Assembly: GCA_016206945.1 (NCBI GenBank)
Contig: JACQQP010000172.1
Span: 1 to 46,422 of the forward strand
Origin: Candidatus Omnitrophota bacterium
GTDB lineage: Bacteria; Omnitrophota; Omnitrophia; Omnitrophales; Danuiimicrobiaceae
Direction of reading: 5' to 3'
Length of the DNA: 46,422 bases
Positions within the stretch are counted from its first letter, which is position 1; the number at the start of each line of letters is the position of its first letter. Positions 1-46,422 of the stretch are shown piece by piece. Both the position numbers and the translations under genes were made by a program. The notes under the pieces are model-generated. The model saw nothing but the letters and a program-made list of their open reading frames with translations, did no database searches and had not been told where the DNA came from.

Positions 1-260
1 ACCGTAGCAAGACCCGCCTGACAGATCGGAGTGTGCGTCGGATTATCTTAAGGTGTGCCAAGCGCGCCGCCATTAAAAAGGGTGTTTCTCCTCATACGCT
101 CAGGCATAGTTTTGCAACTCATTTGTTGGATCGGGGAGCTGATTTGAGAAGTGTACAAGAATTGCTCGGGCATGCGCATCTGTCAACGACTCAGATTTAT
201 ACTCATGTATCAACGAAACGGCTCAGAGAAGCTTATGATCAAGCGCATCCTCGGGCTTGA
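1..260 (+). CDS. Tyrosine recombinase, XerC/XerD family (C-terminal fragment; 5' end lies outside the window)
   Basis: The frame is open from the window edge to TGA at 258-260. The translation [55 protein letters not shown] carries the RHxFATH, LLGH and catalytic-Tyr (IYTHV) motifs and the HPRA tail shared by XerC and XerD. I cannot tell C from D. Confidence 0.85.
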
Positions 261-270
261 GTATATTGTA

Positions 271-450
271 CGTCATTGCGAGGAGTCCCATATGGGACGA
301 CGCCGCTTGTCCGAGCGCCGGTCGGGCGCTTGGTCTTGCGGTGCCGTACGGTCGGTACGGCGAAGCAATCTCAGACCTGCCTGCCGGCAAGCCAGGGATT
401 GCTTCGCTTCGCCCCGTATCATAATTTACGGGGCTTCGCTCGCAATGACG
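271..450. repeat. GC-rich multi-hairpin palindromic element (candidate structured RNA or REP/MITE-like repeat)
   Basis: A perfect 12-bp closing inverted repeat pairs CGTCATTGCGAG (271-282) with CTCGCAATGACG (439-450). Inside are five hairpins: 285-298 (GTCCCATATGGGAC), 314-319/325-330, 344-349/355-360, 361-370/398-407 (10 bp) and 411-418/427-434. It is visibly more GC-rich than its flanks. Only spurious ORFs cross it. Confidence 0.6.
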
Positions 451-467
451 ATGAAAGGTTTTTAGAA

Positions 468-1787
468 ATGACTTGGATTTATAGCTTTGCATTTTTGATC
501 TTCGTCATTTTTTCGATCCCAAAATTTTTGATACGCTTAGGTCAGGCGACGGATCCCCGTCAACTGGTCCGCGAACGGTTCGGACTTTTACAAGGCGCGT
601 TGAAGAAAAAGATGTGGAACCAGAAAGTTCTTTGGCTTCATGCCGTGAGCGTGGGTGAAGTGATGGCAGCGCGCCAGTGGATTCAACTATTCCTTGCCGC
701 CTTCCCGGATTGGGTACTGGTTCTTTCGGTCACCACGCCCACAGGCCATGAAGTGGCTCAAAGCCTTGCTTCTGAAAGAGTCTTTGTTTTTTATGCGCCA
801 TTTGATTTTAAGTTCGTTGTGCGACGCGTTCTCAATGATATCCAACCCCAATTGATTCTTCTTATGGAAACAGAGATTTGGCCTAATTTGATTTCGGAAG
901 CACACTCGCGCAAAATTCCAATTGGAATCATCAACGGCCGAATTTCGCCGCGTTCCTTTCGGAGGTATCAGTTGGCTCGCTTCTGGATGGCTCCTGTTTT
1001 GGAAAAGCTTTCCTTTTGTTTGGTTCAATCGGAGCGTGACGGCGAATACTTTCTCAAATTGGGAATGCCCGACCTAAGAATTTTTTATACTGGAAACATG
1101 AAGTTTGATCAACTCGGCTTTACCAAGAAGGTTTCAGCGGAAATTATTCTGCAATCTGATGGTCAGACTCAAAGTCCTCAATTTTTTGTCGGAGGAAGTA
1201 CCCACTGGAATGAGGAAGAGATGCTATTGAGAGTCTTCGCTCGGTTGCGTGGGGATTTTCCCAATCTCCGACTCATTCTGGCCCCGCGGCATCCAGAAAA
1301 ACTTTCGAAAGTGATTCACGCAGTAAAACGCAGCGGCTTTGAATGTCGGTTTTTTTCACAAAATCATTCTGGCAATCCTTGGCAGGTGTTTTTGATCGAT
1401 CGAATGGGAGTTCTCGCCTCGCTCTACACGTATGCTCACGTGGTTTTCATCGGCGGAAGTTTTACGCGAAGAGGAGGGCAAAATCCGATTGAGGCCGCCC
1501 TTGCAAAAAAGCCGATCCTGTACGGGCCGAATGTATTCAATTTTGAAGAAGTGTACGGAAAGCTCGAGAGAAATGGCGCAGCGATTCAAGTAAATTCTGA
1601 GGAAGAATTGTTTCAGAAATCCAAAATGTTGTTGAGCGATCCGCGTATTGAGGAACAAATGGGAACTTTAGCGTGGACTACGGTTCAATCATTGAAAGGG
1701 GCTACCGTGCGGACACTGGATTACCTTGCAAGTTGGATTCATGGGCGGGAGCCTTCCGTTGCTTTGGTGAATAAGGTGATGGGATGA
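468..1787 (+). CDS. waaA: 3-deoxy-D-manno-octulosonic acid (Kdo) transferase, GT30
   Basis: This is the ORF-track frame 276-1787. I place the start at ATG 468 (MTWIYSFAFLIFVIF, a hydrophobic anchor), because codons 276-467 merely read through the palindromic element. The WLHAVSVGEV, METEIWPN and APRHPE motifs are typical of KdtA/WaaA. Confidence 0.9.
   Translation: MTWIYSFAFLIFVIFSIPKFLIRLGQATDPRQLVRERFGLLQGALKKKMWNQKVLWLHAVSVGEVMAARQWIQLFLAAFPDWVLVLSVTTPTGHEVAQSLASERVFVFYAPFDFKFVVRRVLNDIQPQLILLMETEIWPNLISEAHSRKIPIGIINGRISPRSFRRYQLARFWMAPVLEKLSFCLVQSERDGEYFLKLGMPDLRIFYTGNMKFDQLGFTKKVSAEIILQSDGQTQSPQFFVGGSTHWNEEEMLLRVFARLRGDFPNLRLILAPRHPEKLSKVIHAVKRSGFECRFFSQNHSGNPWQVFLIDRMGVLASLYTYAHVVFIGGSFTRRGGQNPIEAALAKKPILYGPNVFNFEEVYGKLERNGAAIQVNSEEELFQKSKMLLSDPRIEEQMGTLAWTTVQSLKGATVRTLDYLASWIHGREPSVALVNKVMG
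1773..1787 (+). promoter_or_regulatory. Extended SD + overlapping stop/start box AAGGTGATGGGATGA (native junction, no cassette)
   Basis: GGTGAT is complementary to the 16S anti-SD tail. ATG 1784-1786 starts lpxK and TGA 1785-1787 ends waaA. The same box recurs at 7143-7156, 7196-7209, 17428-17442, 19453-19467, 19581-19595, 31879-31895 (minus strand) and 43001-43016, and in degenerate form at 22845-22859, 22967-22981 and 27509-27522. Confidence 0.7.
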
Positions 1788-3076
1788 CCTTGCGGAGCTA
1801 TTTCCGGTTGCTTGCAGAAGATCGGCCTCATGTTGGCCCTTGGGCGCCGTTTTGGAAGCCGATTCTGAAGGTCGCGTCGTTTGTGTATTTCTTGGGCCTT
1901 CAAATTCACCGTTTGCTTTATCACACGGGCATTTTAAAACAACACACATTGAGCCGTCCTGTTATTAGCGTGGGCAATGTGACGTGGGGAGGAACGGGGA
2001 AAACGCCTATCGTCGAATACGTCGCCCGTTTTTACCTCAACCGTCGCAAGACGCCACTCATTTTGGCGCGCGGCTACGGGCAGGATGAAAGTAAATTGCT
2101 TGCTCGTCAATTGCCTGAAGCACAGTTTGGCATCGGTAAAGACCGCTTGCGAGCGGCCGAGCAGGTTTTGGCCCGGCGCCCCGCCGACGTAATCATTCTA
2201 GATGATGGTTTTCAACATTGGCCGATTAAGCGCGATTTGGACATTGCGGTCATCAATGTCTTGAATCCATTTGGAAATTTGTCCCTCGTCCCCCGTGGAA
2301 TTTTAAGGGAGCCTCTTAAGGGTTTAAGACGAGCAGCGATTGTTGTATTGACCGATGTCAACTTGACGCCACGAAAGGAGCTTGAAGCCTTAAAGGTTAG
2401 AATTCGCGACTTTTCTCCGAAGGTGGAATTTATAGAAGCTTATCGCGAAGCACTTTTCTTCTATCGCCCTGGTTCGCGGGAGCGGCTTGCGGTAAATCGG
2501 CTCGAAGGGGAGCGGGTCACCAGTTTTTCTGGGATCGGAACGCCGCGCTCTTTCCTGATGCTTTTGAATCTGTTGGGGATTAAAACCGTGCGAAATTTCG
2601 AATTCACCGATCACCATAGTTTTACGGAAAAAGAACTCAATGAAATTCTTAGGGTGAAGGAATTAAGTGAATCCAAAGAAGTCATCACGACGGAAAAGGA
2701 TTATTTACGTTGCGAAGAACCGGTCAGGAGAATTGTGAAACCTCTTGTATTGAAATCCCGTTTGCGCCTGACTACCGGAGAAGGACTTCTTCACCAATTT
2801 TTGGGGCACTTTGCAGGTTCGTCTTTATCTCAAGCTTACTCGAGCGGTGAGGGCGAATCTGGGAAACCCAGCTTCAATTCGGGAAGAAAGTTTCATCGAA
2901 GGAGGCGGGATTTTTCGAGCAGGGGAAGTGCCTCTCGTGAAAAAACCATCTTGCAAGATGTAGCCAGGCAAGATCCATTGAAAGAGACGGAAGTAAAAAA
3001 AGGGGTTAACGAAGCCGGTCGCGCAAAAAATGATATGCCGCCAGAAGCTTTGGGGCGGGAGACGCCAAATGTTTGA
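1784..3076 (+). CDS. lpxK: Tetraacyldisaccharide 4'-kinase with a ~85-aa low-complexity C-terminal tail
   Basis: The P-loop VGNVTWGGTGKTP and the ARGYG and ILDDGFQHW motifs identify LpxK. The core ends near residue 345. The tail is Ser/Arg/Gly/Lys/Glu-rich. Confidence 0.9.
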   Translation: MTLRSYFRLLAEDRPHVGPWAPFWKPILKVASFVYFLGLQIHRLLYHTGILKQHTLSRPVISVGNVTWGGTGKTPIVEYVARFYLNRRKTPLILARGYGQDESKLLARQLPEAQFGIGKDRLRAAEQVLARRPADVIILDDGFQHWPIKRDLDIAVINVLNPFGNLSLVPRGILREPLKGLRRAAIVVLTDVNLTPRKELEALKVRIRDFSPKVEFIEAYREALFFYRPGSRERLAVNRLEGERVTSFSGIGTPRSFLMLLNLLGIKTVRNFEFTDHHSFTEKELNEILRVKELSESKEVITTEKDYLRCEEPVRRIVKPLVLKSRLRLTTGEGLLHQFLGHFAGSSLSQAYSSGEGESGKPSFNSGRKFHRRRRDFSSRGSASREKTILQDVARQDPLKETEVKKGVNEAGRAKNDMPPEALGRETPNV

Positions 3077-5018
3077 TTGGCTTGGAGTTTGGCTGGTTCG
3101 AGGTTTGAGTCAAATGTTGCAGGCTATGCCGCTTGATACGGGTCTTTTTCTGGGTCGTGTCGTTGGCGTTTTCCTCGCAAAGACCCACCGTCGTCGTCAA
3201 CTTGCGTATGCGAACTTGAAGGCGGCTTTCGGAGGCCGTTATAGCGCGAGGGAACGTAAGGGAATTGTCCAAAGCGTTTTTCAGAATTTGGCGCAGAATG
3301 TTGTAGAAACGCTCCGCTTTCCGAAAATGAACAAACCGTATTTGGAACGTTACATCGAGGTAGAACATCGGGAACGTTACGAAGAGCTCATTCGGGGAAA
3401 CCATGGAACGGTTCTGATTACACCCCATTTCGGTAACTGGGAGCTTTCCCAAGTCCTTTCCGCGCTGGTTGGAAAGCCTCTGTATGTTTTGGCTCGCGAG
3501 CAGAAGCACAGCCGCTTGGACAATTTTTTAAATGAGCTGCGTTCGGTACATGGTTCTATTTCCATTCGAAGAGGGGGTGGGGTTCGTAATTTGATTCGCG
3601 AACTCCAAAAAGGCGGCACGGTGGGTGTGCTTGGAGACCTTTCAGGCGGGCGCTCAGGTACAGTCGTTCGATTCTTCGGTCGGAAAACCACAGCCCCTTC
3701 CGGAATTTTCCAAATTGCGAGAAAGACCCGTTCCGTGATCCTTCCGTGTTTTATGGTCCGATTGGAAGCAGGGCGGCACCGTGTTTTTGTGGAGCAGCCT
3801 CTCGCCATGGGCGATCCGATAAATAAAACGCTTCGTCTTCAGGAGGACATTCAAAATTATTATCATTTGCTTGAAAACTGGATTACGGATCATCCCGATC
3901 AGTGGTTTTGGGTTTATAAGCGCTGGAAACATTGTTTTACGAAGCGGATCTTAGTTCTTCGCGATGAACGTCGTGGGCACAGCAATCAATCAGAGGCGAT
4001 TGCCCGCGAATTTGAGCGGCTTCATCATACAGGCGGAAGGAGCTATGAATTTGAATTCCAATATGTGGATGTCCGATTCAAAAGCGATTGGTGCAGAAAG
4101 TTATTTTTTCTGTTCGCATTTTTGATTCGCCCTTTCGCTCAAGGAAATCTGAGCTTTCTCGATTTTTTCTTGAAGCCGGAATGTGCTCAGGCTTGTAGCG
4201 CGAGCCATGCGGACATTATTATTTCTGCGGGTTCAAGCCTTGCTCCATTGAATCTTCTGCTCAAAAAAGAAAACCTGGCCCAATCGATTGTGGTGATGAA
4301 GCCTTCCTTTCCTTATCTCTGGCATTTTTTCGATCTTTTAATCGTTCCGGCCCACGATGCGTTGCCCAAGCGCGCCCGTAACATCATTCGGACTTGGGTC
4401 ACGCCTTCTCGAGTAGATCAGGATTTACTTCAAGCTTCCGCTCGGGAATTGAGGAAGGTTGCGCATTTGAGCTCAAATGGTGCAAGACGAATCGGCGTTT
4501 TTATCGGTGGGGATACAAAATCATACCGTTTTCATCCCGGCGATTTTCGCAAATGGCTGATCACATTGAAAAAGTGCGCGGAAGAATCCAATTTTGAACT
4601 GTTAATCACCACCTCAAGAAGGACCGATCCTGAAATTAGTTCGGTGGTCAAGGAGGAGCTTGGGCAACATCCGTTGACGAAACTTTTGGTGATTGCCAAT
4701 GAGTTCAACTTACAGAACGTCACCTATGGCATGCTCGCTCTCACGGACATCGTGCTCGTCACAGAAGATAGCATTTCCATGATTTCTGATGCGGTGAGCG
4801 CTGGGAAAACTGTTTTGGTGATCGAGGTAGGCAATGGAAAGCTACCCAAAAAACACAGCCGATTTCGCGAATCGCTGGAGTCGAATGCTTTAGTCAACCG
4901 GGCGGATGCCTCGAGCTTTCGAGCCAAATTATCCTCTGTGAGTACTGGGGCGAATGGGAGTGTTAGGGAGCGTCAATCCCAACTCATACAAGAGGCGCTT
5001 CGGAAGTTGATATGTTGA
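3069..5018 (+). CDS. Fusion of a lipid A late acyltransferase (LpxL/HtrB family) with an ELM1/GtrOC1-like (DUF1022) domain
   Basis: The N-terminal half has the ITPHFGNWE catalytic motif of the Lip_A_acyltrans family. The C-terminal half has FDLLIVPAHD, VFIGGDTKSY, ITTSRRT and VTEDSISMISDA, as I recall for the ELM1/GtrOC1 family. I chose the start at ATG 3069 (ATGTTTGA overlaps the lpxK stop). The track start 3030 is an alternative. Confidence 0.8.
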   Translation: MFDWLGVWLVRGLSQMLQAMPLDTGLFLGRVVGVFLAKTHRRRQLAYANLKAAFGGRYSARERKGIVQSVFQNLAQNVVETLRFPKMNKPYLERYIEVEHRERYEELIRGNHGTVLITPHFGNWELSQVLSALVGKPLYVLAREQKHSRLDNFLNELRSVHGSISIRRGGGVRNLIRELQKGGTVGVLGDLSGGRSGTVVRFFGRKTTAPSGIFQIARKTRSVILPCFMVRLEAGRHRVFVEQPLAMGDPINKTLRLQEDIQNYYHLLENWITDHPDQWFWVYKRWKHCFTKRILVLRDERRGHSNQSEAIAREFERLHHTGGRSYEFEFQYVDVRFKSDWCRKLFFLFAFLIRPFAQGNLSFLDFFLKPECAQACSASHADIIISAGSSLAPLNLLLKKENLAQSIVVMKPSFPYLWHFFDLLIVPAHDALPKRARNIIRTWVTPSRVDQDLLQASARELRKVAHLSSNGARRIGVFIGGDTKSYRFHPGDFRKWLITLKKCAEESNFELLITTSRRTDPEISSVVKEELGQHPLTKLLVIANEFNLQNVTYGMLALTDIVLVTEDSISMISDAVSAGKTVLVIEVGNGKLPKKHSRFRESLESNALVNRADASSFRAKLSSVSTGANGSVRERQSQLIQEALRKLIC

Positions 5019-7156
5019 GAATCGCGCAGATTTTACCTGCACTCAATGTGGGTGGAGTTGAGACGGGCACCGTTGATTTAGCCAAGGCGCTGAAGAAACG
5101 GGGTGACGAGCCTTTTGTGATCTCAAATGGGGGACCTTTGGTGGATGAGCTTGTTAAAGCGGGGATTTCTCATTTGACACTCCCCGTACATCGTAAGTCC
5201 CTTACCTCTCTTTCCTTAGTACGCCAAATTCAGGCATTTATTGAACGGGAGCGTATTGATATCCTTCATGCGAGGAGTCGCATTCCCGCTTGGCTCGCCT
5301 ATCTCGCCGTGAGGCGAACCAATTGTGACTTCGTGACGACCTGTCACGGTTATTACTCTAAACATTTTTTCAGCCGTGTCATGGGATGGGGAAAAAAGGT
5401 GATCGTGATTTCTCATTCCATTGGACGGCGGATGATTGACGATTTTGGCGTGCCTCCCGAACGCATTCGATTAATTCATCGAGGTGTCGATCTCGCCCAT
5501 TACCCTTTTTCGGCCGACAAATACAAGAAGCCGAAATCAGGACCGTTTCGTATTATTAATGTTGGGCGAATCACACCCATTAAAGGTCATGGAGATTTTA
5601 TCCGGGCGGTTCATCTTCTTTCAAAACGAATTCACAATTTAGAAGTTTCAATCGTGGGCACGCCTGATGACGATAAGGTTTCCTATTTCCGCAATTTAAA
5701 ACTGATGGTCGAAAGGCTGGGCTTGGGATCGCAGGTGAAGTTTTTAGGAACTCGCCGTGACGTGCCCCAACTCCTGCAATCAGCAGACCTCCTGGTTCTT
5801 CCTTCCAGAATTCCCGAGGCCTTCGGGCGTGTTTTGATTGAGGCGGGTGCAGTAGGAACGGTGGCGATCGCCTCTCGAATCGGGGGGATTTTGGATGTCA
5901 TTGATGAAGGTGAAAACGGTCTTTTGTTTTCCCCAGAGAATTTTGAGGAGATGGCGACTTTGATGGAGAAGATTTTGTTGGACCGCTTGCTCGCGAGAAA
6001 ATTATCTTCCAATCTTCGCAGGAAAGTAGAGCATGAATTTTCGCTCGATCAAATGGTTGAGAAAACGAGTGACGTTTATCGGGAAGTGAAACAGCAAAAA
6101 CGAATTTTGATTACGAAGCTGGGCGCTGTGGGTGATTTGGTACTTGCGACTCCGAGTTTTAGAATGGTGAGAAAACGTTTTCCAAACGCACATATTTCGC
6201 TTTTGGTGGATCCAAAATTGATTCCCTTGGTCCAACGTTGTCCCTATTTTGATGAGATCATTGCCTACAATCGTTCCCACTACTCAGATCAGTGGCAGCG
6301 TTTGTTTAAGTTGAGTAAACGGTTGAGACGATGGGGTTTTGATCTATCGATCGACTTCCAGAACAATTGGAGAACCCATGCGCTTGCGTTCTTAGCAGGC
6401 GTTCCAAAGCGGTATGGTTATAAAAGGGGAATCGCTGGTTTCCTGCTCACTCACCCCGTCGTCTTTTGGGACAGAAGTCTCAGTCCTGTGGAGCATCAAT
6501 TTCAAGTGCTCAAAAGGGCTGGAGTCATCCAATTTGAGAATGCGATCGAACTTTGGCCGGATTCAGAAGCGGATGCTCACATATCAAAACAACTGAGAGA
6601 AGCAAAAAATGGTGCGGCCCCTATTCGCATCGGATTGGTTTTAGGGGCTAGTCCACGCTGGCCAACGAAACAGTGGCCTGTGGAACGTTTTGTGGAACTG
6701 TCCAAGCGCTTAAGGGACGAATTGGATTGTCAGATTGTCTTGATCGGGCGAGAAGAAGACGAGAGTCTGGCACGTGTGTTTAAGCGAGATCATCTAAAGG
6801 GCATTCTCAACTTGACGGGAAAAACGAGTCTGCCGCAATTGGTCAGCCTCGTTAAACAACTTGATCTTTTGGTAACCGGGGACACGGCGCCCCTGCATAT
6901 GGCAAGTGCGTTCGATACAAAAACGGTCGCTTTATTTGGTCCCACAGAACCCAAACGTCATATGCCGCCGGGAGAGGGCCATATCGCTCTTGTGAAACGG
7001 ATTCCCTGTCAGCCTTGCTACAGCGGAACGTGCCGAAATTCGATAAAGCTCCTTTGCCTCAAGGAAATTAGTGTGGACGAAGTTTTTGAAACGATTAAAC
7101 AACAACTTCAGTTGGCAGGGGCTCGGCCTCTCGGCTCAAGCCAGGTGATGGGATAA
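5012..7156 (+). CDS. Fusion of a GT4 glycosyltransferase (N-terminal) with a GT9 heptosyltransferase-family domain (C-terminal)
   Basis: Residues 1-360 look like group-1 GT (GGVETGTVDLAKAL, EAFGRVLIEAGAVGT, ENGLLF). From residue ~365 the protein shows GT9 signatures: KRILITKLGAVGDLVLATPSF, TGDTAPLHMASA and LFGPT. Confidence 0.85.
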   Translation: MLRIAQILPALNVGGVETGTVDLAKALKKRGDEPFVISNGGPLVDELVKAGISHLTLPVHRKSLTSLSLVRQIQAFIERERIDILHARSRIPAWLAYLAVRRTNCDFVTTCHGYYSKHFFSRVMGWGKKVIVISHSIGRRMIDDFGVPPERIRLIHRGVDLAHYPFSADKYKKPKSGPFRIINVGRITPIKGHGDFIRAVHLLSKRIHNLEVSIVGTPDDDKVSYFRNLKLMVERLGLGSQVKFLGTRRDVPQLLQSADLLVLPSRIPEAFGRVLIEAGAVGTVAIASRIGGILDVIDEGENGLLFSPENFEEMATLMEKILLDRLLARKLSSNLRRKVEHEFSLDQMVEKTSDVYREVKQQKRILITKLGAVGDLVLATPSFRMVRKRFPNAHISLLVDPKLIPLVQRCPYFDEIIAYNRSHYSDQWQRLFKLSKRLRRWGFDLSIDFQNNWRTHALAFLAGVPKRYGYKRGIAGFLLTHPVVFWDRSLSPVEHQFQVLKRAGVIQFENAIELWPDSEADAHISKQLREAKNGAAPIRIGLVLGASPRWPTKQWPVERFVELSKRLRDELDCQIVLIGREEDESLARVFKRDHLKGILNLTGKTSLPQLVSLVKQLDLLVTGDTAPLHMASAFDTKTVALFGPTEPKRHMPPGEGHIALVKRIPCQPCYSGTCRNSIKLLCLKEISVDEVFETIKQQLQLAGARPLGSSQVMG

Positions 7157-7209
7157 AAGAGCGCTTTGCTTTGATATTAAGCGCTCTTTTAAACGAGGTG
7201 GTGGGATGA
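7153..7209 (+). repeat. Short SD-box cassette G (hairpin flanked by a direct duplication of the SD box)
   Basis: AGGTGATGGGAT (7143-7154, containing the upstream stop TAA 7154-7156) and AGGTGGTGGGAT (7196-7207, followed by ATG 7206) flank a 10-bp hairpin, AAAAGAGCGC 7155-7164 / GCGCTCTTTT 7181-7190. The right part resembles 19566-19595. Confidence 0.5.
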
Positions 7210-8222
7210 ATATTGCGGTCTTTACGAAGAATTGGTTGGGGGATGTCATTTTTGAAACGCCTGCCATTCGCGCCATTAAGGAAAATTTTCCTGAATCCCA
7301 TTTGATCGCCGTTACGCCTCGACGCTGTGTAGAACTTTTGGAGTTCAATCCTTACGTTGATGAAATCATTGCTTTTGATGAAAAGGAAGATGATAGGAGT
7401 ATGGTTTCGAAATTGAGACTCATTCTTACCTTAAGAAAGCGGAACATTGACAGGGCTTACTTATTTCACCGTTCTTCGACGCGTGCACGGATTGCCTGGC
7501 TGGGTGGAGCGCGTGAGCGGATTGGGTACCAGGTGAAAGGAGGGTCTTTTTTGACGCGCGCCATTCCCGAACAGGAAGGGCCTGTTCATGACGTTCAGTA
7601 TTTTATGGATTTGGTTCGGAACTCCGGCCTTAAAGTAAATGGAGAATATGCTTATGAATTTTATTTTGGGGAAGAAGACGAAGCGCGCGCCAGGTCTTTG
7701 CTTGCGGAATACGGACTTGATTCGGAACGGCTTGTGGCCATCAATCCAGGGGCCAACTGGCCGCCGAAGCGTTGGCCTGCTGAATACTTCCGCGAATTGG
7801 CCGATCGTCTCATCACGCGATACGACGTCCAGATTGTACTTACGGGCAGTGACGAAGATCAGCCCACAATTGAAAGTATTTTAAACTCCCATGATCGTGT
7901 GAACTTAGTTTCAGTCTGTGGAAAAACAACTATACGCCAGCTGGGTGCTTTGTTTTCCATCTGCCGCCTGGTCATTTCGAACGACACAGGTCCGCTTCAT
8001 ATTGCGGCAGGAGTCGGAGCGAACGTTATCGGTCTCTTTGGACCGACCCAACCATTGGAAACAGCTCCTTTGGGCCGCGGACGAAACATCATCATTCATT
8101 ATGCGCCTGAAGGGGTCCCATTGCCGTGGATCGGAAAGGATTTTCCTTCTCCTTGGATGGAACTGATTTCAGTGGAGGACGTATTCAAAGCGATCGAGCA
8201 GGAAAAATTGCTCTCATCATGA
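7206..8222 (+). CDS. GT9 glycosyltransferase (LPS heptosyltransferase family)
   Basis: The motifs NWLGDVIFETPAIRAIK, INPGANWPPKRWP, SNDTGPLHIAAGVG and LFGPT are the canonical GT9 pattern. The ATG follows the GGTGGTGGG box. Confidence 0.85.
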   Translation: MNIAVFTKNWLGDVIFETPAIRAIKENFPESHLIAVTPRRCVELLEFNPYVDEIIAFDEKEDDRSMVSKLRLILTLRKRNIDRAYLFHRSSTRARIAWLGGARERIGYQVKGGSFLTRAIPEQEGPVHDVQYFMDLVRNSGLKVNGEYAYEFYFGEEDEARARSLLAEYGLDSERLVAINPGANWPPKRWPAEYFRELADRLITRYDVQIVLTGSDEDQPTIESILNSHDRVNLVSVCGKTTIRQLGALFSICRLVISNDTGPLHIAAGVGANVIGLFGPTQPLETAPLGRGRNIIIHYAPEGVPLPWIGKDFPSPWMELISVEDVFKAIEQEKLLSS

Positions 8223-9208
8223 TTACCGATAGGGACCGTTTGAAGATTCGAAAAATCCTTGTTATTTCGTTAAGCAATATTGGTGATGTTATTTTGACCA
8301 CGCCGGTTGTTTCAGTTCTTCGCGACCATTTCTCCTCAAGCGAACTTATCGTCATGGTTGGCCCAAAAGGAGCCCCTGTGTTTGAAAATAGTCTCACCGT
8401 AAATGAGGTTCTTGTGTTTGATAAATCGGTTTCGTGGTTTGCGAAACTGATGTTGGTTTGGGAATTAAGGAAAAGAAAATTTGACCTCGTGATCGATCTG
8501 CGGAATACGGCCATCCCCGTTATGATCGGACCGAAATATCGAACCCCACTTTTTGTTGATCGTTCTTCAGTCTCAATGCGCGAAAGGCATTTGGATCGGC
8601 TTCGCTCTCTTATTCCGATCGAACATTCGAGAAATCAATTTAATTTTTTCACCGAAGAAGAAAAGCGATCCATGCAAGCAAAATTAAGCGCGTGCGTCGA
8701 TGGTCCGAAGGGAAATGGTTTTGTTGTGATTGCGCCTGGCGCGGGAAGTGCGCTTAAACAATGGACACTTTCTGGATTCTCTGAGCTCATCGATCATTTT
8801 ATTGGGATGGGAATGCAAATCGTTCTGGTGGGAGATGATCGGGAAGCGGCTTTGGGAAAAGCACTCGAGGACAGAGCTTCGAAGCCCGTTGCCAATTTGG
8901 TCGGAGCGCTTACGTTGAGGGAGTTAGCGGCATTGATTCAGGAGGTCACGCTTGTTGTGGCCAATGATAGTGCGGTGATGCACCTGGCCCACGAGCTTGA
9001 GCGTCCCACCGTTTCCATTTTTGGACCCACGAGTGAACAGAAATATAGTCGTGTCACAAACGGCTATAAAACCGTTCGATTAGATCTCGAGTGCACGCCG
9101 TGTGAACAAGCCCAATGTCGTTTGGAACGGCGCATGTGTTTGGATGATTTGCCCGCAAAACTGGTGATCGATGCTTGTGAAGAGCTTTTGAATGATGCGT
9201 CCCATTGA
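8219..9208 (+). CDS. GT9 glycosyltransferase (LPS heptosyltransferase family)
   Basis: The start is placed at ATG 8219, where ATGA overlaps the upstream stop. Motifs are KILVISLSNIGDVILTTPV, ANDSAVMHLAH and IFGPT. Confidence 0.85.
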   Translation: MITDRDRLKIRKILVISLSNIGDVILTTPVVSVLRDHFSSSELIVMVGPKGAPVFENSLTVNEVLVFDKSVSWFAKLMLVWELRKRKFDLVIDLRNTAIPVMIGPKYRTPLFVDRSSVSMRERHLDRLRSLIPIEHSRNQFNFFTEEEKRSMQAKLSACVDGPKGNGFVVIAPGAGSALKQWTLSGFSELIDHFIGMGMQIVLVGDDREAALGKALEDRASKPVANLVGALTLRELAALIQEVTLVVANDSAVMHLAHELERPTVSIFGPTSEQKYSRVTNGYKTVRLDLECTPCEQAQCRLERRMCLDDLPAKLVIDACEELLNDASH

Positions 9209-10247
9209 ATGCACCAACCTCAAGCGAATTTTAGTGACCCGTACGGATCGAATCGGTGATGTTGTTTTGTCGACGCCTGTTTTTCAGGCGGTCAAGGAAA
9301 GATATCCTGAGAGCCATCTTGCGGCCCTTGTCCTTAAAGAAACGGAGGCCGTTGTTCGCGGCAATCCCTCGCTGAACCAAGTGATTGTCTATGACAAAAA
9401 AGGACATGAGAAAAGCTGGTGGCGAAGCTTTTTATTTGGTGTCAGATTAAGAAAAGAGAACTTTGACATTGTGATTCACCTTCACCCCACGAACCGGGTT
9501 CATTTCATTTCGTGGCTTGCCAACATTCCCGTTCGCATCGGTTATCGGCGAAAAAACCATTATCTTCTCACTCATGTTATTGAAGAGAAAAAGTGGGAAG
9601 GAAGAAAACACGAAGCCGAATACAATTTTGATCTCCTCGCGTTGATTGATGTTTCCAAACCTGAGGAACTTGAGCTTTATTTCCCGCTGCAGGATAAAGA
9701 TCGTGAACTGTTGATGAACGTGTTGCCTTCGGGTTTTAATGGGAATCATTACGTCGTGTTTCATCCGAGTGCCAGTTGTATTTCGAAAAGGTGGTCTCCT
9801 GAACGATTGGCAAACGTGGCGGACCGCTTGGTGCAAAATTATGGCGTGCGAGCCGTTATTGTTGGGGAAGGAGCGGGGACTTTACATGCCGCACAAATGC
9901 AGAAATTTATGAGGAAAGAAGCGCTTAATTTGGGGGGAAAACTAAATCTGGGCATGCTCGCTTGGCTTTTGAAGGGTGCGCGGCTTTTGATTTCCAATGA
10001 TTCAGGACCTGTTCATGTTGCCTCTGCGGTGGGAACGCCTGTGATTTCAATTTTCGGCAGGAATCAACCTGGTCTAGGCACGACGCGTTGGAGGCCCATT
10101 TCGCCAAACAGTTCTTTCCTTCAAAAAGATGTCGGATGCATTGAATGTCTCGCCCATAATTGTCAAATTGATTTCAAATGCCTTAAAGACTTACAAGTAG
10201 AAGAAGTGCTTGAGGAAGCGAAGCGGTATGAGCCATTTTTGGTTTAG
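9192..10247 (+). CDS. GT9 glycosyltransferase (LPS heptosyltransferase family)
   Basis: Motifs are RILVTRTDRIGDVVLSTPVFQAVK, SNDSGPVHVASAVG and IFG. It overlaps the upstream gene by 17 nt. Confidence 0.85.
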   Translation: MMRPIECTNLKRILVTRTDRIGDVVLSTPVFQAVKERYPESHLAALVLKETEAVVRGNPSLNQVIVYDKKGHEKSWWRSFLFGVRLRKENFDIVIHLHPTNRVHFISWLANIPVRIGYRRKNHYLLTHVIEEKKWEGRKHEAEYNFDLLALIDVSKPEELELYFPLQDKDRELLMNVLPSGFNGNHYVVFHPSASCISKRWSPERLANVADRLVQNYGVRAVIVGEGAGTLHAAQMQKFMRKEALNLGGKLNLGMLAWLLKGARLLISNDSGPVHVASAVGTPVISIFGRNQPGLGTTRWRPISPNSSFLQKDVGCIECLAHNCQIDFKCLKDLQVEEVLEEAKRYEPFLV

Positions 10248-11391
10248 CAAAGCAGCCTTGGATCCAACGGCATCCTTAGAGCGGGTTTTGCTCATTCACC
10301 CGTTTGGAATTGGGGATGCTCTTTTCATAACGCCTGTGATACGCGCTCTGAAAGAAAGCGGTGTCAACCAGATCGATCTGTTACTTGGAAGTAGAACAAG
10401 GGATATTTTTGAAACCAATCCTCATGTTCATCAAATTTTTGAGTGGGATAAATCTTTGGTTACCGGTTTTTCGATGAAGTGGGGTCGTTTCAAAAGATTA
10501 GTGGCACTTTTTTTGAAACTTTGGCGGAACCGCTATCAAGTTTGCGTTGATTTTTCTCCAAGAGCTCAGTACGCTTTCTTGGCCTGGGCTATTTTTTGGA
10601 TTCCCATCCGTATTGGTTTTAATTTTAAGAGGCGCGGATTCTTTTTAACGCACAAGAAGGATTTGCGTCAGGGTTTTTCCAGAAAACCAGTTTTGGAATA
10701 TTATTGCGACCTTCTCCATTTTCTAAATATTCAAGTGTCAAATAGACGCACAGAATTTTTCTTAACCGATGAGAATCATGAAAATGGCAACGTGATTTTA
10801 AGAAAGCTTGGGCTCGACAACGATCGACCGTACCTGATTGTCGTTCCGGGCGGAGGCGAATCCTGGGGTCCCGATGCTCGCCTGAAACGCTGGCCCGTAG
10901 TTTACTTTGGGAAGTTAATCCGCAGTTTGTATCAAGATCGCCGTTCGGTTTTTGAAAAAGTTTTGATCCTTGGCGGACGCAAGGAACATTCCTTAGGGAC
11001 TGAACTTTTGCAGGAATTGGGTGGCGTGAGCGCTCACAATCTTTGTGGTTCAACGTCCATTCGAACCGCTGGCGCCTTGATTGAAAAAGCGGCATTTCTC
11101 CTAGCAAATGACGGCGGATTAGTTCATTTGGCGCATGCCCTGCATACTCCTTTAATTGCCTTGTATGGCCCAGTTGATCCTCAAGTGTATGGCCCTTATC
11201 CTTTGACTTCTGAAGCCCTTGTGATTACGAATGAAGGTCCGGCTTGCCGTCCTTGTTATCAGCAGTTTCGATATCAGGCAAGTTGCGTGGGTGTTGAATG
11301 TTTGGCGGCATTATCGGTTGAGCGCGTTTTGGAGAAAATTAGGTCATCACGCTTTCTTGAGCGATTGCAACCAAATTTAGTCTCAAGATAA
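10228..11391 (+). CDS. GT9 glycosyltransferase (LPS heptosyltransferase family)
   Basis: Motifs are VLLIHPFGIGDALFITPVIRALK, ANDGGLVHLAHAL and LYGP. The ATG at 10228 is preferred over the track start 10210. Confidence 0.8.
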   Translation: MSHFWFSKAALDPTASLERVLLIHPFGIGDALFITPVIRALKESGVNQIDLLLGSRTRDIFETNPHVHQIFEWDKSLVTGFSMKWGRFKRLVALFLKLWRNRYQVCVDFSPRAQYAFLAWAIFWIPIRIGFNFKRRGFFLTHKKDLRQGFSRKPVLEYYCDLLHFLNIQVSNRRTEFFLTDENHENGNVILRKLGLDNDRPYLIVVPGGGESWGPDARLKRWPVVYFGKLIRSLYQDRRSVFEKVLILGGRKEHSLGTELLQELGGVSAHNLCGSTSIRTAGALIEKAAFLLANDGGLVHLAHALHTPLIALYGPVDPQVYGPYPLTSEALVITNEGPACRPCYQQFRYQASCVGVECLAALSVERVLEKIRSSRFLERLQPNLVSR

Positions 11392-11393
11392 AG

Positions 11394-12212
11394 ATGAAAT
11401 TAAGCAACTATTTCTTTTTGATCTTCCTGTTTTTTTCGTCGGTAGGTTTTCAAGGATGTGGCGGAGTCAAAACTCAGAAATTAAATCTGGTTGCCAATGA
11501 GGTCAAGAGTCAGATTGTCGGGAATGCACCTTTTACGATTCAAGAAGGGGAGAAGCTTCGGTTTAGCGTTCGGTGGCTTGGCATGGAAGTGGGCACCGCT
11601 GAAGCAGTGGTCAAAGGAATTGAGAAAGTCAACGGGCGGGACGCCTATCATATTGCGGCTTATGCCCGCTCGAACTCCTTGATCGACCTGATTTATCCGG
11701 TTCGTGATGAGCACCATACCTATGTGGACACGGAACATTTTCATTCGCTCCGCTACGAAAAAATTCTCCGGGAGGGAACTTTTCGTGCTGACGAAGTGAT
11801 GGAATACGATCAGGAAAATCATACCGCAACCTATTTCTCGAGGAAGAATAAAACCAAGAAAAAAATGTTTATTGCAAAGAACACCCATGACCAGGTTTCC
11901 GCCGCCTATTGGTTTCGTACGCAGCCGATGAAGATAGGAGATAGGATTCATATTCCTGTCGAAGCTGACGAGAAAAATTGGGATTTAGAAGTTCGCGTGA
12001 CTCAAATGGATCGGGTTGAAATCAAAGGACTGGGGACTTTTGATGCATTTCAAATCGAACCGATGGCCAGTTTTCAAGGAATTTTTATTCGACGCGGAAA
12101 AATCCGCGGCTGGTTGGGAACTGACGAAAAACGACTTCCCCTGATGATGAAAACTAAAGTCCCTGTTCTTGGGACAGTTACTGTTGTATTAACTCGTTAT
12201 GAGGGTTGGTAG
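11394..12212 (+). CDS. DUF3108-like lipoprotein
   Basis: A signal peptide with the lipobox FQGC is present (MKLSNYFFLIFLFFSSVGFQGCGG). The stretch GEKLRFSVRWLGMEVGTAEAVV...YPVRDEH fits the DUF3108 pattern as I recall it. Confidence 0.65.
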   Translation: MKLSNYFFLIFLFFSSVGFQGCGGVKTQKLNLVANEVKSQIVGNAPFTIQEGEKLRFSVRWLGMEVGTAEAVVKGIEKVNGRDAYHIAAYARSNSLIDLIYPVRDEHHTYVDTEHFHSLRYEKILREGTFRADEVMEYDQENHTATYFSRKNKTKKKMFIAKNTHDQVSAAYWFRTQPMKIGDRIHIPVEADEKNWDLEVRVTQMDRVEIKGLGTFDAFQIEPMASFQGIFIRRGKIRGWLGTDEKRLPLMMKTKVPVLGTVTVVLTRYEGW

Positions 12213-12214
12213 AC

Positions 12215-13081
12215 ATGACGTTTATGAGGAAGTGGTGGCTCTGGACTGCTCTGCTTTTATTTGGAGCTTTGGCCATTATATTCTTCACCTTCCCGATAAA
12301 AGGACATATTCCGGTTCTCATGTATCACTTAATTTTGCCGAAATCCGAGGTTGGACATAATTCATTTCATGTCAGTATTGAGAGTTTCGAGCGTCAAATG
12401 TGGTTCTTAAAAACGTTTGGATACCGGACAATTTCGCTCGATGAATATTATGAGATTAAAACGGGCGAGCGGAAACCTCGCGGAAGGGAAGTGCTCATCA
12501 CGTTTGATGATGGACATAGATCCTATGCCGATGCAGCACTCCCCATTTTAGAACGTTACCAGATTCCTTCAGTGAATTTTTTGATTTGGGAACACGCGAC
12601 AGACAAGTTTTGGAAAGATTATATGACCTTGGAAGAAGCAAAGCGGATCGCTGATCATCCCTTGGTTACGTTTGGATCCCATACGATCAGTCACCCCAAT
12701 CTAACCGCAATTTCTTCCGAACAAGCATGGTTTGAGATCAAAGCATCAAAAGACGAATTTGAAGATGCCTTCCAGAAGCCATTTCATTATTTTTGTTATC
12801 CAGAAGGTTCTTTTAACGAAGAAGTCATTCAGTTGGTTGAAAAAGCGGGTTATCGTCTTGCTTTTAAAACATCACTGAAACACTTGGAAGGGTTTCCTCA
12901 AACTTCTTATACGCTCCGTCGCATCAAAGTGCGGCAGAGGGGTGATCTCCTTGCTTTCTGGTTTAGCGTAGCTGGGTTCACAGATTATGTCAATGGGACA
13001 AGGACTTTTTTCCGTCAATTGACAGCTAATAAAGTGAATGATAAACTGATTGCTCATAAGCCGATCTATAAAACAACATAA
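12215..13081 (+). CDS. Polysaccharide deacetylase (NodB-homology domain), membrane anchored
   Basis: It has an N-terminal TM helix, the ITFDDGHRSY motif and the later SHTISHPNL His motif of CE4 deacetylases. The start is ATG 12215 (the track's TTG 12206 is an alternative). Confidence 0.8.
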   Translation: MTFMRKWWLWTALLLFGALAIIFFTFPIKGHIPVLMYHLILPKSEVGHNSFHVSIESFERQMWFLKTFGYRTISLDEYYEIKTGERKPRGREVLITFDDGHRSYADAALPILERYQIPSVNFLIWEHATDKFWKDYMTLEEAKRIADHPLVTFGSHTISHPNLTAISSEQAWFEIKASKDEFEDAFQKPFHYFCYPEGSFNEEVIQLVEKAGYRLAFKTSLKHLEGFPQTSYTLRRIKVRQRGDLLAFWFSVAGFTDYVNGTRTFFRQLTANKVNDKLIAHKPIYKTT

Positions 13082-13114
13082 GTTATTTATTTATAATGGA
13101 TAAGATCAAATTCT

Positions 13115-14164
13115 GTGAAGCATAGATTTGTTTCCTTGAATGGAAAGAACGCGAAGTCGTTCTCCAAATGGATAGATCGTTTTCCGGATACCAAGATTTT
13201 GGTGATTGGTGATTGGATTTTGGATGAATTTGTTTGGGGGACGGTAGAGCGCATTTCTCCAGAAGCTCCGGTACCTGTGGTCTCGGTGACTCGGGAATCG
13301 TTTGTTCCAGGCGGAGCCTTGAATGTCGCAAATAACATACGCACCTTAGGCGGCACTGTTTTTCCTTGTGGTCTTGTTGGGCGCGATCTTCGCGGGCGCA
13401 TGCTGGTCAAGGTGATGCGAAAGGAAGGCATCGATACGGGAGGTGCTATTTATGATCATGGCCGCCCTACAACGCTCAAGACCCGTGTCGTGGCTCATTC
13501 TCAGCAAGTAGTTCGTTTTGACCGTGAAGATCGTCGGGACCTGAGTCGGGAGCATCTCAAGAAAGCGTTGACCTTCATCGAAAGGATATTGGAGAACGTT
13601 GACGCTGTTGTTATCGAAGACTACGGAAAGGGAATGATTACCCCGGAACTTTTAACGCATCTTTTAAGAGAAGCAAAGTCATTGAAGAAACCCGTTCTCG
13701 TTGATCCTAAGGAAAAACATTTTTCATATTATCGGGGTGTGACTGCCATTACACCGAATAGGAGGGAAGCACTCAGTGCTTATGGGCAGAATGCAGATGG
13801 ACACGTTCCTCATTTAAATGAAGTAGGGCAAAAATTGCTTAGGCAATTTTCCTGTGAAGCCGTGTTAATCACCCTGGGTGAGGAGGGAATGATTCTTTTT
13901 GAGAAAAATGGAGCCATTACAAGGATTCCGACTGCGGCTCAAGAGGTATACGACGTTTCAGGTGCGGGTGATACCGTGATCGCTGTATTCGCCATGGCCG
14001 TTGCGGCGCGTGCCCCAATGAAAGAAGCGGCAGTGCTTGCCAATTGCGCGGCCGGTGTTGTCGTTGGAAAGTTGGGAACGGCGACGCTCACTCGAGAAGA
14101 ATTAAAGGCCGCTTTGCCTGCTTTGTCAAATCTGAGAAGAAAGAGGTCATTGACGCGTGTCTAG
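13115..14164 (+). CDS. hldA: D-glycero-beta-D-manno-heptose-7-phosphate kinase (RfaE domain I only, PfkB family)
   Basis: Motifs are ILVIGDWILDEFVWGTVERISPEAPVPV and DVSGAGDTVIA (the PfkB signature). At 349 aa there is no adenylyltransferase domain II. The start is GTG. Confidence 0.85.
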   Translation: MKHRFVSLNGKNAKSFSKWIDRFPDTKILVIGDWILDEFVWGTVERISPEAPVPVVSVTRESFVPGGALNVANNIRTLGGTVFPCGLVGRDLRGRMLVKVMRKEGIDTGGAIYDHGRPTTLKTRVVAHSQQVVRFDREDRRDLSREHLKKALTFIERILENVDAVVIEDYGKGMITPELLTHLLREAKSLKKPVLVDPKEKHFSYYRGVTAITPNRREALSAYGQNADGHVPHLNEVGQKLLRQFSCEAVLITLGEEGMILFEKNGAITRIPTAAQEVYDVSGAGDTVIAVFAMAVAARAPMKEAAVLANCAAGVVVGKLGTATLTREELKAALPALSNLRRKRSLTRV

Positions 14165-14912
14165 GCAGGAAGCGGTCTGCATTATTCCAGCTCGTCTGGA
14201 ATCGACTCGGTTTCCAAGAAAACTCCTCCAAGTCATTGAGGGTAAACCGTTACTTCAATTCGCTTATGAAAGTGCGAAGAGGGCAAAGCGGCTTGGGCAC
14301 ATCGTTGTCGCCTGCGATCACGAGTTAATTAAAGACTCGGTCCAATCCTTCGGCGGAGAAGCGATTTTGACGGCACCACATCATACGAGCGGCACCGAGC
14401 GGATTGCCGAGGTTGCAAGCGGATTTGCGTGTGAATTTATTGTGAATCTTCAAGGGGACGAACCTTTAATGCATTCGAGCGTGATCGATCAAATTGTGGA
14501 AGTTTTGCAGAGTGATTCATCCTGTGTTATGTCAACCGCCTGTGTTCTTAAGAATGATCCCGAGGAATTTTTAAACCCAAACGTTGTAAAGGTAACCAGG
14601 GATCAAAATGGTTGGGCGCTTTATTTTTCTCGCTCGCCGATTCCGTATGATCGTGACCAACGCGCGCACCCGTATTTCAAACATCTGGGGATTTATGGTT
14701 ATCGACGTGAATTTCTTTTGCAGTTTCCAAAACTTCCACCGTCGACTTTAGAACAGCGTGAAAAGTTGGAGCAACTGCGAGCGCTTGAGAATGGATATCG
14801 GATTAAAGTGGTAGAAACCGTGCATGATTCAATCGGGGTAGACACGGAGGAGGATTTCCAGATCGTGAGAAAGCGACTTGCTTCGGATCGGATAGGAGCG
14901 CGCAGTGCCTAA
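14157..14912 (+). CDS. kdsB: 3-deoxy-manno-octulosonate cytidylyltransferase (CMP-Kdo synthetase)
   Basis: Motifs are [25 protein letters not shown] and GVDTEEDF. The GTG start overlaps the upstream gene by 8 nt. Confidence 0.9.
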
Positions 14913-16584
14913 GCATATATTTATTACGGGAGGCGTTGTTTCGTCGCTCGGAAAAGGAATAGCTTCCGCCTCGATCGGGAAACTTTTGGAAGCAAAAGGT
15001 CTGAAAGTCTGTATGCAAAAGTTGGATCCTTACATCAACGTGGATCCTGGAACCATGAGTCCCTATCAGCATGGTGAAGTATATGTGACGGAGGACGGGG
15101 CGGAGACGGATCTCGACCTGGGTCATTATGAGCGCTTTACCAATAGCCCCATTGGAAAGCTCAATAATGTCACGACGGGTCAGGTTTACTATTCGGTCAT
15201 CATGAAGGAGCGCCGCGGTGATTATTTGGGCGGGACCGTTCAGGTCGTTCCGCACATTACGGATGAAATCAAGGAGCGGATTCGTGCCGTTTCGCGCGGG
15301 AAGCGTTACGATATCGTCATTTCAGAAATTGGCGGGACGGTCGGTGATATCGAATCTCTTCCGTTTTTGGAAGCAGCCCGTCAATTTCGACAGGAAGAAG
15401 GGCGCGAAAACGTCATTTTTATTCACCTCACATTGGTTCCGTTCATCCGAGCCGCGGGCGAACTGAAAACGAAACCCACCCAACACAGCGTTGGAACCTT
15501 GCGCGAAATTGGTATCCAGCCCGATATTCTCCTATGTCGAACTGAAAAAAGGCTCTCCAAGGATTTGCGCTCGAAAATTGCGCTCTTTTGTAACGTTGAT
15601 CCTGAGGCGGTCGTGGAAGCGCGCGATGTGCGTTCTATTTATGAAGTGCCTCTTTTTCTTAAGGAACAGGGTCTTGATCAAGTGATTTGTCGTTATCTAC
15701 ATATGGAGTATAAAGCGGGTAATTTAAATGATTGGAAAAAAGAGGTTGTCGACCGGGCACTTTTTCCGAAATACCAAGTGACCATCGGAGTAGTCGGAAA
15801 ATATGTGGAGCTTCAAGATGCTTACAAATCACTTTACGAGGCATTAAGACATGCAGGAATTGCCAATGACAGCCGTGTGGTGATCAAACGCTTTAACTCG
15901 GAGCGGTTGCTTAAAAGTACCGTTGAGCGTGACTTAGCTAAAGTCGACGGCGTTTTGGTGCCTGGCGGCTTTGGAAATCGCGGGATAGAGGGTAAGATTC
16001 GAGGGATCCGATACGCACGCGAACATGGCGTGCCTTTCCTCGGGATTTGCTTGGGCATGCAATGTGCTGTCATTGAATATGCCCGAAACGTCCTGGATTT
16101 CAAAGGAGCCAATTCAACGGAATTTAATAAAAAAACACCCTATCCTGTCATCAGTTTGCTTGAGGAGCAAGAAGAAGTCACAAACTTGGGAGGCACCATG
16201 CGTCTCGGCTCATCCTTGTGTGAAGTGAAGCACGATACGTTTGCTTATGAGGCCTATGGAGCAGAAGAAATCTATGAGCGCCATCGTCATCGTTACGAGT
16301 TTAATAATAAGTATCGGGAGGCGTTCGTAAAAAACGGTTTCCGCTTTTCCGGACTTTCCCAAGGTGGGAAGCTGGTCGAAATGATCGAGGTAGAAAACCA
16401 TCCCTGGTTTGTGGCGGGCCAATTTCATCCTGAGTTTAAATCGAAGCCCGACAAACCCCATCCTCTTTTTAAGGCGTTTGTTGCCAAGGCGCTTGAATTG
16501 AAACGTAGCGGAACGAAGAAAGAGATTGATCGTAGAACTGAAGAAGTTCAGGAAAAGGTTTATGAAGCAAGTTCGGCTGGGTAA
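14905..16584 (+). CDS. pyrG: CTP synthase
   Basis: Motifs are [30 protein letters not shown] and the glutaminase motif GICLGMQ. Confidence 0.95.
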
Positions 16585-17434
16585 TATTATTTTCGGCGAT
16601 CCAAACCAGTTTGTGTTCATTGCGGGGCCCTGTGTCATCGAAGGAGAAGAGAGCACACTTCGGCATGCCGAGCGAATTTCTAGGATGGTACAAGAACTCA
16701 ATATTCCTTATGTGTTTAAGTCGAGTTACGACAAAGCGAATCGTTCTTCAATCCATTCTTATCGAGGTCCTGGAATTGAGGACGGACTTAAGATTCTTGC
16801 GAAAGTAAAGAAGGAATTTCAAATTCCTGTTTTAAGCGATGTCCATACCGTTGAGGAGGTCGACCGAGCGGCCGAAGTACTCGACATTCTTCAAGTGCCT
16901 GCCTTTCTTTCCCGCCAAACAGATCTCGTCGTTGCCTGTGCAAAGACTCGAAAAATCGTGAATGTGAAAAAAGGACAATTTCTTTCTCCATGGGACATGA
17001 AGAATGTCGTTGAAAAGATTGAGTCGGTTGGAAACAAAAATATTTTATTAACCGAGAGAGGCGCTTCCTTTGGTTATCGGAATTTAGTCAGCGATTTCCG
17101 GTCGATTCCAATTATGCAAGGTTTTGGTTATCCCGTTGTTTTTGATGTGACTCACTCGGTTCAAATCCCGGGCGGTTTAGGACATGCTTCGGGAGGGCAA
17201 GCCGAATTTATTCCTACGTTGGCACGATGTGCCGTTGCGGCCGGGGTGGACGCCGTTTTCATGGAGGTTCATGAAAATCCCAAGGTCGCCAAATCGGATG
17301 GGCCCAATAATTTAGCGCTTTCTGATTTAAAAGATATTCTTCAAGTTTTGAAACGGATTCGTGCAGCAGCACCTTTAGTCAGAGAAGAAACTTCGAAAAG
17401 GAAGCGTTCACTCAAAAAAACGGTGACGGTGTGA
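16562..17434 (+). CDS. kdsA: 3-deoxy-8-phosphooctulonate synthase (Kdo-8-P synthase)
   Basis: The start is at ATG 16562 (MKQVRLGN), inside the track ORF 16526. Motifs are [20 protein letters not shown] and FDVTHSVQ. It has a basic C-terminal tail. Confidence 0.9.
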
Positions 17435-17442
17435 TGGGATGA
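17428..17442 (+). promoter_or_regulatory. Extended SD + start box GGTGTGATGGGATGA (native junction, no cassette)
   Basis: The kdsA stop TGA lies at 17432-17434 inside the box. ATG 17439 starts kdsD. The GTGATGGGATGA core matches 1776-1787. Confidence 0.6.
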
Positions 17443-18404
17443 AACAAGACCGCTTGCTTGCGAAAAAAATTCTGAGGACGGAGGCTCAAGCCATTCACAA
17501 ACTCATGACGCGAATTAACCGTGAGTTTGAGGAAGCGCTTGATCTATTGGAGCGCGCCAGCGGCCGTGTCATTGTGACGGGAATGGGAAAGCCCGGTTTC
17601 ATCGCTCGCAAAATCGCGGCTACGTTTGCTTCTACGGGAACTCCCAGTCTCTTCCTGCATCCAGCGGAGGCGGTTCACGGCGATCTTGGAATGGTGACAA
17701 GACAGGATGTAGTCCTTGCTATTTCCAATAGCGGAGAGACGGAGGAAATCACAAAATTGCTCTCTACGATTAAAAAGATTGGGGCCAAGCTGATTGCTTT
17801 GACGGGCAATGTTAAGTCTACGTTGGCGAAAAATTCCGACGTCGTATTGAACATTGGGTTAGAAAAGGAAGCGTGTCCTTGGAATTTAGCTCCTACCGCA
17901 TCAACGACAGCATCTTTAGCCATGGGTGATGCATTGGTCATTTGTTTGGCAAAGAGAAAGGGGTTTCGCGAAGAGGACTTCGCCTTTCTTCATCCTGGAG
18001 GCAACCTCGGCAAGAAATTACTTAAAGTGCGTGATTTAATGAGGCGGGGAAAGTCACATCCGATTGTGCCCGGAACGGCGACAGTGAAAAAAGCGCTCTT
18101 GGCCATTACCAGTGCTCGCGCAGGTTCCTGTACCGTTGTGGATCGAGATGGAAAACTCAAGGGAATTTTTACGGATGGAGATTTAAGGCGCCATCTTAAG
18201 GAAAATGGCGTATCAATTTTGTCACAGCCAATTGAACCTTTTGCAACGAAACAACCCGTGACCATTCAAGAGGACAGATTAGCTGCGGAGGCGCTTCAAC
18301 TTTTGCGCGATCGGCACATTGATGAGTTGCCAGTTGTTGACCGTAAAGGGCGCGCCGTTGGCCTGCTGGATGTGCAGGATCTGTTAAAAGCAGGCTTTGT
18401 GTGA
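17439..18404 (+). CDS. kdsD: Arabinose-5-phosphate isomerase (KpsF/GutQ family: SIS domain + tandem CBS)
   Basis: The SIS motif VIVTGMGKPGFIARKIAATFASTG and the GETEE motif are present. The C-terminal CBS pair includes LPVVD. Confidence 0.9.
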   Translation: MKQDRLLAKKILRTEAQAIHKLMTRINREFEEALDLLERASGRVIVTGMGKPGFIARKIAATFASTGTPSLFLHPAEAVHGDLGMVTRQDVVLAISNSGETEEITKLLSTIKKIGAKLIALTGNVKSTLAKNSDVVLNIGLEKEACPWNLAPTASTTASLAMGDALVICLAKRKGFREEDFAFLHPGGNLGKKLLKVRDLMRRGKSHPIVPGTATVKKALLAITSARAGSCTVVDRDGKLKGIFTDGDLRRHLKENGVSILSQPIEPFATKQPVTIQEDRLAAEALQLLRDRHIDELPVVDRKGRAVGLLDVQDLLKAGFV

Positions 18405-19345
18405 GCAAGACAAGGAAACACCGATTTCTGCTCTACCTTGGTCTTGAAGTGATCAGACACATTGTCTTGGTGCTGCCAAGGTGGCTCAATTTGGCGATCG
18501 CGCGAGCTCTTGGCTTTGCAACCTTCTGGGTTCTTCCCAAGGAACGAGCCAAGACGGTGCGCCATTTGAAGGAAGCTTTTGGCGATGAAAAAACTGAGAG
18601 CGAACTTCGGAAAATCGGCGAGAAGGTTTTTATTCATTTGACTCAGTCTGCAATTGACGTCCTTTGTTTCCCGCGGCTCAATCGTAAGCGCGTAGAGCGC
18701 CTTGTTGATTTGGAGGGCGGCACTGAAAGGCTAGATCGTGCGCTGGCGCGCGGAAATGGCGTGATCGCATTGACAGGTCACATTGGAAACTGGGAACTCT
18801 TGGCTTCGTATTTTCGATTTCTGGGCTATCCAGGACGCTTGGTAGGTCGAAGGATTTATTACGAGCGGTTCGATCAGGTACTAGTTTCGCTTAGAAAGAG
18901 TGCTCTTGTCTCGACCCTTTATCGGGATGAATCTCCACGCCAGGTCTTGGCCGAACTTCGAGCGAACCATGTCGTGGGAATGTCTGCCGACCAGGACATT
19001 GATAGCGTGGAGGGAGTTTTTGTTCCTTTTTTTGGAAAATGGGCTTGGACACCGACAGGTCCAGCAAAAATCGCATTGGCCAGCGGGGCAGCTATTGTTC
19101 CAGCCTTTATGCTTCACGATCGGAATCGATACCGATTATTCATTGAAGAACCTATTTGGCCCGTTGAAAGCGTTTCAAAGGAAAAAGCGATCGGCATGAT
19201 GACGGAGGCTTGGTCTCGAGTCGTTGAAAGTTACATTCGACGTTATCCAGATCAATGGGTTTGGATGCACCGCCGCTGGAAAACCCAGGCGGACGTTGCC
19301 GATCGCTTTAGGGATGCATCAGAACTACAAGAAGTAAAGTTATGA
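18401..19345 (+). CDS. Lipid A biosynthesis late acyltransferase (LpxL/HtrB family)
   Basis: The LTGHIGNWE catalytic motif and the RYPDQWVWMHRRWK C-terminal motif are present. The GTG start overlaps the kdsD stop (GTGTGA). Confidence 0.85.
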   Translation: MSKTRKHRFLLYLGLEVIRHIVLVLPRWLNLAIARALGFATFWVLPKERAKTVRHLKEAFGDEKTESELRKIGEKVFIHLTQSAIDVLCFPRLNRKRVERLVDLEGGTERLDRALARGNGVIALTGHIGNWELLASYFRFLGYPGRLVGRRIYYERFDQVLVSLRKSALVSTLYRDESPRQVLAELRANHVVGMSADQDIDSVEGVFVPFFGKWAWTPTGPAKIALASGAAIVPAFMLHDRNRYRLFIEEPIWPVESVSKEKAIGMMTEAWSRVVESYIRRYPDQWVWMHRRWKTQADVADRFRDASELQEVKL

Positions 19346-19467
19346 TCCCATCTGAAAGAAGAGAACAGAGAACGGTGTACAGAGTACAGAAGATTAGGTC
19401 CCGTTCTTTTTTACTCTGTTCTCTGTACTCTGTTCTCTGTACTCTGTTTCTAGAGGTGATGGGATGA
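19342..19467 (+). repeat. SD-box cassette C (family I, 126 nt) with a 41-codon ATGA-to-ATGA mini-ORF
   Basis: ATG 19342 overlaps the upstream stop (ATGA), and it ends GAGGTGATGGGATGA. The interior has heptamer arrays, ACAGAGW on one arm (about 19364-19391) and the complementary WCTCTGT x5 (19413-19447). It aligns without gaps, at about 80% identity, with 22856-22981. Confidence 0.8.
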
Positions 19468-19595
19468 TCCCAACCACCTGTTTTTCTCGCGTTTCATTCA
19501 GGTGGTTGAACTTTGAAACGCGAGAATTTCTTTCAGAAATTAAAGGCCGCATTAACTTAAAACGAGGCGTTCTTTTAAAACAGGTGGTGGGATGA
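19464..19595 (+). repeat. SD-box cassette F (family III-like, 132 nt) with a 43-codon ATGA-to-ATGA mini-ORF
   Basis: It starts ATGATCCCAACCACCTGTTT and ends AAACAGGTGGTGGGATGA. ATG 19464 overlaps the stop of cassette C, and its own TGA overlaps the lptC ATG 19592. Interleaved inverted repeats are present: 19471-80/19499-508 and 19484-96/19514-26. Confidence 0.65.
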
Positions 19596-20479
19596 TCCGC
19601 AAATTTGTTGTCATTTCGGTCATTTTAGTTTCGGCTTATGTGGCCTTGATTCAATGGAAACTATGGATGCACGTGCTTTCCGGTACGCAGTTTTGGAAGG
19701 TGCCATCCAGTGAGACGCAGGACGGCTCAGCGCAGCGCGTCTATAGTTTCTCGTTTTCAAAATACACCGAAGATGGAAAAAAAGAACTCGAAATCGAGGG
19801 AGATTCGGCGGATATTCTTTCGCAAAATGTGGGGCTTATCAATGTGATCGCAAAGGCCTATGCGGAGGAATCTCCCGTAACGATTACGGCTGATCAAGGT
19901 TCCATCGATCGTTCCACAAACAACATCCTTTTGCATAAGAATGTCGTGGCCACCACAGAGAATGGAACACGTTTGCTCACCGAAAAACTTGAAATACATC
20001 CAGACAGCAAGAATTTGGCTACCGATGTAGAAGCAAAGGTCAAGAAAGACAATATCAACATCCAAGGAATCGGCGCTCAGAGTGACTCCCAATTGAACAA
20101 AGTGACCTTTAAGAAAAACGTAACTGTAGTCATTCAAAGTCCTGAGGCAAAATCAAAATCACCCACGATCATTACCTCTGATGGGCCGCTCGATTTGGAC
20201 TATAAGCGGGACGTTGCCCACTTTTCAAAAAATGTGGTGGCGCGGCACGATCAGGGAGTATTGACTGCGGATTACATGGATGTGCTCTATCATAAAGAAA
20301 CGAGTCGCCTTTCGAAAATTATTGCACGCGGGAACGTGGTGATCGTGAGTAAAGATGGGACCAAGACGTTTAGCGACAGCGCTGTTTATTTGGCCAAAGA
20401 AAAGCGCATCGTCTTGGGTGGTGATGTAGAAACACAGTACGATCCGAGCAGCGCAGGTGTAGATGGAACTTTGTTTTAA
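19592..20479 (+). CDS. lptC: LPS export periplasmic protein, LptC-like with a second OstA/LptA-like domain (possible LptC-LptA fusion)
   Basis: It has an N-terminal TM anchor. There are two OstA-type repeats (ITADQGSIDRSTNNILLHKNVV and LTADYMDVLY...ARGNVVIV...AVYLAKEKRIVLGGDV). At 295 aa it is larger than either LptC or LptA alone. It sits directly upstream of lptB. Confidence 0.65.
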   Translation: MIRKFVVISVILVSAYVALIQWKLWMHVLSGTQFWKVPSSETQDGSAQRVYSFSFSKYTEDGKKELEIEGDSADILSQNVGLINVIAKAYAEESPVTITADQGSIDRSTNNILLHKNVVATTENGTRLLTEKLEIHPDSKNLATDVEAKVKKDNINIQGIGAQSDSQLNKVTFKKNVTVVIQSPEAKSKSPTIITSDGPLDLDYKRDVAHFSKNVVARHDQGVLTADYMDVLYHKETSRLSKIIARGNVVIVSKDGTKTFSDSAVYLAKEKRIVLGGDVETQYDPSSAGVDGTLF

Positions 20480-20497
20480 GATTTGAGGGAGAACAAA

Positions 20498-21223
20498 TTG
20501 TACATACTTGAAACACAGGAGCTCGTGAAAACTTATAAGGGCCGGACTGTCGTCAGTCAAGTTTCGATTCAAATGAACCGTGGAGAAATCGTCGGCCTTT
20601 TAGGGCCGAATGGCGCTGGCAAGACAACCACTTTTTACATGGTGGTAGGGGTGATTAAACCGGATCGAGGAACCATTTTTTTTCGTGGGGAGGACGTGAC
20701 CCACCTTCCGATGTATCGACGTGCTCGTCTTGGAATTGGCTATCTCTCACAGGAACCTTCTATTTTTCGTCGGCTCACGGTGGAGGAAAATATCATGGCG
20801 ATTTTAGAAACCCTTGATATTCCCCGTGTGGAAAGGCAGAAACGTTTAGAGCGTCTCCTGGAAGAGCTGGACATTGCCTATCTGGCAAAGAACAAGGCTT
20901 ATACGCTTTCAGGAGGAGAGCGTAGACGGCTTGAGATCACGCGCGCCTTGGTGACTAATCCCTCGCTGATTTTGTTGGACGAACCGTTTAGCGGCGTGGA
21001 TCCCATTGCCGTATTTGAGGTCCAAAAGATTCTCCAAAAATTAAGGTCCCAGGGCTTAAGCATTCTGCTCACGGACCACAGCGTTCGCGAAACGCTTTCG
21101 ATTACGGACCGAGCTTATATTATGTGTGACGGTAGAATTGAAGTTTCTGGTACTTCTCGTTTTCTGGCAACGGATAAGAAAGCGAGGGAGATTTATTTGG
21201 GAGAACGTTTTGTTTTGGCTTAA
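20498..21223 (+). CDS. lptB: LPS export ABC transporter ATP-binding protein
   Basis: It carries Walker A GPNGAGKTT, the signature LSGGERRRLEI and Walker B LILLDEPFSGVD. I chose the TTG start at 20498, after GAGGGAGA. The in-frame TTG at 20483 is an alternative. Confidence 0.9.
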   Translation: MYILETQELVKTYKGRTVVSQVSIQMNRGEIVGLLGPNGAGKTTTFYMVVGVIKPDRGTIFFRGEDVTHLPMYRRARLGIGYLSQEPSIFRRLTVEENIMAILETLDIPRVERQKRLERLLEELDIAYLAKNKAYTLSGGERRRLEITRALVTNPSLILLDEPFSGVDPIAVFEVQKILQKLRSQGLSILLTDHSVRETLSITDRAYIMCDGRIEVSGTSRFLATDKKAREIYLGERFVLA

Positions 21224-21291
21224 TAAATCATTTACCCTGTTGGGAATGACATTTCTAACGGGGTTCAACGCGGTGACGGAGGGGAACTTGA

Positions 21292-21756
21292 ATGAAAATT
21301 TCTGAAATCTTAGACAAGCGGGCAATTAAAATTGGCTTGACATCTACAACGAAGGAAGAAACCTTAAAAGAATTGGTAGCTGTCCTCGCAAAGGTCGAGG
21401 ACATAGGAGATTCAAAAGGGATCATCAAGGCTTTGATCGAGCGCGAAAGCCTTGGTTCAACAGGGATTGGCCAAGGGATCGCGATTCCTCATGGCAAGAC
21501 CGATAAGGTCACGCGGCTGATCGCCGTCCTTGGCATCAGTAAGTTCGGAGTTGATTTCGATGCGCTGGATGGTGAGCCGGTTTATATTTTCTTTCTTTTG
21601 GTAGCTCCTAAAGCCACGGCGGGCCCGCACCTAAAAGCGCTTGCTCAAATTTCACGTCTCCTCCGGGATACTTATTTTTGTGAATTGATCCGCAAGTGCC
21701 AGACAGCCGAGGAAGTTTACAATTTGATCAAGAACGAAGAAGATAAGAAGCATTAA
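21292..21756 (+). CDS. ptsN: PTS IIA-like nitrogen regulatory protein (EIIA-Ntr)
   Basis: The EIIA type-2 fold motif GIGQGIAIPHGK includes the phosphorylatable His. It is 154 aa and lies downstream of lptB, as in many Gram-negatives. Confidence 0.85.
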   Translation: MKISEILDKRAIKIGLTSTTKEETLKELVAVLAKVEDIGDSKGIIKALIERESLGSTGIGQGIAIPHGKTDKVTRLIAVLGISKFGVDFDALDGEPVYIFFLLVAPKATAGPHLKALAQISRLLRDTYFCELIRKCQTAEEVYNLIKNEEDKKH

Positions 21757-21793
21757 CGTTTGCTATTCGTCGCGGCATTGATCCTCAACGAAC

Positions 21794-22738
21794 ATGCCAT
21801 ATCTTTCCGTACAGAACTTTTTTGATGGAATGAGGGAGCAGCTGAAGTTAAGCTTGCTTACCCCGACGGTTCCCTTAACTCGTAAGATTCGTTCGCCGGA
21901 AATTCATCGGCCCGGCCTCGCTTTTTCTGGTTTTTACGATTATTTTGCTTTTGATTGTGTGCAGATTCTTGGCACGACAGAAATTGGTTTTTTAAAAAAA
22001 TTGTTGGGTCCCGCGCGCGCCCGGAATTTAAAACGATTCTTCTCCTATCGGATTCCTTGCGTCATTGTTTCGAAACAGCAATCCGTCCCGCGTGATTTTT
22101 TGGAACAGGCCATTGAGGCGGCCATTCCTGTTCTGCGTTCACCCTTTCGAACCGCGCGCGTAGCAAGTCAAGTGACGCTTTTCATTGAAGAAGCAAATGC
22201 CCCCGAGACGAGCATTCACGCAACGCTCGTGGATGTGTATGGAGTGGGTGCGCTCCTTCTTGGGAAAAGTGGTGTGGGGAAATCGGAATGTGCGCTTGAG
22301 CTTGTGGAAAGGGGCCACCGCTTAGTCGCAGACGATATGGTTGAAATTCGCGTAGAAAATCGGATTCTTATGGGACGGTCGAATCGGATTCTACATCATC
22401 ACATGGAAATTAGGGGGCTCGGAATCATCGACGTTCGCGCCATCTTTGGGGTCGGTTCCGTTCGGAATTCTAAACGGATCACTTTAGCGGTAACGCTCGA
22501 ACATTGGAAAAAAGAACGTGAGTATGAACGGCTTGGTCTTGAAGATAGGATGTATGAGCTCTTGGGCATCAAGATACCGCACCTGATCATCCCCGTCCGT
22601 CCCGGCCGTAACATCCCTATATTGGTTGAAACGGCAGCTTTGACTCAGCGGCTCAGTACGATGGGTGCTCATCCAGCAAAGGAATTTAATCAGAAGTTAA
22701 TTGACACGATGCGCGTTTCCAAACCGGAGACAGATTAA
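21794..22738 (+). CDS. hprK: HPr kinase/phosphorylase
   Basis: The P-loop GKSGVGKSECALEL, the LVADD motif and the EIRGLGIIDV signature are present. Confidence 0.9.
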   Translation: MPYLSVQNFFDGMREQLKLSLLTPTVPLTRKIRSPEIHRPGLAFSGFYDYFAFDCVQILGTTEIGFLKKLLGPARARNLKRFFSYRIPCVIVSKQQSVPRDFLEQAIEAAIPVLRSPFRTARVASQVTLFIEEANAPETSIHATLVDVYGVGALLLGKSGVGKSECALELVERGHRLVADDMVEIRVENRILMGRSNRILHHHMEIRGLGIIDVRAIFGVGSVRNSKRITLAVTLEHWKKEREYERLGLEDRMYELLGIKIPHLIIPVRPGRNIPILVETAALTQRLSTMGAHPAKEFNQKLIDTMRVSKPETD

Positions 22739-22741
22739 TTG

Positions 22742-22859
22742 ATGATTCCATCACCTGTTTGCAAAGAGCGCGCATTTGGTTCTAAACATCACGCGCTCTT
22801 TGATCCTTTAAGAAAAGATCTCGCCACAACGTGGCGAGACAAACAGGTGATTGGGATGA
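22742..22859 (+). repeat. SD-box cassette E (family III-like, 118 nt)
   Basis: It starts ATGATTCCATCACCTGTTT and ends AAACAGGTGATTGGGATGA. The 13-bp terminal inverted repeat is interrupted by one extra T. Internal hairpins lie at 22762-72/22792-802 (11 bp) and 22819-25/22833-39 (7 bp). Confidence 0.65.
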
Positions 22860-22981
22860 TCCCATCTGAAAGAAGAGAACAGAGTACAGAGTACAGAGAA
22901 CAGAAGGTGAGTTTCCATTCTTTTTTACTCTGTTCTCTGTCATCAGTACTCTGTAATGTTTTCCTTCAGGTGGTGACATGA
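22856..22981 (+). repeat. SD-box cassette D (family I, 126 nt)
   Basis: It has the same length and frame as 19342-19467. It encodes MIPSERREQSTEYREQKVSFHSFLLCSLSSVLCNVFLQVVT, and its TGA overlaps the yvcK-like ATG 22978. Because of the extra T in cassette E, E and D read as a single 79-codon ORF. Confidence 0.8.
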
Positions 22982-24225
22982 AGTTTTTCCGATGGCTTTA
23001 TCCAGGAATCGGGATTAAACGATGGGTCGTTTTGGCCGCTTTTGGACTTGGCATCATGGTGATTGTGGGCCTTTCTGCGGTGAAGACGATTGCACAACAC
23101 AGCGTCCTTTTGGCAAGTTTTGCCACCGCTTTTCTCATTTTTGGAATTTTTTTGGTTTACACGTCACTTAAAAATGTGGTTCGCATTTTCGTTCGTGCAC
23201 TTATGCCAGAGCCTGCGGAAGACTTGGCGAACATTGTGTATCAAAGTCGAAAGCGGGATTTTCTTGCTCGTGGACCTCGCGTGGTCACCATTGGCGGCGG
23301 CACCGGTTTGAGCGTTCTTCTCCAAGGAATTAAGGCCTATACTAATAACGTCACTGCCGTTGTCACCGTGACCGATACGGGCGGGAGTTCGGGGCGCCTG
23401 CGCGATGAGCTGGATATTCTGCCGCCGGGCGATATTCGCAACTGTCTTGTGGCGCTTGCCGATGCAGAACCGCTGATCCGGAACCTGTTTCAATATCGTT
23501 TTGAAGAGGGAGAAGGTCTTAAAGGACACAGTTTTGGAAACTTGTTCATCACGGCACTTTCCATGGTAACGGGTGACTTTGAAAAAGCGATCCGCGAATC
23601 GAGCAAGGTGCTTGCCATTCGGGGAAGAGTGTTGCCATCCACTCTGGATAAAGTAACGCTCGTAGGCGAATTTACCGATGGGACAACGGCTGAAGGAGAA
23701 ACAAATATCACGGACACAAGGAAACCGCTGAAGCAGATTTCGCTTCGCCCTGCCAATTGTCGCGCTGCAGACGAGGCGTTGGAAGCGATTGAAAGTGCAG
23801 ATCTTGTGATCATGGGGCCAGGGAGTCTTTATACGAGCATTCTCCCTAATCTTTTGATCCAGGATGTTTCGAATGCCATCTTGGAATCGGATGCATACAA
23901 GATTTTCATTATCAATGCGATGACCCAACCTGGTGAAACAGAAGGTTACACCGCTTACGACCACCTCCGCGTTTTGATCAGCCATACGGATCCCGGCATT
24001 GTCGACGCCTGTTTTATCAATACCCAATCCATTCCCAAGGCAATCCTGGAACGTTATCGCGAAACCAATGCGTACCCGGTTGAGGCTGATGTCGCAAAGA
24101 TTCGGGAACAAGGGTATGAGGTCATTGGCTGTGAGATTTTGAAACTGGATTCGCAAGTGAGGCACGATCCGGTGAAACTGGCCAAGGTTATTTTGGATCA
24201 ATATTTTGAAGTCCTGAAGCGGTAA
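22978..24225 (+). CDS. YvcK/CofD-like (UPF0052, gluconeogenesis factor family) protein with an N-terminal two-TM extension
   Basis: The core motif is VVTIGGGTGLSVLLQGIK...VVTVTDTGGSSGRLRDE...PPGDIRNCLVALAD. Residues ~16-63 form two hydrophobic helices that I do not recall in typical ~320-aa YvcK proteins. Confidence 0.85.
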   Translation: MKFFRWLYPGIGIKRWVVLAAFGLGIMVIVGLSAVKTIAQHSVLLASFATAFLIFGIFLVYTSLKNVVRIFVRALMPEPAEDLANIVYQSRKRDFLARGPRVVTIGGGTGLSVLLQGIKAYTNNVTAVVTVTDTGGSSGRLRDELDILPPGDIRNCLVALADAEPLIRNLFQYRFEEGEGLKGHSFGNLFITALSMVTGDFEKAIRESSKVLAIRGRVLPSTLDKVTLVGEFTDGTTAEGETNITDTRKPLKQISLRPANCRAADEALEAIESADLVIMGPGSLYTSILPNLLIQDVSNAILESDAYKIFIINAMTQPGETEGYTAYDHLRVLISHTDPGIVDACFINTQSIPKAILERYRETNAYPVEADVAKIREQGYEVIGCEILKLDSQVRHDPVKLAKVILDQYFEVLKR

Positions 24226-24244
24226 TCATTGTGGTGGAACTTCC

Positions 24245-24523
24245 GTGGAGCATTCCAAGGTAATTGAAAAGAAATTTGTGGTTCGAAGCGAGTTGGGCTT
24301 GCATGCTCGCCCTGCCGCTTTGTTTGTGCGTACGGCGAATCGGTTTCAAAGTGATATCACCGTTCAGAAAGGGAGACAGAAAGTGAATGGCAAGTCGATT
24401 ATGGGTATCATGATGCTTGCCGCGGGACCGGGAAGTTCTATCACCGTCAGAGTTGTTGGACCCGATGCGCAACGCGCGATGGCTGAAATTGAGAAGTTGA
24501 TGGATAACAAAATGAATCAGTAA
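24245..24523 (+). CDS. ptsH: Phosphocarrier protein HPr
   Basis: It is 92 aa. The GLHARPA motif holds the active-site His, and GKSIMGIM holds the regulatory Ser. The start is GTG. Confidence 0.9.
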   Translation: MEHSKVIEKKFVVRSELGLHARPAALFVRTANRFQSDITVQKGRQKVNGKSIMGIMMLAAGPGSSITVRVVGPDAQRAMAEIEKLMDNKMNQ

Positions 24524-24526
24524 GGC

Positions 24527-24563
24527 GAACCCCGTTAGATTTCTAATCGCAGCGGGGTTCTTT
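24527..24563 (+). terminator. Hairpin between ptsH and ptsI (possible partial terminator or attenuator)
   Basis: An 8-bp GC-rich stem pairs GAACCCCG (24527-34) with CGGGGTTC (24553-60). The loop is 18 nt, and only TTT follows the stem. Confidence 0.4.
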
Positions 24564-24628
24564 AAAACGGTTGAAAAATACAGGTAGGTTTTAACGGTGA
24601 AGAAACATATGTTGGAAGATCTAATGGG

Positions 24629-26377
24629 GTGAAAACGTTCAAGGGGATTCCGGTTTCTCCGGGGGTTGCGACGGCGAAAGCCTTGGTGCTTCGCGGCCAA
24701 GACTTTTTTTCGGTGCCGAAGGTCGAGATCCGTTCGGAGGATATTCCGAAAGAGATTGTTCGGTTTGAAGAGTCTCTGACCAAAACGCGGTCCGACCTTT
24801 TTAATGTACGGAAAAAAATCGCCCAAGACCTTGGTCATGAGCATTCGGATATTTTCAGCGCGCATTTGCTGATTCTGGAGGATCGGACTTTGATCGAGGA
24901 TGTTTTGTCCAAAATTAAGTCAGAGCGTGTCTCGGCCGAATACGCGTTTTCGTTGGTGATTCAGCGTTACTTCCATGCTTTCGCTCAGATTAATGATGAC
25001 TATTTGAAAGAGCGCGTCGCCGATATCAGGGATGTAGGGCGGCGGATTCTCTTGAATCTGCGCGGTGAGAAGGCGGACTCACTCGTTCATTTGAAAGAGG
25101 ATATCATCGTGATTGCCCACGATCTTTCTCCTTCCGAGACGGCAACGATGGATCGCGAACACGTGATCGCCTTCGCCACAGATATCGGTGGTCCTACTTC
25201 GCATACGGCCATTATGGCTCGCTCTATGGAAATTGCAGCGGTCGTGGGGCTGGGTCGTATCAGTAAAGAAGTATCAAATGGTCAAATGGTCATCATCGAC
25301 GGAAATCACGGAATTGCGATCGTCGGCCCTGATCCCCAAACGATCGAGCGATACGCGAGCGAAGAAAAGCGTTTCGTCGAGTTAATTACTGAACTTGACA
25401 AGTTGAAGTCGCTTGCCGCAGAAACATTGGATGGCCACAAGCTTCAGCTCACTGCGAATATCGAATTTCCAGATGAAATTCCGTCCGTGATTGCCCATGG
25501 AGCAGAAGGAATCGGTCTTTACCGAACCGAGTACTTTTATATGAATCGAACGGATCTACCCTCCGAAGAGGAGCAATTCAATGCTTATCGCCATGTGGCG
25601 GAACAGTTGGTACCTCAACCTGTTGTCATTCGGACGCTGGACCTTGGGGGAGACAAATTCCTATCTTCTCTTGATTTGCCTCGAGAAATGAACCCGTTTA
25701 TGGGCTGGCGCGCTATCCGATTTTGTCTTACCCGTGTGGATATTTTTAAGACGCAGCTTCGAGCTATCCTTCGCGCGAGTGTGCACGGAAACCTGAAGTT
25801 GATGTATCCAATGGTTTCGAATCTATTAGAACTGAAGAAAGCAAATCAAATCCTTGAGGAGGCGAGGAATGAGTTGCGTGCCGAGCACAAACCTTTTGAT
25901 GAGAAAATGGAAATTGGGGCCATGATTGAAATCCCATCCGCCGCTTTGACCAGCGATGTACTGGCGCGCGAAGTTGATTTTTTCTCGATCGGGACAAACG
26001 ATTTGATTCAGTATTCATTGGCTGTAGACCGAGTCAATGAAAAAATCGCTTACCTTTATGAACCGGCCCATCCTGCCATTCTCAAGTTGATTCAGCACAC
26101 GATACAGAATGCGAAAAAAGCGAAGATTTGGATCAGTGTGTGCGGTGAAATGGGCGGGGATCCAGCGATGGCGCTCTTGCTTTTGGGATTTGGAATTAAT
26201 CAATTGAGCATGAGCTCCTTTGCGCTTCCGAAGGTGAAGAAAGCGATTCGTTCCGTTACGTTCAAGCAAGCTCGGGAAATTGCCGCGCGCTCACTCGAAT
26301 TTTCGACCGGTGAAGAAATCAAGAAGTTTGCAGAGGCTAAATTGAAAGCGGTAACTCCTGAGTTAGTTGGGGATTAG
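24629..26377 (+). CDS. ptsI: Phosphoenolpyruvate-protein phosphotransferase (PTS Enzyme I)
   Basis: Motifs are GGPTSHTAIMARS (active-site His), GIGLYRTEY and SIGTNDLIQY. The GTG start follows a degenerate CTAATGGGGTGA box. Confidence 0.92.
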   Translation: MKTFKGIPVSPGVATAKALVLRGQDFFSVPKVEIRSEDIPKEIVRFEESLTKTRSDLFNVRKKIAQDLGHEHSDIFSAHLLILEDRTLIEDVLSKIKSERVSAEYAFSLVIQRYFHAFAQINDDYLKERVADIRDVGRRILLNLRGEKADSLVHLKEDIIVIAHDLSPSETATMDREHVIAFATDIGGPTSHTAIMARSMEIAAVVGLGRISKEVSNGQMVIIDGNHGIAIVGPDPQTIERYASEEKRFVELITELDKLKSLAAETLDGHKLQLTANIEFPDEIPSVIAHGAEGIGLYRTEYFYMNRTDLPSEEEQFNAYRHVAEQLVPQPVVIRTLDLGGDKFLSSLDLPREMNPFMGWRAIRFCLTRVDIFKTQLRAILRASVHGNLKLMYPMVSNLLELKKANQILEEARNELRAEHKPFDEKMEIGAMIEIPSAALTSDVLAREVDFFSIGTNDLIQYSLAVDRVNEKIAYLYEPAHPAILKLIQHTIQNAKKAKIWISVCGEMGGDPAMALLLLGFGINQLSMSSFALPKVKKAIRSVTFKQAREIAARSLEFSTGEEIKKFAEAKLKAVTPELVGD

Positions 26378-27460
26378 ATGCATTCATTGGATCAAATTGA
26401 AAGGATCATGAAGAATGATCGCCAGGATATGGCGAAATCGATTTATGATTTTTCGAAGCAATTAAAGCATGCCGAAGAAATTGGCAAAGCCCTTACTTTG
26501 GATCCAAGCTTGGGCAAGGGTTTGTCCAAAATCGTTTTTTCAGGGCTGGGGGGTTCTGCAATCGGAGCAGATTTCATCCGTTCCTACCTGGCTTACGAAT
26601 TTAAGATTCCAATCTTGGTCAACCGTCATTATCGCCTTCCGGAATATGTGGATGAAACAACCTTATTGATCGTGAGCAGTTATTCAGGGGATACCGAGGA
26701 AACCATATCCTCTCTTAAAGAAGGACTTAAGCGGAAGGCGAGAATCCTTGCCATCAGTTCGGGAGGTGAGCTTGCAAAACAAGCCCGCGAGCGCTCGTTT
26801 CCTTTAATTCAAATCCCAGGCGGTTTTTCTCCGCGGGCCGCATTGGGGTATTCGGTCCTACCGCTTTTGGTCGCTTTGTCCAAATGTGGTTTTTCATCGG
26901 CTTATCGGCCCGCTGAATTTAATGAAGCTCAAGTGTTAACTCAAACGCTTGCGGAATCTGATTACGGAGTCGGTATTCCTTTTGCGAACAATTTAGCGAA
27001 GCAATTTGCGTCGGCTTGTTTTGGGAAGTACCCGGTTATTTACTCCTGTGTTGACTATTTTGATGTCGTAGCGCTCAGGTGGCGCGGACAGATCGAAGAG
27101 AATGCAAAAGCGCTCGCGTCACACCATGTTTTGCCTGAGATGAATCACAATGAGCTCGTTGGGTGGCGATGTCCGAAAGAGCTATTGAAGGGGGCCGTGG
27201 TCTTTTTCCTGCGCGACCGCGCGGATCATGAACGGGTCCAAATCAGAATGGATTTAACCCGAGATATCATTAAACAATCCGCGGGCAAGGTGGTTGAATT
27301 ATTTTCTCAAGGAAAGGGTTTGCTCGCGCGAATGTTCTCCTTGATCCATTTGGGAGATTGGCTGAGTCTTTACCTCGCTGCTTTATATGAAGTGGATCCA
27401 ACACCTGTAGAAGTCGTCCAGCGTCTTAAAGTGGAATTAGCGAAAGAACCCGTTGCATGA
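26378..27460 (+). CDS. Bifunctional phosphoglucose/phosphomannose isomerase (SIS family)
   Basis: The SIS motif GLGGSAIGADF, then SYSGDTEET, and a C-terminal PGI/PMI-type domain with HHVLPEMNHNE are present. Confidence 0.75.
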   Translation: MHSLDQIERIMKNDRQDMAKSIYDFSKQLKHAEEIGKALTLDPSLGKGLSKIVFSGLGGSAIGADFIRSYLAYEFKIPILVNRHYRLPEYVDETTLLIVSSYSGDTEETISSLKEGLKRKARILAISSGGELAKQARERSFPLIQIPGGFSPRAALGYSVLPLLVALSKCGFSSAYRPAEFNEAQVLTQTLAESDYGVGIPFANNLAKQFASACFGKYPVIYSCVDYFDVVALRWRGQIEENAKALASHHVLPEMNHNELVGWRCPKELLKGAVVFFLRDRADHERVQIRMDLTRDIIKQSAGKVVELFSQGKGLLARMFSLIHLGDWLSLYLAALYEVDPTPVEVVQRLKVELAKEPVA

Positions 27461-27522
27461 TCTCCCATCATTTTTTCAATTTGTGGTTCATGCGCTCATC
27501 GCTTCGCGGTGGTGGGGAATGA
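27457..27522 (+). repeat. Minimal SD-box cassette H (66 nt) with a 21-codon ATGA-to-ATGA mini-ORF
   Basis: ATGA at 27457-60 overlaps the PGI/PMI stop. The left end is ATGATCTCCCATCA and the right end is GGTGGTGGGGAATGA, with ATG 27519 starting the next gene. The ends form a degenerate inverted repeat. Confidence 0.45.
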
Positions 27523-28277
27523 ACGTAGTTTTTCTTTGCGCGGGATATGGGACGCGCCTTTATCCTTTGACGGAACGTCAGCCCAAATCACTCCTTCCCA
27601 TCGCCGGCGAGGCCGTTTTGACGCATTTGCTCAAAAAGTTAAAATTTCTTTCATCGGTAGATCGCGTCATTCTCGTTTCAAACGATCGGTTTTACGAGCA
27701 CTTGAGCAAGTGGCAGGAAACACTTCAGGGAAAGTGGGTGGTTTGTGTCGTCAATGATGGGACGAGTGACAATGAACATCGATTGGGTGCAATCCGGGAT
27801 CTGAAACTTGCTTTGGAACGAGAAGACTCGGATATGGACGTTTTGGTCCTAGCTGGGGACAATTTGTTTGACTCAAGCTTAGAATCTTTTGTTTCCTTTG
27901 CTCAGTCAAAGAAACCGGCGGCTTCCGTCGGAGTTTACGATGTGAAAGATCAGATGCTCGCGCGAAAATATGGCTTGATTCAAACCGATTCTTCGGGCAA
28001 AATCACGGCTTTCTTTGAAAAACCGAAGGATCCGCCGACCACGCTCGCCTCCATGGGGGTTTATTTTTTCCCAAAGGAAACGTTGTACTATCTAGATCAG
28101 TATCTCGAAACGAATCGAAATCCAGATGCCCCGGGATTTTATATTAGCTGGTTGGCTCAGAAGACGGATGTATTCGCCTATCGATTCAGTGGCGCTTGGT
28201 TTGATATTGGGGATTTGAATTCCTATGAGAAGGCAAACCGACATTTTGAAGGTCACTTAAGGAAGCCAGACACATGA
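27519..28277 (+). CDS. Sugar-1-phosphate nucleotidylyltransferase (NTP_transferase family)
   Basis: [18 protein letters not shown]...PKSLLPI is the canonical G-x-G-T-R-L nucleotidyltransferase N-terminus. I therefore moved the start to ATG 27519 from the track's 27453. Confidence 0.8.
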
Positions 28278-29518
28278 AGCGACCTTCTAAAAATCCAGTT
28301 AAGAAGAAGGGAGATTTACCCATGAAAAAAGATAAACATTTGTTTACTTCAGAGTCTGTCGGGGAGGGGCACCCGGACAAACTCTGTGACCAGGTATCGG
28401 ATGCAGTCTTGGATGCTTTTTTAGCACAAGACCCCAATGCGCGTGTAGCTTGTGAAACACTTGTGAGCCGCAATAATTTGGTGGTGGCTGGTGAGATCAC
28501 CGCAAAAGCGAAGGTGGATATTTCGAGTGTTGCGCGCGAGGTAATTAAAGACATAGGGTATGACGATCTCGCATACGGCTTTGATTATAAGAGCTGTAAT
28601 GTGACCACCTATATTCATCAACAGTCACCCGATATTGCTATGGGAGTTGACAAGGGCGGGGCGGGCGATCAAGGGATGATGTTTGGTTATGCCACAGACG
28701 AGACCCCTGAGCTGATGCCGCTTCCCATTATGTTGGCCCATCATTTGGTTTTTGAATTGTCCCGCATTCGAAAGTCGGGAACGCTTAAATATTTAAGGCC
28801 GGATGCAAAGAGCCAAGTGACGGTGGAGTATGACGGTGGAAAGCCAACTCGGGTCGTTACCGTTGTTATCAGTACCCAGCATGACGGAGCGGTTAAACTG
28901 GATACCATTGAGCGTGACATCCACGCTCTTTTAATTGAAAAAGTAATTCCTTCCAAGTATATGGAAAAGACCACAAAAATTCTCGTCAATCCCACGGGCC
29001 GATTCGAAGTAGGCGGTCCGCTGGGTGACACGGGTCTTACGGGGCGGAAAATTATCGTGGATACCTACGGTGGTGTTGGCGCTCACGGAGGAGGAGCTTT
29101 TAGCGGGAAAGACCCCTCGAAAGTAGATCGCTCAGCCTCTTACTTCGCCCGCTATGTGGCTAAGAATATTGTGGCATCGAAATTGGCGACACGGTGCGAA
29201 ATCCAAATCGCTTATGCCATTGGTGTTCCAGAGCCTGTCTCGATTATGGTGAATACATTTGGAACTGGCCGGGTCTCGGACGGCGAGATCGCAAAAGCCA
29301 TTCGGAAGATGTTCGATTTTACGCCACGAGGCATTATCAATCGTCTCAACTTGAGGCGGCCCATTTACCGTCAAACTGCAGCCTATGGGCATTTTGGCCG
29401 AAAGGGCGATGGATTTACCTGGGAGAAGACGGATGCTGTCGAAGAATTGATCCAAATCGTTTTTGGCGGTTCAGGGCGCAGTGCGAAATCAAACGAGGCG
29501 CTTTCTCCAACTCGCTGA
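28274..29518 (+). CDS. metK: S-adenosylmethionine synthase
   Basis: Motifs are [27 protein letters not shown] and [19 protein letters not shown] 28274 overlaps the upstream stop (ATGA). ATG 28322, preceded by AAGGGAGA, is the alternative start with a conventional N-terminus. Confidence 0.92.
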
Positions 29519-29524
29519 AATTAA

Positions 29525-30784
<1,260 letters not shown>

Positions 30785-30787
30785 TAC

Positions 30788-31882
30788 TCATTCATTAGCG
30801 CGGTCCAGGAAGAAGAACGTTCCAAAACCGAACATAAAATTGGGAGACCAAGTACTCAAAATAGGAAAAAGTTTTCCTGCTTTCCCAAGTGCGAGCAGAA
30901 TAGCGCCCGTAATGTGAAAGAGGAATACAAAGGCAAGACAAGTTAGTACGTTCAAGGCAATCATGCGGCGCCTTGTTGTTTTGGCTAAAAAGGGCACCGT
31001 CAGAAACATAACCACCAAACTTTGCCAGGGAAAGGCAAGTTTTTGATGGAGTGTAACCAACTCGGCATCTGCCTTGATTCCATTTTCCCTGAGTTTCGCA
31101 ATATACTCTTTTAGATCTCGGTAACTGATCGCAATTCCCTCGTTCACAGCTTTCAGGAAATCATTGGGCGTTTCGTTAATCTCTGGGTAAACAATCACGG
31201 CTTGAAACGTGGGTTCGCCCAGCATGTCGCCTTTCTGTTCTAGCGCGTAATCAGTCGCTTGGCGGAGTTCCCAGTGGGAGCCCATCCACTTGGCTTCGCG
31301 AGCCACGGTTTTCTTTTTTACGTTCCTTTTTGCGTCTAGCCAAAGGACAATAAAATCTTCGAACCGTTCTTCTTTTGCGTGGAAAACGCGCCCATAGTAA
31401 AGCCGGTTTTTACCGCCGTAGTAGGTGACGTTTGCGAATACCCCTCGTTTTTCATCCGTTTGCTTCTTTTCAATCCATTCGTTTAAGAGTTGTTCCGCTT
31501 TCCGCGAAGTGTTCGGCACGATTTGGTCGCTCACCAGGAAAGAAATGACGCCAACGACAAATCCAACGAAAATAATGGGTCGAATCATCGAAGTGATTTC
31601 TAAACCTGCAACCTTCATCGCAATGAGTTCGTTGTGGTAATTAAAAGTACTGAGGACATAGATGGTGGCAAGGAGACACGCCCATGGAATTATGGAAATG
31701 AAAGTTTGCGGTGTCAGGACCAAATAATACAGAAGAATATGGTGAAAAGCAGTTTTGTTTCGGATCATCGCGTCCAAGTAGTCAAAAATATCCGCCACGA
31801 ACACCAAGAGAATTAAAGTGACACAACAAAAAAAGATGGGAAATAAAAGCTGTTTTGCAAGATATCGGTCAAGAATCTTCAT
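30788..31882 (-). CDS. LPS export ABC transporter permease (LptF/LptG, YjgP/YjgQ family)
   Basis: MKILDRYLAKQLLFPIFF is the typical N-terminus of this family, and the protein has multiple TM segments with a large periplasmic loop. The start is placed at ATG 31882, immediately after GGAGGTGATGGG, rather than at the track's 31921. Confidence 0.85.
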   Translation of the reverse strand: MKILDRYLAKQLLFPIFFCCVTLILLVFVADIFDYLDAMIRNKTAFHHILLYYLVLTPQTFISIIPWACLLATIYVLSTFNYHNELIAMKVAGLEITSMIRPIIFVGFVVGVISFLVSDQIVPNTSRKAEQLLNEWIEKKQTDEKRGVFANVTYYGGKNRLYYGRVFHAKEERFEDFIVLWLDAKRNVKKKTVAREAKWMGSHWELRQATDYALEQKGDMLGEPTFQAVIVYPEINETPNDFLKAVNEGIAISYRDLKEYIAKLRENGIKADAELVTLHQKLAFPWQSLVVMFLTVPFLAKTTRRRMIALNVLTCLAFVFLFHITGAILLALGKAGKLFPILSTWSPNFMFGFGTFFFLDRANE

Positions 31883-32016
31883 CCCATCACCTCCACGGCA
31901 AGAGCGCGTTTTAAGAGGCAATCTTGCACTCTGAGTGAAGTGCGTTCTTGCATTTTCTTTGAAAATACGCCGCCCATCTTAAGAAAAGGCGGCGTACGGG
32001 GAGGTGATAGGATCAT
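31879..32016 (-). repeat. SD-box cassette A (family II, 138 nt) with an intact 45-codon ATGA-to-ATGA mini-ORF
   Basis: On the minus strand, ATGA (32016-32013) overlaps the comF stop. The left end is GATCCTATCACCTCC and the right end is GGAGGTGATGGGATGA, overlapping the lptF/G start. Two hairpins lie at 31966-74/31988-96 and 31898-907/31942-51. It aligns without gaps, at about 85% identity, with 42879-43016. Confidence 0.85.
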
Positions 32017-32762
32017 GATAAGTGAGAACGAGCGATCGTAAAGAAGTCCACGCGATCTGCTCCCGCTTCTTTTAAAACCTTTGTGCATTCATTAATCGTA
32101 CTTCCTGTCGTGAAAATGTCATCGACCAAGAGAATTTGTTTTCCGCGTATTCCGCGTTGTTTTCTAATGGTAAAGGCGCCGGCCAGGTTGTTCAATCGCT
32201 CCTCACGTCTGAGTTGGCTTTGAGGAAGTGTTTTTTTAACCTTCCTGAGAAGGGGGACGATCGGCGGCGTGTTTTTCTTGTCGGTGCGTTTCAACATTTT
32301 AGCGATGATGAGTGCTTGATTGAAACCGCGTTCTCGCGCACGTCTTGAATCTAATGGGACGGGGATGATCATTTCGTAATTTTTAAATTCGTAGGAGTTG
32401 GGATGGCGCTGGATACAGTCAAGAAAAATTCGGAGCAGCCAAACTTTGTTCTGAAATTTGATCTGGTGGAAGAGGGTGCTTACGGGTTCCTGGTATGAAA
32501 GAAGAGCGAATCCACGGTCATAATAAGGGCGGTCCGAACGGCATGAGTTACAAGTAGATCTTTGACGGCCGAAGGGAGCCATGGGCCGCGCGCATCTGAC
32601 ACAGGTAGGGGCTTTTAAAGGCTCGATTTTCTGGGTGCAAGTGACACAAAGGTAGGTTTCTTCTAAGCGTAAAGGAATGCGGCACAAGACGCAGTTGGCA
32701 GGATAAATGAGACGGATGAAACTTTGCCAATAATCGGTGAGTTCTTTTCCAAATCCAAGCAT
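32013..32762 (-). CDS. comF: ComF-family protein (phosphoribosyltransferase domain)
   Basis: The N-terminus has Cys-rich zinc-ribbon motifs (CVLC...CVTC, CVRC...CNSC). The C-terminus has the PRT motif ILLVDDIFTTGST. Confidence 0.8.
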   Translation of the reverse strand: MLGFGKELTDYWQSFIRLIYPANCVLCRIPLRLEETYLCVTCTQKIEPLKAPTCVRCARPMAPFGRQRSTCNSCRSDRPYYDRGFALLSYQEPVSTLFHQIKFQNKVWLLRIFLDCIQRHPNSYEFKNYEMIIPVPLDSRRARERGFNQALIIAKMLKRTDKKNTPPIVPLLRKVKKTLPQSQLRREERLNNLAGAFTIRKQRGIRGKQILLVDDIFTTGSTINECTKVLKEAGADRVDFFTIARSHLS

Positions 32763-32878
32763 GCTAAAGTACTATAAGGCAATAGGGAAGCCTCTGTCAA
32801 TGCAATCTAAGTGTGCGATGTTCTTTTCTATCTTATTGCAAGAGAGAAGGTTACATAATTCGTTGCCTTGACAAGCCA

Positions 32879-32906
32879 TCGGAAGGCAGTATAATAAACC
32901 AACTTC
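32879..32906 (+). promoter_or_regulatory. Sigma-70-type promoter upstream of rpsU
   Basis: TTGACA (32879-84), a 16-nt spacer and TATAAT (32901-06) are both perfect consensus hexamers. They lie ~35 nt upstream of the rpsU GTG. Confidence 0.6.
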
Positions 32907-32939
32907 AAGCGAGGTTTTTTGTAAAAGAAAGGGAGATTT

Positions 32940-33116
32940 GTGCCGAAAGTTCAAATTGGCGAGAACGAACCGCTCGATAAGGCCCTCAAGCGCCTTAAGA
33001 AAAAGATTGAGCGGGAAGGGATCCTCAAAATTCTCAAAGCCCGAAAACATTATGAGAAACCGAGCGAAAAGCGCAGGCGTAAAATGCGCGCCGCTCGGAA
33101 ACGGAAAGTTTATTGA
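32940..33116 (+). CDS. rpsU: 30S ribosomal protein S21
   Basis: It is not in the ORF track (58 aa). The GTG start follows AAAGGGAGA. The translation VPKVQIGENEPLDKALKRLKKKIEREGILKILKARKHYEKPSEKRRRKMRAARKRKVY matches the S21 pattern. Confidence 0.9.
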   Translation: MPKVQIGENEPLDKALKRLKKKIEREGILKILKARKHYEKPSEKRRRKMRAARKRKVY

Positions 33117-33212
33117 TTCTAATTTTTTCCCTCTTTTTCTCTGCATTTATTATCCAGCCAGGGGTTTTTTTCTCTGTATGAGCTATTCGCCGCGTTTGCT
33201 AGCTAAAAGAAT

Positions 33213-34484
33213 ATGGAGTTTGCTTTGAAGTTTCAAAGCCCGAAAGGGATGGATGATTTGTTTTCACCCGAGGTCGACAAATGGCAGGTTCTTGAATCTC
33301 GAACGAGAACTTTTTTCGAAGCTTATGGTTTCCGGGAAATCAGAACGCCCGTTTTAGAAGCGACCGAACTTTTTGCTCGCTCCATTGGTGAGGCGAGCGA
33401 TATTGTTCACAAGGAGATGTATACGTTTGAGGACCGGGGAGGCCGAAGTCTTACGCTCAGGCCGGAGATGACGGCGGGTGTTGTCCGAGCCGTTTTGGAA
33501 CACAGTCTTTTAAAGCAGGGTGAACCTTTGTTTGTTTATTATCTCGGGCCGATGTTTCGTGCCGAGCGTCCTCAGGCTGGAAGGAAGCGTCAATTTCACC
33601 AGTTCGGCGTCGAGACCTTGAATACGACTTCTGCGGTCAACGACGCCGAACTGATAATTATGATCAAAAATTACTTGGACTGGTTAGGACTCCAAAAGTA
33701 TGTGGTGAAGCTCAATCATCTGGGTTCAGAAGAGGATCGAAAAAGATTCGGTGCCGATCTCGGTCGTTATTTTACGAGTGTTCAGTCGAAATTGTGCAAG
33801 GACTGTCAATTCCGGTTGTCTCAAAATGTCCTTCGGATTTTTGATTGTAAGAACGAATCGTGTCAACCTCTGATTGAAAAGGCTCCGAAAACCGTTTTGT
33901 CAGCTGAGGCAAAATCAGATTTTAATAAAGTGTCCTCGCTTTTGCGTGAAGCCCAAGTTTCATTTGAGTTGTCGCCGAGACTCGTGCGCGGACTCGATTA
34001 TTATACGGGTCTTGTGTTTGAGGTGACGAGCATAGGGCTGGGCGCTCAAGATGCGATTTTAGCGGGCGGCCGTTATGATTCACTCGTTCATGATCTGGGA
34101 GGCCCTCAAATCGGGGCGAATGGTTTTTCCATTGGAGTGGAACGCCTGCTCTTAGCTTTGGAAGCAGCCGGCGTCCATTTAGAAGAAGCAGTCTTGAAAG
34201 ATACCGTGTATGTGGCTGCTTTGGTTCACGGCGAGGAAACGTGTAGTTTCTATCGAGCCATTGCCCAGTCATTAGTAGAAGCGGGCAAGCGAGCTCATTT
34301 TTCATTTGCGAAGGGGTCACTTTCAAATCATCTCGGGCGGGCGAATAAATTAAAGGTGCGCTACGCCTTGATTATTGGTGATGACGAATGGAAATGCGGC
34401 GAAGTCAGCGTAAAAAGAATGGATACGGGCGTGCAAAAACGCATGAAACCAGAGAGCTTGGTTAAAGGATTCGGTGAAATTTAG
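33213..34484 (+). CDS. hisS: Histidine--tRNA ligase
   Basis: Motifs are PKGMDD, MYTFEDRGGRSLTLRPEMT, FHQFGVE and AGGRYD. Confidence 0.92.
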   Translation: MEFALKFQSPKGMDDLFSPEVDKWQVLESRTRTFFEAYGFREIRTPVLEATELFARSIGEASDIVHKEMYTFEDRGGRSLTLRPEMTAGVVRAVLEHSLLKQGEPLFVYYLGPMFRAERPQAGRKRQFHQFGVETLNTTSAVNDAELIIMIKNYLDWLGLQKYVVKLNHLGSEEDRKRFGADLGRYFTSVQSKLCKDCQFRLSQNVLRIFDCKNESCQPLIEKAPKTVLSAEAKSDFNKVSSLLREAQVSFELSPRLVRGLDYYTGLVFEVTSIGLGAQDAILAGGRYDSLVHDLGGPQIGANGFSIGVERLLLALEAAGVHLEEAVLKDTVYVAALVHGEETCSFYRAIAQSLVEAGKRAHFSFAKGSLSNHLGRANKLKVRYALIIGDDEWKCGEVSVKRMDTGVQKRMKPESLVKGFGEI

Positions 34485-34486
34485 AC

Positions 34487-36244
34487 GTGCTTAGGACGCA
34501 TACGTGCGGTGAATTGACGGAAAGGCAAATTGGCCAAAGAGCTACGCTTTGCGGTTGGGTCGATAGCCGCCGCGATCACGGAAACGTTATCTTTATTGAT
34601 CTTCGTGACCGCTGGGGAAAAACCCAACTCGTATTTAATCCCGAAGGAAATCGCGAGCTCCATAAGGCAGCTGAAAAATTGCGCCTTGAATATGTGGTTC
34701 GAATCCAAGGTAGGGTTGAAAAAAGACCCCAAGGGACTGAAAACCCGAAAATCACTACAGGAGAAATTGAAATACGGTGCTCCGAACTTGAAATTTTAAA
34801 TCCTTCCGAGACGCCTCCTTTTGAACTAATGGATGATTCCAATATTTCAGAGGAACTTCGATTGAAGTATCGTTACCTTGATTTGAGGCGGCCTTCTATG
34901 TTTCGCCGGCTTTATGACCGGCACAAGATGACAAAGATCGCTCGTGATTATTTCGATGGCAATGGTTTTATTGAAGTCGAAACCCCAATGCTCACGAGAA
35001 GCACGCCTGAGGGGGCGCGGGATTTTCTGGTGCCATCGCGGCTTGAGCTGGGTAGTTTTTACGCGCTTCCGCAATCGCCGCAGCTGTTTAAGCAAATTTT
35101 GATGGTTGCCGGTTTCGACCGTTATTTTCAGTTGGCACGTTGTCTTCGGGATGAGGATTTAAGGGCAGACCGCCAGCCGGAACACACACAAATTGACGTG
35201 GAAATGTCTTTTGTTTCGGAGGATGACATTATTTCCGTCATTGAAGGATTCTTAGTGCGGATGGTTGAAAGTGTACGGGGAATCAAACTCAAAACGCCCC
35301 TTAAACGGTTAACGTATGACGAGGCCATGAGCCGTTTTGGTTCTGATAAACCCGATTTGCGTTTTGAACTTGAACTGGTCGATGTCACATCGATTTTATC
35401 CGCAACCGAATTTAATGTTTTCCAAGAAGTGATTAAGGGAAAAGGAGTGATCAAGGGACTAAAAATAGGGGAACGGAATTTTTCGCGATCTGATTTTGAC
35501 CAGCTGACCGCTTTGGTGCAGGGGTTTGGGGCCAAGGGGCTTGCGTGGTTTAAAGTTGAAGCAGGCGGTTTGGAGTCTCCCGTTGCGAAATTTCTTACCC
35601 AAGTTCAACAGGAGAGTTTGAAAAAGGCATTCCAAGCGAAGACGGGCGACACCATTTTTCTAGTTGCCGATCAATGGTTGAACGCATCGACTGCATTAGG
35701 AGTCCTTCGGAATCACTTAGCAATTCAGTTTGGCCTAAATCAATTGGAAGAGCTTGCTTTGGCTTGGATTGTGGATTTTCCACTCTTTCAATGGAATGAG
35801 GAAGAGAAACGGGTGGACGCCGTTCACCATCCTTTTACAGCGCCTCAGGAAGCGGACCTTAAGTTCCTGGAAACAGAGCCGCTTCGCGTGCGCGCCCGCG
35901 CCTATGATATTATTTTAAATGGGACTGAAATAGGCGGGGGGAGCATCCGAATTCATCAGGAGGAGGTGCAGAAACGGGTGTTCAAGATTCTTGGAATCAG
36001 CGATAAGGAAGCGGAAGAAAAGTTTGGCTTCCTTCTCCGTGCCCTTAGGTTTGGAGCACCGCCTCATGGGGGAATTGCCATTGGCCTAGATCGTTTATGT
36101 GCCATTATGGGCGGAGTGGATTCGATTCGTGAAGTCATTGCATTTCCTAAAACACAGAAGGGAGTTTGTCCCATGACGGAAGCTCCTTCAAAAGTGGATC
36201 CGAAGCAGTTAAAAGAATTGGGGCTCCAGGTGAAGGGTCGCTAG
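34487..36244 (+). CDS. aspS: Aspartate--tRNA ligase (bacterial type)
   Basis: Motifs are FIDLRDRWG, ALPQSPQLFKQ, GTEIGGGSIRIH and PPHGGIAIGLDR. The start is GTG. Confidence 0.92.
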   Translation: MLRTHTCGELTERQIGQRATLCGWVDSRRDHGNVIFIDLRDRWGKTQLVFNPEGNRELHKAAEKLRLEYVVRIQGRVEKRPQGTENPKITTGEIEIRCSELEILNPSETPPFELMDDSNISEELRLKYRYLDLRRPSMFRRLYDRHKMTKIARDYFDGNGFIEVETPMLTRSTPEGARDFLVPSRLELGSFYALPQSPQLFKQILMVAGFDRYFQLARCLRDEDLRADRQPEHTQIDVEMSFVSEDDIISVIEGFLVRMVESVRGIKLKTPLKRLTYDEAMSRFGSDKPDLRFELELVDVTSILSATEFNVFQEVIKGKGVIKGLKIGERNFSRSDFDQLTALVQGFGAKGLAWFKVEAGGLESPVAKFLTQVQQESLKKAFQAKTGDTIFLVADQWLNASTALGVLRNHLAIQFGLNQLEELALAWIVDFPLFQWNEEEKRVDAVHHPFTAPQEADLKFLETEPLRVRARAYDIILNGTEIGGGSIRIHQEEVQKRVFKILGISDKEAEEKFGFLLRALRFGAPPHGGIAIGLDRLCAIMGGVDSIREVIAFPKTQKGVCPMTEAPSKVDPKQLKELGLQVKGR

Positions 36245-36255
36245 GGAGTTAAGAC

Positions 36256-37200
36256 TTGGAAAAAATCATTAAACTGAATTCCGATCAAGAAGCAATTTCA
36301 CTTTATGGAAGTTTGGACGAGCGGCTTCGATTCGCCGAGGAAAAATTTAAAGTAAAAATCTCGGCTCGGAATCACCGTCTTGTCATTTCAGGGACCAAAG
36401 AAAATGTAAAGTCTGCGGTGGAGTTTTTCATGTTGGAGCTAGAACGAATCCGGGGCGAGAATCATCCGCAGTCGGGAGCAAATCACGAGGGGCCTGAACA
36501 TTTGGAAGCTCGCGGGCGTGAGAAACATCATGAAAAATCCGCCATCAGTTTCTTTCATAAGGGAAAACTGATCAAGGCGAAAAGTGGGAATCAGGAATCC
36601 TACTTGCGTGCTATGGAGCGATATGATCTCGTGATTGCGATTGGGCCTGCAGGAACCGGAAAGACCTATCTGGCGATGGCTCGGGCCATCGATGCGCTCA
36701 AGAAAAAGAAAGTAAGCCGCATTATTCTGACACGCCCCGCTGTGGAAGCAGGAGAAAGTCTTGGTTTTTTGCCCGGCGACTTATATGCCAAAATTAATCC
36801 CTATCTTCGCCCTCTTTATGATGCCCTTTATGACATGGTGGATTTTGATGAGGCCAGCCGACATCTTCAGCGGGGGTTAATTGAAGTTGCCCCTCTTGCT
36901 TACATGCGTGGAAGGACGCTCAACGACAGCTTCGTCATCTTGGATGAGGGCCAGAATTGTACTCATGAACAAATGAAGATGTTCTTAACCCGACTTGGTT
37001 TTTCATCCCGGGCCGTTGTCACCGGTGACATTACACAAATTGATCTCCCGAGTGGCAAACGCTCGGGCTTAGTTGAAATTCAGAACATACTGAACCAGGT
37101 CGAAGGGATTAAGTTTTGTTACTTGGATGAAAAGGATGTCATTCGCCACAAATTGGTTCAAGATGTCATCAAAGCGTATGAAAAACATGAACGCAGGTAA
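36256..37200 (+). CDS. ybeZ: PhoH-like ATPase (YbeZ)
   Basis: It has Walker [12 protein letters not shown], the ILDEGQN motif and the [10 protein letters not shown] motif. The start is TTG. Confidence 0.88.
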
Positions 37201-37214
37201 TCGTCCCTATCTTT

Positions 37215-37709
37215 ATGGAGAAGCGTTACACCTCTGCTCGAAAAGGAAATCACGTCTTTATTAGGAATTGCTCCTCCCGATTTCGCATTAACCCCGAGGC
37301 CGTAGGTCGTTTCGTTCACGGTGTCCTCAAGATACTTCGATTGAAACATACGGCGATCAGTTTTGTCTTTGTTTCAGATACTGAGATTCAGCGTATAAAC
37401 CGCAGGCACTTGGGTCATGATTGGGCGACCGATGTCTTGGCTTTTCCCTATGGAGATTCCATTGGAGCGAGCAAAGTGAATCACGGCCGTTCCTTTCTTG
37501 GCGAAATCATTGTCTCCCCTAGGCAAGCCAAGCTTTATTCGGAAAAGTTTCATTTATCGTTTCACGAAGAATTTGCTCGTTATCTGTGTCATGGAATCCT
37601 TCATTTGAAAGGGTATTCGGATCAATCCGTACGAGCTAAGGCGATCATGGGGAAAGCAGAGGATCACTTGCTCAAAACTTTCGCTCCCGAGATAAAACAC
37701 CTGATCTAA
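37215..37709 (+). CDS. ybeY: rRNA maturation endoribonuclease YbeY
   Basis: The ATDVLAFP motif and the zinc motif HGILHLKGYSD are present. It lies in the conserved phoH-ybeY context. Confidence 0.88.
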   Translation: MEKRYTSARKGNHVFIRNCSSRFRINPEAVGRFVHGVLKILRLKHTAISFVFVSDTEIQRINRRHLGHDWATDVLAFPYGDSIGASKVNHGRSFLGEIIVSPRQAKLYSEKFHLSFHEEFARYLCHGILHLKGYSDQSVRAKAIMGKAEDHLLKTFAPEIKHLI

Positions 37710-37711
37710 CG

Positions 37712-38473
37712 ATGGCGATTAAAAAGGCAGAGGCTTTTGTTTTAAAAAGATGGTCTTTTCGGGAAACCTCGCTTCTCGTTACTGTGTTCACGCGGGAGAA
37801 TGGAAAAATTAAGGGTCTTGTCAAGGGAGCGCGAAAAGAAAAAAATCCCCTCGCCGTTCGGTTTGAACCTTTTACCCATTTATTGTTGAATTATTATGAG
37901 AAAACGAAATCTGAAACCCATTTGATTTCTCATGCTGATATTTTGAGCTCAAATGCTTTCCTCAGAAGCCGCTTGGATTTTTTCAGCTACGCCAGTTACC
38001 AAGCAGATTTGCTGGACTCACTTTTTGGGTTGCACGATCCCCAAGTTCGGGTTTTCGAACTTTTAAGGGTTTCGTTTAATCTATTTCAAAAGGCTTCGCC
38101 CATGATGGTTACGCGCGTATTTGAAGCAAAGTTATTGGACCAAGCGGGTTTTCTTCCCAATTTAGCGCATTGCACGTCATGTGGTAGAGAGAATTTTGAG
38201 CGAAGTTTTTTTAGTTCAAGGCAAGGAGGGCTTCTCTGTGCACAGTGTGAAGGACGGGAGTTTGGATCTGTGCCTATTTCTAAGAAAGCCATAGAAGCGC
38301 TCCTCTTTTTTCTAGTGACGCCTATGGAAAAGGCAATTGCGATGCCTCTGGATGGTCAGGTTGCTGGGGAGCTTGAACGGATCGGTAGAAAATTCATCGA
38401 GTTTCGGTTGGAATACCCCTTAAAATCCTCGCGCTTTTTATCTGAAGTTAAACCTTTCATTAAAATCATGTAA
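37712..38473 (+). CDS. recO: DNA repair protein RecO
   Basis: The N-terminus is an OB-fold region (EAFVLKRWSFRETSLLVTVFTRENGKIKGLVKGAR). A Cys4 zinc motif is present (CTSCGRE...CAQCEG). Confidence 0.85.
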   Translation: MAIKKAEAFVLKRWSFRETSLLVTVFTRENGKIKGLVKGARKEKNPLAVRFEPFTHLLLNYYEKTKSETHLISHADILSSNAFLRSRLDFFSYASYQADLLDSLFGLHDPQVRVFELLRVSFNLFQKASPMMVTRVFEAKLLDQAGFLPNLAHCTSCGRENFERSFFSSRQGGLLCAQCEGREFGSVPISKKAIEALLFFLVTPMEKAIAMPLDGQVAGELERIGRKFIEFRLEYPLKSSRFLSEVKPFIKIM

Positions 38474-38546
38474 GTCATTTATAATAAACCAGTAACGTCG
38501 AATTTCCTACCTCGTTTGACACCCCAAATATCATGTGTTAGCTTTT

Positions 38547-38575
38547 AAGGGAGATTAACCGATCTCTCTTTTTTT
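38547..38575 (+). terminator. Probable intrinsic terminator after recO
   Basis: A 9-bp stem (38547-55 / 38562-70, with one G-U pair) and the 6-nt loop TAACCG are followed by five more T residues (38571-75). Confidence 0.5.
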
Positions 38576-38627
38576 AGGTGGTAAAGACAAGACATTTATA
38601 AAGCTTGATTTACCGAGGGGTGAACGA

Positions 38628-39401
38628 ATGCCACAAGATGAGAGAAGTTACTTTTACTTTGATATCCCAAAGCAAGCGCGGGATTCGGCAATCAGCTATT
38701 TGCTTCACGCGCTTTTAAAGTCGCGCTCGGCATGCCAGTTGCCGTCCAATCAGGATCAATTCGATGAAGATGTGAACATCTATTTGGCGCACCTTCTCTT
38801 TGCCTGTTCACTTCCTGATTACTTAGGAGCAGTAAATCGGTATCTCAGTATGAACGTAAGCGAAATGACAAATCTGATCGAGCAAAATGACGATCGGATT
38901 GTGCGCTATTTTATCTACAAAGTAAATGCGGATCACTTGATGGTGCATTTGGGGATCTTTCAGGATCTTGAAAACGAGCACCGTCTGTTTAGAAAATCGG
39001 AACCTCAATTTTCGAGCATGGCTCAGAGTTACTATCGGCAGGCTGCCAGTTATAACCGTAGGATATATCGGCGCGAGACTGCCATTGGCAGCGTTTTGGA
39101 GAAACTCGCCGTCGGATTTGACCGTTACAAGAGGATCCTTCGCTTTGCCCGTAAGGAATTTTTTCATTTTACGAATCGGTTTCAGGATGAGTCATTTGAA
39201 CAGTTCTGTAACGCGGTAGATCGATATGAAAGAGAGGAACGCCTAAATGGAGCCATTGACCGTTTCCTCGATAGTTATGCCGAATGGCTGAAGGTAAAAG
39301 ACCCGGCGGCACGGTTGAGGTTGATTGATTATGCCAGGGCGCTCCAAAAGTTAGATCCGGAATTTTCATTTAATTTTGAGGGGGAAGCGGAAGCAGCATG
39401 A
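38628..39401 (+). CDS. Hypothetical protein (257 aa), with a C-terminal module shared by the two downstream small ORFs
   Basis: The ATG follows GAGGGGTGA. I recognise no family. It looks helical and charged. Residues 213-246 (FLDSYAEW...LDPEF) align without gaps with both downstream ORFs. Confidence 0.6.
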   Translation: MPQDERSYFYFDIPKQARDSAISYLLHALLKSRSACQLPSNQDQFDEDVNIYLAHLLFACSLPDYLGAVNRYLSMNVSEMTNLIEQNDDRIVRYFIYKVNADHLMVHLGIFQDLENEHRLFRKSEPQFSSMAQSYYRQAASYNRRIYRRETAIGSVLEKLAVGFDRYKRILRFARKEFFHFTNRFQDESFEQFCNAVDRYEREERLNGAIDRFLDSYAEWLKVKDPAARLRLIDYARALQKLDPEFSFNFEGEAEAA

Positions 39402-39604
39402 AAATCTTATCTCGATTTCCGCAAGCGGCAGGGTGTCGACATCGGATGAAAAGGGATGTGGAGGGCCGTTTTCTTGAGCTTTATTCGATGTGGCATGAGA
39501 CACATGACCTTCACTTGAAAAGGCGGCTTTATGCTTCTTTGAATAGGGTGATGCGTCGGATGCCCAACTTCGACTTGAGGCGCCGATTTAAGCAGGCTTT
39601 TTGA
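39398..39604 (+). CDS. Hypothetical small protein (68 aa), paralogous module
   Basis: Its start overlaps the upstream stop (ATGA). Residues 25-58 (FLELYSMW...RMPNF) have the same 34-aa spacing as the upstream C-terminus. Confidence 0.5.
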   Translation: MKILSRFPQAAGCRHRMKRDVEGRFLELYSMWHETHDLHLKRRLYASLNRVMRRMPNFDLRRRFKQAF

Positions 39605-39614
39605 GGCGAATCTT

Positions 39615-39809
39615 ATGAAATCGAATTTTTTAATCCTTTGCCTACAAGATGAGGATGATTTTGAGCAGGAAATGAACCGAAGACAAGACGAGTTTCTGGA
39701 TCTTTTTTCCCTCTACCGCCAAACCGGCCTTTCTTGGATTAAGGAAGAGTTACTATTGAAAGCCTATCAACTTCACCTCCTTGATCCAGAATTTAGATTC
39801 CACTTATAA
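39615..39809 (+). CDS. Hypothetical small protein (64 aa), paralogous module
   Basis: Residues 27-60 (FLDLFSLY...LLDPEF) form the same module. It is the last gene before a consensus promoter. Confidence 0.5.
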   Translation: MKSNFLILCLQDEDDFEQEMNRRQDEFLDLFSLYRQTGLSWIKEELLLKAYQLHLLDPEFRFHL

Positions 39810-39866
39810 GACCAAGCTTCTCAGGCGATCACCTTTCCTCGTACTTCTTTGACCCTTCAGCCCTAT

Positions 39867-39895
39867 TTGACACGGTTAGTTGCGTCTGTTATAAT
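39867..39895 (+). promoter_or_regulatory. Sigma-70-type promoter upstream of the aminotransferase/folK/panC block
   Basis: TTGACA (39867-72), a 17-nt spacer and TATAAT (39890-95) are all perfect consensus. They lie ~60 nt upstream of ATG 39954. Confidence 0.65.
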
Positions 39896-39953
39896 CCGCC
39901 CCTCTTAACTTCTTGCAAGACAATCAATTGCGTTAAAAATCAGAGCCTGAAAG

Positions 39954-41138
39954 ATGAGAAGAACTAGTATTTCAATCGAAGCAGCCGAGAGACTCAAAAA
40001 GCTGCCGCCTTACCTTTTTGCTGAAATCGACCGTCTCAAGCGGGAGTTGACTGCACAGGGTAAGGACGTAATCGACTTGGGAGTTGGAGATCCAGATCTG
40101 GCAACTCCGTCCTTTATAATCGAAGCGCTTTCTGAAGCGGCAAAAAATCCTGTCAACCATCGTTATGCCCTCGATCAAGGGATGCCTGAACTGAGGCGCG
40201 CGATTGCTTCGTGGTACCGGTCGCGCTTCGGTGTAGAACTTAATCCAGATTCGGAGGTGCTTCCTCTCATTGGCTCCAAAGAAGGAATTGGTCACATTCC
40301 GCTTGCTTTGATAAACCCGGGCGATCTGGTGCTCGTTCCAGATCCGGGTTATCCCGTTTACAAATCAGGCACGTACTTTGCCGGCGGTCAACCTCATTTG
40401 CTCGCCCTTTTGGAAGAGAATGATTACCTTGTTGATTTCAGTTCTATTGAAGAAAATATTTTAGAACGAGCGAAACTTCTATTCCTGAATTACCCCAACA
40501 ATCCCACGACAGCGTGTGCGAGTAAGGATTTTTTCACAAGTGCCATTAAAACGGCGCGCGACTGTGGGTTTGTCATATGCCATGATGCCGCCTATACAGA
40601 AATTGCCTACGATGGTTATGAAGCGCCTAGTTTTCTTCAAGCGGAGGGAGCCAAGGAAGTGGGCATTGAGTTTCATTCGCTTTCGAAAACTTTTAATATG
40701 ACGGGCTGGCGTGTGGGCTTCGCCTGTGGGAACGCTAAAATTTTGGAACTTCTTGGAAAAGTGAAGTCCAATTTGGACTCCGGAATTTTTCAAGCGATCC
40801 AATGGGCTGCGGTAAAAGCTCTAGCGAGTGGAAGAGAAGAGGCAAATAAAAATTCAAAAATTTACGAACGCAGGCGGGATCTTTTAGTCGATGGATTAAA
40901 TGCTTTGGGCTGGCGGGTTCCCAAGCCGAAAGCTACTTTTTATGTCTGGGCGCCCGTGCCGCCAGGTTATACGTCGCAGGAACTTGCCGCGCGACTTTTG
41001 AAAGAAGCAAACGTCATTGTCACTCCAGGAAATGGCTTTGGTCCGAATGGGGAAGGCTACTTTCGTATGTCCCTTACCTTGAAAGACGAGCGGATCGAGG
41101 AATCACTCAAGCGGATCAAAAAGCTTCACAGTCGATAA
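39954..41138 (+). CDS. dapL: Class I/II aminotransferase, probably LL-diaminopimelate aminotransferase
   Basis: LPPYLFAEIDRLK...DVIDLGVGDPD is the N-terminal pattern I associate with this DapL subtype. The PLP-lysine motif SLSKTFNMTGWR is present. Confidence 0.7.
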   Translation: MRRTSISIEAAERLKKLPPYLFAEIDRLKRELTAQGKDVIDLGVGDPDLATPSFIIEALSEAAKNPVNHRYALDQGMPELRRAIASWYRSRFGVELNPDSEVLPLIGSKEGIGHIPLALINPGDLVLVPDPGYPVYKSGTYFAGGQPHLLALLEENDYLVDFSSIEENILERAKLLFLNYPNNPTTACASKDFFTSAIKTARDCGFVICHDAAYTEIAYDGYEAPSFLQAEGAKEVGIEFHSLSKTFNMTGWRVGFACGNAKILELLGKVKSNLDSGIFQAIQWAAVKALASGREEANKNSKIYERRRDLLVDGLNALGWRVPKPKATFYVWAPVPPGYTSQELAARLLKEANVIVTPGNGFGPNGEGYFRMSLTLKDERIEESLKRIKKLHSR

Positions 41139-41152
41139 TTGACTTTCCTCCA

Positions 41153-41632
41153 ATGTCCACAATCGCTTTTGTTGGCGTAGGTTCTAACCTTGGGAACCGA
41201 AGGTATTCAGTTGATCAAGCGAAAGAACTTTTGGCTGCTTACCCCACGGTCAGGTTCGTGAGGTCCGCTCCATGTTATGAAACGGAACCTGTGGGCGGTC
41301 CTCTACAGGGTTTGTATTTGAACACTGTTTGGGAAGTCGAGACAGATCTTAGCGCCAAGGAGTTTCTCGCTTTACTCTTGAGCGTGGAATCAAAACTCGG
41401 ACGCACTCGTCTTCAGAAAAATGAACCTCGGCTCATTGACCTTGATCTTTTGTTCTTTGGAGATGAGGTCATCCAGAATTCTGATCTTATCGTGCCACAT
41501 CCGAGACTTCACGAACGGTGGTTTGTCTTAAAACCTCTTTGGGATCTTCGATCCGATTTGATTCATCCCGTTCTCAAGAAAAGTGTCTGTGAATTATTAG
41601 ACCAAGTCAATGCGAGTCATCAAAAGTCCTGA
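41153..41632 (+). CDS. folK: 2-amino-4-hydroxy-6-hydroxymethyldihydropteridine diphosphokinase (HPPK)
   Basis: Motifs are YETEPVG, RLIDLDLL and VPHPRLHERWFVLKPL. Confidence 0.88.
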   Translation: MSTIAFVGVGSNLGNRRYSVDQAKELLAAYPTVRFVRSAPCYETEPVGGPLQGLYLNTVWEVETDLSAKEFLALLLSVESKLGRTRLQKNEPRLIDLDLLFFGDEVIQNSDLIVPHPRLHERWFVLKPLWDLRSDLIHPVLKKSVCELLDQVNASHQKS

Positions 41633-42452
41633 ACATCTGAGCGAGGCTCTTTCGCGTTTTCGGAAACGGGGGAAACAAGTCGGGTTTGTACCCACCATGG
41701 GATATCTTCATGAAGGCCACCTTTTTTTGGTGCGTCGGGCACGAAAGGAAAACGATATTGTGGTAGTCAGTATCTTCGTCAATCCCACTCAGTTCGGCCC
41801 CCACGAAGATTTTAAGCGTTATCCCAGAGATTTAAAACGTGACAGAAAACTTTTGAGGCGAGACCATGTCGATTATTTATTTCTGCCCTCGCGTTCTTCG
41901 ATTTATCCGAAGTATTTTAATGATGTCGTAGATCCTGGACCCTTGGCCCGTTACCTTTGCGGGCCAAAGCGGCCAGGCCATTTTCGCGGAGTTGCAACAG
42001 TGGTGAAACGCCTGTTCAGAATCGTCCACCCCGACAGAGCTTATTTTGGTGAAAAAGATTATCAACAATCAAGAATGATAGAAGCTTTGGTTCAGCGTTT
42101 TCGCATGCCCATTAAAGTTCGAACATGCCCGATTGTTCGTGAAAAGGATGGACTTGCGATGAGCTCACGCAATCGATATCTTTCAAGGCGAGAACGAATC
42201 TCAGCGCGTTCGCTTTACCAATCGCTCCTTCAGGCGAAGAAGTTAATTCGCGCTGGCGAGAGAGATGTAAGTGTGATTAAGAAAATGGCCCGAAGCGTCC
42301 TTCTTCCTTATCTTTCCAAAATCGATTATATTGAGTTAGTTGATCCGGATCAACTAACTCCTCTTAGAAAAGTTCAATCTCGAGTGCTTATAGCCATTGC
42401 TTGTTACGTCGGTTCAACGAGATTGATTGATAATATTCTAGTAAAAGTATAA
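41610..42452 (+). CDS. panC: Pantoate--beta-alanine ligase
   Basis: Motifs are VPTMGYLHEGHLFLV, VSIFVNPTQF and GEKDYQQ. It overlaps folK by 23 nt. Confidence 0.92.
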   Translation: MRVIKSPEHLSEALSRFRKRGKQVGFVPTMGYLHEGHLFLVRRARKENDIVVVSIFVNPTQFGPHEDFKRYPRDLKRDRKLLRRDHVDYLFLPSRSSIYPKYFNDVVDPGPLARYLCGPKRPGHFRGVATVVKRLFRIVHPDRAYFGEKDYQQSRMIEALVQRFRMPIKVRTCPIVREKDGLAMSSRNRYLSRRERISARSLYQSLLQAKKLIRAGERDVSVIKKMARSVLLPYLSKIDYIELVDPDQLTPLRKVQSRVLIAIACYVGSTRLIDNILVKV

Positions 42453-42508
42453 AATAACTATTTTTAGGGAAGCGGAAAGTCATCATTTTTTTAAAATAAG
42501 GTTGCACT

Positions 42509-42859
42509 ATGATCAGACAAATGCTCAAATCCAAGATCCATCGGGCGACAATTACTGAGTCGAACGTCAACTACGAGGGAAGCATCACGATCGACGAAAA
42601 ATTGATGGTGGAAGCCAATATTTTAGATCACGAAAAAGTGTTAATCGCTAATTTGAATAATGGTTCGCGCGTTGAAAGTTATGCCATTACAGGAAAATGG
42701 GGTTCGGGAGTCGTTTGTGCGAATGGGGGCGCAGCCCTTCATAATCAGGTAGGCGACAAGGTACTGATTATGAGTTTTTGTGCTTTAACGGATCGAGAAG
42801 TTAAGAAACATCGTCCGAGGATCGTTAAAGTCGATGAGAAAAACCGCATTATTCGTTAA
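42509..42859 (+). CDS. panD: Aspartate 1-decarboxylase
   Basis: MLKSKIHRATITESNVNYEGSITID includes the Gly-Ser self-cleavage site. Confidence 0.92.
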   Translation: MIRQMLKSKIHRATITESNVNYEGSITIDEKLMVEANILDHEKVLIANLNNGSRVESYAITGKWGSGVVCANGGAALHNQVGDKVLIMSFCALTDREVKKHRPRIVKVDEKNRIIR

Positions 42860-42878
42860 ATGAGAAATGGTTCGTGGA

Positions 42879-43016
42879 TTGATCCCATCACCTCCGCGTA
42901 CGCCGCCTCCTCTTAAGATGGGCGGCGTATGTTTGTAGAAAATGCAAGAGCACGCTTTATTCAGAGTGCAAGATTGCTTCTTTAAGCGTGCTCTTGCGGT
43001 AGAGGTGATGGGATGA
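42879..43016 (+). repeat. SD-box cassette B (family II, 138 nt), with its mini-ORF disrupted
   Basis: The left end is TTGATCCCATCACCTCC and the right end is AGAGGTGATGGGATGA, with ATG 43013 starting nadX. Hairpins lie at 42899-907/42921-29 (9 bp) and 42944-55/42986-97 (12 bp). It is the same length as 31879-32016, but has TTG in place of ATG and an in-frame TAG at 42936-38. Confidence 0.85.
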
Positions 43017-43822
43017 TTCGAATTGGTATTGTCGGGTGTGGAACCATTGGAACAGCGCTCGCGAAAGCAATTCAGCAAAAATTTCATAAATTTGCCAGCC
43101 TCTTTTATATAGCAGATATTAGTCCTCTCCAAATTAAGAAATTCCTCAAAAAAGTTAGGACGAAGCACCTTCAAACTGTTTCCTTAAGCGAACTGGTGTC
43201 AAAAAGTGACTTCATTGTAGAGACGGCGTCAGTTCAGGCTGCTTGCGAGATAATTCCAAAAGTGCTCAAGGCCGGCAAAGATATATTGACGTTGAGTGTC
43301 GGAGGGATTCTTAAGGTTCAAAATCTCAAGCGCTTGTTGGCAAGAAGCCGTGGTCATATTTATATTCCTTCTGGAGGCATCAGCGGCATTGATGCTGTTC
43401 TGGCTGCCAAAGTCGGCCAGATTCGTTCCGTCCAAATTACGACAAGAAAACCGCTTCGGAGTTTTCGAGACGCCCCTTACTTTTTTAAAAATGGGATCCG
43501 TTTGAGAAAAATTAGGAAACCCACCCTCATTTTCCAAGGAAATGCCGAGAAAGCGATTCGAAATTTTCCGGAGAATGTAAACGTTGCCGTAACGTTAAGT
43601 CTGGCAGGCATCGGACCGCGAAAAACCAAGGTGCGTGTGTTTACCTCTCCTACATACCGTTACAACATGCATGAAATTAAGATTGAAGGCCGTTTCGGAC
43701 AAGTCGTCTCCAAAGTCATCAATCTGCCTTCCAAAGAAAACCCAAAAACAAGTGCCCTTGCCGTGGGTTCTGCCATCGCTACTTTGGAGAAGATATTTGC
43801 GAAAATGAAAGTGGGTACGTAA
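43013..43822 (+). CDS. nadX: L-aspartate dehydrogenase
   Basis: It has the Rossmann N-terminus IGIVGCGTIGTALA and the C-terminal aspartate-dehydrogenase-type domain (NVAVTLSLAG...HEIKIEG). It is ~269 aa. Confidence 0.8.
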   Translation: MIRIGIVGCGTIGTALAKAIQQKFHKFASLFYIADISPLQIKKFLKKVRTKHLQTVSLSELVSKSDFIVETASVQAACEIIPKVLKAGKDILTLSVGGILKVQNLKRLLARSRGHIYIPSGGISGIDAVLAAKVGQIRSVQITTRKPLRSFRDAPYFFKNGIRLRKIRKPTLIFQGNAEKAIRNFPENVNVAVTLSLAGIGPRKTKVRVFTSPTYRYNMHEIKIEGRFGQVVSKVINLPSKENPKTSALAVGSAIATLEKIFAKMKVGT

Positions 43823-43828
43823 TTATCT

Positions 43829-46422
43829 ATGGAAAGTCAAATTGTTATTCGCGGCGCTCGCGAACACAATCTCAAAAACATCAATCTTGAAATCCCGAGG
43901 AACCGATTAATCGTCGTCACGGGCCTTTCTGGTTCAGGGAAAAGTTCGCTTGCTTTCGATACACTCTATGCCGAAGGCCAGAGGCGTTATTTGGAAAGCC
44001 TCTCTTCCTACGCCCGTCAATTTCTGGAACGTCTTAAGAAACCTGACGTCGATTACATTTCAGGACTTTCCCCAAGCATTGCCATCGAGCAGCGCTCTAT
44101 TCCGCATAATCCTCGATCCACTGTAGCGACGGTAACTGAAATTTACGATTACTTAAGGCTTCTGTACGCGAAATTGGGGGAGGTATTTTGCAGCAAGTGC
44201 GGCGGCGCCGTTCAAAAACAAACGCTTAACCAAATCCTTGCACAAGTTCGGGCGATTCCAAATGGCGCACAGATCGGGATTTTCGCGCCACTCGTCCGCG
44301 GTCGGAAGGGCAAGTATCAAAAACTCTTTCGGGATATTCTGAAAAAAGGTTTTTCGCACGTCAGAGTGGATCGGAAAGTTCATGACCTTCATAAGCCCAT
44401 TAACATTTCTAAGTCGAAGCGCCATGACGTTGAGGTTTTAGTGGACACAGTCCAGGTTGCGCCGCAAAATTTAGACCGGATCAGGCGTTCTCTTGAAACC
44501 GCCTTGGAATTGGCCGACGGCACCTGTTTGATTAATGTGGTGGATGGAGAGGCACCTAGTCAAAAAAAGGAATTCTTTTTTTCCGAAAAAATGACCTGTC
44601 CGAAATGCGATATTAGTTTCAAGGATTTTGCTCCGAATATGTTTTCCTTCAATAGTCCTTACGGCGCTTGTGATCGATGCAAAGGGATCGGAAAACTTTC
44701 ACAGATCATAGCACATCAAGTGATTCGTCATCCCGAAAAACCGCTTCTCAAAGGCGCTATCAACGAAGAACTCTTTTTTTCTTTTAATCAATATGTGATC
44801 GAAGATCTCATTTATGAATTGAGGGAACATTTTGATTTTAGCTTTTCCACTCCGTACCGTGACCTTCCCGCTGAGGTCAAAGAGGCGCTCTTTTGGGGAA
44901 CGGATGAAATTACAGGACTTATTGAGGAATTAGAAGATCTTTTTTATTCTACTTCTTCTGAGGAAATCAAACGTAAGGTACGAAGATTTATTCGCGAGGA
45001 CGTGTGTCCGATGTGCCGCGGAATGCGCCTCAAATCGGAAGCGCTCGGAGTAAAAGTTAAAGGGAAGAACATTGTCGAAGTTTCGAGATGTTCCGTTGAA
45101 GAAGCTACGTCATTCTTTGATTCTCTTCGTTTCGAAGGAAGTGCAGAAAAGATATCGAGTCCTATTTTAAAGGAAATTCGTCAAAGGCTTCGCTTTCTTA
45201 ACAATGTTGGGTTAGGTTATCTGACGCTCGAGCGTTCCGTCACCAGTTTGGCAGGTGGAGAGCTTCAAAGGATTCGCCTTGCCGCGCAGATTGGCGTTGG
45301 TCTTGCAGGGGTCCTGTACGTTTTGGACGAGCCGAGCATTGGACTTCATCCGAAAGACAATCAAAAACTTTTGAATACGTTAATACAGCTTAGAGATATG
45401 AAAAATACCGTCATCGTCGTCGAGCACGATGAAGAGACGATGAGACGTGCTGATTATATTGTTGATTTAGGACCAGGCGCTGGTCAGGAAGGCGGCCAGA
45501 TCGTAGGACTAGGCGATGCCTCTCGGTTAAATGGATCCTCGCAGTCGCTGACAGGAAAATATCTTTCGGGGAAACTTTTCATTCAGTTACCGCACAAAAG
45601 GAACGATTACCGAAAGGCGAAAGCACTCCTCATAAAAGGGTGCCGTCAGCACAATCTCAAAGATATTGATGTTCAAATTCCGATGGGTTGCTTTGTCTGC
45701 GTAACTGGAGTGTCCGGATCGGGAAAAAGCACTCTGGTTCACGACATTTTGTTTAGGGCGCTTCACAATCGGCTCTGGAAGACCGACTACTCGGTAGGGA
45801 AATTCTCATCTATCTTAAATGTGGAGGAAATTGATAAAGTAATCGAGATTGATCAAGCGCCCATTGGCCGGACGCCGCGTTCCAATCCTGCGACCTATAC
45901 AGACCTTTTTACTTCCATTAGAAAGTTGTATGCGCAGACGAATGAAGCAAGGCTTAGAGATTTTAGTCCGTCTCGTTTCAGTTTTAATTTGAAGGGCGGC
46001 CGTTGTGAAATATGCCGAGGCGAAGGATATCAAAGGCTGGAGATGAGTTTTCTTCCAGATGTGTATATTTTGTGCGAGATCTGCCGCGGCGCGCGCTATA
46101 ACGAGCAGACATTGTTGGTGCGATATCGTGGTAAGAATATTGCCGAAGTATTGGAACTTTCTGTGAATGAAGCGCTCGATTTTTTTTCCTCAATCCCTTT
46201 AATTCGAGAACGGCTTCACATCCTGCATGAAATTGGACTTGGATATTTGAAACTGGGCCAGCCGTCCACAACGCTTTCTGGAGGGGAAGCGCAGCGCGTG
46301 AAATTAGCAAGTGAATTGGGCAAGAAAAGAACCGGGCGGACGCTTTATATTTTGGATGAGCCAACCACAGGCCTTCATTTTGCGGATATTGAGAATTTGT
46401 TGAAGGCCTTGTTCCGTTTACG
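43829..46422 (+). CDS. uvrA: Excinuclease ABC subunit A (3' end lies outside the window)
   Basis: It is not in the ORF track because it runs off the window edge. My hand translation from ATG 43829 stays open to the end of the window. It gives [54 protein letters not shown], CxxC zinc modules, [12 protein letters not shown], a second Walker [13 protein letters not shown] and [12 protein letters not shown]. Confidence 0.92.

Follow-up and report, generated by a model that had tools for sequence, protein, structure and literature searches.

MIRUs (mycobacterial interspersed repetitive units) are short intercistronic repeats which appear to have inserted at start codons and which carry a coupled internal ORF (Supply et al. 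1997, via PMC12548453 and PMC3184786). According to these sources, the ORF overlaps the stop and start codons of the neighbouring genes with a -4 spacing, which is thought to lower the cost of insertion; empty and filled sites and short direct repeats also occur. The 40-100 bp units of MIRUs are arrayed in tandem as VNTRs, and their inverted repeats are imperfect at most. The Omnitrophota elements described here, compared with MIRUs by description only, differ in having perfect terminal inverted repeats (TIRs) of 11-17 bp made up of the Shine-Dalgarno (SD) sequence and its complement. They also duplicate 3 nt, occur in both orientations with dozens of unrelated interiors, and follow a frame rule which switches with the duplicated triplet. 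By analogy, and as far as PMC12548453 describes them, MIRUs are the closest functional precedent; the initial annotation of this DNA had named no described element of such architecture.

Classical bacterial MITEs (among them Correia/CREE, ERIC, Nezha, RUP and BOX) resemble the Omnitrophota elements in being small, with TIRs, target-site duplications and no transposase; they also form long RNA hairpins, are present in many copies and are polymorphic for empty and filled sites (PMC3184786). In bicistronic designs (BCDs) and termination-reinitiation coupling, a short leader ORF holds the gene's SD in its 3' end and its stop overlaps the gene's start; the translating ribosome clears structure that would inhibit the gene and passes on to it (PMC6728339; PMC12548453). 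BCDs are engineered and static, whereas the Omnitrophota version is transposon-borne and would be recreated by each insertion event. Neisseria REP2, considered beside related Borrelia repeats, differs in having no TIRs, in carrying a promoter and 5' UTR, and in lacking the stop/start overlap of an intercistronic relay. Rickettsia palindromic elements (RPEs) are likewise palindromic, mobile and frame-keeping inside translated sequence. They insert within ORFs and become protein segments; most Omnitrophota copies, unlike RPEs, terminate at a regenerated stop/start overlap. To our knowledge, and as far as the literature searched shows, classical MITEs are not described as restricted to start codons, as having TIRs that serve both as SD and as anti-SD mimic, or as having a frame-fixed length class.

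The window analysed here is the whole 46,422 nt of JACQQP010000172.1 (GCA_016206945.1, Candidatus Omnitrophota bacterium). Its cassettes are best explained as start-codon MITEs with a built-in translation relay, a combined reading to which we give a probability of about three in four.

Elements and boxes in the window

The box AGGTGRTGGGATGA occurs eight times in the window at no more than one mismatch, against 0.01 expected from shuffles, and the left-end word is more frequent than in any shuffle. Repeat detection pairs 19342-19467 with 22856-22981 (83% identity), 31879-32015 with 42880-43016 (86%, inverted) and 7153-7209 with 19539-19595 (74%). The initial annotation listed eight cassettes with shared termini. 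This holds for most of them; the one at 7153-7209 has no left terminus and the ends of 27457-27522 are only degenerate. The flanking genes are as it named them, in agreement with Pfam, and its upstream-stop overlaps (19343-45, 27458-60, 32013-15) and five complete mini-ORFs (c2, c3, c5, c6 and c7) are correct.

Table 1. Elements, solo boxes and the fused ORF in the window
Feature	Coordinates	Strand	Basis or detail
Solo right-end box AAGGTGATGGGATGA, waaA/lpxK junction	1773..1787	+	relative comparison
Solo right-end box AGGTGATGGGATAA	7143..7156	+	just before c1
c1, truncated right half of family C (inner hairpin + right TIR)	7157..7209	+	alignment
c2 (family A)	19342..19467, ATGA to ATGA; element proper 19346-19464	+	83% identity with 22856-22981
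c3 (family C)	19464..19595	+	tandem with c2, TGA common to both
c4+c5 fused putative relay ORF, 80 codons	22739..22981	+	ORF list, frame analysis
c4 (family D)	22742..22859	+	TIR TTCCATCACCTGTTTG / CAAACAGGTGATTGGGA
c5 (family A, second copy)	22856..22981	+	degenerate right end GGTGGTGACATGA
c6, short degenerate	27457..27522	+	ends TCTCCCATCA / GGTGGTGGGGA
c7 (family B)	31879..32016	-	86% identity with 42880-43016
c8 (family B)	42879..43016	+	left flank TTGA

c2 lies between two TGA copies, one at 19343-45, where it is the lipid A acyltransferase stop codon, and one at 19465-67; its spacing of 122 (2 mod 3) encloses a mini-ORF of 41 codons, and its predicted fold is -56.8 kcal/mol (z = -6.0). 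c3 has a 19 bp TIR, ATCCCAnCACCTGTTTT, a 43-codon mini-ORF and a fold with z = -6.6, and its right end is the source of the SD and ATG of lptC (19592). c4 has a spacing of 114 (0 mod 3; fold z = -9.5), and its ORF reads on in frame into c5, as had been noted earlier; the fused ORF ends at the yvcK ATGA. c5 (z = -6.6) is the source of the ATG of the yvcK-like gene (22978). c7 lies between two minus-strand genes, the DZR/PRTase gene (stop 32013-15) and lptF/G (start 31882), and has the SD GGAGGTGAT, a 45-codon mini-ORF and a fold with z = -8.5. The aspartate dehydrogenase gene (43013) takes its SD and ATG from c8 (z = -10.7). The c8 mini-ORF has a TTG start and is interrupted by an internal TAG, so that a relay would not be obligatory everywhere.

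The remaining copies are incomplete or degenerate. c6 has a 21-codon mini-ORF, ATGA to ATGA, ahead of a nucleotidyltransferase gene; a test for a significant fold in c6 found none (z = -0.03), and it is a probable, weak member of the element family. c1 can be aligned to the right ~50 nt of both c3 and the element in relative L233, and is the source of the SD and ATG of the GT9 gene (7206); a left TIR was sought in c1 and is absent. The box just before c1 encodes the C-terminus of the GT4-GT9 fusion protein (...QVMG-stop). Each of the three relatives has a different tail; a similar box, GAGGTGGTGGAGTGA, is present there in L109 but not in L110. The box at the waaA/lpxK junction codes for ...KVMG-stop and gives lpxK its SD and ATG. 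It had been taken for native, but is lineage-specific, since it is missing from L109 (plain ATGA) and L110 (TAAtcatATGA); it is probably an element remnant. At a second supposedly native box, kdsA/kdsD 17428-17442, the sequence is ordinary and has its homologue in the junction of the relatives.

The predicted RNA folds of six window copies have energies of -53 to -76 kcal/mol, with z between -6 and -10.7, and in them the TIR stem pairs over the SD as far as the A of AUG. At starts supplied by elements or boxes the SD match is 4-9 nt long (median 6); at the window's native starts its median is 4 nt, and it is always shorter than 6 nt. The Omnitrophota 16S 3' end is absent from the fetched sequences.

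Extent, anatomy and target sites of the superfamily

Public genomes and metagenomes were searched with a flank-free end pattern which demanded perfect 11-nt ends. This yielded at least 238 unique elements, nearly all from Omnitrophota MAGs among the matches listed, and thus bears out the MITE-like family proposed in the initial annotation. Among these matches, 192 of the 238 have identical 3-nt direct-repeat flanks, against 3.7 expected. The duplicated triplet is usually TGA, preceded by A, G or T; TGG/CCA, TAA/TTA, CGA, CAA and GGG are also found, and the left copy equals the right copy each time. The element proper is TCCCAYCACCT...AGGTGRTGGGA, with perfect TIRs (median 16 bp) that extend to the element ends. 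What had been described as a fixed TGAT flank consists of the duplicated TGA followed by the TIR's first T. Ninety-one copies fall into 57 interior clusters without relatedness to one another, and 9 of 51 related pairs have opposite orientations. The cassettes are very probably MITEs, their structure pointing to transposition, and are likely members of a large superfamily of non-autonomous TIR transposons in Omnitrophota that had not been reported before.

The base preceding TGA, scored at 160 sites, is most often A (131), followed by G (18), T (7) and C (4), and the flanks otherwise have no conserved position. TGA duplication behind A, G or T indicates that the target is a start codon followed by A. 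The right ATG begins an ORF of 60 codons or more in 77/91 and 51/57 copies of two sets. TAA-flanked copies have no left start codon and are positioned before genes at TAATG junctions. It should be noted that the requirement for perfect 11-nt ends may favour copies with selected ends, so the start-codon bias is possibly overstated; a by-catch test of imperfect copies lessens this worry without removing it.

The frame rule and a putative translation relay

In the TGA class, the ATGA-to-ATGA distance is 2 mod 3 in 128/161 copies among the matches listed (p=3e-33); at this spacing the mini-ORF stop is the regenerated ATGA. The TGG class is instead 0 mod 3 (10/12 among the matches listed; Fisher p=3e-7 for the class difference). 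In five of these ten the ORF from the left ATG is open and fuses in frame with the gene, and TGG-class copies add 27-30 codons at the N-terminus. The TAA class was tested for frame bias and has none. Element lengths from 110 to 140 form a ladder with 3-nt steps, and length variants inside one cluster are 3 or 12 nt apart. The mini-ORF frame is open in 79/91 copies (other frames in 0-54/91). The rule also holds in the imperfect by-catch copies and is weaker, 40/62, in a shorter length class. The parts of this account graded here as demonstrated are the anatomy of a transposon, duplication of the target, polymorphic presence or absence, placement on start codons, and the frame rule.

Insertion duplicates three nucleotides of the target, mostly the TGA of an NTG-A start codon, which often forms an ATGA overlap with the upstream stop. 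The left copy retains the upstream stop and the old start codon, and the latter opens a mini-ORF beginning M-I-P-(P/S)-P. On the right side, the final A of the element and the duplicated TG give the gene a new ATG, 5 nt past the SD (AGGTGRT) of the right TIR. In mRNA the two TIRs may pair and bury this SD and AUG, which makes a ribosome-driven relay the best reading. Ribosomes would begin at the old start codon, alone or coupled to the upstream gene, cross the element while melting the hairpin, terminate at the UGA within the rebuilt AUGA and, from there, reinitiate on the gene; its translational input would thus be preserved. We infer mini-ORF translation, reinitiation and the hairpin block of direct initiation from sequence, and consider it probable that the mini-ORF is a translation relay. 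The coupling role suggested in the initial annotation thereby gains strong comparative support from the frame rule.

The strongest competing account accepts MITEs but sees in the frame rule only harm avoidance, for example of out-of-frame ribosomes running over the new start. There would be no relay; the hairpin would serve RNA stability, processing or termination, as Correia and ERIC elements act via RNA processing and stability (PMC3184786, context), and the element SD would be used directly. That SD is indeed stronger than those of native genes, but it lies with the AUG within a stem of -53 to -76 kcal/mol, which should bar direct 30S binding until a ribosome opens it. The c8 gene is intact behind a broken mini-ORF, and TAA-class copies do without a left start codon, both as avoidance would allow; exact AUGA termination in 128/161 copies, however, is the geometry of termination-reinitiation and goes beyond mere avoidance. 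The switch to in-frame fusion where the stop is not regenerated further implies that ribosomes loaded at the old start arrive at the right end. Harm avoidance alone is thus unlikely, and the relay is preferred.

It is very improbable that the mini-ORFs are true small-protein genes with functional MIPPP...QVVG peptides. The open frame and the conserved MIP(P/S)P and (Q/E)V(V/M)G termini would suit such genes, but the conserved ends are translated TIRs. They enclose 57 unrelated interior clusters, Arg-rich and of low complexity, whose length varies by whole codons, and one element family is open in both orientations and gives unrelated peptides.

Relation to known transposons and empty sites

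The initial annotation compared the left flank with the target words of IS200/IS605 elements. IS200/IS605 elements make no target duplication, have subterminal hairpins instead of TIRs, and keep one orientation relative to the target word. PATE- or REP-like derivatives of this type, which a Y1 HUH transposase would mobilise in single-stranded form beside a fixed tetra- or pentanucleotide such as TTGAT, would account for the almost fixed (A/T)TGAT flank and the highly palindromic elements. They are nonetheless a most doubtful source, as the triplet is duplicated on both sides and is variable yet equal left and right, the inverted repeats lie at the very ends and match perfectly over a median of 16 bp, and related copies lie in either orientation with respect to the strand of the TGA.

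The PIF/Harbinger-IS5 (PHIS) superfamily is distinguished by 3-bp target duplications of TNA/TWA type (PMC4482050). The Omnitrophota duplications resemble those of PHIS and Tourist-like MITEs in being 3 bp long and mostly TGA, TAA or TTA; the TGG/CCA and CGA duplications are not TNA. We know of no resemblance between the TIR TCCCAYCACCT and IS5-family ends, and PHIS kinship is only a lead. No autonomous element sharing these ends, and no transposase partner, was found in ~0.9 Mb of fetched loci.

Relatives bear out the earlier proposal of insertion into (A/T)TGA start/stop junctions with a junction regenerated on both sides. The c2 site (J2), J4 and the c7 site (J5) are each empty in L001, L003 and L236, and c6 is an insertion relative to the same three. 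The c4 site before yvcK (J3) is empty in L003 and L236 and has other elements in L001 and L233. The c8 site (J6) is empty in L111 (AGCATGATTCAG), and L112 has a different element at the same ATGA. There is one TGA per empty site and two per filled site.

That the cassettes are ordinary, vertically inherited and immobile spacers or operon regulatory leaders, as their place inside operons at fixed gene junctions and their SD sequences might suggest, is hardly tenable and was refuted by the empty sites: relatives with YvcK 86-89% identical have precise empty ATGA junctions, other lineages fill the same junction with unrelated elements, and hundreds of copies with 3-nt duplications lie at unrelated genes phylum-wide among the matches listed. 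Different elements have independently hit one start codon in three lineages at J3 and in two at J6. In the 94%-identical relative L233-L235, the c3 family is found at another junction, upstream of yvcK.

Copies in the window and their mobility

The window carries an LPS/Lpt gene cluster with a GC content of ~47%, and its relatives are all Omnitrophica/Omnitrophota. The right-end box AGGTGRTGGGATGA occurs eight times at one mismatch or fewer (0.01 expected), and the copy number is eight within this 46-kb contig. Repeat finding in the window groups the elements into families A to D. Of the eight intergenic cassettes described in the initial annotation, c1 proves to be truncated and c6 degenerate. 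The elements are 60-140 nt long. Their sole frames are ORFs of 21-47 codons with unrelated sequences, and a transposase gene is absent. Terminal inverted repeats (TIRs) of 11-19 bp are found in c3, c4, c7 and c8. Each of the two tandem pairs joins different families via one common TGA, and there is no array of a single unit. An Rfam scan at gathering score and a tRNA scan of the window gave zero matches.

Coordinates in the window of the elements (c1 to c8), the solo right-end boxes and two neighbouring features
Feature	Position	Family	Remark
c1	7157-7209	C	truncated copy
c2	19342-19467	A	83% identity to c5
c3	19464-19595	C	
c4	22742-22859	D	
c5	22856-22981	A	83% identity to c2
c6	27457-27522		degenerate short copy
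c7	31879-32016 (minus strand)	B	86% identity to c8
c8	42879-43016	B	86% identity to c7
solo box	1773-1787		final codons of WaaA
solo box	7143-7156		final codons of GT4-GT9 fusion protein
GT9 gene run	5012-12212		
YvcK/CofD-like protein	22978-24225		

Orthologous loci of relatives were obtained via YvcK, GT9 and NadX homologues. They have plain ATGA junctions where the window holds elements, which confirms the earlier claim of insertion. At the acyltransferase/lptC junction, the plain ATGA overlap of relatives (...GTATGATTAAA or ...CTCATGACCCG) corresponds to the succession ATGA, c2, TGA, c3 and TGA in the window. The PGI-like/nucleotidyltransferase and PRTase/lptF-G junctions are plain ATGA or TGAnATG in relatives. 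Upstream of yvcK, the site is empty in loci L003 and L236 (TAGGCATGAAA) and holds one different element, with a perfect 16-bp TIR, in L001. Upstream of nadX, it is empty in L111 (AGCATGATTCAG); L112 has another element at the exact same ATGA. The TGA triplet is present on both sides of all filled sites and is single in all empty sites. The closest relative (metagenome contigs L233-L235, 94% YvcK identity) has a family C element upstream of yvcK; in the window, family C is found at lptC. Motif copies number one (L001, L002) or zero (L003-L005) per 20-kb relative locus; the corresponding stretch of the window has five. Mobility of the elements is demonstrated by the empty sites, by repeated hits at one codon and by the presence of one family at different loci. 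The three independent contigs of the closest relative open inside the element upstream of yvcK (L233:1-97, L234:1-68, L235:1-97); the elements appear to break short-read metagenome assemblies.

The wider family and its target duplication

Public genomes were scanned with the pattern TCCCAYCACCT N{85,115} AGGTGRTGGGA, in which only the two 11-nt ends are fixed; the flanks were left free because circularity was to be avoided. At least 103 stretches were found, nearly all from Omnitrophota MAGs. Among the matches listed, carrier MAGs span ~44% to 67% GC according to the figures in their names, and in MAG JACQRE01 no fewer than 11 copies have perfect ends; JACQRD01, CAYJQR01, JAUYPJ01 and CAZPKZ01 are likewise among the most copy-rich MAGs. 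JGI metagenomes, scanned independently for a shorter length class (N{54,84}), yielded copies as well. The element family suspected in the initial annotation thus extends well beyond the window, to at least 238 unique elements. Some carrier MAGs (e.g. L007, L012, L013, L018, L021) bear Planctomycetales/Planctomycetia or Elusimicrobia record labels; either these are mislabelled Omnitrophota bins, or the family reaches neighbouring PVC-group phyla. A scan of viral contigs gave zero matches and hence no sign of phage carriage.

The 3-nt flanks are identical in 192 of the 238 elements listed (~3.7 expected). The flank classes among the matches listed are TGA/TCA (161), TGG/CCA (12), TAA/TTA (12) and a few others, including CGA, CAA and GGG. 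The identical triplets are a target-site duplication with a strong preference for TGA. Perfect TIRs have a median length of 16 bp across 153 copies, and the Y/R positions of the two ends agree in 149 of these. When the TIRs of 91 copies were trimmed, the interiors fell into 57 unrelated clusters, which confirms the earlier description, in which common ends enclose unrelated interiors. Relative to the TGA strand, copies that are related to one another can lie either way round, as is seen in 9 of 51 related pairs.

TIRs running to the very ends, target duplication, small size, many copies and presence/absence polymorphism together make up every structural hallmark of a MITE bar an identified autonomous partner. 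The elements are accordingly regarded as MITEs, with a probability of about 0.9. An autonomous element was sought in ~0.9 Mb of loci as same-end pairs 220-5000 bp apart, as unpaired ends and as complements of 18-nt arms up to 4 kb away. The long-spaced end pairs all proved to be separate MITEs, with no long element among them, and no transposase candidate was recovered from the fetched loci. Members of the PIF/Harbinger-IS5 (PHIS) superfamily make a 3-bp target duplication with a TNA/TWA consensus (PMC4482050). The duplication seen here is also 3 bp long and is dominated by TGA/TCA, TAA and TTA, although TGG/CCA (12), CGA, CAA and GGG are also present among the matches listed. A 3-bp TNA-like duplication is a lead pointing to this superfamily.

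Elements derived from IS200/IS605 have no target duplication, insert 3' of a fixed tetra- or pentanucleotide, carry subterminal hairpins and have one orientation to the target word. Targeting of this type had been suggested from the left flank. The duplicated variable triplet, the true TIRs and the presence of both orientations contradict it, and rule out identity with IS200/IS605 elements, PATEs or REPs.

Start codons and the reading frame

Reconstructed empty sites (n=160, among the matches listed) have A before TGA in 131 cases, G in 18, T in 7 and C in 4, which is the order of start-codon usage. ORFs of 60 codons or more begin at the regenerated ATG in 77/91 and 51/57 copies. The left TGA is the stop of a long ORF in 58/91 copies of the longer class and 28/56 of the shorter class. 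TGG-class sites are ATGG (10), GTGG (1) and CTGG (1). In the TAA class, one copy in two occupies a TAATG stop/start overlap, and the TAA-flanked copies (L091, L138, L192, L217, L218, L227) are mostly preceded by TA, giving TATAA. TATAA/TAATG may be a second preferred target context, one with neither a mini-ORF start nor a frame bias.

The restriction to start codons could reflect targeting by the element or the survival of such insertions. A search for an extended DNA target motif within 12 nt on each side found no conservation beyond position -1. Selection is favoured, because the constraint is limited to 4 nt and position -1 tracks start-codon usage. Recurrent independent hits at the yvcK and nadX junctions are compatible with targeting and selection alike.

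In TGA-flanked copies, the distance from ATGA to ATGA is 2 mod 3 in 128 of the 161 matches listed (p=3e-33). Spacings form a ladder of 110, 113, 116 and so on up to 140; length variants within a cluster are 3 or 12 nt apart. Counted by cluster, the rule is obeyed in 50/57. Read from the old start codon, the frame stays open as far as the right TGA in 78/91 copies (0-54/91 for the other frames). The upstream context makes no difference: the rule holds in 52/58 copies where the left TGA ends a long ORF and in 30/33 otherwise. Imperfect copies found as by-catch behave similarly, with 17/24 at 2 mod 3 and 19/24 before a long ORF.

Duplication of TGG regenerates no stop, and in this class the spacing is 0 mod 3 in 10 of the 12 matches listed (Fisher p=3e-7 against the TGA class). 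In five TGG copies (L117, L125, L132, L152, L158) the frame opened by the left ATG continues into the gene without a stop, adding an N-terminal extension of 27-30 residues which opens with MVPPP. The TAA class has no left start codon and shows no frame preference (6/4/2 among the matches listed); it serves as an internal control. The elements thus combine the anatomy of a TIR transposon and a 3-nt duplication with a location at start codons and a frame rule set by which triplet was duplicated. The finding is genuine and no artefact.

A conserved peptide product is ruled out, as the interiors are unrelated. The peptides have only their translated TIRs in common, MIP(P/S)P ... (Q/E)V(V/M)G; it is therefore translation through the element, not the product, that is conserved. 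In the window c4, taken by itself, violates the rule, but together with c5 it makes a single ORF of 80 codons closing on the yvcK ATGA, so that a relay to yvcK would be kept. c8, which begins with TTG and is interrupted by a TAG, may depend on direct initiation.

A putative translation relay

Six window copies are predicted to fold into a single long hairpin closed by the TIR stem (-53 to -76 kcal/mol; z -6.0 to -10.7). AGGUGRUGGGA lies within this stem, which reaches as far as the A of AUG. c6 has no fold (z = -0.03) and c1 has the inner hairpin only. The complementarity of GGAGGTGAT to the 3' end of 16S rRNA is well established in general; a search of all fetched loci for a 16S 3' end that would give the Omnitrophota anti-Shine-Dalgarno (anti-SD) found none. 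Among native starts in the window, the match to AAGGAGGTGATC has a median of 4 nt and always stays below 6 nt; where an element or a solo box provides the start, it spans 4-9 nt, with a median of 6. The native genes of this organism have a weak SD or none, and ATGA or GTGA overlaps link many of them. This suggests that the organism relies heavily on translational coupling or on SD-independent initiation.

The mini-ORF probably acts as a translation relay, judging from the comparative pattern of frames. Ribosomes would start at the retained old start codon, or arrive coupled from the upstream stop, and would read the mini-ORF, thereby unwinding the TIR stem. They would then stop on the UGA of AUGA and reinitiate, aided by the SD newly exposed 5 nt upstream. 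Termination-reinitiation coupling has the same geometry (PMC6728339), as do engineered bicistronic designs (PMC12548453). A cis-acting coupling device was one of the two readings in the initial annotation; the switch of the frame rule with the triplet supports it, and we infer translation and reinitiation themselves.

MIRUs are described as inserting at start codons and as having an internal ORF which overlaps the neighbouring stop and start at -4 (PMC12548453, PMC3184786). By published description they resemble the present elements in both respects and are, by analogy, the closest functional precedent. Differences lie in the SD-bearing perfect TIRs, the 3-nt duplication, the many interior families, the two orientations and the phylum of the elements described here. 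MIRU arrays are also head-to-tail VNTR repeats of one unit, whereas the tandem pairs in the window mix families. Neisseria REP2 and Rickettsia RPEs each share one aspect only, namely a repeat that brings a ribosome-binding site and ATG, and in-frame survival, respectively. A literature search found no paper on such elements in Omnitrophota, nor on a MITE whose TIR is an SD. In the initial annotation no described element of this architecture was known; as to function, MIRUs do provide a precedent. The elements are best described as MITEs with a MIRU-like logic.

A selfish element of this kind could land in the few bases where a gene is most sensitive and do almost no harm, as it brings a substitute SD and start codon and preserves the reading frame for ribosome handover. 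The triplet-dependent frame switch is an unusually clean comparative signal for termination-reinitiation coupling in an uncultivated phylum. The elements can be seen as a natural, portable counterpart of the engineered bicistronic design and are testable as a coupling part. They also yield spurious small ORFs, wrong start calls and extra N- or C-terminal peptides on proteins, and are potential strain markers for Omnitrophota, as MIRUs are for mycobacteria.

A broader reading is possible but is put forward tentatively. The elements might represent a phylum-wide, undescribed class of transposon with ends shaped as much by the ribosome as by the transposase (the TIR being the SD and its complement), start-codon-directed insertion and a mobile 'bicistronic design' partly co-opted by the host. 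If so, operon genes of an SD-poor genome would gain a strong ribosome-binding site gated by upstream translation, and the solo right ends at waaA/lpxK and at the GT4-GT9 terminus would have been kept in domesticated form, as SDs and C-terminal tails.

The window contains AGGTGATGGGAT[G/A]A twice as a solo right-end box, lacking any element body. One box encodes the final codons of WaaA and the other those of the GT4-GT9 fusion protein, reading ...VMG-stop in both. In relatives the boxes are missing or the C-terminal tails differ, so the waaA/lpxK box is not the native junction it had been taken for; both boxes may be remnants of old elements retained as an SD or a protein tail. The kdsA/kdsD box, previously counted as the same junction box, is homologous to the sequence of relatives and is ruled out as an element end.

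Two further features of the window concern its coding sequences. In the YvcK/CofD-like protein ~100 residues precede the CofD domain, which begins at residue 102; the length of this N-terminal extension is conserved among relatives (415 aa). Five consecutive GT9 heptosyltransferase-like genes follow the GT4-GT9 fusion gene, and the same run is found in two relatives (L109, L110).

Follow-up and report, generated by a model that had tools for sequence, protein, structure and literature searches.

A heptamer hairpin beside an lpxL-like gene of an Omnitrophota bacterium is probably a MITE-like start-codon cassette with a translated mini-ORF

What is the palindromic unit that begins on the stop codon of an lpxL-like gene in the genome of a Candidatus Omnitrophota bacterium, and what is the open reading frame that runs through it? 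The window, by which we mean the whole stretch of DNA that was analysed, is an entire contig of 46,422 bp (locus-tag prefix HY584; G+C 47%), and the unit lies in a string of LPS and PTS genes comprising waaA, lpxK, glycosyltransferases, pyrG, kdsA, kdsD, the lpxL-like gene, an lptC-lptA fusion, lptB, ptsN, hprK, yvcK, ptsH and ptsI. A first-pass annotation, made from the letters alone, had described the unit as a 126-nt stretch from one ATGA to another that starts on the stop of the LpxL-type gene, is built from complementary heptamer arrays around a spacer of about 20 nt, encodes a 41-aa peptide and matches a second stretch of the contig without gaps at about 104 of 126 positions.

This description of the primary sequence holds throughout. 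The LpxL-type ORF (18401-19345; Pfam Lip_A_acyltrans) stops on the TGA of ATGA 19342-19345, the unit ends on GAGGTGATGGGATGA at 19467, and the translation of the mini-ORF at 19342-19467 is as given. Tandem Repeats Finder places two period-7 arrays within it, AGAGAAC at 19360-19390 (4.4 copies) and CTCTGTT at 19414-19448 (5.0 copies), with about 21 nt between them. The unit, which we call copy a of family I, and the second stretch, copy b, form an ungapped direct repeat with 22 differences (exactly 104 of 126 identical, 82.5%), a match with a chance probability of about 2e-41 per position pair and about 2e-32 over all window pairs. Each copy has a stretch that looks like a decayed form of a more perfect master sequence, ACGGTG in copy a and CATCAG in copy b. 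Coordinates are collected in Table 1.

Table 1. Cassettes of the window, with the parts of family I copy a and one probable remnant
Feature	Position	Strand	Remarks
Family I, copy a	19342..19467	+	From ATGA (lpxL-like stop and mini-ORF start) to ATGA (mini-ORF stop and II_a start); 41-codon ORF open
Copy a, 5' arm	19360..19392	+	ACAGAGW heptamers, one degenerate (ACGGTG)
Copy a, 3' arm	19413..19447	+	Five WCTCTGT heptamers
Copy a, right terminus GAGGTGATGGGATGA	19453..19467	+	SD-like AGGTGAT, then ATG overlapping TGA
Family I, copy b	22856..22981	+	41-codon ORF open; ends in the ATGA starting yvcK (22978)
II_a, family II	19464..19595	+	Directly after copy a; 43-codon ORF open; ends in the ATGA starting lptC (19592)
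II_b, family II	22742..22859	+	Directly before copy b; ATGA-to-ATGA distance 114 (0 mod 3)
III_a, family III	31879..32016	-	Between the double-zinc-ribbon/PRTase gene and lptF/G; 45-codon ORF open
III_b, family III	42879..43016	+	At the start of an aspartate-dehydrogenase-like gene; left flank TTGA; one internal stop
Cassette remnant (probable)	7143..7209	+	Glycosyltransferase gene ends ...QVMG and stop on AGGTGATGGGATAA; repeat family D3

Judged by its ends, family I is one family of a superfamily that has inverted termini in common and that is confined, as sampled, to one Omnitrophota lineage. At least seven such cassettes are present in the window and more occur in related Omnitrophota, as palindromes of 80-210 nt of the form TCCC(A/C)(T/C)CACC...GGTG(A/G)(T/G)GGGA with ATGA on each side, at the start codon of the downstream gene. 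The window has 12 occurrences of the right end, AGGTGRTGGGATGA, where 0.54 would be expected; several of them, on the opposite strand, form the left ends of further units between genes. When the termini were found as inverted repeats, with ATGA not required, TGA...TGA flanks were present every time. Across the superfamily 9-12 of the 12 terminal bases match. The inverted termini of copy a match over just their first 7 nt (TCCCATC/GATGGGA), with a long internal hairpin beyond, and the same first 7 nt are the full extent of the superfamily match at the family I left terminus. The folds predicted for the window cassettes consist of an outer stem formed by the two termini and one to three inner hairpins (z -3.8 to -10.7). 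A search of the window against Rfam gave no match at the gathering threshold, and below it generic microRNA hairpins (16-31 bits against cut-offs of 60-100). In the probable remnant at 7143-7209, AGGTGATGGGATAA is followed by what is left of a II_a-like cassette, its 3' hairpin and its right terminus (GAGGTGGTGGGATGA).

Comparison with relatives points to insertion. Syntenic loci were gathered via YvcK homologues of 82-94% identity from NCBI, ENA and JGI assemblies. At the lpxL/lptC junction, L120, L122 and L123 have a bare ATGA (e.g. TTTATGATCCGAAAG), the window has copy a followed by II_a, and L126 and L131 have unrelated cassettes. Between hprK and yvcK, at least nine distinct relatives have no cassette (L122, L123, L132, L133, L136-L139 and L165), and six different cassettes occupy the junction in L120, L126, L131, L135, L128 and the window. 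One pair of loci gives the insertion exactly: L139 reads GATTAGTCATGA followed at once by AATTT, whereas in L135 the same GATTAGTCATGA is followed by a 77-nt body plus TGA and only then by AATTT, with ATGA/TGA on both sides. At the lptF/G junction a plain NTGA overlap in L120, L122 and L123 corresponds to III_a in the window. The closest relative (YvcK 94%; L128-L130) carries a II_a-like cassette before yvcK and has no family I element, and no cassettes were seen in relatives at or below 78% YvcK identity (L165 and the group at about 70%).

Two further properties fit a transposon. The body of the cassette in L126 is the reverse complement of that in L131, and family III of the window is the reverse of the type found in L120 and II_b, so that both orientations occur within one family, which is consistent with an element that has terminal inverted repeats and target-site duplications. 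In addition, every cassette has ATGA or TGA at either end, and empty orthologous sites have one ATGA, a pattern that fits target duplication and a strict target with an element-borne copy equally well. Together, the small size, inverted termini, short direct repeats, empty sites and occurrence in both orientations make up the signature of a MITE. In the window and about 0.86 Mb of related loci there was no transposase, no longer element with the same termini and no cognate insertion sequence, nor were there terminus pairs 300-4000 nt apart, the mark of an autonomous element; mobilisation would presumably be by a transposase in trans.

Within the sparse sample covered here, family I itself is narrowly distributed. 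The search for further copies that the first-pass annotation had suggested yielded a third, in the same MAG on another contig of 16 kb, and known here from its protein (P0121 / HY584_06245, 72 aa). The last 41 aa of this protein are 88% identical to copy a over an equal length, and the copy is fused in frame behind a 31-codon cassette. Family I is therefore known from three copies in one MAG, each of 126 nt and 41 codons. An exhaustive HMMER search of 1.84 billion representatives returned no same-length peptide match outside this MAG, the other matches coming from unrelated heptamer arrays in translation. When the mini-ORF was used in word-indexed protein searches, P0121 alone was retrieved and the window's own P0124 was missed, which indicates that these searches have low sensitivity for such short queries. 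The 20-nt left end of family I, TCCCATCTGAAAGAAGAGAA, has no match in JGI metagenome contigs, and neither these contigs nor the protein searches produced another strain carrying the element.

The heptamers, on the other hand, are not peculiar to the cassettes. A scan of genome contigs with CTCTGTWCTCTGTWCTCTGT gave at least 119 loci, those listed lying outside the lineage of the cassettes. Most are unrelated tandem arrays of heptamers, spread over many phyla, and among those listed none carries cassette termini. Hairpins of ACAGAGN/NCTCTGT do occur elsewhere among the matches listed (L034, L116, L042 and L103), two of them, L034 and L116, in other Omnitrophota MAGs, where similar heptamer hairpins stand without cassette ends. 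This hints that the core of family I was captured between cassette termini. Direct inspection shows that the ACAGAGW and WCTCTGT heptamers are free of TAA, TAG and TGA whatever the frame, and such a core is therefore translatable as it is.

A strong regularity of the superfamily concerns its reading frame. We located cassettes solely by their termini before measuring how far apart the two ATGAs of each are. For the 17 cassettes with a gene directly behind them, this distance is without exception 2 mod 3. Because cassettes with a common ancestry are not fully independent counts, we also considered distinct lengths, which address this in part: there are 12, including the 122 of copy a (80, 83, 98, 101, 107, 110, 113, 116, 122, 128, 134 and 206), and every one is 2 mod 3 (P ~2e-6). 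At such a length a frame read from the old ATG arrives in register at the TGA overlapping the new one. The sole exception, II_b (114, 0 mod 3), has one extra T in its right terminus and reads in frame into copy b, and the composite of the two, which GenBank carries as the 79-aa hypothetical protein HY584_05985, measures 236, again 2 mod 3.

The frame is not only in register but also open. From the old ATG to the TGA overlapping the new one, 16 of 18 cassettes are free of stops in the orientation in which they are used, against 4 of 18 when reversed (Fisher P = 1.3e-4); random sequence of cassette length would be open 8-16% of the time, and frames +1 and +2 usually contain 2-5 stops and are rarely open. 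As far as such comparisons can tell, the frame and openness of the mini-ORF are under selection across about 20 cassettes, and the mini-ORF is no by-product.

The termini suggest what the mini-ORF may be for. A strong SD (AGGTGAT or GGAGGTG) stands in the right terminus, ahead of the ATG. The left terminus is complementary to it and resembles the anti-SD of 16S rRNA; it includes AUCACCUCC, the universal 3' end of 16S rRNA. Whole cassettes have predicted folding energies of -30 to -109 kcal/mol, and in the predicted folds of all 19 cassettes examined the outer stem takes up all or most of the downstream SD, copy a having about half of the 12 nt upstream of the ATG paired.

We consider it likely that family I is a palindromic insertion element, MITE-like and non-autonomous, whose translated mini-ORF relays the coupling between its neighbours. 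Hypothetically, the element body, TCCC...GGGA, inserts into NTGA, a start codon together with the next A; in many cases this NTGA is the ATGA in which the stop and start of coupled genes overlap. The insertion would duplicate TGA or ATGA. The upstream gene would retain its stop codon, while the original start codon and ribosome-binding site would now open the mini-ORF that runs through the element, and the right terminus would provide an SD and the A of a new ATG overlapping the TGA of the mini-ORF. In the folded RNA the downstream SD would be locked in the outer stem, because the left terminus complements the right one. A ribosome that ends the upstream gene, or that starts at the original ribosome-binding site, may then translate the mini-ORF and melt the hairpin, terminate on the AUGA and re-initiate on the displaced gene. 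In other words, coupling would be relayed across the insertion, which would stay near-neutral. We infer mini-ORF translation, re-initiation and mobility from comparative patterns, and the relay agrees with what has been described of termination-reinitiation at ATGA overlaps (PMC6728339) and with the mechanism proposed for the mycobacterial MIRUs (PMC12548453, PMC3184786). Since the relay would need translation of the mini-ORF, a premature stop or a frameshift in a cassette would be selected against. We suggest, far more tentatively, that the cassettes represent a convergent class of 'translation-dependent' mobile elements, in which the SD/anti-SD termini form a locked ribosome-binding site that is opened only by a ribosome on the element's own mini-ORF.

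Much of this evidence could also describe selfish palindromic MITEs that are not translated at all, with downstream genes starting on the SD of the right terminus and the frame pattern reflecting descent from a few masters. The inverted termini, ATGA direct repeats, empty sites and both orientations would be expected of such elements. Folding energies have no overall sense/antisense bias (-1.6 +/- 1.0 kcal/mol), and the palindromy is therefore best assigned to termini that act at the DNA level. Moreover, two cassettes with in-frame stops, III_b (42879-43016) and L131:15173, persist, which suggests that the relay is dispensable at some sites. However, descent from a few masters does not readily produce a dozen distinct lengths that are all 2 mod 3, nor an openness that is specific to the orientation used, and the predicted locking of the downstream SD in the stem would block the independent initiation on which untranslated elements would depend. 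We therefore regard this explanation as unlikely.

If the cassettes are read as devices of the RNA rather than as relays, their stems could be sites of processing by RNase III or another enzyme, stability elements that uncouple the fates of the mRNAs on either side, or an SD/anti-SD gate responsive to temperature or ribosome supply. Such roles would suit the long near-perfect stems and the predicted sequestration of the SD, and family I, for its part, folds 6-8 kcal/mol better in the sense strand than in the antisense strand, with more G-U pairs. Correia and ERIC MITEs are reported to affect mRNA processing (review PMC3184786). A conserved regulatory role, however, sits poorly with the patchy occurrence of the cassettes among close relatives and with different families at the same junction, and the differences between copies a and b are uncompensated. 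Because close relatives lack family I at those same junctions, it is no regulator dedicated to lptC or yvcK. RNA-level regulation thus seems to us quite improbable as an account of the cassettes, although RNA processing or SD gating could be compatible with the relay and is unneeded to explain the data.

The first-pass annotation had leaned towards structure, asking whether the hairpin is a terminator or pause site for transcription from the lipid A genes into lptC and whether the number of heptamers varies by slippage, and stating that the hairpin can pair in several registers; the ORF would then be an accident. Part of this stands. The arms are tandem heptamers, the peptide is not conserved (see below), and the long imperfect hairpin that had been proposed is predicted to be very stable, at -58.2 kcal/mol in copy a (z = -5.8) and -56.3 in copy b (z = -5.3), with none of 200 shuffles equally stable. 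The remainder fared less well. In the partition function the arms pair in one dominant register (94% of the arm pairs in copy a, 82% in copy b), and registers offset by 7 nt are unpopulated in both. The three copies are of identical length, without differences in unit number, and slippage is further disfavoured because 7 is 1 mod 3, so that a change of one unit would break a frame whose conservation, like that of its openness, extends across the superfamily and speaks against an accidental ORF. Nor is there an intrinsic-terminator-like site on the + strand of copies a and b; the stem is followed by AGAGGTGATGGG and not by a T-run, and both copies lie within tightly packed strings of co-directional genes that would need read-through. 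The absence of the element from the same junctions of close relatives tells against a terminator as it does against a regulator. A structure-only intergenic hairpin is very improbable.

That family I is instead an ordinary small gene for a 41-aa membrane-active peptide is scarcely credible: the ORF is open in three copies, its C-terminal half is hydrophobic and rich in Cys and Leu, and GenBank annotates cassettes as hypothetical proteins (HY584_05985 and HY584_06245), but the codons of copies a and b differ by 5 synonymous and 13 non-synonymous changes, Pfam has no match to the cassette mini-ORFs, full-length HMMER matches are confined to the one MAG, and the MIPS... and ...EVMG ends are translated termini that unrelated cassettes have as well. 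The charged and hydrophobic halves of the peptide are, as had been proposed at the outset, the translations of the purine-rich and pyrimidine-rich arms, and by the codon comparison the peptide sequence itself is not conserved.

The closest known counterparts of the cassettes are the MIRUs, the mycobacterial interspersed repetitive units. As PMC12548453 and PMC3184786 relate the work of Supply et al. 1997, MIRUs are intergenic operon repeats of the 40-100-bp class that are apparently mobile, that insert at start codons and carry a small ORF overlapping the flanking stop and start (-4 nt, ATGA-type) with little disturbance of target expression, and that have tetranucleotide direct repeats and empty sites in related species. 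The cassettes likewise lie between co-directional genes, at the start codon, with an ORF in -4 nt overlaps, direct repeats and empty sites. The likeness is one of layout, between the unrelated phyla Omnitrophota and Actinomycetota, and homology to the MIRU consensus is not expected given the phylum and the G+C content of 47%. Unlike MIRUs, the cassettes have long near-perfect inverted termini that form an SD/anti-SD pair, and they comprise several families with only the termini in common, one of which occurs in both orientations. They also differ in having no same-family tandem (VNTR) arrays, none being seen among the cassettes; only different families are juxtaposed (I+II at 19342-19595 and II+I at 22742-22981). 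To our knowledge MIRUs are the only described parallel, and they have had little mechanistic follow-up.

Other repeats share fewer of these properties. STRR heptanucleotide repeats were reportedly described in heterocystous cyanobacteria by Mazel et al. 1990. They resemble family I as tandem heptamer arrays in intergenic DNA, but are plain arrays of other units, whereas family I consists of two complementary arrays in one hairpin, framed by cassette termini and an ORF; the term STRR is used in PMC5088731. Bacterial MITEs such as Correia/NEMIS, ERIC and Nezha (PMC3184786) are, like the cassettes, small elements with terminal inverted repeats, short target repeats, no transposase, long RNA hairpins on transcription, and filled and empty sites. 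At 84-210 nt the cassettes lie well within the usual MITE size of less than about 400 bp; they differ in that they target the start codon (NTGA), conserve their length mod 3 and an open frame, and rebuild the SD and ATG. The Rickettsia palindromic elements, in the account of Ogata 2000 cited in PMC3184786, are also palindromic mobile repeats that survive as translatable sequence, but these insert inside genes and join the host protein, whereas the cassettes stand between genes as mini-cistrons of their own. Also among the closest known systems are the REP2 repeats of Neisseria and the IR repeats of Borrelia; REP2 differs in carrying a promoter and in having neither terminal inverted repeats nor an ATGA-to-ATGA ORF (PMC3184786). 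In the literature on Omnitrophota repeats and on MITEs linked to translational coupling we found no description of these elements. We would class the feature as a start-codon cassette, both MIRU-like and MITE-like, whose kind is already known, if little studied, but undescribed in this phylum.

If the relay is true, a transposable element has become nearly invisible by means of termination-reinitiation, restoring a stop, a start and an SD at the cost of a throw-away peptide. A second, unrelated and more structured example beside the MIRUs makes this strategy testable, and suggests that compact genomes in which ATGA overlaps abound may widely harbour it. Should the downstream SD indeed be locked, the cassettes would be natural mobile bicistronic-design units, and the stoichiometry of coupled genes, here those of LPS transport (lptC, lptF/G) and of the HPr kinase/YvcK module, would be open to heritable retuning, insertion by insertion. 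The cassettes would also offer ready-made natural coupling designs for synthetic operons. On a more practical level they break metagenome assemblies: the contigs of the closest relative, L128-L130, end inside a cassette.

The end of the gene for the GT4/GT9 fusion protein carries AGGTGATGGGATAA, which is the right terminus of a cassette with ATAA in place of ATGA, and immediately after it a cassette like II_a, the family II copy before lptC, is represented by its 3' hairpin and right end. Judged by sequence, this stretch looks like the product of cassettes that have decayed or been deleted in part, and one of them was possibly absorbed into the fusion gene as its C-terminus. Two other genes in the window encode unusual fusions, and these are listed with the remaining features below.

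Features of the window discussed here
Feature	Position	Description
waaA/lpxK junction	1774-1787	AGGTGATGGGATGA
662-aa ORF	3030-5018	lipid A acyltransferase domain + ELM1-like domain (Mito_fiss_Elm1)
GT4/GT9 fusion gene	5012-7156	C-terminal end ...QVMG* encoded on AGGTGATGGGATAA
probable cassette remnant	7143-7209	AGGTGATGGGATAA, then II_a-like 3' hairpin and right end
kdsA/kdsD junction	17429-17442	GTGTGATGGGATGA
295-aa 'lptC'	19592-20479	LptC domain, then LptA/LptD_N domain
ptsH-ptsI spacer hairpin	24523-24628	GAACCCCGTTAGAT...CGGGG
III_b	42879-43016	family III cassette; left flank TTGA

The TTG in the TTGA flank of III_b is probably where the aspartate-dehydrogenase-like gene behind it used to start. 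The reading frame of this cassette is interrupted by an in-frame TAG; despite this, the Shine-Dalgarno sequence of that gene is predicted to be still buried in the outer stem (-76 to -80 kcal/mol).

Sequences nearly identical to the cassette right terminus also occur at the waaA/lpxK and kdsA/kdsD junctions, where there is no cassette. Either these represent a ribosome-binding site that is favoured by the lineage and mimicked by the elements, or they would be footprints of lost cassettes.

The motif GTCATTGCGAG...CTCGCAATGAC is present both in a 203-nt cassette of another assembly (L126, 9795-10004) and in a nearby non-cassette spacer (11540-11659), and seems to represent a second family of palindromic repeats, a nested one. 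The ptsH-ptsI spacer hairpin is not a cassette; it is kept in the closest relative (94% in YvcK; L128, 1640-1763), and its role may be regulatory or like that of a terminator.

Among the matches listed, intergenic (ACAGAGN)n...(NCTCTGT)n hairpins that lack cassette termini were found at L034 (~5380-5470), L116 (~1730-1910), L042 and L103, their hosts being other Omnitrophota MAGs and two MAGs labelled Alphaproteobacteria and Rickettsiales. Simple CTCTGTW tandem arrays are common, again among the matches listed, in Saprospiraceae, Bacteroidales and Acidobacteriota MAGs.

The closest relative is represented by three independent assemblies (L128, L129 and L130), each of which ends within the cassette 5' of yvcK (contig positions 1-100); this is consistent with assembly breaks induced by repeats.

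What the first reader, a model, noticed from the sequence alone, without database searches (positions are those of the whole stretch)
19464..19595. Cassette F: tandem to cassette C, with interleaved inverted repeats suggesting alternative structures or nested insertion
Its ATG (19464) overlaps the stop of cassette C, and its TGA overlaps the lptC ATG. The chain acyltransferase -> 41-codon ORF -> 43-codon ORF -> lptC is thus linked by three consecutive ATGA overlaps. Inside, CAACCACCTG (19471-80) pairs with CAGGTGGTTG (19499-508), and TTCTCGCGTTTCA (19484-96) pairs with TGAAACGCGAGAA (19514-26). The two helices are interleaved (A-B-A'-B'). The A/A' pair is itself a degenerate copy of the cassette termini. 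The last 30 nt (19566-19595) closely resemble 7181-7209. The mini-ORF reads MIPTTCFSRVSFRWLNFETREFLSEIKGRINLKRGVLLKQVVG.
Basis: seen in the sequence. Interest (0 to 1): 0.62.

Follow-up and report, generated by a model that had tools for sequence, protein, structure and literature searches.

The report
Frame-preserving mobile repeat between operon genes
Cassette F is one copy of a small mobile inverted-repeat element, common in Omnitrophota bacteria, that inserts at the overlapping stop/start codons between operon genes and carries its own stop-free mini reading frame and ribosome-binding site, probably so that translation of the downstream gene (here lptC) is not cut off.

Summary
The 43-codon ORF, the three ATGA overlaps, helix A/A' (10 bp) and helix B/B' (13 bp) are all at the stated coordinates.

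Five relatives have no insert at this junction, and in four of them the acyltransferase stop and lptC start overlap directly as ATGA. Cassettes C and F are therefore a ~250-nt insertion.

F belongs to a dispersed family of ~110-150-nt terminal-inverted-repeat elements (TCCCA(N)CACCTG...CAGGTGRTGGGA). I found them in about 100 loci, nearly all from Omnitrophota MAGs. Identical 3-nt flanks, mostly TGA, occur in 116 of 123 copies.

Of 89 elements, 79 have a length that is a multiple of three. In 75, a stop-free mini-ORF runs from the upstream ATGA to the downstream ATGA.

The right terminus supplies the Shine-Dalgarno sequence and the A of the ATG. The left terminus is its complement.

Across ten F-like copies, the terminal stem, hairpin B and a 3' hairpin covary. 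A/A' does not. A is the left terminus, and its conserved partner is the right terminus.

A' is a subfamily-specific, terminus-like sequence in the B loop, plausibly a relic. Nested insertion does occur in this family (L185).

The closest known analogue is the mycobacterial MIRU.

The parts
18401..19345 (+). Lipid A lauroyl-acyltransferase-like gene (LpxL/HtrB family). Its TGA stop (19343-45) is the left 3-nt flank of cassette C.
   Evidence: ORF. NCBIfam hits below the curated cut-offs (PRK08419, E = 2.9e-39).
19342..19467 (+). Cassette C. The 41-codon mini-ORF is MIPSERREQ...LEVMG. The element body is 19346-19464 (TCCCATCTG...GGTGATGGGA), a long hairpin of -56.8 kcal/mol. A second copy lies at 22856-22981 (83%).
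19464..19595 (+). Cassette F mini-ORF, 43 codons. Its ATG overlaps the TGA of C, and its TGA overlaps the lptC ATG.
   Evidence: The same 43-codon frame occurs in L081 and L089, and a 43-codon frame on the other element strand in L090.
19468..19592 (.). Cassette F element body (TCCCAACCACCTG...CAGGTGGTGGGA), flanked by TGA at 19465-67 and 19593-95.
19468..19484 (+).
   Evidence: I6 and I14. Helix 1 (90.7% paired, 2 compensatory pairs).
19484..19526 (+). Hairpin B: a 13-bp stem (19484-96 / 19514-26) with a 17-nt loop. It is conserved and covaries in F-like copies.
   Evidence: I7. Helix 2 (5 pairs changed on both sides). P = 0.90.
19499..19508 (+). A' (CAGGTGGTTG), a terminus-like sequence inside the loop of hairpin B. 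It is specific to one subfamily and is not supported by covariation.
19527..19539 (+). Short hairpin TTTCT-ttc-AGAAA. It is nearly invariant in F-like copies, so it is uninformative for covariation.
   Evidence: Helix 3.
19541..19576 (+). 3' hairpin (consensus AAAAGARCGC...GCGYTCTTTT). The window copy is damaged by G19546 and C19547. Nearly all contigs of other copies laid here carry A at 19546 and most carry A at 19547, which restores the pairing. It is homologous to 7155-7195.
   Evidence: Helix 4 (4 compensatory pairs)..
19577..19592 (+). Right terminal inverted repeat of F. It carries the Shine-Dalgarno-like AGGTGGT (19582-88) and the A of the lptC ATG.
   Evidence: The SD has an unpaired probability of about 0 in the untranslated transcript.
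19592..20479 (+). lptC. Its start codon and MIRK N-terminus are conserved in relatives that lack the cassettes.
22742..22981 (+). Two tandem family members: G (22742-22859) and C2 (22856-22981). Together they form one 79-codon ORF whose TGA overlaps the yvcK ATG at 22978.
31879..32016 (-). Family member H2. Its 45-codon mini-ORF overlaps the upstream stop (ATGA at 32016-32013) and the downstream start (ATGA at 31882-31879).
   Evidence: (I1).
42879..43016 (+). Family member H, 86% complementary to H2 (its inverted copy). It supplies the SD and ATG for the aspartate dehydrogenase gene. Its own frame starts with TTG and has an in-frame TAG. The upstream gene ends 20 nt earlier.
7143..7209 (+). 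Half element: a right-terminus-like AGGTGATGGGA, then TAA, then the right half of an F-type element (3' hairpin plus AGGTGGTGGGATGA). It supplies the SD and ATG of a heptosyltransferase gene.
   Evidence: The breakpoint is the same ATAA site used by the nested insertion in L185.

Best explanation
**What it is.** Cassette F is a copy of a non-autonomous, MITE-like mobile element family that is widespread in Candidatus Omnitrophota.

**Anatomy.**
- The element body is TCCCA(N)CACCTG ... CAGGTGRTGGGA, about 105-145 nt.
- It has a 12-17-nt terminal inverted repeat and internal hairpins.
- It is flanked by a 3-nt direct repeat, nearly always TGA on the coding strand.

**Insertion (shown by comparison).** The element inserts into the TGA of an NTGA stop/start overlap between co-oriented genes. 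The original start codon plus TGA stays on the left. The terminal A of the element plus the duplicated TGA makes a new ATGA on the right. The termini are symmetric, so either orientation puts an extended Shine-Dalgarno sequence (AGGTGRT) 3 nt (GGG) before the new ATG.

**Reading frame (shown statistically).** Element plus duplication is a multiple of three and free of stops.

**Translation model (inferred).** A ribosome that terminates the upstream gene re-initiates on the mini-ORF, translates through the element, and terminates on the start codon of the downstream gene. Translational coupling is thereby passed along. At this locus two such elements (C, then F) sit in tandem between the acyltransferase gene and lptC, which gives three ATGA overlaps.

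**Structure (predicted; dependence on upstream translation is inferred).** In the untranslated mRNA the left terminus (anti-SD-like) pairs with the right terminus and buries the lptC SD. lptC translation is therefore expected to depend on ribosomes reading the mini-ORF.

**The two helices.** B/B' is a genuine, conserved internal hairpin of the F subfamily. A is simply the left terminus. A' is a terminus-like sequence in the B loop of one subfamily and is not a conserved pairing partner.
For: **Empty sites.**
- L001, L002, L003 and L004 have a direct ATGA overlap between the acyltransferase gene and lptC.
- L005 also has no insert.

**Repeat status.**
- Contig word depth over 19340-19610 is 250-1300, against about 11 in the flanks, in groundwater metagenomes.

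**F homologues at unrelated loci in other genomes.**
- L081, L084, L089, L090, L163, L185, L186, L158 and L166.

**Family-wide scan.**
- The upstream flanks of 88 elements are unrelated to one another.

**Target duplication.**
- The 3-nt flanks are identical in 116 of 123 copies. These include the rare triplets TAA (5), TTA (2) and CGA (1).
- In L185 a 62-nt element with a TAA duplication sits at the ATAA site of an F copy.

**Reading frame.**
- 79 of 89 lengths are multiples of three.
- 75 of 89 mini-ORFs run from the left ATG to the TGA that overlaps the downstream ATG.
- Controls: 28% open in shuffles, 44% if the element is flipped, 37% in another frame.
- The start codon of the mini-ORF is ATG, GTG or TTG in about 99% of oriented copies.
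- In 72 of 89 the right ATG opens an ORF of 60 codons or more. In 58 of 89 the left TGA ends one.

**Structure.**
- The nested model (termini + B + H3 + H4) is 92% paired, with 11 compensatory pairs and 0 of 500 shuffles as good.
- The lptC SD is fully paired in the partition function.
Against: - No transposase or autonomous element with these termini was found in the 1.28 Mb of loci held. All left/right terminus pairs are under 200 nt apart.
- There are no RNA or ribosome data, so translation of the mini-ORFs and SD occlusion are inferred.
- There is no sense-strand excess of G.U-type over A.C-type mismatches (36 vs 50, p = 0.16) and only a marginal sense/antisense energy difference. The hairpins could therefore be conserved for DNA-level reasons alone.
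- Some of the openness is compositional or inherited: 28-44% in the controls, and F copies are open in both orientations.
- Elements share ancestry, so the 75/89 and 79/89 counts are not independent events. Against that, at least 13 different 3n length classes are represented.
- No presence/absence polymorphism was seen at this locus in the metagenome contigs.
Confidence: 0.72

Rival explanations
1. Cassette F is a cis-regulatory RNA switch for lptC. The anti-SD-like arm A pairs either with the decoy A' (SD free, lptC on) or with the real SD in the right terminus (lptC off). Hairpin B presents A' in its loop.
For: - Both pairings exist in the window copy.
- A:A' alone is worth -16.3 kcal/mol and is the MFE of the nascent transcript up to 19512, so it could form first during transcription.
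- The variant that carries A' is abundant in the source metagenomes, and each A' substitution is at 6% or less of depth.
Against: - A:A' has no covariation and is paired in only 64% of cells across ten F-like copies, the same as shuffles.
- The loop that holds A' is replaced by unrelated sequence in L084, L090, L163, L186, L158 and L166.
- The three other carriers each have a different uncompensated change in A': mismatches in L185 and L089, and a mismatch plus a G.U wobble in L081.
- The equilibrium probability is about 1e-15.
- With connecting loops of 3, 2 and 5 nt, 10-bp and 13-bp stems could hardly coexist as a pseudoknot (general structural knowledge).
- No Rfam family matches.
- F-like copies sit in front of unrelated genes, in both orientations.
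Confidence: 0.08
2. The mini-ORFs encode real small proteins. Cassettes C and F would be small genes of the LPS operon.
For: - The ORFs are open, have ATG starts, and are coupled to their neighbours.
- The L081 and L089 copies keep a similar 43-aa peptide.
Against: - No Pfam-type or NCBIfam family matches.
- Peptides of different subfamilies are unrelated apart from the ends, which are encoded by the termini (MIP.. and ..VVG/VMG).
- The reversed F copy in L090 is equally open but encodes a completely different peptide.
- Window and L081 differ at 10 of 43 residues for 15 nucleotide differences.
- The same element sits in front of unrelated genes.
Confidence: 0.04
3. The repeats are DNA-level structural or mobile elements only, whether REP/REPIN-like or a transposase substrate. 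The open frames and 3n lengths would be a passive filter: only insertions that do not break operon expression survive. The RNA hairpin and SD occlusion would have no regulatory role.
For: - There is no sense-strand G.U bias.
- Copies occur in both orientations.
- Hairpins and termini are typical of transposition substrates.
- H at 42879-43016, which has no overlapping upstream gene, has lost its open frame, while its relative H2 in a coupled context keeps it.
Against: This differs from the best explanation only in denying a role for the RNA fold. It still requires that the mini-ORF is translated for the filter to act. Specific REP/RAYT features are absent: the units are far longer than REPs, they have a 3-nt duplication, and they have long terminal repeats.
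Confidence: 0.15
4. Chance complementarity in a decaying intergenic spacer.
For: The 3' hairpin of the window copy is damaged.
Against: - Perfect repeats of 10 nt and 13 nt are rare in shuffles: 1.35% and 0.05%.
- Homologous copies exist in other genomes.
- Covariation supports the nested fold.
- Five relatives have no spacer at all at this junction.
Confidence: 0.01

Closest known systems
Mycobacterial interspersed repetitive units (MIRUs; Supply et al. 1997, as summarised in PMC12548453 and PMC3184786)
   Same: - Short repeats (40-100 bp) inside operons.
- Apparently mobile, inserted at start codons.
- They contain a small ORF whose ends overlap the stop and start of the flanking genes with -4 spacing.
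- Tetranucleotide direct repeats flank filled sites, and empty sites exist in relatives.
- They are proposed to preserve translational coupling.
   Different: - A different phylum, with no sequence relation tested or expected.
- The Omnitrophota elements have long, near-perfect terminal inverted repeats that are themselves an SD/anti-SD pair.
- They fold into very stable hairpins (mean -74 kcal/mol) and occur in both orientations.
- They come in many unrelated cores.
- Tandem arrays here join different elements, rather than being VNTR-type copies of one unit.
Bacterial MITEs (for example Correia/NEMIS of Neisseria, Nezha of cyanobacteria)
   Same: Terminal inverted repeats, short target duplication, no transposase, many dispersed copies, filled and empty sites, co-transcription with neighbouring genes, and long RNA stem-loops.
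   Different: - No cognate IS has been identified.
- Insertion is almost exclusively at stop/start overlaps.
- Length is constrained to 3n with stop-free frames.
- The termini provide the SD and start codon, rather than promoters or IHF sites.
Neisseria REP2 and Borrelia IR repeats (PMC3184786)
   Same: [quoted passage not shown]
   Different: REP2 has no terminal inverted repeats, carries a promoter, and is not described as translationally coupled to an upstream gene.
Rickettsia palindromic elements (RPEs; recalled, and cited in PMC3184786 as Ogata et al. 2000)
   Same: Palindromic mobile repeats that are tolerated because they keep the reading frame.
   Different: RPEs sit inside protein-coding genes and become part of the protein. 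Here the element forms its own mini-ORF between genes. Only 2 of 89 copies (L083, L115) read on into the downstream gene, and in the window G reads through into C2.
IS5-family / PIF-Harbinger-type transposons with 3-bp TNA duplications (recalled from memory, not tested)
   Same: A 3-nt duplication with consensus TNA.
   Different: No transposase gene was found, and the terminal sequences were not compared with any IS. This is only a lead for finding the mobilising enzyme.

Membership tests
MITE (non-autonomous TIR transposable element) | Terminal inverted repeats | tested here: met
   In F, 19470-84 pairs with 19577-91 (15 nt, 93%). The family consensus is ATGATCCCACCACCTGC / GCAGGTGGTGGGATGA.
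MITE (non-autonomous TIR transposable element) | Target-site duplication | tested here: met
   The 3-nt flanks are identical in 116 of 123 copies, including rare TAA, TTA and CGA. The nested insertion in L185 has a TAA duplication.
MITE (non-autonomous TIR transposable element) | Many dispersed copies at unrelated sites, with filled and empty orthologous sites | tested here: met
   About 100 loci, unrelated flanks, empty sites in L001-L005, and 30-110x depth in metagenomes.
MITE (non-autonomous TIR transposable element) | A cognate autonomous IS with the same termini | tested here: inconclusive
   None was found in the 1.28 Mb of loci. Those loci were chosen around short elements, and no whole genome was available.
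MIRU-like coupling repeat | A small ORF whose start and stop overlap the stop and start of the flanking operon genes | tested here: met
   Window C and F; 75 of 89 family members.
MIRU-like coupling repeat | Sequence homology to mycobacterial MIRUs, and tandem VNTR copies of one unit | not tested
   No MIRU sequence was compared. The tandem arrays here join different elements (C+F, G+C2).
REP/REPIN mobilised by RAYT | 20-40-nt imperfect palindromes with a conserved tetranucleotide head, no target duplication, and an associated RAYT gene | tested here: not met
   The units are 105-145 nt with long terminal repeats and a 3-nt duplication. RAYT genes were not searched for.
Integron attC / gene cassette | R''/R' core sites (RYYYAAC / GTTRRRY) downstream of promoterless mobile genes next to an integrase | tested here: not met
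   The termini are TCCCACCACCTG / CAGGTGGTGGGA. The flanking genes are syntenic core LPS genes that lack the repeat in relatives.
Known structured cis-regulatory RNA (Rfam) | A match to a curated covariance model | tested here: not met
   No hit at gathering thresholds in the whole window. At E <= 1 there are only sub-threshold eukaryotic miRNA-hairpin matches on cassette C.
Two-state RNA switch (A:A' vs A:SD) | Both alternative helices conserved or covarying among homologues | tested here: not met
   The terminal helix is supported. A:A' is not: 64% paired, and 359 of 500 shuffles do as well.

The most novel reading that the evidence does not exclude
The family is more than a tolerated parasite. 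Its termini have evolved into a matched SD/anti-SD pair, so each insertion turns an ordinary stop/start overlap into an obligatory translational-coupling lock. The downstream SD and AUG are buried in a -50 to -75 kcal/mol hairpin that only a ribosome reading the mini-ORF can open. Omnitrophota operons would then use these elements, singly or stacked as in C+F, to set the stoichiometry of neighbouring genes. In the abundant subfamily that carries A', the internal terminus copy would act as a co-transcriptional decoy that tunes how tightly the lock closes.
Probability: 0.15. Interest if true: 0.8.

Novelty: new variant of a known kind. Interest (0 to 1): 0.6.

Why it matters
**For mobile-element and translation biology.** If the mini-ORFs are translated, this would be a second, independent and much larger example after the mycobacterial MIRUs of a mobile element that survives inside essential operons by relaying translational coupling. 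It has a cleaner design than MIRUs: symmetric termini deliver a Shine-Dalgarno sequence and the A of the ATG in either orientation. It offers a natural experiment, with hundreds of insertions across genomes of 44-67% GC, on how far termination-reinitiation coupling can be stretched.

**For genome annotation.**
- These elements create runs of spurious 36-49-codon "hypothetical proteins" in Omnitrophota.
- They break short-read assemblies.
- They can mislead start-codon calls, for example for the gene at 30788-31921.
- They may contribute variable C-terminal tails to upstream genes.

Tried and rejected
- **Exact-protein look-up of LptC.** Not on record, so the source genome and strain variants could not be fetched.
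- **RNA sequencing runs for the locus.** None listed.
- **Rfam.** Nothing relevant at gathering or permissive thresholds.
- **Metagenome scan with an F-specific terminus + centre pattern.** Only two hits, although one (L185) was the informative nested insertion.
- **Search for an autonomous element among the held loci.** No left/right terminus pair more than 200 nt apart.
- **Sense-strand G.U excess as a test of RNA-level selection.** No signal.
- **Presence/absence polymorphism at this locus in four groundwater metagenomes.** No clean joint across either cassette. The listed joints (19269 to 19840, 19494 to 19567, 19487 to 19577) have 21-31-nt anchors and look like other repeat copies or other organisms.
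- **Matching B and B' variant frequencies in contigs.** B' variants 19521 C>G and 19522 G>C are at 21-26% of depth, but the partner positions were not listed, so no conclusion is possible.
- **Literature searches for a prior description in Omnitrophota.** Nothing found.
- **Rejected outright.**
  - Integron attC: wrong core sites, and the flanking genes are core syntenic genes.
  - REP/RAYT: wrong size, and a target duplication is present.
  - Small-protein genes: the peptides are unrelated, and the reversed copy is equally open.
  - The L086 hit: a chance match inside what looks by eye like an IS3-type transposase coding sequence (not searched against families) in an Alcaligenaceae MAG.

Full report
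**1.

The window carries an LPS gene cluster: kdsA, kdsD, an LpxL-like acyltransferase (18401-19345), lptC (19592-20479) and lptB. Between the acyltransferase gene and lptC lie two short ORFs, 19342-19467 (41 codons) and 19464-19595 (43 codons). ATGA overlaps occur at 19342, 19464 and 19592.

Inside the second ORF, CAACCACCTG (19471-80) is perfectly complementary to CAGGTGGTTG (19499-508). TTCTCGCGTTTCA (19484-96) is perfectly complementary to TGAAACGCGAGAA (19514-26). The two pairs are interleaved.

Perfect inverted repeats of 10 nt or more occur in 1.35% of dinucleotide-preserving shuffles of the cassette, and repeats of 13 nt or more in 0.05%. The last 29 nt match 7181-7209 at 90%.

The predicted minimum-free-energy fold uses that pairing, not A/A' (z = -7.2).

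**2. The cassettes are an insertion into a stop/start overlap.**

The closest relatives retrievable are Candidatus Omnitrophota MAGs with 61-73% amino-acid identity for the acyltransferase.
- In L001, L002, L003 and L004 the acyltransferase stop and the lptC start overlap directly as ATGA. In L003 the sequence is GAGGTAGTGGGATGATTCG.
- L005 also has no insert.
- The lptC N-terminus (MIRK...) is the same throughout.

The ~250 nt in the window is therefore lineage-specific.

**3. Cassette F is a multi-copy element.**

In four groundwater metagenomes that contain this genome, contig depth is about 11 in the flanking genes. It is 250-1300 across 19340-19610.

A full-length homologue with the same 43-codon frame lies in front of a 139-aa gene that looks RNase H-like by eye, in another species (L081 3524-3655). 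Further F-like copies are L084, L089, L090, L163, L158, L166 (genomes) and L185, L186 (metagenomes). All have unrelated flanks, and some are reversed relative to the coding strand.

**4. F belongs to a large family.**

A scan for the shared termini (ATCCCA N1-2 CACCT ... Almost all are from Omnitrophota MAGs of 44-67% GC from several continents.

In the 1.28 Mb now held:
- With the element defined as TCCCA...TGGGA, the three bases on either side are identical in 116 of 123 copies. This includes the rare triplets TAA (5), TTA (2) and CGA (1). That is the signature of a 3-bp target duplication, almost always TGA on the coding strand.
- The 20 nt upstream of 88 elements are unrelated to one another.
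- The base before the left TGA is A, G or T but almost never C, so the left junction is a start codon overlapping a stop.
- 79 of 89 elements have a length from ATG to TGA that is a multiple of three, across at least 13 length classes from 93 to 150 nt.
- In 75 of 89 the frame is open from the left ATG to the TGA that overlaps the downstream ATG.
- Controls for an open frame give 28% (shuffles), 37% (another frame) and 44% (same elements flipped in silico).
- In 72 of 89 the right ATG opens an ORF of 60 codons or more. In 58 of 89 the left TGA closes one.

L185 shows a 62-nt family member inserted, with a TAA duplication, into the ATAA site of an F copy. The composite is still in frame and open.

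The window itself holds six full members (C, F, G, C2, H, H2) and one half element.

**5. Which helices are real.**

I aligned ten F-like copies (A1) and counted pairs.

| Structure tested | Cells paired | Pairs changed on both sides | Shuffles at least as good (covariation score) |
|---|---|---|---|
| Nested fold: terminal stem + hairpin B + short hairpin + 3' hairpin | 92% (41-50% when the register is slid) | 11 | 0 of 500 |
| A/A' | 64% | 1 | 300 of 500 (359 of 500 for percentage paired) |

- Hairpin B shows the swaps CGCG to GCCG/CGGC.
- The terminal stem shows T19481/A19580 changing to C/G.
- The B loop that holds A' is unrelated sequence in six of the ten copies.
- In the four carriers (window, L185, L089, L081), the changes in A' are three different uncompensated ones.
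- The ancestral form of A' (CAGGTGGTTGGAC; 19509 A>G in about half of metagenome depth) is an inverted copy of the element's own left terminus.
- In the window transcript, the partition function gives P(A:A') of about 1e-15, P(A:right terminus) of 0.78 and P(B) of 0.90. The lptC SD is essentially never unpaired.
- A:A' (-16.3 kcal/mol) is the best fold of the nascent RNA before B' is made, so a transient role cannot be excluded.

**6. Most likely mechanism.**

*Shown by comparison.* A non-autonomous TIR element duplicates the TGA of an NTGA overlap. Its symmetric termini recreate ATGA on the right and place AGGTGRT three bases (GGG) before it.

*Shown statistically.* Surviving copies keep a 3n, stop-free frame that links the two ATGA overlaps.

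*Inferred.*
- Ribosomes that finish the upstream gene re-initiate on the mini-ORF, unwind the hairpin, and terminate on the downstream start. Coupling is thus relayed through C, then F, to lptC.
- Without that translation, the terminal stem hides the SD.

*Unknown.* The transposase is not identified. No partner with these termini was found in the held loci.

*Inconclusive.* I could not tell whether the hairpins are kept for RNA-level or DNA-level reasons. G.U-type and A.C-type mismatches are balanced (36 vs 50).

**7. Comparison with known systems.**

The closest functional analogue is the mycobacterial MIRU. These are mobile repeats that insert at start codons so that an internal ORF is coupled at -4 spacing. 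They have tetranucleotide direct repeats, and empty sites exist in relatives (PMC12548453; PMC3184786, both citing Supply et al. 1997).

The family described here differs in several ways:
- It has long terminal inverted repeats that are an SD/anti-SD pair.
- It forms very stable hairpins.
- It works in both orientations.
- It has many unrelated cores.
- It comes from a different phylum.

It meets the structural definition of a MITE, except that no cognate IS was found. It is not a REP, an attC site or any Rfam family.

I found no description of it in the searchable literature on Omnitrophota.

**8. Verdict.**

The sequence features are real and far from chance. The 'alternative structure' reading is not supported by homologues. 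'Nested insertion' is a genuine behaviour of the family, but it can explain A' only as a relic.

This is a phylum-wide, frame-preserving, SD-carrying mobile element that colonises stop/start overlaps.

Limits of the evidence:
- All data come from MAGs and metagenome contigs.
- Copies are not phylogenetically independent.
- No expression data exist.

Noticed in passing
window 7143-7209: This is a half element. The upstream glycosyltransferase/heptosyltransferase fusion gene ends ...QVMG* in a right-terminus-like AGGTGATGGGATAA. It is followed by only the right half of an F-type element (3' hairpin plus AGGTGGTGGGATGA), which gives the next heptosyltransferase gene its SD and ATG. The breakpoint is the same ATAA site used by the nested insertion in L185.
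   Followed up: partly
window 1774-1787 and 17429-17442: Gene junctions without an element carry the same motif as the element's right end: AGGTGATGGGATGA at the 276-1787 / 1784-3076 overlap, and GTGTGATGGGATGA before kdsD. These could be native SD-ATGA junctions that the element mimics or targets, or solo-terminus relics. L003 and L004 have GAGGTAGTGGGATGA and GGAGGTAGCGGGATGA at the empty lptC site.
   Followed up: partly
window 18401-19345 versus L001-L005: The C-terminal tail of the acyltransferase after the conserved ...RRWKT motif is unrelated in every relative. The window's last codons (GAAGTAAAGTTATGA) look like a decayed copy of the relatives' SD-ATGA junction. This fits relaxed selection on the old SD after the element brought a new one.
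   Followed up: no
window 22742-22981: Tandem elements G and C2 lie upstream of yvcK. G is 118 nt (not 3n), so its frame runs through the junction ATG into C2. The result is one 79-codon ORF whose TGA overlaps the yvcK ATG. The upstream gene, apparently hprK by operon position (not checked against families), ends with TAA 3 nt before the ATGA.
   Followed up: partly
window 31879-32016 (-) and 42879-43016 (+): Two copies are 86% complementary, one the inverted copy of the other. The copy wedged between two overlapping genes keeps a 45-codon open coupled frame. The copy whose upstream gene ends 20 nt earlier has a TTG start and an in-frame TAG.
   Followed up: partly
window 30788-31921 (-): The mechanical ORF start (TTG at 31921) lies inside element H2. 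The likely true start is the ATG at 31882, supplied by the element's terminus (GGAGGTGATGGGATGAAGATT on the minus strand).
   Followed up: no
L185 365-575: An F copy carries a 62-nt family member inserted at its ATAA site with a TAA duplication. The composite ORF of about 65 codons stays open and still ends on the downstream ATG.
   Followed up: yes
L101 4107-4224: This element is flanked by CGA/CGA instead of TNA and lies 3 nt downstream of an ATGA. It is a rare off-target insertion that still shows a matching 3-nt duplication.
   Followed up: no
window, all gene starts: Most genes in the window have weak or no Shine-Dalgarno sequences upstream of their starts. The strongest SDs are the ones supplied by the repeat termini.
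   Followed up: no
window 19238-19305: There is a depth spike in the metagenome contigs (up to 382 vs about 10) over the conserved YPDQWVWMHRRWK-coding stretch of the acyltransferase. The loose ends are GC-rich. This is cross-mapping from other organisms, not a repeat.
   Followed up: partly
window 19360-19448: Cassette C contains a 14-nt unit (TACTCTGTTCTCTG) repeated in tandem on one arm and mirrored on the other. This gives alternative registers of a long hairpin, and it attracts sub-threshold Rfam hits to eukaryotic miRNA precursors, which are meaningless here.
   Followed up: no

Follow-up and report, generated by a model that had tools for sequence, protein, structure and literature searches.

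A one-base variant of a start-codon hairpin cassette runs in frame into a second cassette between hprK and yvcK of a Candidatus Omnitrophota bacterium

The genes hprK and yvcK of a Candidatus Omnitrophota bacterium are separated by two stacked hairpin cassettes, the first of which carries a surplus T in its right end, and the locus raises the question of what such cassettes are and how a frame-shifting base can be accommodated ahead of yvcK. We analyzed a window of 46,422 nucleotides, contig JACQQP010000172.1 (here C147) of the metagenome-assembled genome GCA_016206945.1 (G000; 1.34 Mb in 189 contigs, 47% GC), whose placement in Candidatus Omnitrophota is supported by the relatives of its YvcK; coordinates given without a contig name are those of the window. 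The hprK gene (HPr kinase/phosphorylase; 21794-22738, plus strand) ends in a TAA at 22736-22738, as judged from the list of open reading frames (ORFs) and from the orthologous gene ends in relatives, and the yvcK-family gene occupies 22978-24225 on the same strand. The spacer of 239 nt consists of two units that each run from ATGA to ATGA: cassette E (22742-22859, plus strand), which measures 115 nt from ATG to TGA (3n+1), followed by cassette D (22856-22981, plus strand), a family I member that forms a 126-nt long hairpin of heptamer arrays and holds a 41-codon mini-ORF. The right box of D is degenerate (CAGGTGGTGACATGA), and its right ATG is the yvcK start codon, which is thus rebuilt by the end of the cassette. 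The MKFF start of YvcK is conserved in all relatives; in the window (22978-23277), as in each of them, it is followed by hydrophobic segments and then by the conserved GGGTG core.

The spacer was empty in six relatives (L002-L005, L036, and L044; 78-89% YvcK identity), which have 0-22 nt and a single ATGA at this site, the zero-length spacer of L004 being an ATGA overlap. These empty sites identify E and D as lineage-specific insertions. Another relative, L001, carries a single E-like cassette of 114 nt (about 2885-3003) where the window has E and D. L036 is empty at the hprK-yvcK site even though its YvcK identity equals that of L001, and the contrast between the occupied and the empty site suggests that this start codon was hit more than once, independently, or that the cassettes turn over. 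Most simply, the left ATG of E would be the original start codon of yvcK; the GGAGA at 22726-22730 is likely to be the native ribosome-binding site of that start, and the original spacer, probably 3 nt long, was replaced by E and D. Some genomes of the genus and some belonging to three other genera contain many copies of the box AGGTGRTGGGATSA, most of the order having none, and the 14-mer box was not found in the relatives without the elements; judged from sequence, this patchy distribution fits a mobile element. When E was used as a DNA query against eight related genomes, only its inverted ends matched, so that the E subfamily is species-specific among the genomes examined.

Cassette E is bounded by ATGATTCCATCACCTGTTT (22742-22760) and AAACAGGTGATTGGGATGA (22841-22859, including the right ATGA at 22856-22859), in exact agreement with the termini given in a preliminary description of this DNA. 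Its left inverted end (ATTCCATCACCTGTTTG; 22745-22761), delimited from folds and paralog comparison, contains an anti-Shine-Dalgarno (anti-SD)-like CACCT and, by the same comparison, a private C>T change at 22747. It pairs, with one bulge, with the right inverted end (CAAACAGGTGATTGGGAT; 22840-22857), in which an SD-like AGGTGAT is followed by ATG, and the same ends are present in at least 59 elements. Inside these ends lie the two hairpins that had been noted earlier, both of them perfect. Hairpin 1 (22762-22802) has 11 bp (22762-22772/22792-22802; arms CAAAGAGCGCG and CGCGCTCTTTG) around a variable 19-nt loop, and hairpin 2 (22819-22839) has 7 bp (22819-22825/22833-22839), extendable to 9 bp (22819-22827/22831-22839; arms TCTCGCCAC and GTGGCGAGA, loop AAC), with compensatory changes in C41, C50, and L001. 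The predicted RNA fold of E (-56.6 kcal/mol, z = -9.5) comprises a 17-bp outer stem, formed from both ends, with the two hairpins inside; E and D together gave -114 kcal/mol (z = -10.6). Compensatory double changes were seen in 11 of 35 predicted base pairs of the E family. The extra T of the right box had been assigned to a TT at 22850-22851; the base is indeed there, but the doubled T occupies 22851-22852, one T in excess of GGTGATGGGA, where it stands out of the outer stem as a one-base bulge and causes a +1 shift of frame. Without it, positions 22846-22859 would read GGTGATGGGATGA.

The ends of E mark a superfamily, with inverted ends TCCCAYCACCT / AGGTGRTGGGA and TGA flanks, of which the 1.34-Mb genome holds about 60-85 copies. 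The consensus box AGGTGATGGGATGA occurred 46 times exactly and 164 times with up to two mismatches, and seven near-matches were found in the window versus 0.1 expected. A census of TGA..TGA elements with ends NTGA-TCCCA(A)YCACC ... GGTGRT(T)GGGA-TGA yielded 59 members in 19 interior-sequence clusters. Flanking trinucleotides match (TGA/TGA in 59 copies, TAA/TAA in 8, mixed in 4), with the proviso that the TGA could belong to the element instead of being a target duplication and that the TAA-flanked copies may be separate families. In nearly all elements the right ATG is the start of a long ORF (100-700 codons) or of the next cassette, and in many the left TGA is the stop of a long ORF upstream. 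Their positions are thus those of start codons or ATGA stop/start overlaps, and they have the same orientation as the genes. The start codon is rebuilt at yvcK and by most elements genome-wide. Contigs were found to start or end inside family I cassettes (C73:1-100, C92:1-81, C117:1-76, C126:1-82, and C181:1-67), and because these repeats break the assembly, the copy numbers are lower bounds. Right boxes without a partner left box were also observed (C149 at about 4690-4710 on the reverse strand, and window positions 7139-7156 and 1770-1787), reading, for example, GAGGTGGTTGGGATGA directly after an upstream stop, or AGGTGATGGGATAA; these may be footprints or truncated cassettes. In one family I cassette (C44:13679-13804, minus strand), the asymmetries of the loop and arms show the interior to be inverted with respect to the other copies; the ATGA ends of this cassette retain the orientation of the gene, and its 41-codon frame is open in both orientations.

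Stacks in this genome are not tandem arrays of one unit. Cassettes E and D had been compared with the pair C and F at 19342-19595, on the view that E and F belong to one family and that the same two families are therefore stacked in opposite order at the two loci. The termini of E and F did prove near-identical on alignment, but only the inverted ends and about 4 nt (a TGTTT/AAACA extension) align; a blastn search with E did not match F, and the two fall into separate interior clusters, F in a 129-nt family and E in a family derived from the GIY-YIG element described below. With unrelated interiors in E and F, the claim of opposite order fails. The only homologs between the two loci are C and D (one family, 82.5% identity), and the stacks combine unrelated interiors, E with family I and C with F.

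A candidate source of the E-type cassettes is a 336-nt element on the minus strand of C138 (182-516), with the structure GTGA ... GTG ATG GGA TGA and a VMG-TGA right end, which is the sole long unit in the genome bounded by superfamily ends. Its frame, the only gene of the element, specifies a GIY-YIG domain protein of 111 aa (Pfam PF01541, 5.9e-15), whose closest solved relatives are UPF0213 proteins (1zg2, 1.2e-12; 1ywl) and SLX1. Two genomes of the genus contain units that are likewise exactly 336 nt long, share these ends, and encode proteins with 60-76% identity, and full-length matches (62-64%, at the protein level) were found in a genome of the same order (G012). The architecture of the C138 element is that of E: an inverted end, a stem CAAGAGCGCGC...GCGCGCTCTTG, a second short GC hairpin, and the other end. 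The loop of this stem, at the position of hairpin 1 in E, holds the nuclease core. The first 33 nt of E are identical to the C138 element at 27 positions, and the peptide ends of E (MIPSP..ERA and ..QV(M/I)G) resemble the nuclease termini. From these similarities, E-type cassettes, that of L001 among them, are best read as derivatives in which the hairpin-1 loop was lost. Small C138-like GIY-YIG ORFs, often in several copies, were seen in 37 of 41 genomes (that of the window and 40 related Omnitrophota), few of them matching all 111 residues including the MIPSP/QVMG termini. An IS5/Harbinger-type transposase was considered on account of the TNA-like flanks and was rejected, the GIY-YIG cassette being the only long element with these ends found in the genome. 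No known transposase was found with these elements, and the only protein of the C138 element is the GIY-YIG nuclease.

In-frame stops are strongly depleted in the cassettes, whose lengths are mostly 3n. Lengths of 3n were found in 21 of 30 cluster/length classes (binomial p = 4e-5), and across 2316 codons the frame of the left ATG contained 15 in-frame stops, versus 198 and 92 in the other two frames. In 42 of the 59 elements the internal ORF terminates within a 4-nt ATGA that it shares with the next start, and the fused frame of E and D does so as well (22978-22981); the right end of E itself has no such stop, owing to its extra T. An open frame is not obligatory, about 30% of the copies having a premature stop or a wrong length. 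These frame statistics suggest that the mini-ORFs are translated and coupled to the downstream gene. They bear on a quite unlikely alternative, in which the main role of the cassettes is cis-regulatory, as structured RNA or DNA (for example an mRNA stabilizer, an attenuator, or an SD-sequestering switch of yvcK), and the frame is a by-product passed on from the termini of the nuclease gene. Such a role would accord with the very stable folds, in which the SD-like right arm base-pairs with its anti-SD-like counterpart on the left, with the covariation of the stems, and with the resemblance of the N- and C-terminal codons of E to those of the GIY-YIG ORF (MIPSP...ERA, ...QVMG). The bias toward 3n, stop-free frames holds, though, across unrelated interiors (family I and the 135-nt, 129-nt, 90-nt, and other families), so that it is not simply inherited from the nuclease ORF, and a DNA hairpin serving mobility would be expected to covary just as much. 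A promoter and terminator scan revealed no excess, and Rfam yielded only sub-threshold chance matches for window positions 22500-23200, with no family above threshold. A cis-regulatory role would in any case be compatible with, rather than exclusive of, passage of ribosomes through the cassettes.

The extra T changes the reading of E. The TGA at 22857 is out of frame with the ATG at 22742 (22857-22742 = 115), whereas the ATG of D (22856) lies 114 nt, or 38 codons, downstream and in frame. Translation would thus read ...Q V I G M I P S... across the junction and continue into D, giving a fused ORF of 79 codons (38 from E and 41 from D; 22742-22981, plus strand) whose TGA (22979-22981) overlaps the yvcK ATG at 22978. 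This bears out the earlier proposal that the extra T bypasses the usual VMG-stop and fuses E to D: the ORF list shows one frame, and the 80-aa ORF reported at 22739-22981 is the same frame counted from an upstream TTG, with 79 codons from the ATG at 22742.

One could suppose that the T is a sequencing or assembly artifact in a short homopolymer and that E truly ends in a normal VMG-stop, since the site is a 2-base homopolymer in a repeat-rich, fragmented genome of 189 contigs. The same T was found, however, on two separately assembled contigs, making three loci in which an E-type cassette with the extra T precedes a family I cassette: C147 22742-22981 and, on the minus strand, C22 4786-5025 and C44 13679-13918. 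Each is exactly 240 nt long with an identical junction, GGTGATTGGGATGATCCCATCT, and an open 79-codon frame, which in C22 and C44 ends on the ATGA of a long downstream ORF just as it ends on that of yvcK in the window. The three E copies are 85-92% identical overall; those of C22 and C44 differ from that of the window at 18 and 9 other positions, respectively, and were therefore assembled independently. An equivalent extra T occurs in 12 of 78 right boxes of this genome, and the mirror-image extra A in 9 of 56 left boxes. The one close E copy that lacks the extra T (C115 4110-4226) terminates in the usual VMG-stop, and the cassette after it is of another kind, 90 nt long. On the strength of these sequence comparisons the extra T is almost certainly a genuine, inherited variant, and an artifact is highly improbable.

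It is equally hard to maintain that the 79-aa ORF is a genuine small protein with a function of its own, and we regard this as extremely unlikely. In its favor, the frame is ATG-initiated, lies close to an SD-like GGAGA, and is open in three paralogous loci. A search of 5.8 billion protein clusters with the fused product, for which conserved homologs had been named in the preliminary description as the more serious challenge, matched only the two paralogous E+D pairs of this same genome, and the E, D, and fused peptides gave no Pfam match. The variable sites among four close E copies are spread evenly over codon positions 1, 2, and 3 (9/8/7) and are clustered in the hairpin loops, the changes in stems being compensatory. 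Inversion of the family I half at C44 alters the peptide and leaves the frame open. The fused product is not a conserved protein; what is kept is the hairpin and, with it, an open frame terminating on ATGA.

Because the three loci share their length of exactly 240 nt, their junction, and their open 79-codon frame, E with its extra T and D might instead be one composite that moves as a unit, the T being a fixed internal feature rather than one filtered by selection. We consider this unlikely, since the similarities of the two halves are discordant and one half is inverted. The E of the window is 92% identical to that of C44 and only 85% to that of C22, whereas its D is only about 80% identical to the family I half of either; the family I half of C22 is 94% identical to the solo copy C, and the interior of the C44 half is inverted. 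The halves thus have different histories. The E(+T)/family I junction was absent from 40 related genomes and occurs only in the genome of the window. Metagenome scans with the right end of E, with or without the T, returned no matches, and a scan with a 20-mer spanning the hprK/E junction returned three, all on unrelated AT-rich contigs and therefore attributable to chance.

A fourth junction of this type, with an unrelated upstream cassette, also speaks against a fixed composite. At C153, a 94-nt cassette ending in GGTGGT-T-GGGA lies ahead of a family I cassette and reads through to the ATGA of the gene, so that all four junctions of any cassette to family I in this genome (4/4) carry the extra T and read through in this way. 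An independent +1 change at another position (GATG-T-GGATGA) was found at C11, where a 112-nt cassette ahead of a 117-nt cassette reads through to the ATGA. The next unit was another cassette for 6 of 9 cassettes of length 3n+1, versus 6 of 40 intact cassettes of length 3n (Fisher p = 0.004); if the E trio is treated as one the value is p = 0.03, and the independent events are few. As a counter-example, a 67-nt 3n+1 cassette at C152:5082-5150 (minus-strand coordinates) is fused in frame directly to a 270-codon ORF. Translation of that ORF from the left ATG would give it a 22-aa N-terminal extension. Filtering by a buffer cassette would, given C152, not be absolute.

We consider it probable that E is a non-autonomous, internally deleted relative of the 336-nt GIY-YIG element, seated on the yvcK start codon, and that its extra T fuses two relay frames with the link to yvcK kept. 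Elements of the superfamily lie exactly on NTGA start codons, with TGA on both sides. The left copy would keep the original ATG of the host as the start of the element's own stop-free frame, and the right inverted end (AGGTGRTGGGA + TGA) would rebuild an SD sequence and an ATG for the displaced gene, which the hairpin would pair with the anti-SD-like left arm. Ribosomes would start at the ATG at 22742, 3 nt past the hprK stop, translate 79 codons, melt both strong hairpins, terminate at the TGA overlapping the start codon of yvcK, and reinitiate there; only ribosomes translating from the original, unstructured start would open the hairpin and reach the ATGA. Because its one-base variant GGTGAT-T-GGGA makes the length of E 3n+1, the frame misses the usual ATGA and would run into that of D, leaving one stop/restart junction fewer and the relay unbroken. 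The extra T would be tolerated because a buffer cassette, and not the gene itself, comes after E; a 3n+1 copy abutting a gene would lengthen the protein at its N terminus and would tend to be lost.

A broader proposal is more tentative, and we regard it as less likely than not. The superfamily may represent an undescribed class of prokaryotic mobile elements whose sole enzyme is a stand-alone UPF0213/Slx1-like GIY-YIG nuclease, expressed from a hijacked host start codon, that would act on the hairpin or cruciform of its own ends and insert at NTGA starts. The +1 variants would then be favored in stacked arrays, where removal of a leaky stop/restart junction could restore expression of the displaced gene. 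Candidate substrates for the C138 nuclease are the junction GGGATGATCCC, the inverted ends, and the empty ATGA site. A GIY-YIG nuclease alone is not known to carry out transposition.

A literature search turned up no account of GIY-YIG hairpin elements on start codons in Omnitrophota, and the known systems each resemble them in part. The free-standing GIY-YIG homing endonuclease genes of phages (T4 seg) are, like the C138 element, small selfish genes wedged between conserved operon genes. The T4 Seg proteins are larger and have DNA-binding domains, and the seg genes are not known to have inverted ends or miniature derivatives or to reconstruct a start codon. In function, the closest analog is the mycobacterial interspersed repetitive unit (MIRU). 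MIRUs (Supply et al. 1997, cited through PMC12548453) are short, mobile-looking repeats on start codons whose ORF is joined to the gene of the host through a 4-nt overlap of the ATGA type, a coupling thought to render the insertion harmless. They consist of a single unit repeated directly in tandem (VNTR), lack long inverted ends and strong hairpins, and have no known associated nuclease gene. The Omnitrophota stacks differ in that they mix hairpin families and a GIY-YIG-bearing full-length form exists; the two have no sequence relationship, and the phylum is different.

In enzyme and repeat logic, the closest analog is the Ssn/NTS system. The Ssn proteins are small GIY-YIG ssDNA nucleases whose IS-like architecture was remarked on by the authors, and SsnA of Neisseria meningitidis, a single-domain GIY-YIG protein of about 100 aa, is encoded between dispersed NTS/SRM hairpin repeats (PMC11893778). 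C138 similarly encodes a 111-aa single-domain GIY-YIG protein with hairpin-forming ends on both sides, E itself having no gene. The SRM repeats, in contrast, are hairpins of about 30 nt that are not reported to lie on start codons, to hold mini-ORFs, or to rebuild a ribosome-binding site (PMC11893778), and Ssn is defined by CDD cd10448; the best solved relatives of the C138 nuclease are UPF0213 (1zg2) and SLX1. Bacterial MITEs and palindromic elements (Correia, ERIC, RUP, and the Rickettsia palindromic elements, RPEs), reviewed in PMC10969869, are likewise short, multicopy, and non-autonomous, with terminal inverted repeats and short flanking repeats, and some of them, the RPEs, are kept in frame with host ORFs (PMC10969869). 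The IS elements from which known MITEs descend, however, encode a transposase, and these MITEs do not target start codons (PMC10969869), whereas the Omnitrophota parent carries a GIY-YIG nuclease and not a known transposase. RPEs insert inside genes and join the protein, whereas the Omnitrophota element forms a separate relay ORF between genes.

For gene callers, such Omnitrophota loci mean spurious ORFs of 40-80 aa and possibly misplaced start codons. If ribosomes do relay through the cassettes as proposed, the locus is a natural mutagenesis experiment, in which a one-base change that would usually break a frame is harmless and recurs independently only where another cassette acts as a buffer, and it would provide comparative evidence for selection on ribosomes reaching the ATGA that precedes the gene. 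The architecture that E has in common with the 336-nt GIY-YIG element links the miniature cassettes directly to a candidate mobilizing enzyme. The 111-aa protein and its 118-nt substrate would form a tractable pair with which to ask whether a minimal GIY-YIG nuclease could drive transposon-like spread, a question that has been raised for Ssn/NTS in Neisseria as well.

Follow-up and report, generated by a model that had tools for sequence, protein, structure and literature searches.

A probable MITE-like insertion at the yvcK start codon of a Candidatus Omnitrophota bacterium, from a superfamily of start-codon elements that may act as translational relays

The start codon of a yvcK-like gene in a Candidatus Omnitrophota genome adjoins a 126-nt repeat that probably arose by insertion of a non-autonomous, MITE-like element. 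We analysed a 46,422-nt stretch of DNA, hereafter the window, in which this element (copy B of family I, 22856–22981; features are on the + strand unless noted) occupies the hprK/yvcK junction. Our reading, to which we assign a probability of about 0.75, is that copy B belongs to a start-codon-targeting superfamily in a subclade of Candidatus Omnitrophota and that its insertion comes with a translational relay. The sequence comparisons presented here support the view that copy B is a dispersed element, not a leader, and we infer that translation through the element may reopen a hairpin that would otherwise mask the yvcK start.

Copy B has a better-preserved counterpart, copy A (19342–19467), at the junction between an lpxL-like gene and lptC. 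Family I elements are 126 nt long with a G+C content of 40%, and in a pairwise alignment the two copies match without gaps at 104 of 126 positions (83%). They have in common the 29 nt at the 5′ end (ATGATCCCATCTGAAAGAAGAGAACAGAG), which occur exactly twice in the window and in none of 100 dinucleotide-preserving shuffles, and are also identical over a 23-nt centre (TTCTTTTTTACTCTGTTCTCTGT; 19404–19426 in copy A and 22918–22940 in copy B). The mismatches, 9 in the first half and 13 in the second, are grouped in the loop and the distal right arm. From its 5′ end, copy B consists of ATGA, a left terminal repeat TCCCATC (22860–22866), a left arm of GWACAGA heptamers (22877–22904), a loop, the conserved centre with the right arm (22918–22940), a decayed distal right arm, and a right box with the sequence CAGGTGGTGACATGA (22967–22981). 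The GWACAGA heptamers are found in both arms of copy A and are mostly gone from the right arm of copy B. Copy A has terminal inverted repeats in which ATCCCATC pairs with GATGGGAT, and its right terminal repeat is intact (AGAGGTGATGGGATGA); that of copy B has decayed to GGTGGTGACA. An initial sequence-only reading had described copy B as a second 126-nt copy in the same frame as copy A that shares its first 29 nt and central block and has diverged in the loop and distal heptamers. The alignment bears this out: 13 of the 22 differences lie in the second half, and each copy forms an ATG...TGA frame of 41 codons, the phase being the same in both. The similarity also extends beyond low-complexity heptamers, as the non-repetitive termini and centre match too.

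The right box of copy B comprises an SD-like sequence (AGGTGGTG), a 3-nt spacer and an ATGA in which the yvcK start lies over the mini-ORF stop. Degenerate as this box is, it still supplies the ATGA overlap with the downstream start that had been proposed, a property that proves central to how the whole superfamily is built: the ATG at 22978 opens a 415-aa CofD/YvcK-like protein (gene at 22978–24225; Pfam PF01933, E 3e-111), and copy B is inserted at this start codon. Homologues of the YvcK family, likewise of 415 aa and 69–94% identical, are named Candidatus Omnitrophota.

Each family I copy folds as one long imperfect hairpin (−55.8 and −56.8 kcal/mol, z about −6), with a stability that none of 200 shuffles reached. 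The stem is roughly 45 bp long. The arms are composed of GWACAGA and TCTGTWC heptamers, and the outermost base pairs are those between the left end (ATGA-TCCCATC...) and the right box. Of the 15 nt in the SD and AUG box of copy B, 13 are paired to the left end of the element in the minimum-free-energy fold, the AU of the yvcK AUG among them. A very stable hairpin that masks the downstream SD and AUG, at an intra-operon position where it is co-transcribed, could have evolved in place as a locus-specific cis-regulatory RNA for yvcK or lptC (a leader, attenuator, thermometer or RNase III site). Against this stand the presence of the same 126-nt sequence before the unrelated lptC and yvcK genes and at a third locus, the lack of any Rfam family at the gathering score, and the lack of a + strand T-run after the family I hairpin. 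The Rfam 15 search gave no match at the gathering score across the whole window; locally, relaxing to E ≤ 1 brought up nothing but sub-threshold eukaryotic hairpin noise. Neither 22856–22981 nor 19342–19467 contains a terminator-like site or T-run on the + strand, and a promoter and terminator scan found nothing beyond shuffle expectation in the region.

Relatives provide a test of a locus-specific origin. Copies A and B lie 3.5 kb apart in one operon that reads kdsA, kdsD, lpxL-like, family I, family II, lptC/A, lptB, ptsN, hprK, family II, family I, yvcK, ptsI. We compared the same operon in related Omnitrophota loci (L003, L005, L007, L018-20, L021, L023 and L025–L027). The lpxL/lptC junction, which in the window reads GTT-ATGA followed by the family I and family II elements and TCCGCAAA, is TTT-ATGA-TCCGAAAG in L007. 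It is empty in L003, L005 and L007, as their sequences show, and in L021, judged by gene coordinates; the two genes there simply overlap by a 4-nt ATGA. The hprK/yvcK junction is empty in L005 (TAG-GC-ATGA-AATTT) and L007 (TAG-AAT-ATGA-AATTT) and likewise in L021; L003 has another element, of 114 nt, before yvcK. A third junction, comF-like/lptF/G, holds a family III element in the window, an ATGA overlap in L005 and a GTGA overlap in L003. No family I copies were found in L003–L007 by blastn. In relatives, yvcK and ptsI are separated by an HPr gene, which is unannotated in the window.

Other relatives have different elements at these sites. In the closest one (L018-20, YvcK 94% identical) a family II-A-type element, not family I, adjoins the yvcK ATG, and its three independent contigs all end within that element, as expected of a repeat. 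In L023 (YvcK 85%) the element before yvcK is 210 nt long and bears the repeat ATCCCCCACCACTTTC, and three further junctions are filled; L025 (YvcK 76%) has a 180-nt composite at lpxL/lptC. No such elements occur within the 20 kb examined in L026 and L027 (YvcK 73% and 70%). Because the junctions are empty or otherwise filled in relatives, copy B is best regarded as a lineage-specific insertion at a recurrently hit site. That both junctions are empty in close relatives, and that the 94% relative has a different element at the yvcK start, largely refutes an in-place regulatory RNA, which we now consider exceedingly improbable. The earlier argument against a locus-specific leader, drawn from the occurrence of one element at two unrelated junctions, is thus strengthened by the empty sites, and further by the third copy and the sister families described below.

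The window contains seven such elements: two each of families I, II and III, and one truncated element. Family II element B (22742–22859) lies directly upstream of copy B, has two internal GC-rich hairpins and is bounded by the terminal repeats TTCCATCACCTGTTTG and CAAACAGGTGATTGGGA. It has one TGA in common with copy B (GGGA-TGA-TCCC). Family II element A (19464–19595) lies directly downstream of copy A and contains a 43-codon mini-ORF; its right end, GGTGGTGGGATGA, provides the lptC start at 19592. The same right end terminates a truncated family II-A-type right part (7144–7209) between two glycosyltransferase genes, where it supplies a start at 7206. The two family III elements are each 138 nt and are identical at 118 of 138 positions. 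One, at the comF-like/lptF/G junction (31879–32016, − strand), has the same termini, runs from ATGA to ATGA and has an open 45-codon mini-ORF; the other, at the panD/aspartate dehydrogenase junction (42879–43016), has the left flank TTGA and one internal TAG. Every element in the window lies at an operon junction in the orientation of the downstream gene.

These elements conform to one superfamily arrangement, (A)TGA | TCCC(A/C)YCACC ... GGTGRTGGGA | TGA, in which both flanks of every element are TGA. The interiors, in elements of 70–210 nt, are unrelated and hairpin-rich, and the terminal inverted repeats of the sister families pair over 10–16 nt with 0–1 mismatch. Adjacent elements are of different families at both family I loci (I then II at one, II then I at the other), and no tandem family I copies were found. 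The families are alike only at their ends, which is unusual for simple copy-and-paste.

Sequences resembling the right end also occur by themselves. We considered GTGATGGGATGA at kdsA/kdsD (17430) and waaA/lpxK (1775) as solo element ends and rejected them: they have no left arm, and the kdsA/kdsD junction is ordinary in relatives. At waaA/lpxK the sequence GGTGATGGGATGA (1775–1787), again without a left arm, is a native coupling junction that resembles an element right end. Because the right end resembles native junctions, the similarity between ends could partly reflect convergent selection for a good SD-ATGA and not a transposase site.

The clearest insertion signature is found in L025, where the left repeat of an outer element is interrupted by a nested 70-nt element (TCCCA-TCA-[inner]-TCA-CCTCC). 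If the inner element is taken out together with one TCA, what remains is TCCCATCACCT, a match to the outer right repeat. Read from the sequence, this case appears to be a 3-bp target duplication (TCA/TGA), and it formally fits target-specific insertion 3′ of TGA without duplication too. The nested insertion is at a site that is not a start codon, and this single case points to an intrinsic preference for TGA. A TGA also occurs within the terminal repeats (GG-TGA-TGGGA), and every insertion ends up with TGA at either side; together these explain both the nesting and the head-to-tail pairs.

A different mode of mobility would be through a single-strand HUH/Y1 transposase (IS200/IS605-type or REP/RAYT-like), which would recognise the hairpin and insert 3′ of TGA without a true duplication. 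The whole element is indeed a hairpin, and a fixed left trinucleotide that recurs at the element end is compatible with insertion of this kind. However, the ends are true 10–16-nt inverted repeats instead of different subterminal hairpins, and the L025 nested copy is on the opposite strand with TCA...TCA flanks, as expected of a staggered double-strand cut. The elements also lack a GTAG or CGTC tag and are well above the 20–40 nt given for REPs (PMC3733652), and the loci examined contain no TnpA or RAYT gene. We therefore regard this route as unlikely. Within the approximately 250 kb examined (the window and the related loci), neither a transposase nor an autonomous partner bearing these terminal repeats was found, so the argument for mobility is one of comparative anatomy only.

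A third family I copy is encoded as peptide P0121 (MBI4358884.1, HY584_06245) on a 16-kb contig of an Omnitrophica MAG; it is open over 41 codons and fused in phase to an upstream 31-codon element. A second annotated peptide, P0122, corresponds to the fusion of family II B with copy B in the window, called as a 79-aa ORF in public annotation. Searching the family I mini-ORF peptide against 5.8 billion proteins and 1.84 billion representatives recovered only P0121, P0122 and low-complexity noise. Six more family III copies lie on six other contigs, all with HY584 locus tags, so the window most likely comes from the same MAG. The wide search for copies envisaged in the sequence-only reading was carried out in part, as two collection scans that gave chance matches only. 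The exact 19-mer ATCCCATCTGAAAGAAGAG had two chance matches in 185,579 species genomes (a Leptospirales MAG and Paenibacillus), both in unrelated sequence, and the pattern CCATCTGAAAG-N35-63-TTTTTACTCTG had ten in JGI metagenomes, each within unrelated coding sequence. Searches of plasmid and phage collections were also negative. Family I is rare and lineage-restricted, with at least three copies.

The elements are open to translation in one particular frame. Copy A is open from the ATGA at the lpxL stop to the ATGA at its right end, and the TGA of the copy B mini-ORF overlaps the yvcK ATG. Across the superfamily, 11 of 12 elements (the L025 composite and 10 of the 11 measured) have a frame that starts at the left ATG and stays open up to the right ATGA; the one broken relay frame is that of 42879–43016, the downstream gene of which is presumably still expressed. 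Each of the remaining two sense frames is interrupted by 1–5 stops in the 11 measured elements; in the L025 composite they have 6 and 2. Length is divisible by 3 in 11 of 12 elements, the exception being family II B, the frame of which is in phase with copy B so that together they form a 79/80-codon ORF. With shuffled interiors the probability of an open frame is 0.05–0.22 per element, and the product over 9 independent interiors is 10^−8.4. All six HY584 family III copies are exactly 45 codons long, a count that is biased, since open copies alone get called as genes.

One explanation of the open frames is that family I is a duplicated true small-protein gene of 41 codons, encoding, for example, a small hydrophobic peptide (...SFLLCSLYSVLCTLFL...). 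The frame is open and free of indels in all three copies, has a strong start context and has been called in public annotation (P0121 and P0122). The pattern of divergence argues against a selected protein: copies A and B differ by 13 non-synonymous and 5 synonymous codons, and amino acid identity (68%) is below nucleotide identity (83%). The antisense frame is often open as well, and in family I its peptide nearly mirrors the sense peptide, a consequence of palindromy that is expected of a palindrome and not of a gene. Moreover, the sister families keep the DNA termini only, with unrelated 'peptides', and the protein searches described above found nothing besides these copies and noise. We judge a small-protein gene to be very unlikely. 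The open antisense frame was also considered as a sign of function in both orientations; this was ruled out, as the phase that an inverted insertion would require is not the open one.

It is also conceivable that the elements are selfish MITEs only, and that the open frame and SD-ATGA are side effects with no ribosome relay. The broken-frame element at 42879–43016 is tolerated, the right end carries a good SD and ATG that could start independently if the hairpin breathes, and the antisense open-frame signal is partly a by-product of palindromy. Against this, the open frame and the length divisible by 3 are each found in 11 of 12 elements, set against the 1–6 stops of the other sense frames, and the stable pairing between the left end and the SD and AUG would, in the absence of a relay, keep essential LPS-transport genes such as lptC and lptF/G silent. 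We find it a rather doubtful explanation, if one that deserves some weight.

We therefore favour a MITE-like insertion combined with a translational relay, the arrangement of which can be read in part from the sequence. The right repeat, ...GGTGRTGGG-A, and the duplicated TGA together give GGTGRTGGG-ATG-A, that is, an SD, a spacer, a start and a stop overlap. The elements occur inside operons where the TGA belongs to the ATGA of a gene start codon, and the old ATG of the displaced gene, with its old ribosome-binding context or stop/start overlap, opens the mini-ORF (ATG-ATC-CCA...). Insertion into a target TGA inside a start-codon ATGA thus gives the displaced gene an SD and ATG from the element, and the head-to-tail pairs I+II and II+I follow from a second insertion into a flanking TGA. 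In the RNA, the anti-SD-like left end of the hairpin would pair with the new SD and AUG and mask the gene start. Ribosomes coupled from the upstream gene may then translate the mini-ORF, melting the hairpin, and would terminate on the ATGA at which the real gene starts, so being delivered to that gene. At yvcK, the upstream gene is hprK (21794–22738), with its stop TAA at 22736–22738, and the relay ORF has two possible starts after that stop, TTG 22739 and ATG 22742. The predicted relay would run from ATG 22742 (or TTG 22739) through family II B and copy B, over 79–80 codons, to the TGA at 22979–22981. By opening the hairpin and delivering ribosomes, mini-ORF translation would make insertion nearly neutral, and only copies with an open relay frame would be expected to survive at these sites.

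The mechanism can be put in a more specific form, in which one 10–16-nt repeat does three jobs: it would serve as the transposase site, provide the SD and start on the right (with the TGA duplication) and act as the anti-SD-like mask on the left, with the elements surviving only as translated relay cistrons. We give this full version somewhat less than an even chance. The elements were probably moved as MITEs by a transposase, for which an IS5-family enzyme acting on 3-nt targets is no more than a lead. IS5-family elements of the IS1031 group recognise 3-nt sites (PMC2516522).

Such a mechanism would show how a selfish element can enter the overlapping stop and start codons of essential operons, where a compact genome leaves the least room, without breaking them, as the element end carries exactly what the displaced gene loses. 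It would also account for annotation artefacts in Omnitrophota MAGs, among them many 35–80-aa 'hypothetical proteins' that start with MIPS or MIPH and end in VMG, VVG or GGG, and contigs with breaks immediately upstream of genes. Should the relay operate, expression of yvcK, lptC and lptF/G hangs on translation of the upstream gene through a 40–80-codon relay, and the elements are natural constructs for the study of translational coupling through long structured spacers, termination–reinitiation and selection for 'translatability' in mobile non-coding DNA.

Among known systems, the elements resemble MITEs in their terminal inverted repeats, their small size without a transposase gene and their dispersed copies with filled and empty sites; a target-site duplication is also present, where the same data formally fit target-specific insertion without duplication. 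The bacterial MITEs ERIC/IRU, YPAL/RU-2, Correia/NEMIS and RUP (PMC2229807) are likewise about 100–200 bp long with terminal inverted repeats and target-site duplication, form a long stem-loop in transcripts, are co-transcribed with their neighbours and often contain a contiguous ORF. By contrast, they mostly duplicate TA, whereas the duplication here is TGA, and they lie in untranslated spacers or are fused in frame to genes; none is described there as rebuilding an SD and ATGA at a start codon, and the Omnitrophota elements form their own mini-cistron with overlapping start and stop. Rickettsia palindromic elements (RPEs; PMC2229807) are also palindromic mobile repeats in which an open frame makes insertion in translated sequence tolerated. 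RPEs, however, insert within protein-coding genes and join the protein, whereas the Omnitrophota element is a separate mini-ORF between genes. The Neisseria REP2 and Borrelia IR repeats (PMC3184786) differ further: they carry a promoter, have neither terminal inverted repeats nor a known insertion signature, and are not intercistronic relays. Assignment to REP/BIME sequences was rejected. PMC3733652 defines these as GC-rich palindromes of 20–40 nt, tagged at one end with GTAG or CGTC, and the family I element is 126 nt with 40% G+C and ends TCCC.../...GGGA. Our literature search found nothing on such elements in Omnitrophota or on start-codon MITEs.

The closest analogue, judged by design, appears to be the mycobacterial MIRU. 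According to the account of Supply et al. 1997 summarised in PMC12548453, MIRUs are mobile, insert at start codons and have an internal ORF coupled at −4 nt; Delihas (PMC3184786), where that work is summarised too, describes tetranucleotide direct repeats, filled and empty sites, imperfect inverted repeats and ORFs that overlap their neighbours. Both kinds of element are short repeats between the genes of polycistronic operons (40–100 bp for MIRUs and 70–210 nt in Omnitrophota), and both appear to insert at start codons. Like MIRUs, the Omnitrophota elements are found at co-oriented operon junctions with an internal ORF that overlaps the neighbours at −4 (ATGA-type), have short direct repeats at filled sites with empty sites in relatives, and are thought to leave downstream expression nearly unchanged. 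The likeness is one of design, with no sequence relation expected, because the hosts belong to different phyla (Actinobacteria and Omnitrophota) and differ in G+C. The Omnitrophota elements also differ in being strong whole-length hairpins with clear 10–16-nt terminal inverted repeats, and in having their SD and ATG encoded by the terminal repeat plus the target duplication. MIRU arrays are tandem copies (VNTR), an arrangement absent here, where arrays are of different families sharing a TGA. What is new would be a MITE that uses a MIRU-like start-codon strategy, with TGA duplication and a regenerated SD-ATGA. It would provide a second example of a poorly understood strategy, in another phylum and with cleaner signs of a transposon in its inverted repeats, 3-bp TGA duplication and nesting. 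Should the relay prove true, the MIRU strategy would have been invented here independently and in a form whose mechanism is clearer.

A sequence resembling the right end of the elements, GGTGATGGGATGA or GTGATGGGATGA, occurs at two native-looking stop/start overlaps in the window, 1775–1787 between waaA and lpxK and 17430–17442 between kdsA and kdsD, in both cases without a left arm. The element right end therefore imitates the coupling junctions of this genome, or derives from them.

On the antisense strand, 7 of 11 elements have one open frame, which is above the shuffle prediction (for example, 19342–19466 on the minus strand). In family I, the group to which this example belongs, the antisense peptide is a mirror of the sense peptide (EYREQ..., CSLYSVLC), so palindromy accounts for the antisense frame in that family. 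A search of a protein library with the family I peptide matched two unrelated proteins, P0123 and P0126, that carry long SVLCTLY/YSVLCTV repeats. Tandem CTCTGTW heptamers or 21-nt repeats must therefore undergo translation in other organisms. The two matches seem to reflect low complexity and not homology to family I.

Insertion of one element into another is seen in L025, the related locus with 76% YvcK identity, where a 70-nt element (7590–7659) flanked by TCA...TCA lies within the left terminal repeat of another element. The resulting composite at the lpxL–lptC junction (7581–7760) is 180 nt long, and its 59-codon ORF is still open from ATGA to ATGA. The same locus has a near-perfect palindrome of about 80 nt, CGTCGGTACCCGTTCCAAAAGTGCCGGG...CCCGGCACTTTTGGAACGGGTACCGACG, between lptB and ptsN (9381–9488), half of which is repeated before yvcK (9965–10000).

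An inverted-repeat element distinct from the main elements, with ends CGTCATTGCGAGGAG...CTCGCAATGACG, is present at 271–450 of the window and twice in L023, a related locus with 85% YvcK identity (9836–9980 and 11553–11636), where the element upstream of yvcK has this repeat nested within it. This element appears to represent another repeat family, the second one here, with a wide distribution. The window copy lies directly upstream of the likely true waaA start, and the 503-aa ORF listed from the TTG at 276 is thus probably over-extended. At the other end of the window, no long ORF is listed at 43829–46422 because the UvrA-like gene there runs past the right end and is cut off.

The closest relative (YvcK identity 94%) is represented by three independent assemblies, L018, L019 and L020, and every one of them breaks within the element upstream of yvcK, from position 1 onward. 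This pattern suggests that the repeats fragment metagenome assemblies of Omnitrophota. The same three loci carry a further repeat family at the HPr–ptsI junction (L018 1655–1770), with ends ACCCCGTTAGATCTC / GAGATCTAACGGGGT and one TGAA on each flank. Its own frame reaches a stop after 13 codons, and its right end supplies the GTG start of ptsI (GGGG-GTG-A). The start-codon logic is identical to that of the main elements; the terminal repeat differs.

Follow-up and report, generated by a model that had tools for sequence, protein, structure and literature searches.

Organization of the three-gene locus

The window, which is the whole 46,422-nt (46-kb) stretch of DNA analyzed here, is a contig of an Omnitrophota MAG. 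It carries a three-gene operon, ORF1-ORF2-ORF3, whose gene order is conserved within the uncultured phylum Omnitrophota. The coordinates and lengths of the three ORFs matched the original prediction exactly, and the 34-aa segments singled out in it read as quoted. The features of the locus are as follows.

38516–38544, + strand: likely operon promoter, TTGACA (38516–38521), 17-nt spacer and extended −10 element consisting of TG (38536–38537) and TAGCTT (38539–38544)
38547–38575, + strand: hairpin followed by a T-run, 10 base pairs in the scan; RNA fold −10.6 kcal/mol, z −2.5
38593–38603, + strand: conserved leader box CATTTATAAAG, kept in the closest relatives
38628–39401, + strand: ORF1, 257 aa; GAGGGG ribosome-binding site at 38615–38620
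39231–39377, + strand: C-terminal module of ORF1, residues 202–250; core at 39264–39365, residues 213–246
39398–39604, + strand: ORF2, 68 aa; ATGA stop/start overlap with ORF1
39470–39571, + strand: module core of ORF2
39615–39809, + strand: ORF3, 64 aa; GAGG ribosome-binding site at 39603–39606
39693–39794, + strand: module core of ORF3
39867–39895, + strand: consensus promoter of the aminotransferase gene, downstream boundary; TTGACA-17-TATAAT with TG, 12/12 hexamer matches
39954–41138, + strand: next gene downstream, class I/II aminotransferase (Pfam Aminotran_1_2, E 3e-64)

The proposed operon structure was borne out by comparison of related loci, in which the gene order is kept, the stop codon of ORF1 overlaps the start codon of ORF2 (38 of 44 loci), and the gap between ORF2 and ORF3 is short, mostly 0–45 nt. 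ORF1 follows recO, an arrangement that is syntenic in 72 of 76 loci, and as a syntenic core locus it is inherited vertically. Since the surrounding ybeY-recO-...-dapL-folK-panC block, whose genes are unrelated, is just as frozen, the adjacency to recO was given little weight as a functional clue.

A promoter-like element (TTGAC-N16-18-TAnnnT) was present in 67 of 71 loci across all ORF1 clades, and in most of these 67 loci it is located 83–115 nt upstream of the ORF1 ATG. Its counterpart in the window, at 38516–38544, was missed by the consensus promoter scan because the −10 hexamer matches only at T1, A2 and T6. The same scan found no convincing internal promoter for the small genes, only two 9/12 matches, and all three genes are likely co-transcribed from the one conserved predicted promoter. 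Both flanking elements of the original prediction, the hairpin with its T-run (38547–38570 in the scan) and the consensus promoter at 39867–39895, are present, but the hairpin is not simply the upstream boundary of the operon, as the conserved promoter-like element lies just upstream of it. A hairpin with a T-run also occurs in relatives, where the sequences differ. The element of the window is the terminator of recO or, alternatively, a 5′ stem-loop on the operon mRNA. The TTATAAA/TTTATAA motif of the leader box was found in 21 of 71 loci, and a search of 38300–40100 against Rfam returned no RNA family.

The C-terminal module of ORF1 is homologous to ORF2 and ORF3

The three 34-aa segments share pairwise identities of only 9, 11 and 9 of 34 residues (BLOSUM62 scores 37, 35 and 36). 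The similarity was assessed with the shuffled-sequence check that had been suggested along with the prediction, in which the highest-scoring ungapped segment for each pair of whole proteins was compared with 2000 shuffles. The ORF1-ORF2 score of 42 was equalled by 19 shuffles, the ORF1-ORF3 score of 58 by none, and the ORF2-ORF3 score of 37 by 15, so that the similarity exceeds chance; the best segments of all three pairs share one mutual register. Alignment of family profiles with hhalign placed the homology in the register originally given, with 97% probability (E 7.4e-11) for ORF1 and ORF3, 95.5% (E 1.4e-8) for ORF1 and ORF2, and 58.6% (E 9.5e-5) for ORF2 and ORF3. With second-iteration HMMs of ORF2 and ORF3, the C-termini of dozens of ORF1 proteins were recovered at E-values reaching 1e-9, and the two small families recognized each other at roughly E 5e-5. 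Homology extends a little beyond the 34 aa originally given, covering residues 202/205–250 of ORF1, 17–62 of ORF2 and 16–64 of ORF3.

In ORF1, the module consists of the end of helix 188–223, a turn, helix 226–242 and a DPxFxF tail. In the ORF1 alignment, residues F213, L214, D215, Y217, W220, P244, F246 and F248 show little or no variation, and the main anchors are kept even in relatives at 21–45% identity. In each of the three families, conservation is highest at the hydrophobic anchors (module positions 1, 2, 5, 8, 11, 16, 24, 27, 32, 34 and 36). In the AlphaFold2 models, helices 188–223 and 226–242 of ORF1 superpose in register with the hairpin helices 13–37 and 40–56 of ORF3.

Three protein families without known relatives

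The original prediction had recognized no family for any of the three proteins, and the searches of Pfam, NCBIfam, PADLOC, PHROGs, PDB sequences and Foldseek were likewise empty. For the three proteins and 27 ORF1 homologs, Pfam and NCBIfam gave sub-threshold noise only, PADLOC gave no matches and PHROGs nothing significant. A profile search of the PDB yielded coiled-coil noise only (E ≥ 0.0065). Foldseek returned a best E of 0.23 (TM < 0.3) for the ORF1 model against the PDB and of 0.46 against BFVD, and only generic hairpins (E > 6) for the ORF3 model against the PDB. A toxin-antitoxin or anti-phage defense system was rejected in view of the empty PADLOC search, the lack of significant PHROGs matches and the synteny of the locus after recO.

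ORF1 had 229 homologs at E ≤ 0.01, all named hypothetical, and its family comprises 378 clusters at 50% identity. Some distant relatives lie outside Omnitrophota, one of them in Chitinivibrionales (MDD5672604.1). The single-chain AlphaFold2 model of ORF1 is all-helical with 10 helices (pLDDT 85), and the protein is cytoplasmic. The family is marked by the signature motifs DEDVNxYLxxLL (46–57), NAD (100–102) and YYxxA (135–139). The invariant polar cluster in the body of ORF1 (D46-E47-D48-x-N50, D89, K98, N100-A-D102 and Y135-Y136) suggests a putative ligand-binding or catalytic site. An apparent ORF1-ORF2 fusion (locus L036) proved to be a scaffold gap filled with a run of N. Several over-long ORF1 relatives (P0240, P0236 and others) were rejected as domain fusions, as they lack any Pfam domain and seem to be frameshifted or chimeric.

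The doubt raised at the outset, that the small ORFs might not be conserved in relatives, was removed by searches of a 5.8-billion-protein database, which found 256 relatives of ORF2, with lengths held near 58 or 68 aa, and 470 of ORF3, almost all of which are 64 aa long. Substitutions per codon position (1/2/3) were 0.38/0.27/0.61 for ORF2 and 0.28/0.14/0.56 for ORF3. This third-position excess, together with dN/dS values of 0.07–0.25 for the small genes (about 0.07 for ORF3), indicated that both are coding and under purifying selection. ORF2 is basic (pI 11.5, net charge +10.8), as is its family (pI mostly 10–11.7), and the family ends in FxxAF, with a conserved tail RxxFQxAF beyond the module. 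ORF3 is acidic (pI 4.6, net charge −6.3) and was modeled by AlphaFold2 as one helical hairpin (pLDDT 84).

Origin and distribution of the small genes

Both small genes occur in 38 of 83 loci, one of them in 18 and neither in 27. Their presence and absence track the clades of the ORF1 tree, each of the three major clades includes an ORF3-like gene, and the ORF1 identity between these clades drops to about 35%; the duplications are thus old rather than recent, in line with the original prediction. The 27 loci without small genes belong to one deep clade of ORF1 holders, in which the ORF1 module is retained. No diverged small ORFs were found downstream of ORF1 in these loci, where the very next gene is dapL, folK or an unrelated one, and iterated HMMs added none. 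Since one deep clade lacks the small genes, ORF1 with its module came first. The 3′ end of the ORF1 gene was duplicated twice, long ago, within Omnitrophota, giving rise to ORF2 and ORF3 as free-standing hairpin proteins. ORF3 was lost in about 10 loci, and ORF2 or both genes were lost in others.

The locus defines three uncharacterized protein families, marked by a clear signature, in a phylum that lacks a cultured model, and it offers a clean natural example of partial duplication of the 3′ end of a gene yielding free-standing putative interaction modules. It has no bearing on any long-standing open question.

Proposed role of the hairpin modules

The reading that we tentatively prefer, at somewhat less than even confidence, is that the hairpin acts as an assembly interface joining ORF1, ORF2 and ORF3 into a heteromer. 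A two-helix hairpin, having no core of its own, would pair with a second hairpin and thereby bury the conserved hydrophobic face (F/L-L-x-x-Y-x-x-W/Y ... A/L-x-E-L ... P-x-F-x-F/L). ORF2 and ORF3 would accordingly dock on the C-terminal hairpin of ORF1 and/or on each other to form a heteromer of fixed stoichiometry, in which basic ORF2 would pair with the acidic modules of ORF1 and ORF3. In clades with the small genes, the complex, not ORF1 alone, would be the working unit. Such an assembly is consistent with the module homology, the shared topology, the conserved anchors, the purifying selection, a charge inversion between the modules and the precedent of SinI/SinR. The structure predictions used here are single-chain AlphaFold2 models. 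The tight operon, with its frequent overlaps and short gaps, also fits the co-production of subunits.

The charge inversion is clearest at module position 3, which is D/E in 86% of ORF1 sequences, R/K in 82% of ORF2 sequences and D in 100% of ORF3 sequences. A similar inversion was found at positions −1 and 37, and additional inversions between ORF2 and ORF3 at positions 0, 18 and 19. The tail of ORF1 in the window carries a net charge of −4.1. ORF3 was less acidic in loci that lack ORF2, with a net charge of −1.1 as against −4.1. Across loci, the charge of ORF2 showed a weak trend against that of ORF3 plus the ORF1 tail (rho −0.31, p 0.06), which is confounded by phylogeny.

Besides the weakness of this charge trend, three observations count against the assembly. 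The retention of the ORF1 module in the 27 loci without small genes means that the module has a role requiring no mini-paralog. The independent losses of ORF3, ORF2 or both show that neither small protein is indispensable. Moreover, the module, which has a pLDDT of 87–92 in the monomer model of ORF1, may simply pack against the ORF1 body.

The retention of the module without small genes would follow if the module served primarily for self-association of ORF1, and it leads to a rival that we regard as possible but doubtful, namely that ORF2 and ORF3 act as antagonists under certain conditions, in the manner of SinI or of microProteins. The hairpin would then mediate self-association of ORF1, and ORF2 and/or ORF3 would cap it, breaking or changing the ORF1 oligomers and tuning the activity of ORF1 instead of taking part in the working unit. 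This rival draws on the same homology and topology as the assembly, a freshly duplicated interaction domain would bind its parent by default, and precedents exist in SinI/SinR (PMC3163267) and in microProteins (PMC9638782). On the other side, the small genes lack a promoter of their own apart from the two 9/12 internal matches, and translational coupling to ORF1, seen in 38 of 44 loci, fixes the protein ratio, which better suits subunits.

An improbable alternative is that the hairpin and its DPxFxF end form a shared docking or targeting tag, by which the three proteins would be co-clients of a single outside partner, for example a compartment shell, a chaperone, a protease adaptor or an export apparatus, and not partners of each other. 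Targeting signals are typically C-terminal, and the module, with its invariant P-x-F-x-F end, is indeed found at the very end of ORF1 and of ORF3. However, HMM searches of the window and about 80 related loci found no further carrier of the module, and among the best 120 of the 470 and of the 256 database matches, all lengths were ORF3-like or ORF2-like. The 46-aa module is also far longer than known cargo peptides, ORF2 continues beyond it with the conserved tail, and neither a signal peptide nor a membrane segment was visible by eye in ORF1, ORF2 or ORF3.

It is quite improbable that common ancestry is all that is left and the interaction has been lost, with ORF2 now a nucleic-acid- or membrane-binding protein, ORF3 an independent acidic factor and the operon merely co-expressing them. 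The strong divergence of ORF2, seen in its profile match to ORF3 and its high positive charge, would be consistent with such a loss, as would the fact that either small gene can vanish independently. Nevertheless, despite very long divergence no columns in any of the families are better conserved than the hydrophobic anchors, the basic residues of ORF2 occupy the very columns at which ORF1 and ORF3 have conserved acidic residues, and gene order and coupling are retained. Finally, an artefact, whether chance similarity of low-complexity helices or non-coding remnants of duplication, is highly improbable given profile-profile E-values down to 7e-11, significant shuffles, hundreds of length-conserved relatives and coding dN/dS; after these tests nothing speaks for it, low as the pairwise identity is (9–11 of 34).

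Returning to the assembly, we also consider a bolder and rather unlikely version of it, in which the three chains would be charge-coded, a parent of new fold combining with a basic and an acidic hairpin mini-copy into a bacterial, operon-encoded microProtein system. ORF2 might in that case also bind nucleic acid, and the complex could act in the DNA/RNA housekeeping context of recO.

Comparison with known systems

SinI, a protein of some 57 aa, shares homology with the two-helix multimerization region at the C-terminus of the adjacent SinR and heterodimerizes with SinR via the shared surface, and sinI transcription is under the control of Spo0A (PMC3163267). As in SinI/SinR and SlrA/SlrR of Bacillus subtilis, the parent here ends in a helical hairpin of which free-standing copies are encoded next door (hhalign E 7e-11 and 1.4e-8, with helices in register). 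Neither ORF1–3 nor the 27 ORF1 homologs matched the Pfam SinI family (PF08671) at E ≤ 1, however. SinR is an Xre-type HTH repressor, whereas ORF1 is a 257-aa all-helical protein in which no DNA-binding domain was recognized; neither it nor its relatives matched an HTH family, and Foldseek found no match for it in the PDB (best E 0.23). Furthermore, there are two mini-paralogs here, oppositely charged, located downstream of the parent and translationally coupled. SinI/SinR would be an analog of this system, not a member of the same family.

MicroProteins are small single-domain proteins that share ancestry with one domain of a larger protein and exert their effect by engaging this compatible domain; the concept was defined in eukaryotes, mostly concerns the dimerization domains of transcription factors, and is exemplified by LITTLE ZIPPER and Id proteins (PMC9638782). 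ORF2 and ORF3 are, as judged from sequences and models, likewise single-domain proteins below 20 kDa (68 and 64 aa) whose domain has a homolog within a larger protein, here ORF1. They differ in being bacterial and in sharing an operon with their parent. If the hairpins pair, the locus would be a bacterial counterpart of eukaryotic microProteins, with two oppositely charged copies, and could be tested by charge swap.

Truncated H-NS paralogs and Hha-type modulators are bacterial small proteins that co-oligomerize with a larger relative. They resemble only the oligomerization part of H-NS (PMC6606824). H-NS is a nucleoid protein that binds DNA, the part in question is its N-terminal domain, and these systems are often found on mobile elements, in contrast to the vertically inherited, syntenic core locus described here, whose products have no sequence similarity to them.

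In the LXG/Lap system, the helical domain of a large protein is accompanied by two small helical proteins encoded adjacent to it, and the Lap proteins are not known to be paralogous to the LXG domain. The LXG toxin of type VII secretion is reported to form a three-chain complex with Lap1 and Lap2 (PMC10801868). The present locus likewise encodes a large helical protein and two adjacent small helical proteins, for which we infer a complex; the LXG/Lap system belongs to Gram-positive secretion, and no WXG100 or LXG match was found here in Pfam. WXG100 proteins are about 100 aa long with a WxG turn, whereas the small proteins of this locus have 64–68 aa and lack a WxG motif in their hairpin turns, the turns of the three modules in the window reading VKDPA, THDLH and TGLSW.

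Organization of the operon and coding status of the small ORFs

The three genes of the operon at 38628-39809 were located exactly where the original prediction had placed them:

38628-39401, + strand: ORF1, 257 aa
39398-39604, + strand: ORF2, 68 aa, its own ATG overlapping the ORF1 TGA as ATGA
39615-39809, + strand: ORF3, 64 aa

GAGG-type ribosome-binding sites lie 7-8 nt ahead of the ATG of ORF1 and ORF3. In 38 of 44 loci the ORF2 start and the ORF1 stop overlap, by 1-23 nt, and the gap from ORF2 to ORF3 is usually 0-45 nt across related loci. The small ORFs had been expected to be conserved in relatives, and this was borne out by the kept overlap and spacing, by substitutions concentrated at third codon positions in close relatives (fractions at positions 1/2/3 of 0.38/0.27/0.61 for ORF2 and 0.28/0.14/0.56 for ORF3), and by low dN/dS (about 0.25 and 0.07, respectively, in comparisons with unsaturated dS). 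Judged by these sequence signatures, ORF2 and ORF3 are genes, and non-coding remnants are excluded as an explanation.

In one clade (L019, L026, L028, L031, L033, L035, L040, L046 and other loci), the ORF2 start lies 20-23 nt inside ORF1. The conserved stretch there, ATGAnnnGnAAnTGCGCGTAA, codes in both frames, with the conserved C-terminal ...RKCA of ORF1 and the N-terminal ...NARK of ORF2 sharing bases. An apparent 334-aa frame in L036 arises from a run of N (1770-1779, a scaffold gap) that joins ORF1 and ORF2; the frame is an assembly artefact, and a natural fusion was ruled out. The ORF2 homologue present in locus L005 had been missed by annotators.

A helical hairpin module is shared by the three proteins

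The three 34-aa segments reported as copies of one module match the quoted sequences and share 9, 11 and 9 of 34 residues in the three pairings. The best ungapped segments between the whole proteins were compared with 2000 shuffles, and the family profiles with each other. All three best segments fell in a single mutually consistent register, and the two approaches agreed that the repeat is related beyond chance, which excludes chance similarity as an explanation.

Table. Pairwise tests of module homology (ungapped score, shuffles matching it; profile-profile probability, E-value, aligned residues)
ORF1-ORF2: 42, 19/2000; 95.5%, 1.4e-8, ORF1 205-250 = ORF2 17-62
ORF1-ORF3: 58, 0/2000; 97%, 7.4e-11, ORF1 202-250 = ORF3 16-64
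ORF2-ORF3: 37, 15/2000; 58.6%, 9.5e-5

When HMMs were built for ORF2 and ORF3 from related loci, they matched the C-termini of dozens of ORF1 proteins, with E-values as low as 1e-9, and each other at about E 5e-5. The repeat is thus real in all three proteins, while its length of about 46-49 residues slightly exceeds the 34 first assigned to it.

The AlphaFold2 model of ORF1 is all-helical (10 helices, mean pLDDT 85, pTM 0.67), and its module runs from the last part of helix 188-223 through a turn of two residues and helix 226-242 to a DPEFSF tail. ORF3 was modelled as a hairpin (pLDDT 84) whose helices 13-37 and 40-56 superpose exactly, via the sequence alignment, on those of the ORF1 module. 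Foldseek returned no meaningful neighbour of ORF1 in PDB (best E 0.23, TM<0.3) or BFVD (best E 0.46), and only generic hairpins for ORF3 (E>6), a designed homo-oligomeric hairpin giving the best TM-scores; "no known fold" for ORF1 and ORF3 here means without a match in PDB or BFVD only. Sequence-profile searches against PDB, Pfam, NCBIfam, PADLOC and PHROGs were empty, in keeping with the earlier statement that no family is recognised. The invariant polar residues of the ORF1 body (DEDVNxYLxxLL 46-57, D89, K98, N100-A-D102, YYxxA 135-139) suggest a putative binding or catalytic site.

Distribution and history of the family

A set of 5.8 billion proteins yielded 229 relatives of ORF1 at E<=0.01, and an exhaustive search 378 clusters at 50% identity; all named relatives are "hypothetical". 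Among the best 120 listed in each case, the 470 relatives of ORF3 are almost always exactly 64 aa long and the 256 relatives of ORF2 are 58 or 68 aa long. The distant ORF1-family members P0233, P0248 and P0247 are labelled Chitinivibrionales bacterium (MAG), "archaeon" and "bacterium"; either the family may extend beyond Omnitrophota or these bins may be contaminated.

A survey of 80 species-representative genomes and metagenome contigs revealed a conserved block, phoH-ybeY-recO-ORF1-(ORF2-ORF3)-dapL-folK-panC-panD, in which ORF1 comes immediately after recO in 72 of the 76 loci with enough sequence to show it. In the window (37215-38473), L001, L003 and L005, recO directly follows ybeY without era between them, and in L005 phoH and ybeY are separated by a gene for a 7TM-HD protein. 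A defence or toxin-antitoxin locus was ruled out, since PADLOC was empty and the synteny is fixed.

Among 83 non-redundant loci, 38 carry ORF2 and ORF3, 10 ORF2 only, 8 an ORF3-like gene alone directly after ORF1, and 27 neither. These states track clades in a neighbour-joining tree of ORF1. The loci with neither gene make up most of one deep clade, where ORF1 is 35-40% identical to that of the window and is followed straight away by dapL, folK or an unrelated gene. Each of the three major ORF1 clades has ORF3-like genes, two of them have ORF2, and the ORF1 module is retained everywhere, even in relatives at 21-45% identity. We infer that the module-bearing ORF1 is the oldest of the three genes and that ORF3 was an early copy of the ORF1 3' end; ORF2 would have originated later or diverged faster, with several losses overall. 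The proposal of an old triplication is therefore right. Taken together, these results demonstrated a conserved operon for a parent protein and two free-standing copies of its C-terminal hairpin, both ancient and under selection.

In L063-L077, loci of the clade lacking ORF2 and ORF3, two small, apparently secreted proteins are encoded about 150-1000 nt downstream of ORF1; they appear paralogous, with the motifs ...SQKLGFGFLNITAGW... and ...GKFCFGIKNSLLGWMTPWAEA....

Proposed role of the mini-paralogs

Hydrophobic columns at module positions 1, 2, 5, 8, 16, 24, 27, 34 and 36 are conserved in all three families, as are a Thr (position 11), a Glu (26) and a Pro (32). Because this conservation exceeds the internal need of a two-helix hairpin, it suggests a buried interface with another partner. 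The copies differ in charge.

Table. Charge of the module-bearing proteins (window pI, window net charge, family pI)
ORF1 residues 201-257: 4.7, -4.1
ORF2: 11.5, +10.8, mostly 10-11.7
ORF3: 4.6, -6.3, mostly 4.4-5.3

The inversion is column-specific: position 3 (D215 in ORF1) is D/E in 86% of ORF1, D in 100% of ORF3 and R/K in 82% of ORF2, positions -1 and 37 repeat this pattern, and positions 0, 18 and 19 are additionally inverted between ORF2 and ORF3. ORF3 net charge is -1.1 without ORF2 versus -4.1 with it (few independent lineages), and charges are weakly correlated from locus to locus (rho -0.31, p 0.06).

We tentatively propose that the ORF1 C-terminal hairpin might act as an assembly interface, on which the mini-paralogs would dock, and/or on each other, with basic ORF2 pairing with acidic partners. 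Translational coupling favours subunits in a fixed ratio. The same contacts could instead make ORF2 and ORF3 antagonists, as SinI is of SinR (PMC3163267); this reading, by analogy, is rather unlikely, and it draws on the retention of the module in ORF1 even where any small gene is lacking. Both readings are more likely than the following two. That the module is a common docking tag for a third party is improbable, given that the ORF2 and ORF3 HMMs found zero other carriers in the window or about 80 loci and that tags are usually shorter than 46 aa; about as improbable is that the three proteins diverged and their interaction has since been lost.

An operon in which an interaction module also exists as a separate paralog, encoded beside its parent gene, is of a known type. 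For the role proposed for this operon, SinI/SinR is closest in way of working, and microProteins (PMC9638782) and truncated H-NS paralogs (PMC6606824) bear a more general likeness to the mini-paralogs. Unlike the known examples, this operon has two copies of opposite charge, which follow the parent gene and are coupled to it, and its parent has no recognisable fold (PDB, BFVD). Membership of the SinI family was ruled out (no profile match, parent ORF1 without HTH), as was a WXG100-like protein (no WxG motif, no profile match). The homology and the conservation are both solid, and the proposed interaction lends itself to a clean test; on the other hand, candidate phyla commonly carry conserved hypothetical operons.

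Regulatory surroundings

38516-38544: promoter-like element (TTGACA 38516-38521, 17-nt spacer, TG-n-TAGCTT with TAGCTT at 38539-38544), just upstream of the hairpin
38547-38570: hairpin with T-run, apparent terminator
38593-38603: CATTTATAAAG box
39867-39895: perfect sigma-70 promoter (TTGACA, 17-nt spacer, TATAAT, with TG)
39954-41138: class I/II aminotransferase gene, which we take to be dapL

The apparent terminator, a hairpin with T-run, and the consensus promoter said to frame the operon both exist, the latter standing ahead of the aminotransferase gene; the frame itself needs amending, as 67 of 71 loci, in all clades, keep the promoter-like element preceding the hairpin. Two layouts are possible: an operon promoter interleaved with the recO terminator, or a hairpin that belongs to the operon transcript itself as a 5' stem-loop or attenuator. 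A transcript from the promoter-like element would start at or inside the terminator stem, and the arrangement recurs in two ORF1 clades with differing hairpin sequences. The CATTTATAAAG box, about 30 nt upstream of the ORF1 start, is conserved in the closest relatives, its motif occurs in 21 of 71 loci, and it could be a putative second -10 element or an operator. In L061-L085 (e.g. L065, L069, L072), loci of the clade without small genes, ORF1 is preceded at about 20-50 nt by tandem TGCTATATATTGCTATAT-like repeats. These leader repeats stand where the hairpin and TTTATAAA box would, which suggests a different regulatory layout.
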